Origin: Leucoraja erinacea
Taxonomy: Eukaryota
Assembly (NCBI RefSeq): GCF_028641065.1
Contig: NC_073384.1
Span: forward strand, 16,988,001-17,052,000
DNA: 64,000 nt
Direction of reading: 5' to 3'
Made by a program: the position numbers and the translations under genes. Shown here piece after piece: positions 1 through 64,000 of this stretch (the stretch's first letter is position 1; the number at the start of each line of letters is the position of its first letter). The notes under the pieces are model-generated. The model had not been told where the DNA came from. It ran no database searches and saw only the letters and a program-made list of their open reading frames with translations.

Positions 1-1012
1 ACAGGAACATCGGTAGCTCGCAGGTCCCTGGTGGGAGACAACTTTTCGGAGCTCCCGCAATGGCAACTTCTCCCGCCGGAATCGCGGGGTTTAAATGACT
101 CCAAGCAAGGCCTAACATTGCCCGGCGTGGCTTAAATGGCTGCCGGACTTACAATCGCCCGCCAGGGGCATTAAAATCATGAGCCCCAGTTGCCTCGATG
201 CTGTAGTTGGACTGCTAGACCGCGGGATAAGAATAAAGACTGATTCCTGGGATGGCAGGACTTTCATATGAGGAAAGACTGGATAGACTCAGCTTGTACA
301 CGTTGCAATTCAGAAGACTGAGGGGGGATCTTATAGAAACTTACAAAATTCTTAAGGGGTTGGACAGGCTAGATGCAGGAAGATTATTCCCGATGTTGGG
401 GAAGTCCAGAACTAGGGATCACAGTTTAAGGATAAGAGGGAAAACTTTTAGGACCGAGATGAGGAAATCATTTTTTACACAGAGGGTGGTGAATCTGTGG
501 AATTCTCTGCCACAGAAGGTAGTTGAGGCCAGTTCATTGGCTATATTTAAGAGGGAGTTAGATGTGGCCCTTGTGGCTAAAGGGATCAGTGGGTATGGAG
601 AGAAGGCAGGGATGGGATACTGAGTTGGATGATCAGCCATGATCATATCAAATGGCGGTGCAGGCTCGAAGGGCTGAATGGATTATTCCTGCGCCTATTT
701 TCTATGTTTCTAAGTAAAGGGAAGATAAGTCCGTAGAAGGGTTTCGGCCCGAAATGTTGCCTATTTCCTTCGCTCCACAGATGCTGCCGCACCCGCTGAG
801 TTTCTCCAGCAATTTTGTCTACCAAAGGAAGAGATAAGACTTTTGCCTTCCATCACAGCGAGGAGCTGTTGGAGATTCACTGTGATGGATGTTTGTGTAA
901 ATTGTGTTAAGTGTGTGTTTTTTTTTGTAATGTCATAACTTAGGAATTTCATAGGAATTAAATTTTGTTCAAACCTTGTCTGTTTGAATGACAATAAAAG
1001 ACATTCTATTCT
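1..1012 (+). mobile_element. GC-rich non-autonomous retroposon (1-240 and 826-1012) interrupted by CR1 and a Penelope fragment (731-825)
   Basis: Shares gctcccgcaa..cttctcccgcc and gccttccatcacagcg..aatgacaataaa plus a microsatellite tail with 24108-24833. Confidence 0.65.
241..711 (+). mobile_element. CR1 (HER1-type) LINE 3' fragment
   Basis: ORF2 C-terminus LSYEERLDRL..RRLRGDLIETYK..FFTQRVVNLWNSLP, 3'UTR and TTTCTATG tail. Confidence 0.9.
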
Positions 1013-1244
1013 ACAAAGCTTTAAGGGTGAGAGGGTGAAAATTTAAAGGAGCTTTACAAGGTTATTTTTTTACACAGAGTGGTTCTGCTGAAGTAAGTGG
1101 TGAAAGCAGATATGAGAGAATGTTTCAGAGGAATTCAACAGGCAGGGAATAGAGGGACACCTACAATGTGCAGGAATTGTGGTTAGTTTGGGATTAAGCA
1201 AATCCCTTGATGAGTTTGAGTCATTAAAGTACACAAGAGTTTAG

Positions 1245-1662
1245 TCACTGGAGTTTAGAAGGATGAGGGGGATCTTATAGAAACATAAAATTATAAAAGG
1301 ACTGGACAAGCTAGATGCAGGAAAAATGTTCCCAATATTGGGCGAGTCCAGAACCAGGGGCCACAGTCTTAGAATAATGGAGAGGCCATTTAAGACTGAG
1401 GTGAGAAAAAACGTTTTCACCCAGAGAGTTGTGAATTTATGGAATTCCCTGCCACAGAGGGCAGTGGAGGCCAAGTCACTGGATGGATTTAAGAGAGAGT
1501 GAGATAGAGCTCTAGAGGCTAGTGGAGTCAAGGGATGTGGGGAGAAGGCCGGCACGGGTTATTGATAGGGGATGATCAGCCATGATCACAATTAATGGAG
1601 GTGCTGATTCGAAGGGCCGAATGGCCTCCTCCTCCACCTATTTTCTATGTTTCTATGTTTCT
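1245..1662 (+). mobile_element. CR1 LINE 3' fragment
   Basis: ORF2 end homology and (TTTCTATG)n tail. Confidence 0.85.
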
Positions 1663-2692
1663 AAGAGGGAATTTAGAGTTCAAGAAGAGGACATGGGATA
1701 GCTTTGGCAGGTAAGTAAATGAGAATCCTAAGAGATTCTGTAAGTAATGGAGAGCAAAAGAGTAAAGAGTGAGAGAATATGTCCATTTAAGGAGCAATGC
1801 AGTCATCTATGCTTGGATTCTTAAGCAGTGTATGAGATCCTAAATTAATATTTCTCATTGGTACTTACTGTGGAGGAAGTCGAGGAAGCTAAGGAGTTGT
1901 GGAATAAACACTGGAAGATCCAGTAAAGTAAGTCAGTTGTTTGAGGTCAGTCGTGAGTAAAGGCAACAGTGGCATGATATAGGGATACCTAAATAATTAA
2001 TAAGTATATACCAGCTAACAATGTCACAAAATAGCCTTTTGATAAAATGCATTGATGTTGATGGATCTAAATTATATGTTGACAGATTTTCCATCAATAA
2101 ATTCCATCTTCCACAGTCTGGCCACTCAATGACTCTGTTTGTGTCTTGGTAACTTGCACCACTGCCTAATTCAGTAGTGTCTGTGAACATGGCTGAACCT
2201 CATCAGGTCACTGTCTGATCTATTGACTCAGTTTCTCTCATTTCTGTCGCAGTTTCACTGACAAATATTTTCAGAATATTGGGCTTTTCATTCAGATCTG
2301 CAGCAGCTGATTCTGCTTTTATATATAACTCTGAATTCCCCCATCAGGTTAAAAGTGCAGGTCCCTAAGGATTACCAAGGGTTGCCATTTGACACACCCT
2401 GCCAATTATGCAACCTCTCTGTCTCTTATTTTGCAAAGTTACCTCATATTTTGTGTGCTCACATATTCGGAACCTGATGAAATCATTCCAGTAAATTAAA
2501 TGGAGGTAATATCGATAAAAGTTTCATCACCATTGCTGATCATGAGGGAGAAGTTGCGGTCTTCACACCATATTACCGAGCTCCCTATCTCTTTACCTGA
2601 AGCTTGTGAAAAAGACTGTGACTGCTGACAAGTCTCACACTTCTGCTCTCTTTCCATCCTCCCAGAACAAGGATAGGGTTCCTCTTATCCTC

Positions 2693-4112
2693 ATAGAAAC
2701 ACAGAAACATAGAAAATAAGTGCAGGAGTAGGCCATTCGGCCCTTGGAGCCTGCACCGCCATTCAATATGATCATGGCTGATCATCCAACTCAGTATCCT
2801 GTACCTGCCTTCTCTCCATGATCCCTTTAGCCACAAGAGCCACATCTAACTCCCTCTTAAATATAGCCAATGAACTGGCCTCAACTACATTCTGTGGCAG
2901 AGAATTCCAGAGATTCACCACTCTCTGTGTGAAAAATGTTTTTCTCATCTCGGTCCTAAAAGATTTCCCCCTTATCCTTAAACTGTGACCCCTTGTTCTG
3001 GACTTCCCCAACATTGGGAACAATCTTCCTGCATCTAGCCTGTCCAACCCCTTAAGAATTTTGTAAGTTTCTATAAGATCCCCCCTCAATCTTCTAAATT
3101 CTAGCGAGTACAAGCCGATTCCCTCCAGTCTTTCTTCATATGAATGTCCTGACATCCCAGGAATCAGTCTGGTGAACCTTCTCTGTACTCCCTCTATGGC
3201 AAGAATGTCCTTCCTCAGATTAGGAGATTAAACTGTACGCAATACTCCAGGTGTGGTCTCACCAAGACCCTGTACAACTGCAGTAGAACCTCCCTGTTCC
3301 TATACTGAAATCCTTTTGCTATGAATGCTAACGCACCATTTGCTTTATTCACTGCCTGCTGCACCTGCATTCCTACTTTCAATGACTGGTGTACCATGAC
3401 ACCCAGGTCTCGTTGCATCTCCCCTTTTCCTAATCGGCCACCATTCAGATAACAGTCTACTTTCCTGTATTTGCCACCAAAGTGGATAACCTCACATTTA
3501 TCCATATTATCCACATCTGCCATGCATTTGCCCACTCACCCAGCCTATCCAGGTCACCTTGCAGCCTCCTAGCATCCTCCTCACAGCAAACACTGCCCTC
3601 CAGCTTCGTGTCATCCGCAAACTTGGAGATGTTGCATTTAATTCCCTCATCCAAATCATTAATATATATTGTAAAGAGCTGGGGTCCCAGCACTGAGCCT
3701 TGCGGTACCCCACTAGTCACTGCCTGCCATTCTGAAAAGGACCCGTTCACTCCTACTCTTTGCTTCCTGTACGCCAGCCAGTTCTCTATCCACATCAATA
3801 CTGAACCCCCAATGCCGTGTGCTTTAAGTTTGTATACTAACCTCTTATGTGGGACCTTGTCGAAAACCTTCTGAAAGGTCAGATATAACACATCCACTGG
3901 TTCTCCCTAATCCACGCTACTAGTTACATCCTCGAAAAATTCTATAAGATTCGTCAGACATGATTTACCTTTCGTAAATCCATGCTGACTTTGTGCAATG
4001 ATTTCACCACTTTCCAAATGTGCTGCTATCCCATCTTGAATAACTGACTCTAGCAGTTTCCCCACTACCGATGTTAGACTAACTGGTCTGTAATTCCCCG
4101 TTTTCTCTCTCC
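2693..4112 (-). mobile_element. 5'-truncated CR1 LINE with frameshifted RT
   Basis: ORFs 3457-3897 ([14 protein letters not shown]), 3215-3535 and 2772-3155; tail at 2693. Confidence 0.9.
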
Positions 4113-4384
4113 CTCTTCATCTCCCATCCCTGTCAGCCCCATATTATTAATGAGCTTTCCCATGGAGCAATTATGATGGACATTTGCTTAGAAAAGCAAG
4201 GTGTAGAATCAGTCAGGGTTGAAGCTTAGAAGCAGCAAGTTCTGCAAGTGCCCTCCATTTCTGCCAGTCATCCAATTGTGACTGTCTTAGTTTTTTCTCT
4301 CTCCATTAGCACAGCCTGTCCAGCCATCAGCAACACATATATAGACAAGAAAGCACCATCTCTTCATCACCATCACCGTCGTAC

Positions 4385-5090
4385 AATGGGATCTGGGGGT
4401 CCTTGTTCATCAGTCTATGAAAGTAAGCATGCAGGTATAGCAGGCATTGAAGAAAGCGAATGGCATGTAGGCCTTTATAACAAGAGGAGTCGTGTATAGG
4501 AGCAAATGGTCCTTCTGCAGTTGTACAGGGCCCAAGTGAGACCACACCTGGAGTATTGTGTGCAGTTTTGGTCCCCTAATTTGAGGAAGGACATTCTTGC
4601 CATTGAGGAAGGCAGCGTTGGTTTACAACGTTAATTCCCGGGATGGCGGGACTGTCACATGCTGAGACAATAGAGCGGCTGGGCTTGTACACTCTGGAGT
4701 TTAGAAGGAGTGGGGATCTTATTGAAACATATACAATTTTTAAGGGTTTGGACACGCTAGAGGCAGGAAACATGTTCCCGATTTTGGGAGAGTCTAGAAC
4801 CAGGGGCCACAGTTTCTGCCTTCTCCCCATATCCCCTGATTCTGCTATCTTTAAGAGCCCTATCTAGCTCTCTCTTGAAAGTATCCAGAAAACCGACCTC
4901 CACCACCCTCAGAGGCAGAGAATTCCACAGACTCACAAGTCTCTGTGAGAAAAAGTGTTTTCTCATCTCCATTCTAAATGACTTACCCCTTATTCTTAAA
5001 CTGTGGCCCTGGTTCTGGTCTCCCCCAACACCGGGAACATGTTTCCTGCCTCTGGCGTGTCCAAACCCTCAACAATCTTATATGTTTCAT
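4385..5090. mobile_element. Two abutting CR1 fragments in opposite orientation (4385-4814 on +, 4815-5090 on -)
   Basis: ORF2 C-terminal homology on both strands; about 90-bp overlap in element coordinates creates an inverted repeat. Confidence 0.75.
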
Positions 5091-6299
5091 AGATAAGATG
5101 AAAGCATGCAGTCTTTTTCCCAGGGGAGGGTAATCAAAAACAAGAGAGCATAAGTTTAAAGTGAGAGGGGAATAATTTAATAGGAAGTAGAAGAGCCTGT
5201 AGGTGGTGTTTTGTACATGGAACATGCTGCCAGAGGAAGTGGTTGAGTCATGTGCAATTCAACATTTATAAGGCATTTGGACAAACACATATAGGAAAGG
5301 GTCTGAGGAATGTGAGCAAACATGGGCAAATGTGACTAGGTTAGTTAGGGCATCTTGGTCAGCACAGACTGATCCTAGTTCTACATCTCTCCATATCACC
5401 ATCTATATTTCTCGTTTCCCATTCCCCACACTCTCAATCTGCAGAAGGGTCTCGACCCAAAATGGCACCTATTACTTTTCTTCAGAGATGCTGCCTGACC
5501 CATTGAGTTACTCCAGCTTTTTGTGTCTATCTTCGGTTTAAACCAGTATCTGCAGTTCCTTCCTACACGGCCCATTTCCGTGCTGTATGACTATGACTCT
5601 TTACGCTGTATGTTAAAATCTGTCAGTTTTTGTTGTCGAATACAGAATTTCTCTTCATGATCCGTCATTTCCATGATCTATTTGAAAATCTTGCCTGGGT
5701 TTGACCTTATTGAATCTGATGAATGTTAATCTGCCTGTAACTAACTAGGTTTCTCTCCCCACCCGCAGCTCTGAGCAGCTGAGTGTTCCTGGCTTTTGTG
5801 TTATTATCTTTCCTGCCTCTGCAGTCTTTTGCCTGAATCTCTTTATTTGGCCAAAATTCCTCTCTGGCCAATGTTCTCTCTCCTAATCTTATATTACTAA
5901 AAGTCTGTTCTTGACCGGTTTTGGCATTCTGTGCTGCAATTTCTGAGAGAACGCCGCCACCTACGACCATCATTTTTGGCCACCTTGCTAAGAGTCCCCC
6001 TCCGCCATATGTGTGCCAAGGATTTTTCCCGTTGATGAAAAATGACAGAGATATTAATGATTTTACAAAATTCCCCATTCTCTCTGCTGCCCCCACTGGC
6101 GGCAGGGGGAGGGACTATAAAACCAGCAAGTGGTGTGCCCCTATCAGTCTCTACAACATGGAGGTCTGAGCTCTGAATGACTGAACACATGTCTACACAG
6201 CTGTGAGTAAGTACCCTTAATTTGGTTTGAAAATAAAAATATGGCTATGGTTAGTTTGAGGAAAAAAGCACTGCCTGCAAATGGTTGTTTGGGGGGTTT

Positions 6300-6438
6300 N
6301 NNNNNNNNNNNNNNNNNNNNNNNNNNNNNNNNNNNNNNNNNNNNNNNNNNNNNNNNNNNNNNNNNNNNNNNNNNNNNNNNNNNNNNNNNNNNNNNNNNNN
6401 NNNNNNNNNNNNNNNNNNNNNNNNNNNNNNNNNNNNNN
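6300..6438. other. Assembly gap
   Basis: Run of N. Confidence 1.
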
Positions 6439-7598
6439 TCTCCCTCTCTCTCTTCCCCTCCCCCCCCCCCCCCCCCTCCTCTCCCTCTCCCCTCCCCCCT
6501 CTCCTCCTCTCCCCTCTCTCCCCCTCTTCCCTCCCCCTCCTCTCCCCCCCCTCTACTACCCCCCCGCTCCTCTACCCCCCTTATCCTCTCCCCCCCCCCC
6601 TCCCTCTCCCCCCCTCCCCTCTCCCTCCCCTCCTCTCTCCCCCCCCCTCCTCCTCACCCCCTTCTCCTCCTTCCCCCATCTCCTCTCTCCCCCCTTTCTC
6701 CTCTCCTATCTCCTCTCCCCCCCTCTCCCCCCTCTCTCTCACTCCTCTCCCCCCTCCCCCCTCCCCACCCCTCCCCTCCCCCTCCTCTCCTCCCCCTCTC
6801 CTCTTCCCCCCTCCTCTCCCCCCTCCCTACGCCCTCCTCTCCCCCCCCCCTCTACCCCCCTCCCCTCCCCCCTCCCTCCTCCTCTCCCCCCCCCTCCTCT
6901 CCCCTCTCCTCTCCTCCCCCTCCTCTCCTCCCCCCCTCCTCTCTCCCCCTCTCTCCCCCCCCTCTCCTCTCCTCTCCTCCCCCCCCTTCCCTCTCTCATC
7001 TTCTCCCCCCCCCTCCCCCCCCCCCCCCCCCACTCCCCCCCCCTCCCCTCTCTCCTCCCCTCCCCCCCCCTCCCCCCCCTCCTCTCCTCCCCCCCCCTCC
7101 CCTCCCCCCTCCTCTCCTCCCCCCCCTCTCTTCTTCCCTCCCCCTCTCCTCTTGCCCCCCTCCTCTACCCCCCTCCTCTCCCCCCCCCTCTCCTCTCCCC
7201 CTCTCCTCCCCCTCCTCTCCCCCTCCTCTCCCCCTCTCTCTCCCCTCTCTCTCCACCTCTCTTTCCCCTTTCTCTCTCCCTCCCACCTCTCTCATCCCTC
7301 TCTCTCTCTCCCCTCTTTTTCTCCCCCTCCTCCCCTCCATCCCCTCCCTCGCCCTCGCTCCCCTAAACCCCCTCCCTTCCACACCCCTCTACCCTTTCCC
7401 CTCCACCCTCCCGCCCTCCCCCCCCCCCTCCTGCCCCCCCTCCCCCCCCCTCCCCCCCCCCCCCCCCCCCCCCCCTCTCAGCACCCCCTCTCTCTCCCCC
7501 CTCACTCTCACCCTCTCCCTCTCCTCCCCTCTCTCTCTGTATCTGCCCCTCTCTCTCTCTGCCCTCACTCTCTACCCCCGCCCCCTCCCCCCCTCTCT
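6439..7598. repeat. C/T-rich low-complexity tract inside the Helitron
   Basis: About 1.1 kb of near-pure polypyrimidine next to an assembly gap. Confidence 0.95.
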
Positions 7599-7879
7599 AG
7601 GTGTGACTGCAAGTTGGGGGCTATGCGTCAGTAGATAGGGTGGTTATGGAGTAAAAGGAGCAAAATAATAATAATATTAATATAATATCAAGGGGGGTAA
7701 TTAGCGTGAGTGCAGGGGGGGGGGGGGATAGCTAGTGTGTGTGACGCTGCATGCTGCCTCCCCCCCCACAACCACACGTTGGGGGAACAGACCCAACGGG
7801 TCTGCACTTGGTCTAGTAGATTTATAAAATCTTTTGTCATTAGATTTGATATTCTTCACACTGGATTTAATGCAAACAT

Positions 7880-8555
7880 ATACTTCAGGCTATTGTTCAT
7901 TGACTGAGGCACAGCATTCAACGCCATCATCCTGTCCAAACTCAGGGATCTGGGTCTCTGCTCCACCCTATTCAACCGGTTGCTTGACTTCCCCATTGGC
8001 GGACCTCAGTCAGAATGTATTGGCAACAATATCTCCGCCTCCTTGACCATCAGCACAGGGGTACCTCAAGACTGTGTGTTCAAACCCCTGCTCTACCCTC
8101 TGTATACCCGTAACTGTGTAGCCAGACGCAGCTCCAAAACCATTTTTAAATTCTCATGTTAAAAGAGTTAAAAGCTTCATGTTCCTGGGCTTTCACATCT
8201 CTGAGTGTCCTGAGCCCAGCGCACTGGTGCAATCACAAGAATGCTCACCAATGCTTCTATTTCCTCAGAGATTTGAGGAGATTTGGCACGTTGCCCAATA
8301 CTCTATCAAACCTCCACAATTGTACAGTGGACAGGTTACTAGCTAGTTGGATGATGACCTTGTTTGAAAATTTAAATGCTCAGGAATTAAGGAGGCAGCA
8401 AAAAGCAGTGGACATTGCCCAGTTCATCATCGATACTGACCTCCACATCATCGAAGGGAACTACAGGAAGGGCTGCCTCAAGAAGACAGCTAATATGTTC
8501 AAGACACACACCATCCAGCCCAATCTCTCTTCTCACTGCTATCATCGGGAATGCT
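7880..8555 (+). mobile_element. Decayed Rex/Babar-like LINE RT fragment (duplicated, longer, at about 41030-41950 on -)
   Basis: STGVPQDCVFKPLLYPLYT and FLRDLRRFG motifs. Confidence 0.7.
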
Positions 8556-9343
8556 TTATCATCATCTAGTTTAGTTAGATAAGTTATGGCACACTTGTTG
8601 TTGCTGTTCCGACTAATTTTTATTATAGAGATACAGCGTGGAATCAACCCCTTTAGCCCACTGAGTACGCGCCAACCAGTGACCTCCCTGTACACACGAG
8701 AGACAATTTACAATTTTACCAAATCCAATTAATATACAAACGTGTATGTTTTTGGAGTGTAGGAAAAAAACCAAAGCACTCGGAGAAATCCCACATGGTC
8801 ACACAGAGAATGTACAAACTTTGTACAGATTAATGTGCCTAAAGCTAGTAAGTAAGAATTTAATTGCTCCAGTCCACTTCCGCCGCATATGAAAAATAAA
8901 TACTCTTCTCGTTATTATATATCCTTCACACATCTCATTACTTTTCATCCCTCCATTACATCTGCCTGTTTGATCTCCACTCTTTCGTGCATTTGTATCA
9001 TGCATTTCGTTTAGATATGGGTTGCAAATGTACAGGTGTTTCCTATCTTCTGACATTTCAGCCGAATAATTTGCTCAGAGATTAATCAGAACAGTCTCAG
9101 ATGACTTCTAAACCTTGATTACCAAAGCAGTGAAACAAATTGATATCCATGCTTGGTAGCAACTCCAGAGCAGTACACTTCAGTGTCCTTCTCACAGAGA
9201 ACCAAGAACACAAAACATCTCAATTTTAAACAGAAATATTCAACTGTAAAATCGTAGACACACATCACTGCAATATGTAAATTGAACTTGAAAGCAGATG
9301 AAACTAACCCAGACTGGGCCACCCATCCTGGGACTGTACTTAC

Positions 9344-9392
9344 CCACTGCACAGAGGAACAGAGTCAATGTGGAGAATATCAGTGCAGCCAT
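9344..9392 (-). CDS. Leader exon of paralogous gene A: MAALIFSTLTLFLCAV-G
   Basis: Reverse complement reads ATG GCT GCA CTG ATA TTC TCC ACA TTG ACT CTG TTC CTC TGT GCA GTG G|GTAAGT. It differs from the gene B leader at 2 of 16 residues. Confidence 0.8.
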
Positions 9393-9570
9393 GTTGTTAA
9401 ACTTGGTTTGCAAGGATTAGACTTTAGTTCATTCTGACCCGATGTTCCTGTTGCTGTTTTAGAAGTGACTGTGTCATCTTCAACTTCCCCACAAGATTGT
9501 TTTATCACAAATGCGTGGAGTGTAAAGAGGAAGTCATGGGGAAAGTGGGCAGTGGAAACCACTGAAAATT
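9393..9570 (-). promoter_or_regulatory. Putative promoter of gene A
   Basis: AAAGAGGAAGTC at 9524-9535, followed by GGGGAAAGTG and AGTGGAAAC motifs; homologous to the gene B promoter. Confidence 0.5.
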
Positions 9571-10244
9571 TACTCTCAAACTGTAGGCAGATCACCAGAG
9601 TAGTTTTCACCATTCTCTCTGGATGCATTGAATATGGTCACAGATGCAAGTTTTAGATGTTCTGAGGGTCAATCCTTATGGTCACTCCTGATGTTCATAC
9701 ACATTTTTCAGATTCAAATGTTGGAACAAAACCAAATCCTCTGATTAAATTTCGCTTTTTATTAGGAATATTGGGAAGAGCAAGTGACTGAAGTGTAAGT
9801 TGGCGAGCCTTTTGGGACCAGCGACCACAGGTCTATTAGCTTTAAAATAGTTATGGATAACCACAGGGTTGGTCCACTAGTTACAATTCTGAATTGGGGC
9901 AAGGCGACCTTTGGTATCAGATTGGAACTTGCTAAAGTTGCTTAGCATAGGCTTTTACAAGTGTGATGAAAAGTGTTCAGGGTTTGCCTATTCCTGTTGG
10001 AGTGGAAGGCAAAGCAGGTGGGAGTTAGGAAGCTTGGATGAGGAGAGAAGTTGAGGCTGTCAGGAAGAAGGAGGAGGCAAGGCCCAGGTATAGGCAGCAA
10101 AGATTGTGCATCCCTCGAGCGGTTTTGAGAACTGAGGAGCAGGATTAAGAAGGAAATCAGGAGTGAAATAAGGGGACAGGAGACACATCTGGCAGATAAT
10201 ATTAAAGAAAATTGAGTTTAAAGGTTTGAAATAACAAGGCATTG

Positions 10245-10670
10245 CAGTTGCTGGTTTATACCAAAGATAGACACAAAATACTGGAGTAACTCAGTAGGTC
10301 AGGAAGTGTCTGGAAAAAATGGATAGGTGACGTTTCAGATCGGGACCCTTCTTCAGACTGTTTGCAGGGTGGGGGCGAAAAAAAGTAGAAGAGGGGGCTG
10401 GACAATTCACAGCCGGTAACAGATGACCTCAGGCGAGTGGGTTCCCTGATAGGCAGGTTGTTGGAGAGATAGAAGCAGGTTTCAGCCCCAAAGGGAAACA
10501 TGGTTGCGAACAGTTGAAGGACTTTTGTTGTAAGGGGGGAAGGAGTGGGAAGTAAGGGGAGGGGAGAGTGTTAAGAGGGTGGGGGGAGAGAAAGTGGAGA
10601 GGGAAGGAAAGTGTTTGTAGACGTTACCTGAAGTTAGAAGTTAAAGATTTGAAAATTCAGTTGAGTTGAA
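10245..10670 (-). mobile_element. Penelope-derived pseudo-LTR fragment with hammerhead-like core at 10329-10356
   Basis: Minus strand reads CTGAAGA-A-GGGTC-CC-GATCT-GAAAC-GTC; same repeat family as 35185-36060. Confidence 0.65.
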
Positions 10671-12144
10671 ATTTTTGAAGAATTAACCAAAAAGGTTTTT
10701 GAGTGCAAAGGCATAATTGGTGGAGTTAGTTTAGCATTTTTTGTATTTCCTTGGTAAACCAGCATCTGCAGTTGCCGGTTTCTACATATGTCCATATGAA
10801 CTTCAGCATAGGATTTGATTAGGTTCTTCATGGTAAACTGCTCTGGAATTTAGATTATATGAGATCCAGGAAGAGTTAATCAACTGGATAAAAAATTGGC
10901 TTCATGGAAGGCAGCAGAGGGTGATGGTGATGGGTTGTTATCATACTGGAAGTCTATGACTTGTGGTGTGTTCCAGGGATTGGTGCTGTGCCCATTGCTG
11001 TGGTGTTTATATCAGCGATTTGGCTGAGAATGTAGAAGGCATGATTAGTGAGTTTGTAGTGACACTAAAATGGCTGATTTCATAGATAGTGAAGATAATT
11101 AATTTGTTACAGTAAGAATATTGTTAAGCGAGAAAGTGTGCAAAGGAGATGTATAAACATGTTGTCACAACTTGAAGGCCCTAACTATAACAAGAGGTTG
11201 GGCTGGCCAGGACTTTATTCCTTGGAGCCCAGGAGGCCGAGGGATTATTTTATAGAGATTTATAGGATCATGAAGGAGGATAGGTAGTGTGAATGCTCAG
11301 TCTTTTACCCATAGTAGGGGAATCAGGAACCAGAGGACATAGACGAGAGAGGAAAGATTCAATAGAAAACTGAGGGGCAACGTTTTCAAACAGAGGATGG
11401 TGGATATAAGGAATGATCTGACAGAAAAGGTAGTTAAGGCAAGTACAATAACTGCATTTAAAATGCATTTGGTCAGATACATTGATAGGAAAGTTTTAGA
11501 GAGATCTAGGGTAAGTCTGGGCCAGTGGAAGTAGTACAGATGGGACATCTTGTGGTCAACTTGGTAAATTTAGACTTCACTGAAGGACCTATTTCTGTCC
11601 TGTGTAACACTATGACTCGAGTCCAAAAGTACATTAAAGGAAAGAGGGTAACTAGTGAGAGAATAGGTTTCCTCAGACATAAATGTACTCTGCCTCAGAA
11701 TTTTATAAATGTTCCATTAGATTGCCCCTCAGCCTCGGATGCTCTAGAGAAAACAGTCCATATTTATGCAACCTCGCCAGATAACTAATGCCCAGGCAGC
11801 ATTCTAGTAAACATCTTCTACAACGTCTTCAAAGCCGCCACATCATTCCTGTAATGTGGTGACCAGAACTGCACAAACAACTCTGCCCAACCAATGTTTC
11901 ATGCTAGCTGGAACATGACTTGCCAGCTTTTACACTCAATGTCCTGGTCAATGATGCCAAGTATATGGTAGACCTTCTTTACCAGCAGTCAAGAAACCAG
12001 AAATGAACTGCAACAGTGAAACTCTTACTTACTGCAGCTTCCGACACACAGCTACAACAAGAAATAAATGCACTATCAATTATGTTATTCTAAATAAATG
12101 GGGCTATGGCTGTGCAAAGACCCACCAAATTATATGGAGCAATC

Positions 12145-12146
<2 letters not shown>

Positions 12147-12185
<39 letters not shown>
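12147..12185. repeat. (AAT)n microsatellite, tail of a retroelement 3' end
   Basis: Direct inspection; another at about 37951-37973. Confidence 0.9.
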
Positions 12186-12967
12186 TTTATTTATAGAGCA
12201 CTTTAAAAACAATCATGGTTGCAACAAAGCGCTGTACATCACTAATCATTGACAAAAAAGTTAATACACACCAATAATAACAATCAAAAGAAATAGTAGG
12301 AAAAGTATGTAAAATAAAGAAACATTAAAAACAATACAAACCGAAGCAAAGACTCAGGCATGGTCAAAAGCCAGGGAATCTACAATAATTATAGGCAGCA
12401 TGAAGTAAATGAGGTGCTTGAGGAGTATAAGGAATGTAAAAAGAACCTTAAGAAAGAAATTAGAAAAGCTAAAAGAAGATATGAGGTTGCTTTCAAGTAA
12501 GGTGAAAGTAAATCCAAAGGGTTTCTACAGCTATATTAATAGCAAAAGGATAACGAGGGATAAAATTGGTCCATTGGAGAGACAGAGTGGACAGTTATCT
12601 GCAGAGCCAAAAGAGATGGGGGAGATATTGAACAATTTTTTTTCTTCGGTATTCACCAAGGAGAAGGATATTGAATTATGTGAGGTAAGGGAAACTAGTA
12701 GAGTAGCTATGGATACTATGAGGTTCAAAGTAAAAGAAGTACCGACACTTTTGAAAAATATAAAAGTGGATAAGTCTCCAGGTCCTGACAGGATATTCCC
12801 TAGGACATTGAGGGAAGTTAGTGTAGAAATAGCCGGGGCTATGACAGAAATATTTCAAATGTCATTAGAAACGGGAATAGTCCCCGAGGATTGGCGTACT
12901 GCGCATGTTGTTCCATTGTTTAAAAAAGGTTCTAAGAGCACAACCTAGCAATTATAGACCTGTCAAA

Positions 12968-15125
12968 CCCCCTTTTCATGGGGCGACTTGACGCAAGAGG
13001 TAACCAGAGTTTAACATCGTGGGAACCTCGTGCGGTAACAGTACGGCATTCGTGGACCACCGTGGGGCTAACGGCAGGTAATCGTGTAACTTGGGTACTC
13101 GGGAGAAAATTCAAACATGTTTGAATTTGTCCAAGAGTGACTTGTACACTTGTGGTTGAGCATTGCAACATTTTATGAACGTAGTGGCCAGTGCGATATC
13201 CGTAGTAACTCTTGCGGTCACCGTGGGAACTCCTGCGAACGGTGAACCCGGAAGTTGGATAGAGTGAATCCAGCCAGTTTGCTATTTACATACAAATCTA
13301 ATAAAACTAGCTAACAAGCATTTCATTAATGTCAGTGTGTCTCTTTTTGTCTGAAAGCAGTTTCTAACTGGAGGAACTCCGCGGGCCAGGCAGCATCTAC
13401 GGAGGGAAATTGACAGGCGAGCCTTTCCTCAGGCTGCCTTATCTCTCTACCCCCCCCCTCCCCCCCCCCCCCCCCAACTCCCACCCACACACACACATGC
13501 TGGAGAAACTCAGCGGGTGCAGCAGCATCTATGGAACGAAGGAAATAGGCAACGTTTCGGCCCGAAAAGTTGCCTATTTCTTGTGTATGTGTCGGAAGGA
13601 ACAGCAGATGCCGGTTTAAAGAGAATGAGTAACTCGACGGCAGGCAGCATCTTTGGGGAGAAGGAATGGGTGACATTTCGGGTCGAGACCCTACTGATAT
13701 GCTGCTTGTCCCGCTGAGCTACATGTTGTGTCTATCTTCGTTTTAATCCAGCATCTGCAGTTCCTTCCTGGCCGAACCCGATTGAAAGATGAGAGGCTGG
13801 GCGATAGAAATCATTAATTGAATTAAATAACTAGATACCTGTCTAATCGTATCTACAGGATTGTACAGGCTAGATGGAGGAAGAATGTTCCCGATGTTGG
13901 GGGAGTCCAGAACCAGGGTCCCAGTTTTACAGTCTACCGTGGGAACTCTTTAATTACAGCGGGAAACCTTCAGTTTCCCAGGGGGTCAGGACGGGACTGG
14001 AGTTGGGAGGGAAAGGTGGGGGAGTCGAGGGAGAGGAGGGGGAGACAGATAGGGGTGTCTTCGTTTACTGGCAGTGGGTGTCTGTCACTGAAACAGGCAG
14101 GTGAGATTTTGCATCCACCTTGTGTGCGCCTCTCTCTCCCTCCCTCACTCTCCCTCCCTCACTCTCACACAGGCATGAATGGAGGAACTCCGCGGGCCAG
14201 GCAGCATTTACGGAGGGAAATGGACAGGCGACCCATTCTTCAGGCTGCCTTATGTCTCTCCCCCCCCCCCCAACTCCCACCCACACACGCGAATGCTGGA
14301 GAAACTCCGCGGGTGCAGCAGCATCTATGGAACGAAGGAAATAGACAACGTTTCGGCCCCGCTGCACCCGCTGAGTTTCTCCAGCATTCGTGTGTGTGGG
14401 TGGGAGTTGGGGGGAGGGGGGGGGGGGAGAGACATAAGGCAGCCTGAAGAATGGGTCGCCTGTCCATTTCCCTCCGTAAATGCTGCCTGGCCCGCGGAGT
14501 TCCTCCAGTCATGCCTGTGTGAGAGGGAGGGAGGGAGGAGAGAGAGAGAGAGAGAGAGAGAGAGGCAGTCCTGGTCAGTCCTTTGAAGATAGACACCAGT
14601 TGCTTGGAGCAACTCAGCGGGACAGGCAGCATCTCTGGAGAGAAGGAACGGGTGGCGTTTCGGGTCGAGAGCCTTCTTCAGACTGAAAGTTTCACCTCTC
14701 AGTAGATCATAAAATAACACAATCATCACGGTCAATGTGAGACACAGTCTTTATTCATATTTGACAAAATAAAAAGACGACTTCTTGCACATATTGAGAG
14801 AAGGTGCATCACACCAAACAACATTTGTCTAAAAAAACACAGATTATTCTTCAGCTCATTAAAGAGCTTGGGTGAAAAAAACCAATATAGTGTGTGACAC
14901 AAAGTAACATCATTTGTGCCACGTGATTAACTACACTACAGTCCACGATGTTCATTCACGATTAACGGGAAAGATCGGGAGACGGACAAGTCACTCGCAA
15001 AAATGACAGAATTGCCGAGAACCGTGGGAACTCTTTACTCTACCCCCGTTATATCGTGTGATATCGTGCTAGACCACGACCACCACTCTGGCTACATCTT
15101 GCGTCAAGTCGCCCCGTGAAAACTA
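12968..15125. mobile_element. Non-autonomous DNA transposon (MITE), PIF/Harbinger-like
   Basis: About 38-bp imperfect TIRs, TTTTCATGGGGCGACTTGACGCAAGA.. and ..TCTTGCGTCAAGTCGCCCCGTGAAAA. The host sequence suggests a TAA-like target. Superfamily call is tentative. Confidence 0.7.
14150..14535. repeat. Long near-perfect inverted repeat (arms about 170 bp, loop about 40 bp)
   Basis: 14150-14318 is the reverse complement of 14361-14535; a third direct copy lies at about 13370-13565. Confidence 0.9.
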
Positions 15126-18100
15126 GCCATAAGTTTGACTTCAGTGCTGGGCAAATTAATGGAAAAGATACTTAGAGATAATATATATATAAGCATCTAG
15201 ATAAACAGGGTCTGAGTAGGAACAGTCAACATGGATTTGTGCCTGGCAGGTCATGTTTGACTAATCTTCTTGAATTTTTTGAAGAAGTTACTAGGGAAAT
15301 TGACGAGGGTAAAGCAGTGGATGTTGTCTATATGGACTTTAGTAAGGCCTTTGACAAGGTTCCTCATGGAAGGTTGGTTAAGAAGGTTCAACTGTTGGGT
15401 ATAAATGCAGGAGTAGCAAGATGGATTCAACAGTGGCTGAATGGGAGAAGCCAGAGGGTAATGGTGGATGGCTTTTTATCGGGTTGGAGGCAGGTGACTA
15501 GTGGGGTGCCTCAGGGATCTGTGTTGGGTCCTTTGTTGTTTGTCATGTACATCAATGATCTGGATGAAGGTGTGGTAAATTGGATTAGAAAGTATGCAGA
15601 TGATACCAAGATAGGGGGTGTTGTGGATAATGAAGAGGATTTCCAAAGTCTACAGAGTGATTTAGGCCATTTGGAAAAATGGGCTGAAAGATGGCATATG
15701 GAGTTTAATGCTGATAAATGTGAGGTGCTACACCTTGGCAGGACAAATCAAAATAGGACGTACATGGTAAATGGTAGGAATTGAAGAATACAGTTGAACA
15801 GAGGGATCTGGGTATAACCGTGCATAGTTCCTTGAAGGTGGAATCTCATATAGATAGGGTGGTAAAGAAAGCTTTTGGTATGCTAGCCTTTATAAATCAG
15901 AGCATTGAGCATAGAAGCGAGGATGTAATGTTAAAATTGTACAAGGCATTGGTGAGACCAAATCTGGAGTATGGTGTACAATTTTGGTCGCCCAATTATA
16001 GGAAGGATGTCAACAAAATAGAGAGAGTACAGAGGAGATTTACTAGAATGTTGCCTGGGTTTCAACAACTAAGTTACAGAGATAGGTTGAATAAGTTAGG
16101 TCTTTATTCTCTGGAGCGCAGAAGGTTAAGGGGGGACTTGATAGAGGTCTTTAAAATGATGAGAGGGATAGACAGAGTTGATGTGGACAAGCTTTTCCCT
16201 TTGAGAATAGGGAAGATTCAAACAAGAGGACATGACTTCAGAATTAAGGGACAGAAGTTTAGGGGAATATGAGGGGGAACTTCTTTAATCAGAGAGTGGT
16301 AGTGGTGTGGAATGAGCTTCCAGTGGAAGTGGTGGAGGCAGGTTCATTGGTATCATTTAAAAATAAATTGGATAGGCATATGGATGAGAAGGGAATGGAG
16401 GGTTATGGTATGAGTGCAGGCAGGTGGGACTAAGGGGAAAAAAAAATGTTCGGCACGGACTTGTAGGGCCGAGATGGCCTGTTTCCGTGCTGTAATTGTT
16501 ATATGGTTATATGGTTATATGGAGTACAAATGTGTTTTAACACTGGATAATAGTCCATAGTGAGGTGCTGAAGTTGGGCTGTACAGGGTGGTTCAAGAAC
16601 TTGATAGTTGATGGGAAGAGCTGTTCTTCAACTTGGAGGGAACAGCCTTCAGGCTCCTGTACCTTCTTCCTGATGGTACAGGGAGATGAGAGTATGGCCA
16701 AGGTGATGTGGGTCTGTTTAAAGGTTGTTTTCTTGGCACCATTTGGCCAGTTGATCGATCTCCCTCCAATACTCTGAGTCATCATCATCCATAATTGGTT
16801 CAACTATGGTGGTGTCGTCGGCAGATTTGAAGATGGAATTGGAACTGTGTCCGGCCACACATTAATGGGTACAGAGTGCGGGGCTGAGCACCCAGCCTTG
16901 AGCTGCTCCTGTGCTGATGGCGATCAAGCTGAAAGTTTTGCTGTGAGGTGGAGGAAATGATTACTGATTAGGGAGAAGTTCACAGTGGCACTTGGAGAGG
17001 ACATACTAGAGGATTAATCCACTGTGGGTAGTTTATTCACAGCGGGTAGAGTTCACAATAAATAAAGGCACGATCATGCTGACGGGATGATATAATGGGC
17101 CCTCCAAAAACCAGCAGGAAATAGAAGAACAAATATATAAACTGATTACAGGAAACTAAAAAACTATCAGAGTTGTCAAAATGAGCGATTTTTTACTTCC
17201 CTAATATTAACTCAGACTTCCTTTGTGCTAGAGGCATAGTTAGGGCAGGGTTTGTTGGATTCAATCCGAAAAGCTTTCTTGAACAGTGTGTGGGTAGTCA
17301 AATTCGAAAAGTGACCATACTGGAAACGTACTGGTATTTGGTCCTAGCCATGCGACTGACATTTATTGCCATCCAATGTACCCAACCTTGACAACCATGT
17401 CCCTCCTCCTGACTGGAACATGCCGGTTTTGAACTCTTGATCATTTGGTCTTTAACAGCCCCCCACATGTCAGATGAACTTACCCAATAACAATAGAGTC
17501 CCGGGGAGCCACACAGGCCTGATCCACCCGCCGAACAACACGCATCCCAGTAGGCCCGACTCGCCCAGGGGCCTGATGTGCACTTGCCTCCCAGGAGACT
17601 GCAGAGAACCCTGGCAGCAAAGCCTGTCTGGGTCAAAGGACCCTGGGCAGCGGCAGCGAGAGCCTGGACGTAGGCGGCGGTTGGGCATCGGTGGTGGTGT
17701 GAGCCTCGGCAGCAACAGGAGCCTTGGCGGTGGTGGCACCTCATGACCGTCCCGCGATCAGCGGTCGATGAGCGTGCAGCAGGGAGGGGAAGACAATGGA
17801 GGACCTGGCGCGGGGGGACTGCCATGAAGAACAATTCGGTCCCGGCGTGGGGGGACCGGTGTGGGGGGGGACCGCCGTGAGGGACGGTGGGAGATCACAG
17901 AGGGACCCGGTGTGGCTGAAGGGGGGAAAATCTAGTTTTAGAATCCTCTGCCCAGGAGATAAACCTGTGTTTGTTTATTTGTTTCTTTGTTCATTCCGGT
18001 TAAGCCACTGTGCACATGGCAGCCAGCCAACAGTCACTTGTCAATTTTTACACTTTTATTTTAATTTAATTTTAATTTCAAGTTTTTGTGTACCTGTTGT

Positions 18101-18368
18101 GTGTTGTGACTGTTGGTAGACCAATTCCCCTCTGGGTATGAATAAAGTTCTATCGTATCGTATCATACAGTGTGGAAACAAGCGCTTCGGCCCAACGTGC
18201 CCACATCAAACAACATGCCCAATCTACACTAATTCCATCTGCCTGCAGTCAAGAGTGTTTTATTCTCTCACATACCAGGTAGAACAATGAAATCCTTACT
18301 TGCAGCAGCACAACAGAATTTGTAAACATAGTCCTCTGTAAAGAATGTGATAAACGAGAAAACAAAAT

Positions 18369-18564
18369 NNNNNNNNNNNNNNNNNNNNNNNNNNNNNNNN
18401 NNNNNNNNNNNNNNNNNNNNNNNNNNNNNNNNNNNNNNNNNNNNNNNNNNNNNNNNNNNNNNNNNNNNNNNNNNNNNNNNNNNNNNNNNNNNNNNNNNNN
18501 NNNNNNNNNNNNNNNNNNNNNNNNNNNNNNNNNNNNNNNNNNNNNNNNNNNNNNNNNNNNNNNN
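18369..18564. other. Assembly gap
   Basis: Run of N. Confidence 1.
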
Positions 18565-19164
18565 AGTGGTCGCAGAGGGAGGAGCAACACCCGAGCGGTA
18601 GGGATAAAACCCAAGCACGGGGCTTGTTTCTTACAGAGGCCCGAGAGCCGAGAGCCATTGGAGCGGTCGCAGAGGGAGGTTTAAACCCAAATCTGCAACG
18701 TTCCAACTTCCCTTCGCATTTCAAAACAAGTGGGCTTGAGGAAGCCGCTGATTAGTGGAAGCAGACAAGAGGGAGCAGCTGATTGGGAGTCAGATCCCTG
18801 CTGATTGTATTGTAGCAGTTTGTATTGCAGTTTGTATTATACTTTGTATTGTATCCTAGTAAGAGGGGAGTATGGTTGCCAGGGCAGTTTACTATTCTGG
18901 ATATCAGATGTGGGAGGTTAAGGAATCTGATAACCTTCCAGACGTCCACATCTGCGCCAGGTGCGTCGAGATGGGGCTCCTAAGGGACCCTATTAGGAAC
19001 CTGGAGCAGCAGCTCGATAACCTCCGTCTGGTCATCGTTCAATATGGGCGGCGCGACTCACGTCGCAGCGGCCTCTGCAGTCCGTCTGTCTTTTTATAAT
19101 TTTTTGTCTTGTTTCAAGTTAGATTTTCTTTTTTTTGACGGGGTATGTGTGTGTGTGTGGGGGA

Positions 19165-19211
<47 letters not shown>

Positions 19212-22200
19212 GAAATCTTTCCCCTGCACGGAGAACCCAAACTTTTCCTTGTCGGGTCTCCGTTGTCGTTGGGGCTGAGCAACGTGGAGCGGCCTCCAGC
19301 AGGAACGACCTAGGGCTGCAATAGCCCATTATCTGTTTATTTGCATTTTATCAGTTTATTTATTCATGTGTGTATATATTTATATAATGGTATATGGTCA
19401 CACTGATCTGTTCTGTATTCATGCTTACTATGTCCTGTTGTGCTGAAGCAAAGCAAGAATGTCATTGTCCTATCAGGGACACATGACAATAAACTCTCTT
19501 GAACCTTGAATCTCTTGAACATGCTCTCGTACATTCCTCATTGTTTTCATTCAGCTATGGATGGTCATGCCTTTAACATGCACCTCTCCTTACCCACTCT
19601 TCCGCCCTCCCCACACTTTCCACCACTCCCCCCTCCCACCCCCTATCCAAGCTCTCTTCCTATCTCCTCCTTTCTTGAAACGTAGTACTCTGATCAAGTG
19701 TTTCACACAAGCATAGAACAGTACAGCGGAGGGAAAGGTTCTATGGCCCACCATATCTGTGTCGAACATGATGCCAATTTAAACTATTCCCACCTGCCTG
19801 CACATGGTCTCACCATTCTCTACTTGTTCATGTATTTGTCTAAATGACTATTAACTACTACTCAGATCTGCCTCCACCACTGCCCCTGGCAATGTTCCTA
19901 AGGCAGGCAAGGCCATTGTAGTGGGAGACTCCATTGTGAGAGGTACGGACAGGGGTTTCTGCGGCAACAGACGGGATGCGAGGATGGTGTGCTACCTTCC
20001 CGGTGCCAGGATCCAGGATGTCACGAACAGAGTGCAGAAAATCCTCAAGGGCAAAGGTGAACATCCGGAAGTGGTAGTGCATGTTGGCACAAACGATGTC
20101 GGAAAGAAGGGGATGAATACTCTGCAGCGTGACTTTAGAGAGCTCGGAAAAATGTTGAAAAGCAGGACCTCCTGGGTTGTTATCTCCGGTTTACTTCCAG
20201 TTCCCCGTGCTGGCGAGAGCAGGAACAGGGAGATACGGGACCTGAACGTGTGGCTGAGGAACTGGTGCACGGGGCAGGGATTTAGATTCTTAGATCACTG
20301 GGATCTGTTTTGGGGTAAGGGGGAACTGTACAAAAGGGACGGATTGCATCTTAACAGGTGTGGGACCAGCATTCTGGCAGGCAGGTTTGCCACTGCTACA
20401 CGGGTGGCTTTAAACTGAATAAGGGGGGTGGGGTGTCGAATGGGATAGTGGAGGATGGAGTTAAAGGGAAAGGGTTTCTTAAATGTGTGCGCGTAGAGAC
20501 CGAGGGGTGTAAATTGAGGGTAGAAGCAATAGGTAGCACGGTGAAAAGTAAAAGTGGCAGGCAGACAAAACCAGGGCAAAAATCAAAAAAGGCCACTTTT
20601 CAACATAATTGTATAAGGGGTAAGGGTGTTGTAAAAACAAGCCTGAAGGCTTTGTGTCTCAATGCAAGGAGCATTCGTAATAAGGTGGATGAGTTGAATG
20701 TGCAGATAGCTATTAATGACTATGATATAGTTGGGATCACGGAGACATGGCTCCAGGGTGACCAAGGCTGGGAGCTGAACATCCAGGGATATCCAATATT
20801 CAGGAGGGATAGAGAGAAAGGAAAAGGAGGTGGGGTAGCGTTACTGATTAGAGAGGAGATTAATGCAATGGAAAGGAAGGACATTAGTTTGGAGGATGTG
20901 GAATCGGTATGGGTAGAGCTGCGAAACACTAAGGGGCAGAAAACGCTGGTGGGTGTTGTGTACAGGCCACCTAATAGTAGTAGTGAAGTTGGAGATGGTA
21001 TCAAACAGGAAATTAGAAATGCGTGCGACAAAGGCAAAACAGTTATAATGGGTGACTTCAATCTACATATAGATTGGCTGAATCAAATTGGCAGGGGTGC
21101 TGAGGAAGAGGATTTCTTGGAATGTATGCGGGATAGTTATCTAAATCAACATGTAGAGGAACCAACGAGAGAGCAGGCTATTCTAGACTGGGTATTGAGT
21201 AATGAGGAAGAGTTAGTTAGCAATCTTGTTGTGCGTGCCCCCTTGGGCAAGAGTGACCATAATATGGTTGAGTTCTTCATTAGGATGGAGAGTGACATTG
21301 TTAATTCAGAAACAATGGTTCTGAACTTAAAGAAAGGTAACTTTGAGGGTATGAGACATGAATTGCCAAGATTGACTGGCAATTAATTCTAAAAGGGTTG
21401 ACGGTGGATATGCAATGGAAGACATTTAAAGACTGCATGGATGAACTACAAAATTGTTCATCCCAGTTTGGCAAAAGAATAAATCAGGGAAGGTAGTACA
21501 TCCGTGGATAACAAGGGAAATCAGGGATAGTATCAAAGCGAAGGATGATGCCTACAAATTAGCCAGAAAAAGCAGCATACCGGAGGACTGGGATAAATTC
21601 AGAGACCAGCAGAGGAGGACAAAGGGCTTAATTAGGAAAGGAAAAAATAGATTATGAAAGAAAACTGGCAGGGAACATAAAAACTGACTGCAAAAGTTTT
21701 TATAGATATGTGAAAACAAAGAGATTAGTTAAAACAAATGTTAGTCCCTTGCAGTCAGAAACGGGTGAGTTGATTGGGTGAAAGGAGTTGGAGGAATTGA
21801 GTGAAATCCAGGTTAGCCGGGAAGTGGTGTTGGGTAAATAGAATGGATTAAAGGCCGATAAATCCCCAGGGCCAGATAGGCTGCATCCCAGAGTACTTAA
21901 GGAAGTAGCTCCAGAAATAGTGGATGCATTAGTAATAATCTTTCAAAACTCTTTAGATTCTGGAGTAGTTCCTGAGGATTGGCGGGTAGCAAATGTAACC
22001 CCACTTTTTAAGAAGGGAGGGAGAGAGAAAACGGGGAATTACAGACCAGTTAGTCTAACATCGGTAGTGGGGAAACGGCTAGAGTCAGTTATTAAAGATT
22101 TGATAGCAGCACATTTGGAAAGTGGTGAAATCATTGGACAAAGTCAGCATGGATTTATGAAAGGTAAATCATGTCTGACGAATCTTATAGAATTTTTCGA

Positions 22201-23446
22201 GGATGTAACTACTAGTGTGGATAGGGGAGAACTAGTGGATGTGGTGTATCTGGACTTCCAGAAGGCTTTCGACAAGGTCCCACATAAGAGATTAGTATGC
22301 AAACTTAAAGCACACGGCATTGGGGGTTCAGTATTGATGTGGATAGAGAACTGGCTGGCAAACAGGAAGCAAAGAGTGGGAGTAAACGGGTCCTTTTCAC
22401 AATGGCAGGCAGTGACTAGTGGGGTACCGCAAGGCCCAGTGCTAGGACCCCAGCTATTTACAATATATATTAATGATCTGGATGAGGGAATTGAAGGCAA
22501 TATCTCCAAGTTTGCGGATGACACGAAGCTGGGGGACAGTGTTACCTGTGAGGAGGATGCTAGGAGACTGCAAGGTGACTTGGATAGGCTGGGTGAGTGG
22601 GCAAATGTTTGGCAGATGCAGTATAATGTGGATAAGTGTGAGGTTATGCATTTTGGTGGCAAAAACCGGAAAGCAGACTATTATCTAAATGGTGGCCGAC
22701 TAGGAAAAGGGGAGATGCAGCGAGACCTGGGTGTCATGGTACACCAGTCATTGAAAGTAGGCATGCAGGTGCAGCAGGCAGTGAAGAAGGCGAATGGTAT
22801 GTTAGCTTTCATAGCAAAAGGATTTGAGTATAGGAGCAGGGAGGTTCTACTGCAGTTGTACAGGGTCTTGGTGAGACCACACCTGGAGTATTGCGTACAG
22901 TTTTGGTCTCCAAATCTGAGGAAGGACATTCTTGCCATAGAGGGAGTGCAGAGAAGGTTCACCAGACTGATTCCTGGGATGTCAGGACTGTCTTATGAAG
23001 AAAGACTGGATAGACTTGGTTTATACTCTCTAGAATTTAGGAGATTGAGAGGGGATCTTATAGAAACTTACAAAATTCTTAAGGGGTTGGACAGGCTAGA
23101 TGCAGGAAGATTGCTCCCGATGTTGGGGAAGTCCAGGACAAGGGGTCACAGCTTAAGGATAAGGGGGAAATCCTTTAAAACTGGGATGAGAAGAACTTTT
23201 TTCACACAGATAGTGGTGAATCTCTGGAACTCTCTGCCACAGAGGGTAGTCGAGGCCAGTTCATTGGCTATATTTAAGAGGGAGTTAGATGTGGCCCTTG
23301 TGGCTAAGGGGATCAGAGGGTATGGAGAGAAGGCAGGTACGGGATACTGAGTTGGATGATCAGCCATGATCATATTGAATGGCAGTGCAGGCTCGAAGGG
23401 CCAAATGGCCTACTCCTGCACCTAATTTCTATGTTTCTATGTTTCT
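18565..23446 (+). mobile_element. Near full-length CR1/HER1 LINE, non-functional
   Basis: ORF1 N-terminus (18872, CxxC plus coiled coil); SGNH esterase 19921-20418 (GDS, HVGTND, DGLHL); APE endonuclease about 20640-21386 (NARS, ITETW, GDFN, SDH); RT 21920-23350 (FADD). Frameshifts, an ORF1 interruption at about 19035-19900, and a TTTCTATG tail. Confidence 0.95.
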
Positions 23447-23959
23447 ATTTAATGTGTTACAGGAACCTAACACTCTGTGAAAACACGAACTTGCCTCATA
23501 TATATTTTTTAAACGTTCCTACTATCATCTTAAAATCTTTATATCTAATATCTGATATTTCTACCCTGGAAAAAAAACCTCTGACTATTCTAACCGGTCT
23601 ATGGTGTTGTAGTCAGGCGACTCCTGTTGTGTTGTGTGCAGTTCCCAGAAGTGGATTTGTGATCAGACATTACAATTGCTCCACTCATCAAAATCTTTAT
23701 ATCTACAGCAGCAAGTCTTACTCGAACTATGCTCTTCTTAATCTCCTCTCTGACTACCTAGACCAAAGGACCTCCCAGGATGACTCTTGGAGCTGTGAGG
23801 ACCCGACCAGTGAGACCTAGCACGGCCAACTCTGACCCCAGGCCTGACCCATGCAAGAGCCGACGATGACACCAGTGACTCACAGGGCCAATGTGCTGCC
23901 ACCTGCTGAGTAAACAATGGAAGCGCACTGAGCTGTCGGTGCGGTTGAAGCAACGTTGT

Positions 23960-25290
23960 TTCAGGACACCCCCAGCATATAACTGGCTAATGTGCAGTCT
24001 ATGGAGAACAAGCTGGATGAACTTAAAGTAAGACGGACTTACCGCAGAGTTCTGAAAGACTGCTCTGTGCTCTGTTTCACCGCTAACATAACTGACAGTG
24101 CCATTCTTCAGTTACCAGGGGGGTAACTTTTAAATCTCTCTGCACGGGAGACCCGACCTTTTCTTTGTCGGGTCTCCGTTGTCGTTGGGGCTGCAATGAG
24201 GAGCGGCCTCCAACAGGAAGACCGGGGGCTCTGGTGCCGACTACTCACCTCACCGTCGCGGAGCTGGCCGAGTCCAGAGCGGGTGGAGCGGTGGTGGAGC
24301 GCTGCTGCTGCTGCGGCCCGACCTCCGGAGATTCGGAGGCTGCAACTGCTGGCCTAGCGGACGGCGGCACCAGGAGCCCGCGAGTCCCTGGAGGGAGACC
24401 GCTTTTCAGGGCTCCCGCAACGGCGACTTCTCCCGCCCGAGTTGCGGGGTCGAAGAGCTCCTGGAGCGGGGCCTTACAGCACCGCCCCGCATGGCTTGGA
24501 ATGGCTGCGGGACTCTGCGAGTGCACGCCGGGGGCTCTAACATCAAGAACCCGGTGTGCGACCTTGCATCACCCGGCGCGGCTTTAATGGCCGCGGGACA
24601 ATCGCCATCGCCAGCCGGGGGCTTTGACTTTGACTCTGACATCGGGGGGGGGGGGGGTGCAGTGGGGGGAGATAAGTTTTTTTGGCCTTCCATCACAGCG
24701 GTGGGATGGTTGTTTATGTAAATTATGTTGTGTCTTGGGTCTATTTGTTTGTAATGTATGGCTGCAGAAACATCATTTTGTTTGGACCTCAAGGGGTCCA
24801 AATGACAAATAAGTTGTATCTTGTATCTTGTATCATTCTGCCCCAGGGCTTCTCCCTTCACAAGATGGAGAGCACAGCATTTTCAGGCAAGGCTAGAGGC
24901 GGTGGGGTCTGCTTCCATATCAATACCTCGTGGTGCTGACAATCTCCGGACCTGGAATGTCTGACTATGAAGTGCTGACCCTACTACCTGCCCAGGGAAT
25001 TCACCCCAGCTATCCTGACATAAGTCTACATTCCCCTCCCCCTGCGGGTGTCAACCGTTCTCTGACTGATCTGTACTCTGTTACCAATAGCCTTGAGACA
25101 AAATACCCCAAAGCCCTGGTCATTGTAGCCAGGGACGTCAACCAAGTGTGTACTATCAAAATAGTATTAGCAGGTCTGTTCTCCTACAAGGGGCCAGAAC
25201 ACATAAAAAATACACCTACTGCTCCATTCCCCAGCCACATTACAAGAAATCTGACTAGCTGTAATTTTACACCCTGCCTACAAACAAAGT
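23960..25290 (+). mobile_element. Decayed Rex/Babar (L2-related) LINE endonuclease fragment, split by a GC-rich retroposon
   Basis: LANVQSMENKLDEL..DCSVLCFT, resuming as SGKARGGGVCFHINTSWC. Confidence 0.65.
24108..24833 (+). mobile_element. GC-rich non-autonomous retroposon
   Basis: No ORF; 3' hairpin tttggacctc-aa-ggggtccaaa, (TTGTATC)n tail, candidate TSD CATTCT (24102-24107 and 24834-24839). Confidence 0.7.
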
Positions 25291-25667
25291 GAAGCAGGAA
25301 TATCTGATACAGACATGCAACAGGCTATCAATCAGCTACAGATATGGGTGGAGAAATGGTGGATGGAAATTAATGGAGATTAATGAAATATAAGGTGTTG
25401 CACTTTGGGAGGTCAAATGCAAGGGGGAAAGTGTACAGTTCATTGCAAGACATTTAATACAATTCCATAGCTCCCTGAAAGTAGCAAACCATTAGATAAA
25501 GAGGTAAATAGGGCGTACGGTATGCTTGCCTTCATTAGTCGGGGCATTGAGTATAAGGTTCAGAAAGTCATGTTGAGGCTTTATGTAACTTTGGTTTGGC
25601 CACATTGGTGCTCCATTACAATAAGGAGGCTTTGGAGAGCTTTGCCAGAATGATGCAAGGATTAGAG

Positions 25668-26945
25668 CAGTGGTTCCCAACCTTTTTTTGGCCATGCCCC
25701 ACCGAATCACCTCTAAAATCCTGATGCCCCCCCCCCCCCCCCCCCCCCCCCCCTTGCATTCCCTTGGGAGAAAACGGAGGAAATAGATATTATACGGGTA
25801 ACTTAGCAAAAGCTCTTTGAATCGCATTTCTAAATGCAATTCAATAAATAAGGTTCTCCCATGACCTCGCGCGCTTTGTGCGACGTGCATGAAGAGCGAT
25901 GGCGCGGTGATTATGGAATAACTATACAATAAAGACCTTTTTTACCCCCAAAAAATTATTTACTCAAAATAACATCTGAAACATAAACTTCATATGTTTA
26001 CCTGATGGAAAATCAAAAAAAAAAAAAAATCGAAAATTTGGACCCAGACAATACAATACAATACAATACAATACAAATTTATTATCATTTGAGCCCCAGT
26101 GAGACTCAAACGAAATGTTGTTTCCACAGCCATACAAACAAAGACACTGTCTTACAGACATACACATAATTAAATTCACACAAACATCCATCACAGTGAA
26201 GCCACTGTGATGGAAGGCAAGTCTTTTCTCTCCCCTGTTCTCCGTGTCTCTCCCGATGTCCAAGCCCCCAGGCGGGCGATGATGAGTCCCACGGCCATTT
26301 TAGGCCGCGCGGGGCGATTTACGGCCCCGCTCCCGGTCTGAAAGTCCAAGGTTGGAACCCCCACGGGCGATGGTGAGTCCCACGGCCATGAAGCCGCGCC
26401 GGGTGATGTACTGTCCCGGTCCGGGTTGTTCCAACCCCGTGACACCGGCTGGAGAAGTCGCGTTGCGGGAGCTCCGGGAAGCGGTCTCTCTCTCTCCTCC
26501 CGGACCCGCGAGCTCCCGATGTCACAGTCCACCGGACCTGTGGCTGCGTTGCTGGAGCCTCCGGGCCCCAGGAGTCGAGTCGCAGCAGCGAGTCACCGCC
26601 GCTCCCCACGCTCCGAGGCCGGCCAGCCCCACGATGGTGAGTAGTCCGCAGCTCCGCAGCTACGCAGTCTCCGGGACTGGAGCCCCCGGGTCGTTCAGGT
26701 TGGAGGCCGCTCCACGGTGCTAGGCCCCAACGACAGCCGAGACCCGACAGGGAAAAAGTCGGGTCTCCCGGACAGGGAAGAGATTTAAACAGTTTCCCCC
26801 GCCCCCCACATTTACACATTTAAAAATACTATTAAAAAACACCAAGCACTACATTTAACTAGACCTCCTCAGTCGCGCTCAATTGCCCCCCTTAAAAATC
26901 AAATTGCCCCCCTGTGGGTCGTACGCCCCATGTTGGGAACCACTG
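25668..26945. mobile_element. hAT (Charlie-like) MITE
   Basis: Perfect 14-bp TIR CAGTGGTTCCCAAC/GTTGGGAACCACTG and 8-bp TSD GATTAGAG (25660-25667, 26946-26953), inserted into a decayed CR1. Confidence 0.92.
26051..26860 (-). mobile_element. GC-rich non-autonomous retroposon nested in the hAT MITE
   Basis: (TTGTA)n tail, 3' hairpin, homology to 24108-24833. Confidence 0.7.
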
Positions 26946-28369
26946 GATTAGAGGGTATTAGCTGTGAGGAGAAGTTGAATAATCTTGAATTCTTTTCCAT
27001 GGAGCGACTGAGGCTCAGCGGCGAACCAACAAAAGTATATAAAATCATGAGAGGCATCGATTGGATGGACAATCAGAACTTCTTCTCACACGAAGATTAG
27101 TTTAAATAGACATCATGTTCAACATGGATATTGTGGCCCAAATGGCCTGTTCCTGTGCTGTACTGTTCTCATGTTCAATGTTGTAATGACTATTTATGGA
27201 AGAGTATTATTGTGGCACTAATCATAAATCAGACAAATTTAGCCTAGTCATTGAAAAGGACAAGAACAAACTATGAAAGAATAATCAAAACGGTGATAAG
27301 CCCCAGATTTACTCAATGGAGAAGAGTCTTAGTAAATGGTAGTCTGCTAAATCACCTGTTAGTCTAAGTGTGAAGGTGACGGATGTGAGAAAGGTTAGAG
27401 TCACTGAAACATACAACACAATTACAGACCCTTCGGTTAACCATCATGTACCCATCCGTACTAATCCTATTTTTCTCACGCATTCCCATCCCCTGTTAAT
27501 GATTCTCCTTCCATTGAACTATACCAGGACAACTTACAGCAGCAAGTTAACTTCTCAACGCAATATCTCTGAGATGTGGAAAGAACCCAGAGTACCCGGC
27601 GAAACTGCAGATGCTGGTTTACACCGAAGACAGACACAAATTGTTGGAGTAACTCAGTGGGTCAGGCAGAAACTATGGAGAAGAGAAATAGGTGATGTTT
27701 TGGGTTGAGATACTTCTTCAAACTGAGAGCGGTCGAGACCGGTCTTCAAATTGAGAAGAAGGGTCTCGACCCAAGCAACCGCCTTGTCTATGCTTGGTCT
27801 CACCAATGTGATAATCATCCCCCGGCGTGGGGTAGCTGAGATTTCCCCCCATTGCAGGAGATTGATTGCTCCAACGAAGAAGGCCAGCCATAAAAAAATG
27901 TTATGGAAAAAAGGTCCACTATAGAAAAAAAGCACACTATAAAAAAAGTTATATATATATATCGTGTTTAATTTCACAGATTCACACCCTTCTGAAAACA
28001 TTTCTTCTCATATCTGTGTGAATGGGCAAATCCTTATTTTTGAACCTGATTTAGGTTTAAAATAAGAACCTTAATCCTTATTTTTTTAAACTTTGATCCT
28101 TGGTCCAAACAACCTACACAGGGGAAATATCAAATTATATTTATTCTACCTGGTCCAAGCGGTCCACACAGCGCTAGGGACCCAGATATGATCCTGAGTA
28201 TGGGTGCTGTCTGTACAGAGTTTATAGCTTCTACCTATGACCTATTTTTTCTCTGGGTGCATTGGCTAATTGGCTTGTTGAAATTGTAAATTGTCCCTAG
28301 TGTGTAGGATAGCGTTAGTGTGCAGGGATCGCTGGTCAGCGCAGTCTCTAAACAAAACTAAATACAATA

Positions 28370-29120
28370 ATAATACAATACAATACAATTGATTTGTCAC
28401 TTGAACCTCATAGAGGCTCAAGTGAAATGTTGTTTCTGCAGTCATACATACAAGAAAAAAAAAGACCCAAGACACAACACAATTTACACAGACATCCATC
28501 ACAGCGCATCTCCTCCTCGCTGTGATGGAAGGCAAAAAAACGTATCTCTCCCCTGCACTTCCCTCTCCCCCCGATGCCAGTCAAAGTCAGAGCCCAAGTC
28601 AGAGCCCCCGGCGGGCGACAACAATTGTCCCGCGGCCATTAACGCCGCGCCAGGTGGTGCAAGGCCGCGCTCCGGGTCTTGTTGTTGGAGAATAGAATAG
28701 AATAGTTTCTTTATTGTCATTGTAACATGAGCCATGTACAACGAAATCTAAACGAGCCATGTACAACGAGCCCAGGGCGGGTGCTAGCAAAGTCACGCAG
28801 CCGTTGAAGCCACGCCGGGCGATGATGTAAGGCCCCGCTCCAGGTCATCCTCGACCCCGCTACTCGGGCGGGTGAAGTCGCCGTTGCGGAAGCTCCGAAA
28901 AGCGGTCTCCCAACAGGGACCCGCGGGCTCCCGGTGTTATTGTCTACCAGACCTGCTTTACAGATTTAAAAAGTTTCCCCCCCCCCCCCCCCGCCCCCCA
29001 GCAGCACACACACACACATACACATACCCCATCAAAAAAATAAAAACTACATTAAAACGGGACAAAAAAATAACAGACTGCAGAGGCCGCTGCGACGTGA
29101 GTCGCGCCGCCCACCGGAAG
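28370..29120 (-). mobile_element. GC-rich retroposon copies including the apparent 5' end (CTTCCGGTGGGCGGCGCGACTCACGTCGCAGCGGCCTCTGCAG)
   Basis: The same 5' motif occurs on + at about 19044; tails at about 28370 and 28690. Confidence 0.6.
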
Positions 29121-29559
29121 CCCATCAAAATATTTGGCAGATTTCAAAGGGATCACATTATATGCAATTTAGAAGCATAGACTTAATTAATTTAATCTTC
29201 CTTTTCGTATGACAACCCGTCCCCATCATCTCAGGAAACATTGTGGTCAACCTGTGACCACGGAGACCACACTTGTAAAATCCTGCCATATAATCACATA
29301 GTAATGGTTTGGATTTGAATGGATTTGGTATGATTAATATGTTTGAAGGTGACACCATAATTAGTGGTAGAATAAACAGTGAAGAAGGTCATCTAACATT
29401 ACAACAGGATCCAAGTCAACTGGGAAAGTGGACGAAGGAATGGTAGATGGAATGGCGAAGTGTTGCATTTTGAGAAGTTAAACTAAAGCTTTGCTACAGT
29501 AAATCTTTTCTACACTCCCTCCAAAGCCTCCACATTCCTTCCTATGCTGAGGCTTTGCG

Positions 29560-30135
29560 GGTCCAAGATGTGCTTTCCCAGGCTCACATGCTGCTTCCTG
29601 TCTGTCAGGAAGTTGGTGATCCACCGACAGAAGGGTTCAGGCACAGTCAACTCGGAAAGCTAGTAGTAGCTCTGGCACAATGGTGTTGAATGCAGAGCTA
29701 AAATCAACAAACAAACTCCTCACAAACTCCTGGTGATTAGGTGCTGGAGGATGAAGTGCAGGCCCAGTTTGACTGCGACATCCACAGATCTATTGGCCCG
29801 ATATGTATACTGCAGTGGGTCCAGCAGGGGGTTTGTGATATTTTTCAGCTTGACTACAGTGTGACAGACCTGTAGTCATTAAGACCAGTAATCCTTGCCT
29901 TTTTGGCTACAGGGACAATAGTGGAGACTTTGAAGCAGGCAGGGACAGTACAGGTTTGCAGGGACTGTTTGAAAATGTCTGTGAAGACCGGTGCCAGTTG
30001 TTCGGCACAGAGCTTGAGAGTAGAGGGGGAAACATTGTCTGGTCCTGGAGATTGTCGGCTTTTCTGTCTTCTGAATAGCCTCTCCAACGCCTCTATTTTT
30101 ATTGTTGATGATGGAGAAGTGATGTTGTGCAGCAC
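29560..30135 (-). mobile_element. Rex/Babar LINE RT fragment
   Basis: [43 protein letters not shown]. Confidence 0.8.
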
Positions 30136-30864
30136 GGAGGGTGTCTAGTCGTGTATTGTCATCTGCATGCTTACAGTGATGTATAGATACGCTGATCCTC
30201 CTCTTTATACTTTGCAATGAATCCAATTCCATTTCTTAGCCCTGCCTTTCAGGGTCCTACATCTTCCCCTCATTACTATCCCTTCAGGCAGATTCACTGT
30301 TCATCTCAGGGGATAAGTCTGGTGGACCATAATCACCCTCAGGCTGCTTCAATCCTCAATGACCTGATGATTTGAGCACTTATCTCTCCTACTCTCACTC
30401 CCTCTTATCTCTCTTTTTCTCTCTCTCTTTCTCTCTCTTTCTCTCTCACTTTCTCTCTTGTTACATTAATTGTTTCATTATTGTTAAGTAACTCTGCATG
30501 TGTAAAACACCCGCTCCTCAATGGGAGATCATCTTCTTGCTGGTGTTATGAGTATTCTATGGTTGTATTTGGTTAGAATGAGTTCAGTAAGTTGCTCTGA
30601 ACCATCCCTCGTTCTGCTGACAAGACCTGGAATGGCTGAACGTTGCTGAAGGCTGATGTCCCTTTGGAAATCTGTGCCTGGCCAGTTGGACTGAAGGAAT
30701 CTTACATTCAGTCAAGCTAAAGAGGAATCAATGAAACATTAAACCGTAAAACTGAGAGGCAACAACAAGTCTCATCATAACAAATAACAGACTGAGATTT
30801 TAATGAAATTATTAGTTTGCATTTATTGGATCATCACTAAATGATTGAGCTGTGCAAAGGGATT

Positions 30865-30867
<3 letters not shown>

Positions 30868-30933
<66 letters not shown>

Positions 30934-31495
30934 TATTTTATTGTCATTGCACATAAGTGCAACGAGATTTGGTATGCAGCTTCCATCCGATGTCATAACT
31001 AATACAATTTAGATTTAGATACCCCGAGAACATGGTTTGTAAAAAGAACATTACAACAGTAAATAGTCAAAACAGTTCAAACAGACTAAAGTGCAGATGT
31101 GTCTGTGCGACATGACCATCTGAGGGAGACAGTCCGTGGGGGTGGGGGGCACTCAGCAGACTCAGTAGTTCAGAGCCGCTATAGCTCTGGGAATAAAGCT
31201 GTTCCTGAGTCTGGAGGTACGGGCGTAGAAGGCCTTGTAACGTCTGCCGGAGGGAAGTAGTTCGAACAGTCCATTACAAGAGTGTGAGGAGTCTTTATGG
31301 ATGCTGACAGTCTTCCTGAGGCACCGTGTGTAGTAGATGCCCTCCAAGGCTGGTAGCAGTGTCCCAATAATCTTCTGCGCTCTGTGGACGACGCGCTGAA
31401 GAGCTCTCCTCTCCGCCTCCGTGCAGCTGAGATACCACACAGAGATGCCATATGTTAATATGCTCTCTGTGGTGCAGTGGTAGAAGGTGTGACAG
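30868..31495 (-). mobile_element. Rex/Babar LINE 3' end with (TTA)n tail
   Basis: FYHCTTESILTYGISVWY..LLPSGRRY..RLRNSFIPRAI (DUF1891-type C-terminus); (AAT)n at about 30868-30933. Confidence 0.85.
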
Positions 31496-31549
31496 CAGTT
31501 ACTGTTGGGGCAGACCAGTGGATGGACTTTTTTTGGGCCCATGTTCTTA

Positions 31550-31581
<32 letters not shown>

Positions 31582-32497
31582 ATGGGGTAAAACCTGGCAA
31601 GGGGGTAATGGGGGGGGGCCTTTGTATAGTTTAGGGGAAAGAATAAAGAGGCCCTTCGGCTCACTAGTAAATAGCGAAGTGAATTGTGCTAATATGTTGA
31701 CAGTGAACCACAGACAAAGCCTAACGTTAAAGACATGAAATGCAGCAGTGACACCATCCAAGTTTCAGGAATTTCACTGAATATGTTATAGCGTGCACCC
31801 ATCATTGCAACAGAAAATTGGATCTATTATCAATTAATTAGACTTGTGGATAATCATTTTATTCTGCAATCAAGACCTAGTTTTTTACCTGATTCAGTAT
31901 TTCTGTCATCTCCATTCTGTAATCAAGTTTCTGTGTAACTTTGTCAGCTGAGAATATAAAATTGTGCCAAAGTCATGCTCAGGAGATGAGTTTGACTTGT
32001 CTCCTTGTCCCACCGGTTTGACTTTGAACGTCAACTCCGTGTGGCCTTTCCATTTGCTCCTACGGTGTTCTTGATAGCGAGGAAGGTTGTATATGATTAT
32101 AGCAGGATAGAGATTAAATGAAATGTTGGACAGGGTATTGGCAGATGGAAATTAATTCAGGCAAGTGCAAGATGATACATTTTGGAAAGTCAAATACGTG
32201 TCGGACAAAAGCAGTAAATGACAGGGCACTAAAAATTGTTGATGAACAAAGAACAAAGAAACCAAAGGTTTCAAGTCCATTGTTACTTGAAAATGCCACC
32301 ACACTTGGTTAGGATGGTTGAAGAAAGCATGCAGCATCCTTGCCTTCCTAGATCAGTGCACTGATTATAATTGTTGGAAGATTATGTTTCAACTTTTACA
32401 AACATCGGTAAGGCTACATCTGGAGTACCAGGTGTAATTCTGGTCACCACATTATAGGAAGGATGTGATTATGCTGGAAAGTGTGCAGAGAAGGACA

Positions 32498-32808
32498 GCA
32501 CGGTGGCACAGTGGTGGAATTGTTGCTTTACAGCATGTGGAGACCTGGTTTCAATGTCGACTACGGGTGCTGTCTGTACGAAGTTTGTGTGTTCTCCCTG
32601 TGACCGCGTGGTGTTTCTCCGAGATCTTCGGTTTCCTCCCACATTCCAAAGTCGTACAGGTATGTGGATAAATTGGCTTGGTTTAAGTGTAAATTGCCCC
32701 TAGTGTGTGTAGGATAGTGTTAATGTGTGGTGATCGCTGGTCTGTGCAGACCCGGTGGGCCGAGAGGCCTGTTTCCACGCTGTATCTCTAAACTAAACTA
32801 AACTAAAC
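32498..32808 (+). mobile_element. HE1/V-SINE (tRNA-derived)
   Basis: A-box-like TGGCACAGTGG, B-box-like GGTTTCAATG, V-domain GGTTTCCTCCCACATTCCAAAG, CR1-like 3' end and (TAAAC)n tail. Similar copies at about 28160-28360, 34450-34740 and 40655-40860 (+), and 8620-8830, 47905-48425 and 61533-61838 (-). Confidence 0.8.
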
Positions 32809-33654
32809 TGAGGAAGATTTACTGTGATTAGAGGACTTTAGTTAAAGATGATTGAATATGATTGATTGAATTGATTTAATTACACAGCAGGGAAACAGGC
32901 CCTTTGGCCCACCACGTCCATGCTGACAATCGATCACACCTTCACACTAGTTCTATGCAATCCCATTTTCTCATCCATCATTTACACACTGGGAGGCAAT
33001 TTAGAGAGGACAATTAAACTACAAACCCGCACATCTTTGGGATGTTGGAGGAATCCGGAGCACCCAGAGGAAATTTACTCTCCCAAGTTGCTGACTAAAA
33101 AAGTTAGAATTTGCAGTACCCCAATTTAGTACCTTGCCCCACGGTCCAGACTTATCTTTATTCATAACTATTTTAAAACTTATGATCTTTGTTCCTAAAA
33201 TGCTCTCCCACTGCGATCCATCCAAATCACCTGGCCAGGATAATTCCACAGGACAAGTTCCAGTATGGTCACACCTCAAGTTGGACACACACTGTTTCAA
33301 GAAACCCTCTTGGATTGCACCTAACAAACACTGCCCCATCTAAGCCTCTAGCCTCCAGCACTAAGGAAGTCTGAATCAATGTTGGGGAAGTTAAAATCAC
33401 GCACAATGACAACCATGTTGATTTTACAGTATGTAAAACTTTCCGCATTTGTTGTATTGTTGGCAGTTTTGATTGCTTCATTACTGAAAATATGTGGAGG
33501 CTTTGAACAGAATGCAGACATGGTCACCAGAATACTGCCTGGAGTTTAAGGGTCAGCCATGATCATATTGAATGGCCGAATGGCCTACTCCTGCACCTAT
33601 TTTCTATGTTTCTATGTTTCTATGGTATTACCAACAAGGAATGTTTGTAAAGGA

Positions 33655-33861
33655 AGGTACCCAAAAGTGCTGGAGAAACTCAGCGGGTACAGCAGCATCT
33701 ATGGAGCGAAGGAAATAGGTGACATTTCGGGCTGAAACCCATCTTCAGCCCGAAACGTCGCCTATTTCCTTCGGTCCATAGATGCTGCTGCACCCGCTGA
33801 GTTTCTCCAGCATTTTTGTGAACCTTTGATCTACCAGCATCTGCAGTTCCTTCTTGAACAC
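33655..33861. mobile_element. Fold-back Penelope-derived element with 14-bp TSD
   Basis: Arms of about 74 bp (33662-33735 and 33744-33818), flanked by ATGTTTGTAAAGGA at 33641-33654 and 33862-33875. Confidence 0.85.
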
Positions 33862-35184
33862 ATGTTTGTAAAGGATGTGGCAGGTAATTCCATTACCACC
33901 AATCACAGAGACCGGGCACATTTCTGGACCAATGCCAATGAGTCTGCCCGGGCCTGCTCACCCACAGAATGCCTAAATCGGCCAATAGCCTAAATCGGCC
34001 AATAACTGGTGTAAATATTCCACTGATTGGTGCTGATATTCCACTGGATGTTGCAGGATGTTGCAGCTATGTAGCTCTGACCTTTAACACACCAGGATCC
34101 ACATTGTTGCATTCTTTAGCTAAGGTTGAGGATCAGATCAGCAGAACAAATCGATTCACGGACAGTGTCACAGATTTATGCAGCACAGACACATGCCTCC
34201 AAACCTGCTCCCTATACATTTCCCCCCTGGATCCCATCCCTTATCTGATTCCATCTACCCTTTCCCTCTCCCTCGTCACCTTCCTTACTGATCAAATTGT
34301 AGTCTTTGTCCCCCTAATTATCACCCTCCCGCCTTTGTCTTCACCTTCACCTCTCCCACCAGAGTCCAGTTTCCCCATCATCCTGTCCTTGGTACATCTA
34401 ATACCTATGACCCCTGTCTTGCGCCTTCTCTTCTCTTCTGATGTGAGAGACGGAGGCGCGGCAGTAGAGTTGCTGCCGTACAGCGCCAGAGACCAGGGCG
34501 CAATCCCGACTAGGGGTGCTTGTCTGTATGGAATCTGTATGTTTTTCCTGTGACCTGCAGATTTACCCCAGTTGTTCCGGTTTCCTCCCACACCCCAAAG
34601 ACGTACAGGTTTATAGGTTAATTGGCATCTGTGAAAATTGTTCATTGTCCCTAGTGTGTAGTATAGTGCTAAAGTGTACTAGGATTGCTGGTCGGTGAGC
34701 TGAAGGGCTTGTTACTACGCTGTATCTCTAAACTAAACTAAGAAGATGAACTAAGAGATGGATTTGAAATTCAAACCGTAACTTCCTCCAGCACACTTTG
34801 TTTCTATGCCCTTTATATTTGTAAAGCCTTTCCTCCTAGGTTTATATTTCCCATTTTTATCACAAAGCTACACATGGAGTCACAATGCTCTATATGTCGT
34901 TCCGTTCCTCTACCGCATTTCTTGGTTCAATGCCACATAAACATGCTTCTACTCTCCTGGTGTGTAATACCTGCATGCTTTCAATAACCACAGTCTTACT
35001 TCCTCACACTGAGGGCTCGCTGGCAACCGCATGCAGTTCCTCTCAGCCCAAAGTCCATAACCTCTGTCGAGTGGGTGACTGTCAAATTCCCTTTGAACAG
35101 TTCAACCATCTCCACACTTGCCACCATGGACCAAAATGTGAATATCCTGCACATTCATCCGCTGTCATACAAAGCATGGGACCA

Positions 35185-36060
35185 CGAGAGACTGCAGATG
35201 GTGGAATCGTGAACAGAAAACAAAGTGCTGGAGGAACTCAGTTGGTCAGGCAACATCTGTGGAGGTAAATGAACAGACGACATTTCAGGTCGGGACCTTT
35301 CTTCAGACTGATGGAGTAGGGGGAGAAGAGACGTTGGGATGGGGCACATCCTGGCAAGTGATAGCTGAGGAGATCTGATATGAGGACATGACTTCAGAAT
35401 TAAGGGACAGAAGTTTAGGGGTAATATGAGGGGGAACTTCTTTACGCAGAGAGTGGTGACGATGTGGAATGAGCTCCCAGTGGAAGTGGTGGAGGCAGGT
35501 TCATTGGTATCATTTAAAAATAAATTGGATAGGCATATGGATGAGAAGGGAATGGAGGGTTATGGTACGAGTGCAGGCAGGTGGGACTAAGGGGAAAAAA
35601 ATTTGTTCGGCATGGACTTGTAGGGCCGAGATGGCCTGTTTCCGTGCTGTAATGGTTATATGGTTATATGATATGCAGATGGGTGGAGTAAATGACAAAG
35701 GCCAGAGGTGAAATAAGACAAAGTGTGTCACATAAGGAAACAGTAGGAGTGAAATGTTAAGACCGAGGTGGGAAAAAGTGTGGCCACTGGGAATAGGGTG
35801 AGGAGAGGAAGGTTTGAGGACCTTTTTCTTTTAATTGGCAAATTATAGGATTAGGTAGAAGGCTACCAACGCAGAAAATCAGATACTGTTCATCAAGTTT
35901 GATTGTGGCCTCTCTTTAGCAGCAGAAGAAGCCAAAAACAGAAAGGTCGGTATGGGATGGGGAAGGAGAGTTAAGATAACTAACGGGGAGCTCCAGCAGA
36001 CCTTGGAGCGCAAGTGTTCAGGGAAATGGTCGCCTGGTCTATGCTTGCTCACCCCTCATG
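35185..36060 (-). mobile_element. 5'-truncated Penelope element: GIY-YIG endonuclease remnant plus pseudo-LTR, split by a CR1 3' end (35384-35670)
   Basis: Minus strand 36045-35850 reads KHRPGDHFPEHLRS..ELPVSYLNSPSPSHTDLSVFGF..EATIKLDEQYLIFCVGSLLPN; hammerhead-like core at 35279-35306. Confidence 0.8.
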
Positions 36061-36591
36061 CAGAAGATGCTTCATCAGGACTATGACACGTATTGGCATC
36101 AGGCACGTACAACTCATATGGTTCATGGTGACTCGCTTTCCCAGTAGGTTCCCCTCCCCCACACTAGGAGGATCTCCTGATTAATTGTCCACTAACTCTG
36201 TCCTCATTTGGTCACAATAGCTTCTCACCCTCATTCTTCATCTACTTCCACAGCCCAGTAACATTGTGGATAGGTCAGTAGAGTGATATCCAGAGAGTTG
36301 AGCCATTCATCCCGAGACATGTATATTAATATGCACATGGGGGATGTTAACTTGAGGTATATAACGATAATAAATAACATGAACCTGAAATTTAAATGTA
36401 AAGGTTGGTATCAATGTTTGTAATTAGGAAAATACTGGGTTGTTATAAAAACCCACCCATGTGCCCCAGGGAAGATCTGCCACCCAGACCATGCTCGGTC
36501 TCTGTATGGCTCCAGTCCCAGCAACATGCTGGTTCTTCGAGAGAGGGATGAACTGCCTGAAGGGATAATTATAAGGGGAAGATGTAGGACC

Positions 36592-36965
36592 CTTATAGAA
36601 ACTTACAAAATTCTTAAGGGGTTGGACAGGCTAGATGCAGGAAGATGGTTCAGAACAAGGGATCACAGTTTAAGGATAAGGGGGAAATCTTTCAGGACCG
36701 AGATGAGGAAAAACGTTTTTCACACAGAGAGTGGTGAATCTCTGGAATTCTCTGCCACAGAAGGTAGTTGAGGCCAGTTTATTGGCTATATTTAAGAGGG
36801 TTAGATGTGGCCCTTGTGGCTAAAGGGATCAGGGGGTATGGAGAGAAGGCAGGTACAGGACACTGAGTTGGATGATCAGCCATGATCATATTGAATGGCG
36901 GTGCAGGCTCGAAGGGCCGAATGGCCTACTCCTGCACCTATTTTCTATGTTCCTATGTTTCTATG
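36592..36965 (+). mobile_element. CR1 3' fragment
   Basis: LIETYKILKGLDRLDAG plus 3'UTR and tail. Confidence 0.85.
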
Positions 36966-37528
36966 ACCCTGAAAAGCAGGCCTAAGAAATGGAATTGCAT
37001 TAATAATGAAGTATAAGGAGGAGGTTCGCTGTACCTGTACATCACCGTACATCTGCAGATATACAATACACTCGACTTGACCTGAGGCAGAGAACATGAG
37101 CCAAGATTTACACCCAGGCAATACTCCCCTGGGAGGGGGACAGGTGGTGGAAAAGCTTCAGTGGAAAAGCAATGATATGCTCAGAGCTGAGGATGTGCTG
37201 GTGGCAAGGGATGTATGTGAATGAGAGAGAAAAGTGGATGTGGCTGCAGAGACACAAAATACTGGAGTACCTCCAGCATCTATGGCTGTGCCCTCATCAA
37301 CCTTTTTGGTCACTTCTTCAAAAAGCTCAGATTTCATAGAAACATAGAAACATAGAAAATAGGTGCAGGAGTAGGACATTCGGCAATTGGAGCTTTTCAA
37401 CTCAACTCAATTATCAATTATTTAACTACTTTAGCTAACACCTACAAACACCTTCCTTCCACTTCCTTTTCTCTCTCCCCTCACTCTCTCCCCTTGCTTT
37501 ACCCCTCCTCCACTCCCTTCACCTGAAT

Positions 37529-37736
37529 ATGTAGGAAGGAACTGCAGATGCTGGTTTTCACCGAAGATGGACACAAAATGCTGGGGTAACTCAGCAGGAC
37601 AGGCAGCATCTCTGGATAGAAGGAATGGGTGACATTTCAGGTCGACACCATTCCTCGCTCTCGACCCGAAACGTCACCATTCCTTCTATCCGGAGGTGCT
37701 GCCTGGCCCGCTGAGTTACTCCAGCATTGTGTCTGT
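37529..37736. mobile_element. Fold-back Penelope-derived element with 16-bp TSD
   Basis: Internal inverted repeat, flanked by CTCCCTTCACCTGAAT at 37513-37528 and 37737-37752. Confidence 0.85.
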
Positions 37737-39499
37737 CTCCCTTCACCTGAATCCTGGCTAACCTTGCACCAGTTTCTTTCCCCCACCCCTTCCAGCAATA
37801 GTCTATATCAAATGGTCTTCATTAAAAACTAGCTTTACAGAAGCAGTTGTGATCCCAACGGTTATACATAGTTGCAAACTATCTCCCGCATTTATCCAGC
37901 AATCTCCCTATCAGGGAACCCCCTCCTCCGATTTGTTACCGCCGTGATTTAATAATAATAATAATAATAATAATGCATTTTATTTATGGGCGCCTTGCTG
38001 GACACCTTACAGTTAAGTCAAGTTTACAGACAAGTTACAAGTTTGCAACAAATTACAGTATTCGGAGAGAGAGCAGCGGCAGCTATTCGCGCCAGCGTTC
38101 ACTCTCATTTCCGGCAGCCACTTCACAATTTCTCATTTGCAGCACACCAATAAAAATAAGGCACAACACCAAAGAAGAATTTAACACCAAACATAAAACA
38201 TCCCCCCGCAATGTTTCCCACTGTGAGGGAAGGCAACAAAGTCCAGTCCTCATCCTCTTGTTCACCCCGTGCTCGGGGCCTATTTGAGGCCTCCGCAGTC
38301 GCCGCATGTACCAGGCCCTCTCGCCGGATGGATGATGGATGATGGATGATGGATGATGGATGATGGCCGTTCCAGAGTGTTTGGAACGGCCGCTTGCTGC
38401 CAGAGACCGCGGTCCTGAAGTCCACAGGCCGCGCTGGTCAGAGCTCCAACACTGGCGATCTCGGCGACAGATCCCAAGCTCCACGGCAACCATACTCGAT
38501 GGCGCCCTCACTCACTCCAACCCTTCTTATCTCTTCCACTTTTCTTGTGCTCCCCTCTGCAGTCAGTCTGAAGAAGGGTCCTGTCCCGAAATGTCACCTA
38601 TCCATTTTCTCCAGTGCTGCTGTTGATTTACTCCATTATTTGGTGTCTGTCTTTGGTACAAGCCAGCATCTGAAGTTCCTTGTTATTTCAAATCATTAAA
38701 CTCAATTTTATTTTATATTATCTGCCAGAGCTATCCCCTGCCCCCTTGTTGCCCTCCTGATTTCCATTTTAATCCTGCCCCTCAGTTCTCAAAACCCCTC
38801 CAGGGGTGCACGAGCCCAAGGCCCTTGCCTCCTCCTTCTTCCTGACAGCCTCAATTTCTCTCCTCATCCAAGCTTCCTTACTCCCACCTGCCTTGCCTTT
38901 CACTCCAACAGGAATATGCAAACATTGAATTCTCGTCATCACACTTTTAAAAGCCTATTCTAAACAACTTTAGCAAGTTCCTGTCTGATACTAAAGTTCA
39001 CCTTGACCCAATTCAGATGGGCCCTATCTTTTTTTAACTATTTTAAAGATAGAACCTGTGTTCGCTTGTTCCAAAATCCTCACCTACTGAGTCAGTCAAT
39101 CAATTTTATTTGTATAGCACATTTAAAAACAACTCATGTTGACCAAAGTGCTGTACATCAGTGCAGATACTAATGTGCTACATACAATGGTACACTGACC
39201 TAACAATACATACATAAACTGTTTACAGCGCCCCCTCAGAGGGCCTCAAAAACACTAGGGAGTCACTTGCCCTTCCCAATTTCCCAAAATACTGGAGTAA
39301 ATTTTCCCAATGAAGAGAAAAATTAATCAGAGAATTAGTTTTTGTTTCCACATTTGAATCTGAAAAATGTGCATGAACATCATGGGTGACCATGAGGATT
39401 TGCCCTCGGTTTGTCTAAAACCTGCCTCTGTGACCATCGTCGATGCATTCAGAGAGAATGGTGAAAACTACTCTGGTGATCTGCCTACAGTTTGAGAGA

Positions 39500-39677
39500 G
39501 TATTTTCAGTAGTTTCCACTGCTCACTTTGCCCATGACTTCCTCTTTACATTGCACACATTATGATGAAACAATCTTGTTGGGAAGTTGAAGATGACACA
39601 GTCACTTCTAAAACAGCAACGGGAACATCGGGTCTGAATGAACTAAAGTCTAATCCTTGCAAACCAAGTTTAACAAC
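39500..39677 (+). promoter_or_regulatory. Putative promoter of gene B with PU.1/Spi site and IRF-like half sites
   Basis: GACTTCCTCTTT (= AAAGAGGAAGTC) at 39536-39547 and AGTTTCCACT at 39511-39520. No TATA box or octamer is evident. The PU.1 site is retained in gene A. Confidence 0.5.
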
Positions 39678-39726
39678 ATGTTTGCACTGATATTCTCCAC
39701 CTTGACTCTGTCCCTCTGTGCAGTGG
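39678..39726 (+). CDS. Leader (signal peptide) exon of IgSF V-J gene B: MFALIFSTLTLSLCAV-G
   Basis: aacaacATG start with A at -3, 16 hydrophobic codons plus 1 nt, then a canonical G|GTAAGT donor. Phase 1 matches the V exon acceptor at 52119. A paralogous copy lies at 9344-9392. Confidence 0.85.
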
Positions 39727-39917
39727 GTAAGTACAGTCCCAGGATGGGTGGCCCAGTCTGGGTTAGTTTAATCTGCTTTCAAGTTCAATTTACATATTGC
39801 AGTGATGTTTATCTAAGATTTTACAGTTGAATATTTCTGTTTAAAATTGAGATGTTTTGTGTTCTTGGTTGCCTGTGAGAAGGACACTGAAGTGTACTGC
39901 TCTGGAGTTCCTAGCAT

Positions 39918-40340
39918 GCTTGTATACTCTTGAATTTAGAAGGATGAGAGGGGATCTTATTGAGACGTATAAGATTATTAAGAGTATGGACAAGCTGGAG
40001 GCAGGAAACATGTTACCAATGTTGGGGGAGTCCAGAACCAGGGGCCACAGTTTAAGAATAAGGGGTAAGGCATTTAGAACGGAGATGAGGAAACACTTTT
40101 TCACAAAGAGTGTTGTGAGTCTGTGGAATTCTCTGCCTCAGAGGGCAGTGGAGGCTGGCTCTCTGGATACTTTCAAGAGAGAGCAAGATAGGGCTCTTAA
40201 AGATAGCAGAGTCAGGGGATATGGGGAGAAAGCAGGAACGAGGTACTGATTGTGGATGATCAGCCATGATCGCATTGAATGGCGGTGCTGGCTCGAAGGG
40301 CCGAATGGCCTACTCCTGCACATATTGTCTATTGTCTATT
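39918..40340 (+). mobile_element. CR1 3' fragment in intron 1 of gene B, absent from gene A
   Basis: ORF2 end and (TATTGTC)n tail; empty site agcatg|gatatcaatt in arm A at about 9140-9153. Confidence 0.88.
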
Positions 40341-43300
40341 GATACCAATTGTTTTTACTGCTTTGCTAATCGTGGTTTAGAAGTAATCTGAGGCTGTTCT
40401 GATTTATCTCTGAGCAAATTATTTGGCTGAAATATCAGAAAGATGGGAAACACGTGTGCATTCACAAACCATATCTAAAAGAAATGCATGATGCAAATGC
40501 AAGAAAGAGTGGTGATTAAACAGGTGGATGTAATGGAGGGAAGAAAAGTAATGAGATGTGTGAAGGGGACATAATAACGGGAAGTGTTTATTTTTCATAT
40601 GTGGCGGAAGTGGACTGGAGCAATTAAATTCTTACTTGCTTTAGGCACATTAATCTGTACGGAGTTTGTACATTCTCTGTGTGATCATGTGGGAGTATTT
40701 TGGTTTCTTCCTACACACCAAAAACATACACGTTTGTACATTAATTGACCGGTTAAATTGTCTCTGGTGTGTGGGATAATGCTAGGGTACGGGGTGATCA
40801 CTGGTTGGCGCGTACTCAGTGGGCCAAAGGGGTTGATTCCACGCTGTATCTCTATAGTAAAGATTTGTCAGAACAGCAACAACAAGAGCACTATGTTATC
40901 TAACTAAACTAGATGATGATAAAGCATTGTCAAAGTATGTAAAGTAACCACAGTCGTGCAAAGTCTGTTCACGGCTGAGATAGGGTTGTGGTTAGAATGT
41001 ACAAATTAATTCAATTACCTGTTGGTTGATTAGAAAAAGCTGTTCTTGAACCTAGAGATAACAGTTCTCGGGCTCCAGCACCTGCTTCCCAATGATAGCG
41101 GTGAGAAGAGAGTGTGGGCTGGATGGTGCGTGTCTTGACGATATTAGTTGCCTTCTTGAGGCAGCGCTTCCTGTAGTTCCCTTCGAAGATGTGTAGGTCA
41201 GTATCGATGATGGACTGGGCAATGTCAATTGATTTTTGCTGCTTCCTTCAATCCTGAGCATTCGATTTTCGAACAAGGCCATGATGCAACCAGCTAGTAA
41301 CCTATCCACTGTACAATTGTGGAGGTTTGATAGAGTATTGGGCAATGTGCCAAATCTCTTCAAACCTCTGAGGAAGTAGAAGCATAGGTGAGCTTTCTTT
41401 GAGATTGCACCAGTGCGCTGGGCTCAGGACAAACCATCAGAGATGTGAAAGCCCAGGAACATGAAGCCTTTAACTCTTTCTCCATTGCCATTCCACATGG
41501 ACATGTGCATAGTCCCTCTGCTTTCTCTTCTAAAGTCAATAACCTGTTCCTTTTTGTTGCTGAAAAAGAGAGCAAAATTCTTGTTCTGACACCATTCCAC
41601 TAAATTATCGATCTCCCTCCAGTAACCTGACTCAGCGTTGGCCATTACTCATCCAAGGATGGTGGTATCATTGGAGAATTTAAAGATGGCTTTGGAGCTG
41701 CGTCTGGCTCCACAGTCATGGGTAGACAGAGGGTAGAGCAGGGGTTTGAACACACAGCCTTGAGGTGCCCTTGTGCTGATGGTCACTGAGGTTGAGATAT
41801 TGTTGCCAATACACACTGACTGAGGTCCGCCAATGGGGAAGTTGAGCAACCAGTTGAATAGGGTGGAGCAGAGACACCGATCCCTGAGTTTGGACAGGAT
41901 GGAACGCTGTGCCTCAGTCATTGAACAATAGCCTGACGTATATGTTTCTCTTAAAAACAAGTGTGAAGAAATTCATAACTAACGACAATAGATTTTATTA
42001 TCTATAAGGAGAGAGAATATTACCCAGGGGGGAACTATTGGTCCAATAAAGGGATACAGGCAAAAGGCAGGAGGGAAAATAACACAAAAGCCAGGAACAC
42101 TCAGCAGCTCAGCAGCTCAGCGCAGCGGGTGGGGAGAGAAACCAAGTTAGTTTCAGGCAGGTGAACATTCATCAGATTCAATAAGGTCAAACCCAGGCAA
42201 GATTTTCAAATAGATCATGGAAATTACAGATCATGGGGGAAAAAAAAAATCTGTATTCCACTACAAAAACGAAGATTCATCGAGTCAAACAGCCCTAAGC
42301 TGGTCCCATTTTCCCATGTTTTTTCACATCCCTCAAACACTTTCCTATCAATGTATCTGTCCAAATGTATTTTAAATGTTGAATTGTACTTGCCTCAAAA
42401 TGCTTCACATAGCAAACACTATCTGTTGCTCCTCTAATCGCTTTGCATTTTTCCCCTCTCATTTTAACCCTATGATGTCTGTTTTTTTATTACCCTCCCC
42501 TGGGAAAAGACTGTGAACTCATCCTATCTATGTCCCTGGTGATTTTGGACACCACTATAAGATCACCCCTCAATCACCTGTGCTCCAGGAAAAAAAATCG
42601 CAGCTTACCTAACCTCACCCTCTAACTGAGTCTCTCGAGTCCTGGCAACCTCCTTGCAAATAATCTCTGCACTTTTTCCAGTTTAATGTAAATTATCTCA
42701 AAGAAATTCTTTGGCAGAAACATTGGGACACAAACAACTACCTAAGACCTGACCCTTTCCCACCCAGGTTATGAAAAGAAATAAGCAAGCAAGCTGCAGA
42801 CATATTATAATTTATGCATTCGGTAATTATACCCCTGGGTTGGAAAATGAAAATGGTCCTGTGTAATTGTTGTGATATCCTTCCTATTGTGCATTAACCT
42901 CTTTCAATAAAGACTACACAACACATTCCCCCTGTTAACCACTCACTGCCATTGTGTGTTTGCTTTCAGTAAGTGATCCTTTCTAATCAACATTTCCCAT
43001 TCCACGAAAATCAAGATACTGCTGATTCTGCAAACATGAACTAAATCTCAAAATTATGGAAATACCCAGCCGGTCGGAGAGCATCTGTGAAAAGGGAAAC
43101 GGTACACATTTGTGATCAACGATCCTATGTCAGAATTGGGAAAGATTAAAGATAATAGCAAGGAACTGCAGATGCTGATTTATACCAAAGACAGACACAA
43201 AGGTGGGGAATCAGTCAGGGTTGAATCTAACAAGCAGCAAGTGTCAGAAGACCTTGATGGGAGTTGTCTATAGGCATCCAAACTGTTGTGATAATGGGAC

Positions 43301-44996
43301 GAAGGGCATGAAACAGGAAAATAGAGACACACAGAAAAATTGACATTGCAGGAAAAATTTGTAAATTTAATATGTACAGAGACTTTTCTAAACAAACCAA
43401 CAGTTCCACTGTGGAGGATGAATGCATTCCAGGCCCACATTACTCTCTGTGTAAAAAAACTTGCCCCGCACATTAGATTTTCCCATCTTTACCATATTGC
43501 TATACCCTTTATTATCATCATCATCATCATCATCATCAACAGGCACGATGCTTTACAATGCCATGTACGACAGTGATCGCAACTTCTACTGAAATGTGGA
43601 TGGCTGTTGCCTCGCTAGGAGCTCATCCGCCCTTTGACAGGTCTTGTTTTTGGTCCTGCTGGGGGTCCACAGCCCCCAGGTGGGGGAGATGGTTTAGTCG
43701 CCGACTATCCGACCATGGAGCAGGTAGCACGGGATTACATGGTACCAGTGGTGGTGGGAACTCTCCCCGACCTGACAAAACATACCCTTCATGGCTGGAC
43801 ATTTCCACTCTGGGAAATAGGTTCTGACTGACTACCCTATCTATACCTCATAAATGTACATATTTCTATCAAATCTCCTTCAACCTCTGATGTTCCAGAG
43901 AAAACAATCCATTTCTATCCCATCTCTCCCTGCAGCTGAAGTCCATTGCTGCAGGTAGTATTCTGGTCAACCTCCTCTGCACCTTCTCTAGATCTATGAA
44001 CTTGGACTCCAAGATTACTCAATGCACATCAATGCGGTTTAGGGTCTTGCCATTATCTGTATATTCTTCCCTTACATTCAACCTCCCAAAATACAACACC
44101 TCACACTTGCTAGGGTTAAACTCCATCTGCCATATCTCTGCCCATATGATGCTGATCTATATTCCCCTGTATCTTCTGACAGCATTCCTCGCTGTCTGCA
44201 ACTCCTCCAATTTTGGTGTAATCTGCAAACCTACTCACCAGCCCATATACAATTACATGTTGGTCATTTATATACATCACAGACAGCAGAGGTCCCAGTG
44301 CAGATCCTGCTGCACTCCACTGGTCAACTAACTCCAGCCAGAATATCTGCCTTCCACCACAACTCCCTGTCTTCTATAAATAAGCCATTTCTAACTGATG
44401 GAAGTATGGCCATTCTCCCAAAGTGCTACCCCACTGATGCTTCAGTCACTTTCCCGGCCTCATTTCTCAATAAGCGTTCTAATGTTGACAATTTGTGTTA
44501 TGGTAGTAGGGGATTTAAACTTCTCTAGTATTGACTGAGAGTGCTTTAGTGCAATGGGATTAAATGGGGAAGAATTAGTAAAGTGAACCCAGTACAGATT
44601 TTTCAGCCAATACATAGATAGTCCTATAAGTTGTACTGGACGTAATCTTGGGAAGTAAAGATTGGCAGATGGTAGCAGTGCTCCTGGAGCATGGAGACAC
44701 AAGAGATGGCAGACATTGGAATGTGGAACAATAAACAAAATGCAGGAGGAACTCAGAGGGTCAGGGAACCTCTGGGAAAGGACATTGACAGTTGACGTTT
44801 CAGGTCCAGACTAGTCCACAGATGCTGCCTGACAGGCTGGATTCTTCCAGCAATTTTGCTTTTTGTCAATGAATCATGTTGGAGATAGGTGTCATTTTGC
44901 TTTAAGTTTCAAGGCAGTTATGGAATTGGTGCGGAAGTGAAAGTTCTTAATTGGGGAAGCCCGATTTCTATAAGACAGGACCTGGTGGAAGTAGAT

Positions 44997-47729
44997 CAGG
45001 GCTCTCGCTTAACTTTATTTCCCTGTTGCCAGCCGGGCAACCTTGGCAGCTTTTTAGGTTGCCAAATGACATTTTAGGCGGTCATTTAAGACGCGTGACG
45101 CATGCTCGGACGAAGTGCGTAGTTACCAGTCGGAATTATGCTCAATGAAGCATTCACATATTATTTTTGCTTCAAATAAAGTCATAAACTAACATATTCA
45201 CCAATCAAGACATGATATATACCACAATGACATGCAGCAAAGTTATAATACGGTATCTCAACACTTTTTACACATTGCAATTAATGCAATTTTTATTATT
45301 TCTTTCCACTTCCAAACAAAAATGTGGTTGGATTATTCAGCGTATGATCAACCTGCGTCAATAAATCCTGTACCTTGATAACATATATGTGTAACCATGC
45401 ACACTACAGATTGATGCAAGCATGTTTTCTGTGAAGGATCGAAAATTATCATGACATGGCCCTAGCATGGGGCATTATTGCTATTGTTATAGAAACACTC
45501 TCGCTTCCCACATAATTTATCCACAACAAAATATATAGCTTGCAAGGAATTTTCTAAAGGTATTTTGACTATAACCATCTGCCATTACACTAACTAACAA
45601 GAGATGGCCAAAGGACATAAATGCAATAAATGTTTGGTAAAACATTTAAAGGTGTCAAGACGCCACATTACCGGACATTCAGATTAGATGTATGTGGCAA
45701 TGAAGATACCCAGTTTGTAAGCACCATTTAAAAACAAATTGTTGATAAACGCTTTTTCCATCATTCCCACTTCTGAATTAATGTTAAAATTTCAACTGAA
45801 ATATCTCCTGACCAAATTTGTGATGTATGTGACTGACAGTGGAAGTAAAACCTGGATAAATCCAACGTATAGTTGTGAATGTTACTCATTAAATAACTAC
45901 AGTACTGATACTCCATATTAACAGCATTGATTTGCCATTAAGATTATTCTGATAACGTGTGTGGCAATCGAACACTGCGGTTTTAATGTTTCACGTGTTC
46001 ACAATTTAATTGATCTATCTTTATGAATTAAAACAAAAAATAACATTGGGAATTAAAACATATTTGATTGCATTCCGTTATCAAACATAGTCAATGTTAG
46101 CTCTCATCATAGGGTCATCGGGGGGTGTATGAATCAGAGGTGCAGGATGGATAGGGCTGGTGGGGGGGGGGGTGGGGGGTATGGGGGGGGGTGGGTGGTG
46201 GTGGTGGGGGGGGAGGGGGGCTTGAGAAGGCAATCAGTGCTGATCGGATGGATTGAGGCTACATAGGTCTCTTAAAGATAGGGGATATGGGGAGAAGGCG
46301 GGGATATGGGGAGAAGGGGGATATGGGGAGAAGGCAGGAACGGGGTACTGAGTGGGGATGATCAGCCATGATCACATTGAATGGCGGTGTTGGCTCGAAG
46401 GGCCGAATGGCCTACTCCTGCACCTATTGTCTATTGTCTATTGAGGCAGGGTAATTAGTGAGTGTTATTTCAAGTAGGTAAAATTGGGGAGAGAGGGGAG
46501 AGAATGGGGGGGGGGGGGGTCAGTGGGGTTGAATGGGGGGGGGAGCAGTGCAGGATGGATGGGGGGAGCAGTGCAGGATGGAAGGGAAGGGGGGGTCAGT
46601 ACAGGATGAATTGGGGGACCAGTGTTGGATTGATGGGGATTGGCAGGAGAATCAATGCGAGGTGGCTAGGGAGATCAGTGCAGGATGAATAGATGGGGGG
46701 GGGGGGGGGGGGGGGGGGGGTGGGGAGTGGGGGGATGGGATGTCAGTGAGGCAGGAATGGGGATCAGTGTGGGATGGAGAGGATGGGTCTCAGGATAAGG
46801 GGAGTGGAGGGGGGCGTACGAGAGAGACTGAGAGAGGAAGGGGCAGAGGAGGTGGGAAGGAAGGCCAGTGCTCCTCGAACAACACCTGTCAGGCACGGAA
46901 ATCGCAACCAAAATATGGAGGGGACGGCAGACACAATATCTTGGCGGCCGCGCGCGCATGCGCACACACACACACGCGAGGCTTCTGTGAAACGGTAATT
47001 TCAGCTCAATCCAGCGCTAAATGCAGCTCAACTGCCTGTCTCGCCTACAGCCCCATCTCAATCCAGACAGGGCTGTTGGTTAACCTGGCGGGACAGGCAG
47101 AGTGAGCTGGTTTTTGCGTTGGCTGTGGACCTGGGGGCACCACGCCGTCTGACTCCCGATGCCTCTGGCCACCCCTGGGCGTGTGGAGGCTCTCGGGTGG
47201 GTGGGGGGCGGGTCCAGTGGGAGTTCGGCAGCGATTGCAGCGCCGGAGAGCCGGGAACGATCCTGGCTGCGGTGCAGGGCTGCCGAGAGTGTTTTGGCAC
47301 GTCTCCCTCCTCCAATCACATCCCCCCCCCCCACTCTACTTCCGCCTCTGACCGACACCTTCCTCCTCCAAGGGTCTGTTTTGAAAGCGCCGTTGACGGA
47401 GTGGCAGCAGCGGCCGCTAACAGGCCGGGCGGGGTGCGGGAGGAGGAGGAGATGGAGCCACCGTCGCTGCTGCTGCTGCTGCTGCGCGGGGCCCGTGATT
47501 CGCTCCAACCCTCCGTCACGCCACACTTAGCATCTTTTTCACAACCGTCGCCGAAACAAAACGTCACGTTCCTTTTCTCCAGAGATGCTGCCGGACCTGC
47601 GGAGTTACTCCAGCTTTTTGTGTCTATCTTCGGTATAAACCAAGTTGCCAAGCCGGCTCGCCATTTAGGTTGCCTGGCGGCACTTTGAGTGGTCAGTGGC
47701 ACCCAGGCAACCGTTAATTTCGAGCCCTG
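44997..47729. mobile_element. hAT-like non-autonomous DNA transposon with nested repeats
   Basis: Imperfect TIR CAGGGCTCtcgcTTAAC/GTTAAtttcGAGCCCTG, subterminal GGTTGCC/GGCAACC repeats, flanking direct repeat TAGAT. Confidence 0.75.
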
Positions 47730-48955
47730 TAGATAGGTTAGTAGAGTAGACAAGCATTTGGTTGTGGGTAGAACAACATCCAAATAGTGGGAATCTTCTA
47801 AAGTGATATTTGTGCAAATTCAGGGCTTACAGCTTCCTGGAGAAATGAAAGGTAAGGATGGTAGGATCGGGGAACACATTGACCAAAGAGGTTGAAGTTT
47901 TAGTTCAGTTTTTAGTTTAATTCTTAGTTTTAGTTTAATTTAGTTTAATTTTGTTTGGTTTATAGATATAGGGTGGAAACAGACCTCTTGTCCCATGGAG
48001 TCCATGCTGAACATTGATCACCCGTTCACACCAGTTCTATGGGGATCATGACAGAAGCCTCCCCGTGGTGATCCCTGGAAGCGACGACACGATGCACTCT
48101 GTGACGCGTCGGGCGGCAATTCTGTCAACATGTTGGATGACGACAGAAGCCAACAGCGAGCTACAACGTCTGACACATGAACGAATTAACCAGTTCTATG
48201 CTATCCCAATTTCTCATCCATTCCCTACACATTAGGGGCAATTTACAGAGGCCATCTAATCAACAAACCCACACGTCTTTGGGGTATGTAAGTGAACCCA
48301 GAGGAAACCCAGGTGCTCTCTAGGGGAACATGCAAATTCCACGCAGACAGCACTGGAGATCAGGATTGAACTCATGCCTCTGGCTCTGTGAGGCAGCAGC
48401 TCTACCAGCTACACGACTGTGCATCACATTCGAGAAGGTAAAGGAAAGCCTTTAGCAGAAATAGACATATGAAAACAGAAGAGACCCTTGAGTGTTGAGA
48501 GTGCAAAAGAGTACTTTAAAAAGAAATTCGGATTCAAAGGATGGATGAGGAAATATCACTGGCAGTCAAAAATAAGGAGAATCCCAGGGATGTACAATTG
48601 TATACGTGTAAGAGGGTAACCAGGGAAAGTGTAGGAGCCAGGGAATGTGAGGGCTGTTGCTAAATCTGTTGACAGATGCTTTGAAGCTTTTGCATCTTCT
48701 GCCTGACAGGAGAGAGAAGAAGAAGGAATGACAGGAGTGTGAATTGTCTTTGATTATGTTAGCTGCTTTTCTGAGGCATTGTGCAGTGCAGATGGAGTCA
48801 ATGCAGAGGAGGCTGTTCTGTGTGATGGACTGAGCTGCAACTCTGCAAACTCTTGTGGTCTTGGGTAGAGCAGTTCCCTAACTAGGCTGTGATGTATCCT
48901 GTTAGGATGCTTTCTACTTGAATGTGTAGATGTTGGTAAGAGCTGTTGGAGATGT

Positions 48956-49484
48956 GCTGAAGAAGGTCCATCTGTCTCCTCAGATCCTGGTGAACTTCTA
49001 CCGCTGCACCATCGAGAGCATCCTTACCAACTGCATCACAGTATGGTATGGCAACTGCTCTGTCTCCGACCGGAAGGCACTGCAGAGGGTGGTGAAAATT
49101 GCCCAACGCATCACCGGTTCCACGCTCCCCTCCATTGAGTCTGTCCAAAGCAAGCGCTGTCTGCGGAGGGCGCTCAGCATCGCCAAGGACTGCTCTCACC
49201 CCAACCATGGACTGTTTACCCTCCTACCATCCCGGAGGCGCTACAGGTCTCTCCGTTGCCGAACCAGCAGGTCGAGGAACAGCTTCTTTCCGGTGGCTGT
49301 CACTCTACTAAACAACGTACCTCGGTGACTGCCAATCACCCCCCCCCCCGGACACTTATTATTTATTTTTTATTCAAATCGTTTGCTATGTCGCTCTTCA
49401 AGGGAGATGCTAAATGCATTTCGTTGTCTCTGTACTGTACACTGACAATGACAATTAAAATTGAATCTGAATCTGAATCTGAAT
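48956..49484 (+). mobile_element. Rex/Babar LINE 3' end with (GAATCT)n tail
   Basis: FYRCTIESILTNCITVWYG..LLPSRRRYRS..RNSFFP. Confidence 0.85.
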
Positions 49485-50092
49485 TTCCTTAGTTGTCTTC
49501 ATCTGAATCTACAACAGAATCTTACATATTTTAACGGGTCCCTTTCAGAATGGCAGACACCACTAGTGGGGAGCCGCAAGGCTTGGTGCTGCGAGCGCAG
49601 CTATTTCCAATATACTTTAATGATTTAGATGAAGAGATTAAAAGTAACATTTGCAGATGACACAAAGCTGGGTGTCAGTGTGAACTGGGAGGAGGATGCT
49701 ATGAGGATGCAGTGTGACTTGGACAGGCTAGGTGAGTTGGCAGATGCAGTGCAGTTGAATGTGGATAAATGTGACTTTATCCACTTTGGTGTCAAGGGCA
49801 GGAAGGCAGATTATTATCTGAATCAGGCACGGAAATCGCTATCAAAACATGGGGTGGACTGGGGACACACAATTTATTGGTGGCCGCACGCGCATGCGCA
49901 CACTCACACACACACACACGAGGCTTCGGAGGTTTCAGCCGTGGGCCTGTGGAGACCCACTGTCAAATTAAATTTAAGCGAGAGAGGTGGCGGATCGAGC
50001 ACTCGTTGCTGGTGCTCGGTCTGTTCAGCAGCAAGGGTGAGATCAACATCAGACAAGGCGCTAGTGGGGGAGAAAAAGATTCCATACAGACG

Positions 50093-50915
50093 TCAAGTCC
50101 AGTCAAGTCAAGAGAGTTTATTGTCATGCGTCCCAGATAGGACAATGAAATTCTTGCTTTGCATGAATACAGAACATATCAGTGTCCATATACCATTATA
50201 TAAATATATACACACATCAATAAATAAGCAGATAATGGTCCATTAATGTTCAGAGATTTGTTTCAGTTGAGTTTAATAGCCTGATGGCTGTGGGGAAGCA
50301 GCTGTATTTCTGAACCTGGACGTGGCAGTCTTCAGGCTCCAGTACCTTCTACCTGAAGGTAGCGGGGAGATGTGTGTAGCCAGGATGGTGTGGGTCCTTG
50401 ATAATGCTGCCAGCCTTTTTGAGGCAGTGACTGAGATAGATCCCCTCGGTAGTAGGGAGGTCAGAGCCGATGATGGACTGGTCAGTGTTTACTACATTTT
50501 GTAGTCTTTTCCTCTCCTGGGCGCTCAAGTTGCCGAACAAAGCCATGATGCAACCGGTCAGCATGCTCTCTACTGTGCACCTGTAGAAGTTAGAGAGAGA
50601 CGCTGATGTGCTTTCTTAATAATTGCATCAGTGCTCTCGGACCAGGAGAGATCTTCAGAAATATGCACGCCCTAGAATTTGAAGCTCTTGACTTTCTCCA
50701 CCATCGACCCCTTGATATAAACGGGACTGTAGGTCCCCATCCTACCCCTTCCAAGGTCCACAATCAGTTCCTTGGTTTTGCTGGTGTTGGGAACCAGGTT
50801 ATTGTGCTGGCACCATTTGGTCAATTGGTCGATCTCACTTCTATACTCTGACTCGTCCCCATCAGTGATATGTCCCACAACAGTGGTGTCGTCAGCAAAC
50901 TTGATGACGGAGTTA
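50093..50915 (-). mobile_element. Rex/Babar LINE RT and 3' fragment
   Basis: KFADDTTVVG..KTKELIVD..VKSFKF. Confidence 0.8.
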
Positions 50916-51410
50916 GGATCTAAACACGTGTCCCTGGCGATGTGAGGCAGCAGCAATGAACCTGTACCTGCCAGCAGCCACAGCAGACCCTCCGCCTTCC
51001 AGTTAGAAAAGCGCATCCCTGGGGGTGACCCGGCCCTGGTTCCCTCTTCTCATTGGGCGCCGACTCCACGCTGTACCGAATCACCCCCGAGTCAAGTGGC
51101 GCGCTGGCTGGAGGAGAGAGCGAGATGCATGTTAGGCTTCGGCCGTGGGCTGGAATCGGCCCGTTCATGGGCTTTAATCGGCCAGTGGAGGCTTCAACAT
51201 CGGTAGCCTTGATCGCCTCGATGCAGTAGTTTGATTTTATGCCGCAACTGGCACAGAAAGGCCCCGCAAATGGCCCGATTCAGCCCTTAGAAAGCGGCTG
51301 ATAAAGTCCGAATGAGAAAACATGGGCAGGGATTGTTCCCCCACCTCTCAAAGCATGGGGGGGACTTGGACAGGCTTGGAGAGTTGGCAGATGAAGTGAC
51401 TCGGTTCGCA

Positions 51411-51805
51411 TACACTGGAATTTAGGATGAGAGAGGATCTTATTGAAACATATAAGATTATTAAGGGATTGGACATGCGAGAGGCAGGAAACATGTTCCT
51501 GATGTTGGGGGAGTCCAGAACCAGGGGCCATATTTTAAGAATAAGGGGTTGGCCATTTAAAGCGGAGATGAGGAAACACTTTTTCACCCAGAGAGTTACG
51601 AATCTGTGCAATTCTCTGCCTCAGAAGTCAGTGGAGGCCAATTCTCTGGATGCTTTTAAGAGAGAGTTAGATAAAGCTCTTAAAGATAGCAGTCAAGGGA
51701 TATGGGAAGAAGGCAGGATCACAGTGAATGGCAGTGCTGGCCCGAAGGTCCGAATGGCCTACTCCTGCACCTATTGTCTCTTGTTTATTGTCTATTGTCT
51801 ATACT
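51411..51805 (+). mobile_element. CR1 3' fragment (upstream part at about 49530-49820)
   Basis: ORF2 C-terminal homology and tail. Confidence 0.8.
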
Positions 51806-52118
51806 AAACAAATGTTACTAGAAATACTAGTTTTGTTCCTAATATACTGCTCAGTTTAACACAGTTACAGTCAATAAACACTTACATTGAATAGGGTTTA
51901 TCCATTGACATTCAGTGTTTGTACTTTTACCAAAAGGATTGTTGGTCATTTCAGTGCTGAGTGAAAGTGTGGAGCTCAGATGAAAAGAAAATGAGACTAC
52001 AAATTAGGAATGAATATGCAGAAAATTCATAAATATCCATGCTGCCTCATGTTTCAAATTATTATCATTATTTTTCAGGTCATCATCTGTTCTGATCTTT
52101 GTTTATTAAAACCCACAG

Positions 52119-52469
52119 GTCTAAAGGCAAACATATTCCTGATCCAATCCCCAGGAGCTCTGGTGGTGCGTGAAGGTGAAACAGTTGAGATACGGTGTGT
52201 CTTGAACAGCACCAATGTGAATGACATTGTGAACAAATTCGGAGTTCACTGGTACAACTCACGTAATGGAGAAATCAAACTTAGTCTTTCTGATGATGGC
52301 CACATTTACAGGTCACTGGGCTTCTCCGAGCGATTTCAGCTTTCCAGGAACGTCACCAGTAACAGCTACTCACTGACCATCAGAGAGGTGAAGATTGCCG
52401 ACTCTGCTGATTACATCTGTGGCATTTGGGGGAAGATATTTGGAAATGGAACCAAGCTGAATGTAACCA
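52119..52469 (+). CDS. Germline-joined V-J type Ig domain exon of gene B (non-rearranging antigen-receptor-like or germline-joined light-chain-like)
   Basis: Acceptor ccacag|GT and donor ACCA|GTGAGT; 351 nt, phase 1 at both ends. Encodes GLKA/NIFLIQSPG..VEIRC..VHWY..RFQLSR..YSLTI..DSADYIC-GIWGKI-FGNGTKLNVT, with both Cys, the core Trp, the DxAxYxC motif and the J motif FGxGTxL. Confidence 0.92.
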
Positions 52470-52537
52470 GTGAGTATTTAAATTGGTTCTATTTCCAATC
52501 CTAACATCACGAGGAATCATGATGTTATGATGTCACC

Positions 52538-54180
52538 TGAGTGAAATCCAGGTTAGCCGGGAAGTGGTGTTAGGTAAATTGAATGGATTAAAGGCTGATA
52601 AATCCCCAGGGCCAGATAGGCTGCATCCCAGTGTACTTAAGGAAGTAGTCCCAGAAATAGTGGATGCAATATGGATAATTTTTCAAAACTCTTTAGATCC
52701 GGAGTAGTTCCTGTGGATTGGAGGGTAGCTAATGTAACTCCACTTTTTAAAAAGGGAGGGAGAGAGAAAATGGGGAATTATAGACCAGTTAGTCTTACGT
52801 CGGTAGTGGGGAAACTGCTAGAATCAGTTATTAAAGATGGGATAGCAGCACATTTAGAAAGTGGTGAAATCATTGGAAAAAGTCAGCATGGATTTATGAA
52901 AGGTAAATCATGTCTGACGAATCTTATAGAATTTTTCGAGGATGTAACTAGTAGAGTGGATAAGGGAGAACCAGTGGATGTGTTATATCTGGACTTTCAG
53001 AAGGCATTCGACAAGGTCCCACATAAGAGATTAGTATACAAACTTAAAACACACAGTATTGGGGGTTCAGTATTGATGTGGATAGAGAACTGGTTGGCAG
53101 ACAGGAAGCAAAGAGTAGGAGTGAACGGGTCCTTTTCACAATGGCAGGCAGTGACTAGTGGGGTACCGCAAGGCTCAGTTCTGGGACCCCAGCTATTTAC
53201 GATATATATTAATGATTTGAACGAGGGAATTGAATGCAACATCTCCAAGTTTGCGGATGACACGAAGCTGGGGGGCAATGTTAGCTGTGAGGAGGATGCT
53301 AGGAGGCTGCAAGGTGACTTGGATAGGCTGGGTGAGTGGGAAAATGCATGGCAGATGCAGTATAATGTGGATAAATGTGAGGTTATCCACTTTGGTGGCA
53401 AAAATAGGAAAGTAGATTATTATCTGAATGGTGGCTGATTAGGAAAGGGGGAGATGCAATGAGACCTGGGTGTCATGGTACAACAGTCATTAAAAGTAGG
53501 CATGCAGGTGCAGCAGGCAGTGAAGAAGGCGATTGGTATGTTAGCATTCATAGCAAAAGTATTTGAGTATAGGAGCAGGGAGGTTCTACTGCAGTTGTAC
53601 AGGGTCTTAGTGAGACCACACCTGGAGTATGGCGTACAGTTTTGGTCTCCTAATCTGAGGAAAGACATTCTTGCCATAGAGGGAGTACAGAGAAGGTTCA
53701 CCAGACTGATTCCTGGGATGTCAGGACTTTCATATGAAGAAAGACTGGATAGACTCGGTTTGTACTCACTAGAATTTAGAAGATTGAGGGGGGATCATAT
53801 AGAAACTTACAAAATTCTTAAGGGGCGGGACAGGCTAGATGAGGGAAGATTGTTCCCGATGTTGGGGAAGTCCAGAACAAGGGGTCACAGTTTAAGGATA
53901 AGAGGGAAATCTTTTAGGACCGAGATGAGGAAAACTTTTTTCACACAGAGTGGTGAATCTCTGGAATTCTCTGCCGCAGAAGGTAGTTGAGGCCAGTTCA
54001 TTGGCTATATTTAAGAGGGAGTTAGATGTGGCCCTTGTGGCTAAAGGGATCAGGGGGTATGGAGAGAAGGCAGGAACAGGATACTGAGTTGGATGATCAG
54101 CCATGATCATATTGAATGGCGGTGCAGGCTCGAAGGGCCGAATGGCCTACTCCTGCACCTATTTTCTATGTTTCTATGTT
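52538..54180 (+). mobile_element. Young 5'-truncated CR1, same subfamily as 18565-23446, between the V-J exon and the orphan J
   Basis: RT ORFs 52671-53438 and 53475-53990 are nearly identical to 21920-23350. Confidence 0.93.
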
Positions 54181-54242
54181 GTCAATTTTATAGAGACAGA
54201 CATCATTAGTTCACTAAGAAAGGATTCATACAATGTATGGAA

Positions 54243-54282
54243 ATATTTCGAGATGGAACCCTGCTGAATGTAACCAGTAAGT
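54243..54282 (+). pseudogene. Orphan J-like segment (IFRDGTLLNVT plus GTAAGT donor)
   Basis: 35 of 40 nt identical to 52436-52475 (the J end and donor of the V-J exon). FGxG is altered to FRDG. Confidence 0.75.
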
Positions 54283-54624
54283 ACTTGATATTGTACTGTA
54301 CCTGTACCGTAAAACTACGCTCTATTTCTTGATTCCCAAACCCTTAGAATAGCTTTCACACTTTTTACGCCCTCATGATTTTGACAAGTTTATAAGATCA
54401 CTCCTGAGCTTCCTGAACTCCAAGGAATAAAGTCCCATGCTCTCCCGATAACTCTATCCCTCGAGTCCTGACAACATGCTCAGTAATCTTTTCAGCACTG
54501 TTTCCAGCTGAATCACATCTTTCACAGAGGAGGGTGACCAAAACTGACCACAATATTCCAAGTGCAGCCTCTACCGTGCCATATATATATATATATATAG
54601 ATGATATAAAGACTCTTCTTTGCA

Positions 54625-55594
54625 ATATACATGAATAATTTGGATGAAGTGATTCAAAGTAACATTAGCAAATTTGCAGATGTCACAAAGTTGGGTGGCA
54701 GTGTGAACTGTGAGGAGGATGCTATGAGAATGCAGGGTGACTTGGACAGAGGGGGGGGGGGGGGCAGTGGGCAGATGAAGTTTAATGTGGATAAATGTGA
54801 GGTTATCCACTTTGGTATCAAAAAAAAAGAAGGCAGATTACTATCTAAATGGTGTCAAGTTGGGAAAAGGGGAAGTACAACAGGGTCTGGGGGTCCTTGT
54901 TCATCAGTCTATGAAAGTAATCATGCAGGTACAGCAGGCAGTGAAGACAGCGAATGGCATGTTGGCCTTTATAACAAGAGGAGTCGAGTATAGGCGCAAA
55001 GAGGTCCTTCTGCAGTTGTACATGGCCCTAGTGAGACCACACCTGACGCATTGTGTGCAGTTTTGGTCCACTAATTTGAGGGTCTTGCTATTGAGGGAGT
55101 GCAGCGTAGGTTTACAAGTTTAATACCCGGGATGGCGGGACTGTCATATGCTGAGAGAATGGAGCTGCTGGGCTTGTATACTCAAGAGTTTAGAAGGATG
55201 AGAGGGATCTTATTGAAACATATAAGATTGTTAAGGGTTTGGACACTCTAGAGGCAGGAAACATGTTCCTGATGTTGAGGTATCCAGGAGCAGGGGCCAC
55301 AGTTTAAGAATAAGGGGTAAGCCATTTAGAACGGAGACGAGGAAACACTTTTTCTCACAGAGAGCTGCGAGTCTGTGGAATTATCTGTCTCAGAGTGGGG
55401 TGGAGGCCGTTCCTCTGGATACTTTCAGGAGAGAACTAGATACGGCTTTTAAAAATAGCGGAGTCAGGTGATATGGGGAGAAGGCAGGAACGGGGTACTG
55501 ATTGGGGATGATAAGCCATGATCACGTTGAATGGCGGTGCTAGCTAGAAGGGCTGAATGACATACTCCTGCACCTATTGCCTATTTTCTATTGT
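54625..55594 (+). mobile_element. 5'-truncated CR1
   Basis: ISKFADVTKLGG..RPHL..VQFWS, 3'UTR and tail. Confidence 0.85.
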
Positions 55595-57240
55595 CAGGCA
55601 TTCAATCTTTTCTGTAAACGCACGAGAGCTAAGTGAGTGGTAAACACCAGCACAGAACCCTCCTTAATTATTGTCATGAATTAGTTCCAGTATCTTCTCA
55701 TGGCATGGAAACAGGCCCTTTGGCCCAACTTGCACACCGGCCAATATGTTCCATCTACACCAGTACCACCTGCCTGTATTTAGCCCATATCCGTCTAAAC
55801 CAGTCTTGTCATATACCTGTCTAAATGATTTTTAAACTAAATGTTTACAAGAGAGTTCATCTCCCCTTCATTAAACTTTCCAACCATAAAGCTGTTTCCT
55901 GTTTAATTACCAATGAAAAGAAACATTTAGGACATCATCTCTACTACTGCCTCCATGTTGTCCATGTTGTTCCTAATGGGTGCTACGTTTTCCGTAGTTA
56001 TTCTTTTGCCCTTATGTATGTCTTCAAGTGTAACTTAATCCTATCTGCCAGAGAATTTAATGGCCCATACAGCCTTCATAATTTTTTTAAGCTCTCTCCA
56101 ATCCTCTGATACTTAACAATCCTCCAGGTCATTTGTTCCCCATACCAGTCACAAGTTTCATTTTTTCTCTTTATTCAACCCTCAATAACCATTGACAGTT
56201 CCCTGTACTTAATACTCTTAGCATTTACCCTTCTAGGAATATGTTGGTCTTGAACTCTGATTGTTTTTCCATTGAATGCTTCCCACTATGCAGATGTGGA
56301 CTCACCTGCAAGTAGACACACCCACTATGCTATTCTTCCAAACAAGTGAATAACCTTGCACTTTCCCACATTATACTCTGACTGCCACATTCTCGCCAAC
56401 TTGCCTGAGTACGTCCTTTTGCAGAGTCTTTCAAGGCTTCCTGCAATTCATCAACAATAGTACTTTTACTCCTTATTAATGTAATGATTGAATTAACAGT
56501 CACAGTTCATACTTACTGGGTGCCACAGGAAAATATCAATTTGCAAATTAACATATATTGAAATGTATTTAACAATGCAATGGGTCTGACATTTGTTCAA
56601 TACATAAACAATGCAACAAGGTAAAGAGAAAGTGTTGCCGAATGTGCCTGAATGTGGTCAGGAAACATGAGAAGTTCAGCTCGGCCATACTCGGCAACAC
56701 ATCCACTTTACCTCCTTTTCGGCTCTCTGCAATTTCTTGCGGTCTTGGATGGAACTGTTCTCAAACCCAGGCCTAAGAACTCCAAAGGTTCACCAGCTTC
56801 TGAGTGGATACATTTATCCTTAGTTCACTTCTAAATGACCTTGATCTCAATTTAAAAAACTGTAACTGCTCCCATGAATCTAAATTCCTAGCAGGGAAAC
56901 ATCTTCTCCACATTGACCTTGACAAGTCCTGTAACCAATTTATATAGTGAAGACTTCTCAATCTTCTTAATTTTAAACATTAGGCTGCAGTTACTCAATA
57001 TCGCCTCATATGACAGACCTATTGTTCTAGTAGCTATCTACCAAATCTTCACTGCACTCAGCTTAAAGCAATAATGTTTCATTTTTGTGCCCAGTACGTC
57101 TTGTGTGGTCTGACCAAGGCCTTATAAATAAGACATGACTATACTTTGCTCTTCGACCAAACCTTAGCGCAACATGTGATTTGTACAATTCATTGCATGT
57201 GCATCTGCATATTAGCTTTCAGTGACGTGTTTATCATAGA

Positions 57241-60200
57241 TTTTACTTCGGAGTCTCGTGAGTGACTACGTGAAGACCCCGCCAGCATTCATGTGCGACA
57301 TAGCGTCTCACGCAGTGCAACAGCGACGGGTGGGGGAAAGAGCTCTCCCACAACAGAGTTTAAAACGGGACCTACAGGTAAGTTAAGCTTATTCTGAGGT
57401 CGTTATTTCCAACCCTTGCTGTGTTCTGTGTTTCAGCGAACATGGACAAGGGAAGAAAACTAAAGAAAGTCGCGCCCCGTATGACTGTGATGGCCCAGGA
57501 GGGTTCCAGCAGTGGGGGGTGACCGGTGGCACCTGGACCGTGCTCGCGGCGGTCCACAGTCACTGACTCAATCTCTGCTCAGCCAAGCCCAACTCCGCAA
57601 GCTGCTCAGCTCGAACTACTGCAGCGGGTTGGAGGCAAGGCAAAGCAGAAGTCGCTCCGGCCGATAGACTCGGACGAGTCTGGTCAGGAAGACGCGCTGC
57701 CCGAGAGCAGCAAAGGTGACCATTTATCCTGCATGGAGCAGTTGATGGAGCAGATGTTCCAGCGAGACTTGCTCCGGTAGATGGAGCAAGCTCGCCATTG
57801 GAGTGCTCGCACACCCACAACAGCACCGTATTTGGCGCTGTCCATCGCATCTCCCTCGACAGAGGGGAGCGTTGGGAGCCTGGGTTGGGCTGGCCTGGAA
57901 GAGGGGCTTGTGGCTGAAGACACCAGCAGTGTGCTGGGGGTGCAGGACCAGGAAGAGCTGCTGGGAGTGGTCAACCGGTTTGCGGTATCACCACGCGCGG
58001 GACAATTCAATTCAATTCAATTCAAAACACTTTATTCGTCCCCGAGGGGCAATTTAAAAGGGCGCATTACAGTAGCTTTTTAAAAAGGGACACAATCAAC
58101 AAATAAGCCGCACGCATACTGCACAATCAACCAGCACACGCATTTCACAGACACACTGCACAATCACACAACACACACCGCACATCAACATTCAACACAT
58201 AGCAATAGTTTTAAACGTGCTTCCTAAGTGCTTCAATTAAAAAGTGCATATAGAAGGTTATTTAATTTAATATATTCATGAGTCAGTGATCAGCATTAAA
58301 TAGCTGGACAGCCCTGGGGATGAAGGTTGCCTTCCTCCTGTGTGTCCGGCAACCCGGACAGCGGAGTCTGCGTCCTGAGGGGAGCCACTCAAACTCAGGA
58401 AACAGGATGTGAGAGGGGTCCTGAAGAATCCTGCGTGTTAACTTTACAGACTGTTGGTCGCATAGGGCAGTGAGAGTTCGGACGGGCTGCTCAATGATTT
58501 TTGAGCAGACCTTGACCACATTCAACAGGCGGTTTCTGTTTTGCAGGGTGATGGAGTGGAACCAGCTAGTGAAAGAGAAGGTTATTACATTTTCAATGAA
58601 TGCGTAGTAGAATGTGGTGAGAATGTCTTTGTTAATCCCAAATGACTTCAGCTTCCTGAGTAGGTACTGTCTCTGATGGCACTTTTTAAGGATTTCCTCT
58701 ATGTTAGAGGAAAACCTTAGCAGGTTGTCGAAGGCTGTTCCCAGGTATCTGTATACCTCCACTATCTCCACTGGCTCCTGCTGGATGATAGTGGTGGCTG
58801 CCTCAGCCATCTGTCTCTGTTGGGGGGAAAAAGTCACAATCATGTCCTTGGTTTTGCTTATATTTAGCTCAAGACAAGACTTTTCACACCACTATAGTGT
58901 CCTGCAGGGCTGAGCTGTGATGTTGTGTGTGGCTGGGAAGAAGAGACAGGAGAACTGTGTCATCAGCAAATTTTACAAAGTGGCAGTTTGGTTGGGTGGA
59001 TCTGCAGTCATCAGTGTAGAGAATGAAGAGAAGTGGGGAGAGGACACAGCCTTGTGGAGAGCCAGTGAAGGTGAAGAGGGTGTCAGACAAGGTGTGGTTC
59101 ACCAACACCCTCTGTGATCTGTTGGTGAGGAAGTCTATAATCCACAGAGTGAGTTGGTGGTTGAGGTGGAAGCGGGTGATGAGCTTCTCAGCCAAAATAT
59201 GTGGCTGCATGGTGTTGAATGCTGATGAGAAGTCTACAAACAGAAGTCTGGCTGTGGCCTTGGGGATTTCTAGATGCTTATGGATGGTGTTTAAGATGAA
59301 TATTTTTGCGTCATCGACACCCCGCCAGCCTGGTAAGCAAACTGCAATGGATCCATAATCGAGCCAGTTGCCTTGGTGATGTGCTCCTTGATGATCCTCT
59401 CCATGGCCTTCATGATCAGGGAGGTGAGAGCCACCGGTCTAAGGTCATTCAGGACCTTGGTGGTGCCCTTCTTTGGGATGGGAATCACTGTTGAGTTTTT
59501 CAACATCGCGGGGACTGTGCTGCTGGTCAAAGAGCCCTGGAACAGATGCTGGAACACACCTCCCAGCTGCTCAGCACAGTGCCATAGGGTCCGCCCGCAG
59601 ATGTTGTCTGGCCCTGCAGCTGTGTTCTTTTTAGTCCTTTTGATGTGTTGACGTTGAGGCCGGAGTCATCAGGTCTGAGTGTGGAGACGATTGATTCTAG
59701 CTGGGTGCTATTGTCCTTTTCAAATCTGGTGTAGAAGGAATTGAGATAATTCGGGAGTGAAGTGAAGCTGCTTCCTGCTACCTGAATGGGCTTGCGGCTG
59801 GTAGAGACAGAGTTCACTGCTGCCATGTTCTTGAGGCCCTGCCAAGCCGCACGGAGGTTCCCTTTTCCAAAGGTCTGCTCCAAAAAGGCGTTGCAGTCGA
59901 AACTGGTGGCCATTGTAGACTACCTGTCCTTCCACCCACTGCAGGAACAGGTAGTCAATGAGATTGTGGACAGATATACACCTCCGGAGAACTGCATCTC
60001 ACTAAATGTACCGGCCGTTAACAGCCAAATTTGGGGGTACATTAGGCTGGTGATAAGGACCCAGGAGGTGAAGCTCCAGAAAATCTTAAAGCTCCTAACA
60101 TCAGCAATAATGTCCTATGCTCGTTCGGTTGATGGGGGTCGAAATGACCGATAACTAGCAGGACACACTGGCTCTACTGTGCAACACACAGTATGAGATA

Positions 60201-61207
60201 AACTGCCTACTGAAGGATGTCATCAGACCTGCCCTCAATCCCAAATTTGCAGGGTTGTGCAAAACTGCAACTGCACAACCACAAATACTGCTGTTTGGGA
60301 AGGACTTGGCGAAAGAAGTCAAAGATCTGGACGAAGAGTCGAAAGCCCTTGGACTCATGAGTGCAGGTCCAGGAATGAGTAAAGCCACATAACCCAGGCA
60401 GCAGCACCCCTATGCATCCACCAGCAGGCGTCAACACCAGGGTGCTGGCGAAAGCATGGGGGCCGCACATCATCCCCGGAGGTCTTTTTTAGTCCAGGGC
60501 CCAGAGCGGCCCTCATGGAAGATGTGCCAACCCCACACTCCGGCACCTCGACCAGCGAAGAAACAGAGGCCGAAGAAATTAACACCCTACCAGTAACCAT
60601 GGAGGTAGGTGGGTCTGGTTCCTTCTACAACATAAAAGGTGTAGGGCCTGTACTAACAGGGGGAAGGTTACACTTGTTTTTTGAAGCATGGAGGACTATC
60701 ACACTTGATAAATATATACTACAAAGTATTCAGGGATACAAAATTGATTTCATCCAAAAAAGTATGCCACCAGTTCAACATGTACCTCACAGGGAGTTTG
60801 TACTCTCACAAAGGGAAAAATGCGAGGGACATGCAGAACTGGTGAGTTTACATGCAAAAGGAGTCATAGAGAAAACGGAATGTGACTCTTAAGAATTTGT
60901 ATTGAATATTTCTACAAAAACCAAGAAAGATGGTGGGTGTCGCATCATCATTGACTTAACTACACTGAATACTTTTGTCAGGTATATACATTTCAAAATG
61001 GAAATATTTGTTACTGCTAAACAATTAATTTCCAAAGGATACTTCATGGCATGCATCTATTTGAAAGATGCATACTATTCAGTAGCCATTCATAAGGATC
61101 ATCGTAGATACCTAAAGTTTAACTGGATGGGGCAACTATGGCAGTATACAGTGTTGCCTAATGGCTTAACAATAGCCCCAAGACTGTTTACCAAGATATT
61201 AAAACCA
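57241..61207 (+). mobile_element. DIRS1-like retrotransposon, 5' half (left ITR, gag, RT N-terminus)
   Basis: TTTT-initiated ITR; gag ..YTPPENCISLNVPAVNSQIW..; RT GGRLHLF..W..IQGYKIDF..KKDGGCRIIIDL..LN..HFKME..LKDAYY..LPNGLTIAPRLFTK, ending before YxDD. Confidence 0.9.
58004..59885 (-). mobile_element. Rex/Babar LINE inserted into DIRS gag
   Basis: RT GSPQGCVLSPLLF, FADD, C-terminal LPSGRR; (ATTGA)n tail at 58004-58023. Confidence 0.88.
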
Positions 61208-61526
61208 CCAATAAGCAATTCTAAAATTGAAAACGTAAATAACGATATGAGTGAAGTTAATGACCAAGCAATATATGTACCACCAACTATTGAAACACCA
61301 TTATCTCCTGATGCTGCGACAGTCAACGAGACATACTAAACCTCCTGACTGTCTCAACTTATAAATAGGAGGGGAGAATGATGTGTACCTATGGGTGGGG
61401 CATCGGGCTGGCGAGGCCTGCGGAATCAGCGATAATTTCCAGGCAGTTTGAAGTTGTGTATTATGGAAATTAGTTGATTAAAACTTAAATAAAGTTTAAG
61501 TAAATCACAATTTTTCATTTCCATCA
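61208..61526 (+). mobile_element. Gypsy-like LTR element 3' end (integrase tail, PPT, 148-bp LTR)
   Basis: LRQSTRHTKPPDCLNL* (RxSxRxxKPP motif), polypurine tract AGGAGGGGAGAA, LTR TGATG(61379)..AATAAA..CATCA(61526). Confidence 0.72.
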
Positions 61527-61872
61527 CAACTGTTTTAGTTTAGTTTAGAGTTACAGCGCGGAAAAGAGGCACTTCATCTCATTGAGTTCTCACCAACCAG
61601 CAATCCCTGCACACTAACACTAACACTATCCCACACACACCAGGAACAATTTACAGTTATACCAAGCCAACCTACATACTTTAACGTCTTTGGAGTGTGG
61701 GAAGAAACCGGAAATCCTGGGGAAAACCCACGCGGGTCATGATGAGAACGGCCAATCTCTGTACAGCCAAGTACCCATAGTCAGGATCGAATCCGGGTGC
61801 CTGGCATTGTAAGGCAGCAACTCTACCATTGCGCCACTGATAGCTTGACATCATTTATAGGAAATTTGCTAG

Positions 61873-63753
61873 AATAGTAAGATTAAACAAGAACTTACCA
61901 GTTTGAAGTTTGATCTTTATTTTATGAGGAGTTACGATGAGGGATTACGTGAAGACCCCGCCAGCACGCATGCGTGCCATTCTTCAAAGCAGCGATGTGG
62001 AATCACAGAAATAGTAAGATAAGAAGAACTAGGATACCAGTTGACCTTTATAATTGAGGGTGGGAGCGGAGGGCATGTAATCCCCCATCGTAACTCTTCA
62101 TAAAATAAAGATCAAACTTCAAACTGGTAAGTTCTCGTTTACTATGTTACTATTTTACTGCGGAGTCACGTGAGTGACTATGTGAAGATTTTAAAGATCT
62201 GTGATTTCAAGCCATGGAACAATCCATGCTTCACTCACTGCCGAAGTCATCCAAGGGAGGAATTATGTTATCGCAATTAAACATGAATCAATTTTTTAAA
62301 AACAATAACGATTTTTCTTTTTGAAACAAAGAAAAATAATGCTCCCTCGGGCTAAATTATATATTTGTAGAACTTAAATTTTTTCTGCAAACACTGCAGG
62401 TTTTGCAATCGGCTTGTTATAAAATATTTGGAAAGTCCTTTCCGTAGACCATCCTGCTGTTGCCAGAATATATTCCATTGGTACCTCCATATTTCTGGTC
62501 GCCGATGTTGCTGCTGCCCTGGTGGAGTGAGCTTTTAAAATGTCAGTATCCACCCCAGCAGCCCCCAGAACCTGTCTGAGCCATCTTGAGATGGTTTGTA
62601 CTGACACCCGACCATGAGGCTGTTTGAAGCTAACCCATAATGCCATTTCGCTTCCTCTTCAGTTGTCCTAAGGTAAAGCAGTAGATGCGACATGACACAC
62701 AAACGGGGGTCAGATGGGTACGCCCGGAATTCCAAAGTCAGTCCCGAAGTTCCCGGTCTACTCTGTTTGACCAGCTCCAAGATTCTGAATGTTATCTTGT
62801 CAGTTGATGTTGCCATATTGTCCAGTCTTAATTTGTATAGGGACTGGACCCTTTGGGCTGAGACCAAGGCCATCAGCATAGAGTGAGCTGTTCCAGGGAC
62901 AGGGACCTGGCTGGTGACCAACCCCTTAGTAATGTCAGGATGACACTGACATCCCAGATCTGGGTGTACCTTGGTCTAGGGGGATTGGTGTTATAGATAC
63001 CCATCATTTGTTTGGCCACCAGAGGGTGAGATCCTATGGACTGCTGTCCTGGTGCCTTCCATAGATAAGCTGACAGAGCACTCCTAGCACTGTTGATTGT
63101 GCTGTAACTCAGTCCTTCATCGAAGTGAAGGCTGGATAGGAACTCCAGGATGTTGGTAATTGTAGTTGATCTGTATGCTACCCCAGTCCTCGAGCAGTAC
63201 GCTTCCCACTTCCGAATGCTGGAGAGGTACTGCTTCTTGGTCAATTCTCAGTAGGCCGCCATGATCATCATTCATGGTCCTGTCCGATAATCCCAGATCC
63301 AACAGAGGCCATTTCAAATTCTGCAAGCCAACAGATTTATCCTGTCATGGCACGGATGACTTTCGCCCGTAACAGGATGGGCCAACAGATCTGGTCTTTT
63401 GGAAATGGCCATGGGTGGTTCAGTGACCATGTCGAGGACCACAGGGAACCATGGCTGTGTAGGACAGTCAGGTACTACCAAAATACCTGAAGCTGAGTCC
63501 ATTTGTATTTTGCGTAGGATCCGACTGATGAGGCAGAAGGGGTGAAAGGCATTGAAAAACAATTTTCCCCAATTCAGCGAAAAAGCGTCCATCATTGCTG
63601 CCTCAAGGTCTGGTTCCCAAGCAACATATGTTGGTAACTGGTGATTCAGTCGGGATGCAAAGAGATCGATATCAGGTGTTCCATACCGCTTTGTAATATC
63701 AGCAAACACTTTATGGTTCAACATCCATTCGGTGTTGTCATTAAATTTTCGTG
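61873..63753 (-). mobile_element. DIRS1-like retrotransposon, 3' half (RNase H end, methyltransferase-like domain, tyrosine recombinase, ICR, right ITR)
   Basis: PDIDLFASRLN..DAF..W..NAFHPF..QPWFP; YR ..RSALS..SHPLV..RVQSL..HSTRAAATS..AGW..F..FY. 61873-61948 is inverted relative to 62077-62154; 62153-62188 and 61946-61979 match the left ITR at 57241. Confidence 0.92.
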
Positions 63754-64000
63754 TTTCTGAAAATCCCGACCTAGAATTATATCGCTACACAAATCTTTCA
63801 AAATATCAAGACATACAGATTTCTAACTAGTTTTGTTCAGAATAAAGTCTACAATACAAGATCCAATAATTTGTGTATTGAGAGTTGTCAGAGCCATTGA
63901 GATTTCTCTATTTGAAGAAATTATAGTTAGATTTAGACAAGACACAAGTTGTTCATTTATAAAACTTTCTGAACTGCCAGAATCAAGTACAACATTAAAT
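63754..64000 (-). mobile_element. Gypsy-like aspartic protease remnant (continues past the window end)
   Basis: Minus strand reads FNVVLDSGSSESFINE..IIGSC..LCSDIILGRDFQK with one stop codon. Confidence 0.8.

Follow-up and report, generated by a model that had tools for sequence, protein, structure and literature searches.

A skate cluster of non-rearranging V-J receptor genes with ITIM- and ITAM-bearing neighbours placed back to back

In a stretch of 64,000 nucleotides from the Leucoraja erinacea genome (NC_073384.1, positions 16,988,001 to 17,052,000; the window), two leader exons, each with an ATG start, 16 hydrophobic residues and a phase-1 GTAAGT donor at its end, point away from each other. 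What genes do these leaders open, where did their receptor domains come from, and how did they come to lie back to back? A preliminary description, made from the letters of the window, had reported two intact divergent leaders about 30 kb apart, as they are (30,286 bp from ATG to ATG), and had proposed a small duplicated receptor family in which the V-J exon of the leftward gene, A, would lie beyond position 1.

The genes behind the two leaders

That exon is found where it was expected, on the minus strand with phase-1 splice sites (Table 1). Six V-J exons, all germline-joined, follow leader A, then a transmembrane (TM) exon and three cytoplasmic exons; spliced, they give an open 827 aa with a single terminal stop and a tail with an ITIM and an ITSM (motifs ILYADI and TEYAAI). 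Gene B runs rightward, and its tail itself carries an ITAM, YxxL-x7-YxxI, interrupted by a phase-0 intron after Y-x, and a YxN motif besides. Neither TM contains a charged residue.

Table 1. Features of genes A and B and of the interval between them. Positions are those of the window unless prefixed C8, the contig on which it lies.
Feature	Position	Strand	Remarks
A remainder: five further V-J exons, TM, three cytoplasmic exons (ITIM, ITSM)	down to C8:16948328	-	
A first V-J exon	C8:16973761-16973411	-	14.2-14.6 kb left of window; phase-1 AG/GT
A-side inverted homology (promoter, leader, proximal intron 1)	5088..10393	-	blastn; 5.3 kb
Leader exon, gene A (inhibitory member)	9344..9392	-	49 nt; phase-1 donor
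ETS/PU.1-like box, promoter A	9524..9534	+	by-eye reading; predicted
Ordinary intergenic spacer blocks	16566..23791	+	collinear, same strand with spacers upstream of Z and D
N run between leaders	18369-18564		spacer blocks flank both sides
Interval holding left junction of inverted B unit	23792..38530		repeat-rich; no cluster homology found
B-side inverted homology	38531..42532	+	blastn; 4.0 kb
ETS/PU.1-like box, promoter B	39537-39547	opposite to A's box	by-eye reading; predicted
Leader exon, gene B (activating member)	39678..39726	+	49 nt; phase-1 donor
B exon D1, single-exon V-J	52119..52469	+	351 nt; phase 1-1; V-set; germline FGxG
LINE piece between D1 and J-end remnant	52538-54191		
Degenerate J-end remnant and donor site	54240..54276	+	separated from D1 by LINE piece
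B exon D2, frameshifted	C8:17053658-17054003	+	right of window
B 3' part: D2', TM, cytoplasmic exon with YxN, two small ITAM exons	up to C8:17063111	+	

A genome search with the leader region returned five matches, every one of them on contig C8; B is the single plus-strand match, the other four being on the minus strand. These five related leaders lie within 340 kb, in a cluster of seven units, so that the proposed family is indeed duplicated but is larger than the two genes first described. Gene Z has an ITIM and ITSM tail like A, genes C and E have an ITAM like B, and units D and X are broken.

Two features expected of paired receptors are present, namely similar ectodomains on clustered genes (the first V-J exons of A and B are 92.9% identical) and members with ITIM/ITSM set against members with ITAM. 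The comparison of TM and tails supports the earlier guess of a paired activating/inhibitory set, and A and B, neighbours in a cartilaginous-fish cluster of non-rearranging multi-V-J receptors, probably act as such a pair on leukocytes. By analogy with known paired receptors, the distal domain D1 would bind ligand; A would recruit SH2 phosphatases upon binding a self-ligand, while B and its relatives C and E would fire Syk/ZAP-70-type kinases without an adaptor upon binding a pathogen mimic, and pathogen pressure would have diversified D1. Pooled pN/pS is 1.87 for D1, 0.53 for D2 and 0.86 for D3, values that come from six non-independent pairs with 0-6 synonymous differences.

The weak point of gene B is exon D2, in which one extra base brings a stop at residue 165 when the exon is included, so that B may be decaying; without D2, B is open over 344 aa. 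B protein would likely be made only through skipping of D2, except if the additional base reflects an assembly error or a rare allele. That B is a pseudogene or decoy, with full receptors coming only from A, Z, C and E, is unlikely, though a serious minority possibility: its neighbours D and X are broken, and no B transcript was seen in four RNA runs, but the remaining exons and splice sites of B are intact, D2 is phase 1-1 and can be skipped in frame, and in P0009, the closest of the thorny-skate models, the leader is the same and D1, D2, D2' and TM follow one another intact. The extra base, moreover, makes a run of C longer, a kind of error typical of long reads.

The four RNA runs, compared with the 3' half of B, gave almost only repeat reads, with no transcript of A or B and no exon joint among the reads shown. 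One run had about 16 reads near the B TM acceptor with letters differing from those of B, and one run had no reads on D1. Spliced contigs from three related organisms other than the source, which may come from any of the paralogs, cover exactly the D1 exon and continue into D2 in all three cases and into the leader in one; where full length, they are 90-92% identical.

Origin of the V-J exon

The family extends well beyond this skate. In 22 shark and ray species, 122 family protein ids were collected, of which 26 carry an ITAM and 48 an ITIM+ITSM-like tail (isoforms included), and both tail types occur in 13 of the 22 species. Related domains are found in elephant shark as well, and none of 119 family matches fell outside cartilaginous fish. 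Annotation offers nothing more for its members than the word uncharacterized or automatic names that mislead, and existing skate gene models end short of the ITAM exons. Our literature search, which left aside subscription immunology journals and paper supplements, found no description of this shark-and-ray cluster. To our knowledge, few NK or myeloid paired receptors have been described in cartilaginous fish; a family conserved across the class gives markers and a testable stop/go system for leukocytes of sharks and skates. The point of interest is this family, an inverted layout alone being ordinary in immune gene clusters.

Each J motif lies in the same exon as its V, with the donor directly after it. 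These exons most resemble the V domain of a single light-chain isotype, sigma-2, whose comparator sequence carries the name type I light chain. D2 is 45% identical to sigma-2 V, against 18-30% for all other V groups, and mean identity of sigma-2 to family V domains ranges over 34-45%. Matches in PDB are antibody V domains; those in the ESM Atlas are generic ITIM receptors and a V-set cluster without a name, which may be the protein's own. The clade of family plus sigma-2 received support of 91/95, 92/94 and 99/94 in three trees whose rows included no bony-fish sigma-2, UrIg or skate kappa; before the second, six rows that were long or redundant had been removed, and before the third, which still gave 99/94, two long rows. 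Group labels other than sigma-2 are those we presume to apply. In the second tree one long row, an NITR-like I domain, was placed among the sigma-2 sequences. In these trees the family is sister to the sigma-2 clade or nested in it, though AU tests do not reject other placements. When the family is left out, AU tests reject neither IgL monophyly (p 0.17, 0.28), nor Ig monophyly (0.29), nor antigen-receptor monophyly (0.19). These comparisons make the V of the sigma-2 Ig light chain the likely ancestor, or else the sister, of the V-J exon.

Intact single-exon V-J genes are usually taken as relics of the time before RAG, and a survey of V-J IgSF genes was reportedly made by Ohta et al. in 2019. 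Could this family be such a relic, a non-rearranging V-J receptor from before the RAG invasion rather than a light-chain derivative? We consider this improbable. No RSS was found at the V exon ends (21 loose RSS-like matches occur in 464 kb), the family is present in elephant shark, sharks and rays, and the AU tests allow a position outside all antigen receptors. However, all three trees join the family to one light-chain isotype inside the Ig radiation, D2 is closer to sigma-2 than sigma-2 is to lambda (35%), none of the 150 C1-set matches that were scored, out of 220 candidates, is on C8, and the family matches are confined to cartilaginous fish.

A fuller scenario, which we regard as evenly poised, begins before chimaeras separated from sharks and rays: a germline-joined sigma-2 V-J exon, its joint made by RAG in the germ line, would have been taken over by exons for ITIM and ITAM tails and have founded an innate paired-receptor family, with inverted B an old activating member standing back to back with the inhibitory block. 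The family may document the opposite route, in which an antibody gene became an innate receptor, and it bears on the search for a pre-RAG V-J ancestor.

The inverted unit and its neighbours

Inverted homology between A and B is above chance, with seven collinear blastn pieces totalling about 3,100 columns at 73-91% identity. Each copy had been given as roughly 5.5 kb, a length that suits the A side and exceeds the B side; the A-side span is swollen by insertions and is also common to paralogs Z, C and D. Each promoter has a predicted box resembling what we take to be the ETS/PU.1 consensus.

The preliminary description also offered a co-regulated heterodimer, in which A and B would be chains of one receptor expressed from a shared head-to-head control region. 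Divergent orientation, promoter-leader regions 91% identical and retention of the light-chain FGxG motif in D1 would suit that reading, which is nonetheless very improbable: each gene has its own promoter, with about 29 kb between the two, and this promoter recurs in tandem paralogs. A and B lack a stalk cysteine, their domains show no additional extracellular cysteine, and neither TM is charged; the J phenylalanine is missing from D2, and in D3 an N-glycan sequon stands beside the second cysteine, positions which we take to lie on the V-V pairing face, and the chains would be unequal, with six V domains against two.

Were A and B instead created as sister copies when the promoter end of A was recently duplicated in a single inverted event? 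Their inverted homology is adjacent, a block of 0.4-0.6 kb upstream is common to B, A and Z and missing in C and D, and among the shared-site patterns in a leader alignment of 547 columns AB comes first, with 6 sites against 5 for AZ and weak tree support of 64-74. Against this, identity over the same alignment is no higher for A-B (91.4%) than for A-Z (92.5%), A-D (92.3%) or C-D (93.8%), and collinear chains reach 7.9 kb at 91% for A-Z and 7.5 kb at 91% for C-D, compared with 3.9 kb at 83% for A-B. The TM and tail of B are of another type than those of A, its TM exon being 93-96% identical to those of C, D and E. The closest copy of A is the tandem gene Z, not B, which every comparison ranks last in similarity and which is the most diverged member, and we give the sister-copy account hardly any credence. 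What stands of the earlier claim is that B resembles a duplicate inserted in reverse orientation within the array; what falls is its pairing with A as the other product.

The only inverted unit is B; it measures about 40 kb and interrupts a single spacer, in other respects ordinary, that runs from the end of C to the promoter of A. The spacer of D maps in order and on the same strand to 16.6-23.7 kb and 81.4-98.4 kb in window numbering, with B between, and three spacer blocks have full-length matches in the cluster only. An assembly artefact is very improbable, for although an N run separates the leaders, spacer homology keeps strand and order across it, B and the oppositely oriented C have no N between them, and the A and B copies, 73-91% identical with differing insertions, are not haplotypes.

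An inversion in place of a whole tandem unit would be expected to leave inverted promoter-side spacer blocks upstream of B; a masked search at word size 7 found none there, although a deletion could hide them. The segment at 19911-21277, considered as a paralogous 3' flank left by B flipping in place, was rejected as a young repeat with at least 39 other copies at 98% (4533 candidates). Most likely the two genes came to stand back to back incidentally, when an activating gene underwent an inverted duplication long ago. The arrangement is not a bidirectional promoter, though it may make gene conversion between A and B easier. Suggestive of such conversion, B exons are closer to their paralogs (D1 93-94%, D2 94-98%) than are most adjoining intron pieces (84-92%; the D1 3' flank reaches 97%), and D2-type exons are 93-99% identical. 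Inversion is not needed for homogenisation, since the best match between an inhibitory and an activating D1 is Z-C, on the same strand, at 98% with zero synonymous differences, against 93% for A-B.

Comparison with known receptors

V-domain paired receptors include hagfish APAR, teleost NILT, which has ITAM- and ITIM-bearing forms, and skate MDIR/CD300. No named member of these groups occurs among the family matches, and skate V domains that we take to be CD300/pIgR-like score 3-15 bits on the family profile.

The NITRs of ray-finned fish have an extra-cysteine I domain and activate through a charged TM residue; the skate family lacks that domain and would activate via its own ITAM. Two V rows from one teleost protein, presumed NITR-like from their motifs, fall outside the family clade (100/98). 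The likeness lies in clustered, non-rearranging genes with V-J continuity, activating and inhibitory forms and birth-and-death turnover, as set out in PMC7916673.

UrIg/UrIg2 and NCR3 (NKp30), as treated in PMC12227049, are likewise non-rearranging single-exon V-J genes of elasmobranchs. UrIg as given there, however, joins one V-J to many C domains and is linked to the MHC or the antigen-receptor complex, whereas the skate family has no C domains and lies on C8. NCR3-like genes on contig C13 score 38-46 bits, against 90-107 for sigma-2.

In organization the family invites comparison with CEACAM paired receptors, for which PMC5112662 gives the ITAM and ITIM motif definitions and the phase-0 split of the ITAM. 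As in human CEACAM1/CEACAM3 and Xenopus ceacams, a distal V is common to ITIM/ITSM receptors and receptors with their own ITAM; the phase-0-split ITAM, the YxN motif, the opposite orientation of inhibitory and activating genes and the fast non-synonymous change in the distal domain are also described there. In CEACAMs, according to the same paper, a single V-like N domain is combined with IgC-like domains, and the genes are flanked by lipe and bcl3. The skate receptors are V-set only, all of their one to six domains being antigen-receptor-type V-J exons with the canonical disulfide. Among the 150 of 1921 candidate ORFs scanned, the cluster flanks showed stathmin, PAQR, DUF4772, nAChR, B7/butyrophilin-like, IIGP and TRIM domains, and no lipe-bcl3 synteny; the B7-like genes are at a distance of 150-250 kb.

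Sigma-2 itself, also called sigma-cart, type I or NS5, is all joined in skate according to PMC5192425 and PMC2192082, and in both sigma-2 and the family a split leader precedes a single V-J exon joined in the germline. The family departs from it in having no C1 domain, tandem V-J domains, TM and signalling tails, a shorter CDR3-like loop and a separate locus; the sigma-2 loci of this assembly are on contigs with high numbers that seem to be unplaced. If the capture of a sigma-2 exon did take place, an antibody domain of the adaptive system would have been made into an innate sensor again.

The two leaders and the gene map

The two intact leader exons of the preliminary description, with ATG and GTAAGT donors, do point in opposite directions about 30 kb apart, their ATGs being separated by 30,286 bp. 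Self-blastn of the window returned seven inverted pieces in collinear order, aligned over about 3,100 columns with 73-91% identity; the proposed inverted copy of roughly 5.5 kb fits the span on the A side in size but not that on the B side. Intron 1 of A contains a degenerate tandem repeat (window 6439-7598) beside a run of N. The window corresponds to C8:16988001-17052000 in the genome. The leader region has five genome matches, which lie no more than 280 kb apart on contig C8; four are on the minus strand and B alone is on the plus strand.

A map built from 464 kb of sequence orders the genes, left to right, as Z, A, B (inverted), C, X, D and E. The V-J exon of A expected beyond the left edge of the window is present 14.2-14.6 kb to the left with phase-1 splice sites, and the exons of A splice into an open 827-aa protein with the motifs ILYADI and TEYAAI. 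No D1 exon, the one for the distal V-J domain, was found for gene D in the 464 kb.

Features of the receptor cluster (window numbering unless contig C8 is named)
Feature	Position	Strand	Description
Leader exon, gene A	9392-9344	minus	49 nt, ATG, GTAAGT donor, phase 1
Leader exon, gene B	39678-39726	plus	49 nt, ATG, GTAAGT donor, phase 1
Inverted homology, A side	5088-10393		self-blastn
Inverted homology, B side	38531-42532		self-blastn
B V-J exon D1	52119-52469		V-set domain
Gene Z			leader, four V-J exons, TM, inhibitory tail
Gene A			leader, six V-J exons, inhibitory tail same as that of Z
Gene C	C8:17087400-17111849		leader, two V-J, TM, ITAM
X			broken remnant of TM and tail
Gene D			leader, two V-J, one interrupted V-J; stop within ITAM exon
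Gene E			divergent leader, one V-J, V remnant, TM, ITAM

Among named proteins, B D1 comes closest to uncharacterised models of skates, rays and sharks, the top match (88%) being from little skate. The second V exon of B carries one extra base; its inclusion brings a stop at residue 165, and skipping it yields 344 aa. The B ITAM reads YxxL-x7-YxxI, with a phase-0 intron after Y-x dividing exons of 24 and 57 nt, the former also found in C, D and E. Every V exon contains a J motif with a donor directly after it, and none of the 21 loose RSS-like matches in the cluster region is situated at the end of a V exon.

Public little-skate model P0014 matches the two V exons of C at 99-100%, runs through the donor of C and lacks its TM and ITAM exons; thorny-skate model P0009 likewise ends after the TM. 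Within window 52538-54276, a LINE piece lies between B D1 and a degenerate remnant of a J end that has a donor; a comparable V remnant follows D1 in gene E. Because a contig from a related organism joins 52529 straight to sequence resembling the post-LINE stretch, the insertion seems absent there. Contigs of three related organisms align over precisely the extent of the D1 exon, continuing into D2 in all three and into the leader in one, which demonstrates splicing of some family member; no transcripts of A or B were seen in the RNA runs searched, four against the B 3' half and one against D1.

Origin of the head-to-head layout

The spacer from the D promoter to the last exon of E maps collinearly, on the same strand, to window positions 16.6-23.7 kb and 81.4-98.4 kb (numbering extended rightwards past 64 kb), with the inverted B unit (38.5-78.8 kb) sitting between the two parts. 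Full-length matches to three spacer blocks, checked genome-wide, are confined to the cluster. From this mapping and these matches, we read the layout as one ordinary spacer broken by an old, inverted activating gene, B, whose 3' flank is only 68-75% identical to those of other genes. B may be a late insertion of a diverged copy or an old core lost from later duplicates. As a rearrangement within a gene cluster the inversion is unremarkable; it lies where the inhibitory half meets the activating half.

The suggestion that A and B form a special pair created by inverted duplication is not supported, A being closer to Z in leader identity over 547 columns (A-B 91.4%, A-Z 92.5%, A-D 92.3%, C-D 93.8%) and in length and identity of collinear chains in 21-kb windows (A-Z 7.9 kb at 91%, C-D 7.5 kb at 91%, A-B 3.9 kb at 83%). 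The four pairs with B in these windows reach 82-85%, versus 90-91% for the six pairs without it. Two features of the alignments would favour the suggestion: an upstream block common to B, A and Z is absent from C and D, and AB is the commonest shared-site pattern in the leader alignment, by a small margin only. An assembly artefact is unlikely on the sequence, since homology is on the same strand on either side of the N run that lies between the leaders, and no N lies between B and the oppositely oriented C. Window 19911-21277 gives no support to an in-place flip, the segment being a young interspersed repeat with at least 39 other copies at 98% identity.

Two other elements lie in the window. 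One (44997-47725), likely a DNA transposon, has short terminal inverted ends and a second copy 2-5 kb upstream of leader Z; the other (57250-63800) is a degraded, retroelement-like stretch that contains inverted copies within itself and has related copies at other places in the cluster.

The receptor family and its V domain

Germline-joined Ig genes are known for skates. The best non-family skate V exons on the family profile were germline-joined light chains, at 90-107 bits, followed by lambda-type (51-77), sigma (49), IgH (38-53), NCR3-like (38-46) and TCR (19-45). An exon in the best-scoring group matches, at 92% identity, a named light chain of type I, a type equated with sigma-2 and described as always joined in skate in PMC5192425 and PMC2192082. 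Mean identity of D2 is 45% to sigma-2 versus 18-30% to other V groups. The clade of family plus sigma-2 had support of 91/95 with 51 rows, 92/94 with 63 rows (one long NITR-like row falling inside it) and 99/94 with 61 rows, two long rows having been removed. AU tests did not reject monophyly of IgL, Ig or antigen receptors without the family (p 0.17-0.29); a light-chain origin of the family V domain is therefore likely, not proven. A germline-joined IgH V-D-J exon lies at contig C31:192144-192467 (L108), and contig C25 carries germline-joined lambda-type V-J clusters.

A profile search (E<=1e-20) yielded 119 proteins, every one of them from a cartilaginous fish; 117 were family-like and the other two were light chains. 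Of 122 family identifiers, counting isoforms, 26 carry an ITAM tail and 48 an ITIM+ITSM-like tail; they represent 22 species, and both tail types occur in 13 of these. A further five domains, from elephant shark, came from a search of 1.84 billion representatives, and the three put in the tree all fell within the family clade. Bony-vertebrate matches, as judged from 22 of the 150 listed (20 proteins named), were Ig, TCR or NITR-like V arrays. A full-text search of a literature library that covers few subscription journals found no description of the family; this is apparently a class-wide paired-receptor family with light-chain-like domains, not previously described.

An outlying member 400 kb to the left (C8:16476458-16483724; L078, L018, L028) has a divergent V-J exon first, then a D2-type V and a long Asn/Gly-rich repeat in one 853-aa open frame, and is possibly a secreted or mucin-like form; bamboo-shark protein P0115 resembles it in layout. 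Two B7/butyrophilin-like V+C genes lie 150-250 kb to the right of the cluster (C8:17368752-17375221 and 17465885-17471593; L129, L130, L139), with genes for an IIGP-type GTPase and a TRIM protein close by. The V domains of the B7/butyrophilin-like genes lack the second cysteine, and proximity is the sole basis for naming them candidate ligands. Pfam matches in the flanks (C8:16.64-16.86 Mb and 17.23 Mb) are TRIM RING/B-box, stathmin, PAQR, weak PAG, DUF4772 and a ligand-gated channel subunit, a set we take to resemble the STMN/CHRNA/ZNF395 paralogon.

Comparison with CEACAM paired receptors

An A-B heterodimer, one of the functions first proposed, appears unlikely from sequence. The CEACAM paired receptors, as described in PMC5112662, share with this family the division between ITIM/ITSM tails and a receptor's own ITAM split in phase 0, the YxN motif, the opposite orientation of inhibitory and activating genes, as in A and B, and a fast-changing distal domain. 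Pooled pN/pS here is 1.87 for D1, 0.53 for D2 and 0.86 for D3, from few, non-independent pairs, and changes in D1 cluster, as judged by eye, in CDR-like loops. PMC5112662 links opposite orientation to conversion; the closest inhibitory/activating D1 pair in the cluster, Z-C, is on the same strand at 98% with zero synonymous differences, so inversion is not required for conversion. By analogy with CEACAM, SH2 phosphatases would mediate the dampening of leukocytes by A, and Syk-type kinases their activation by B, C and E.
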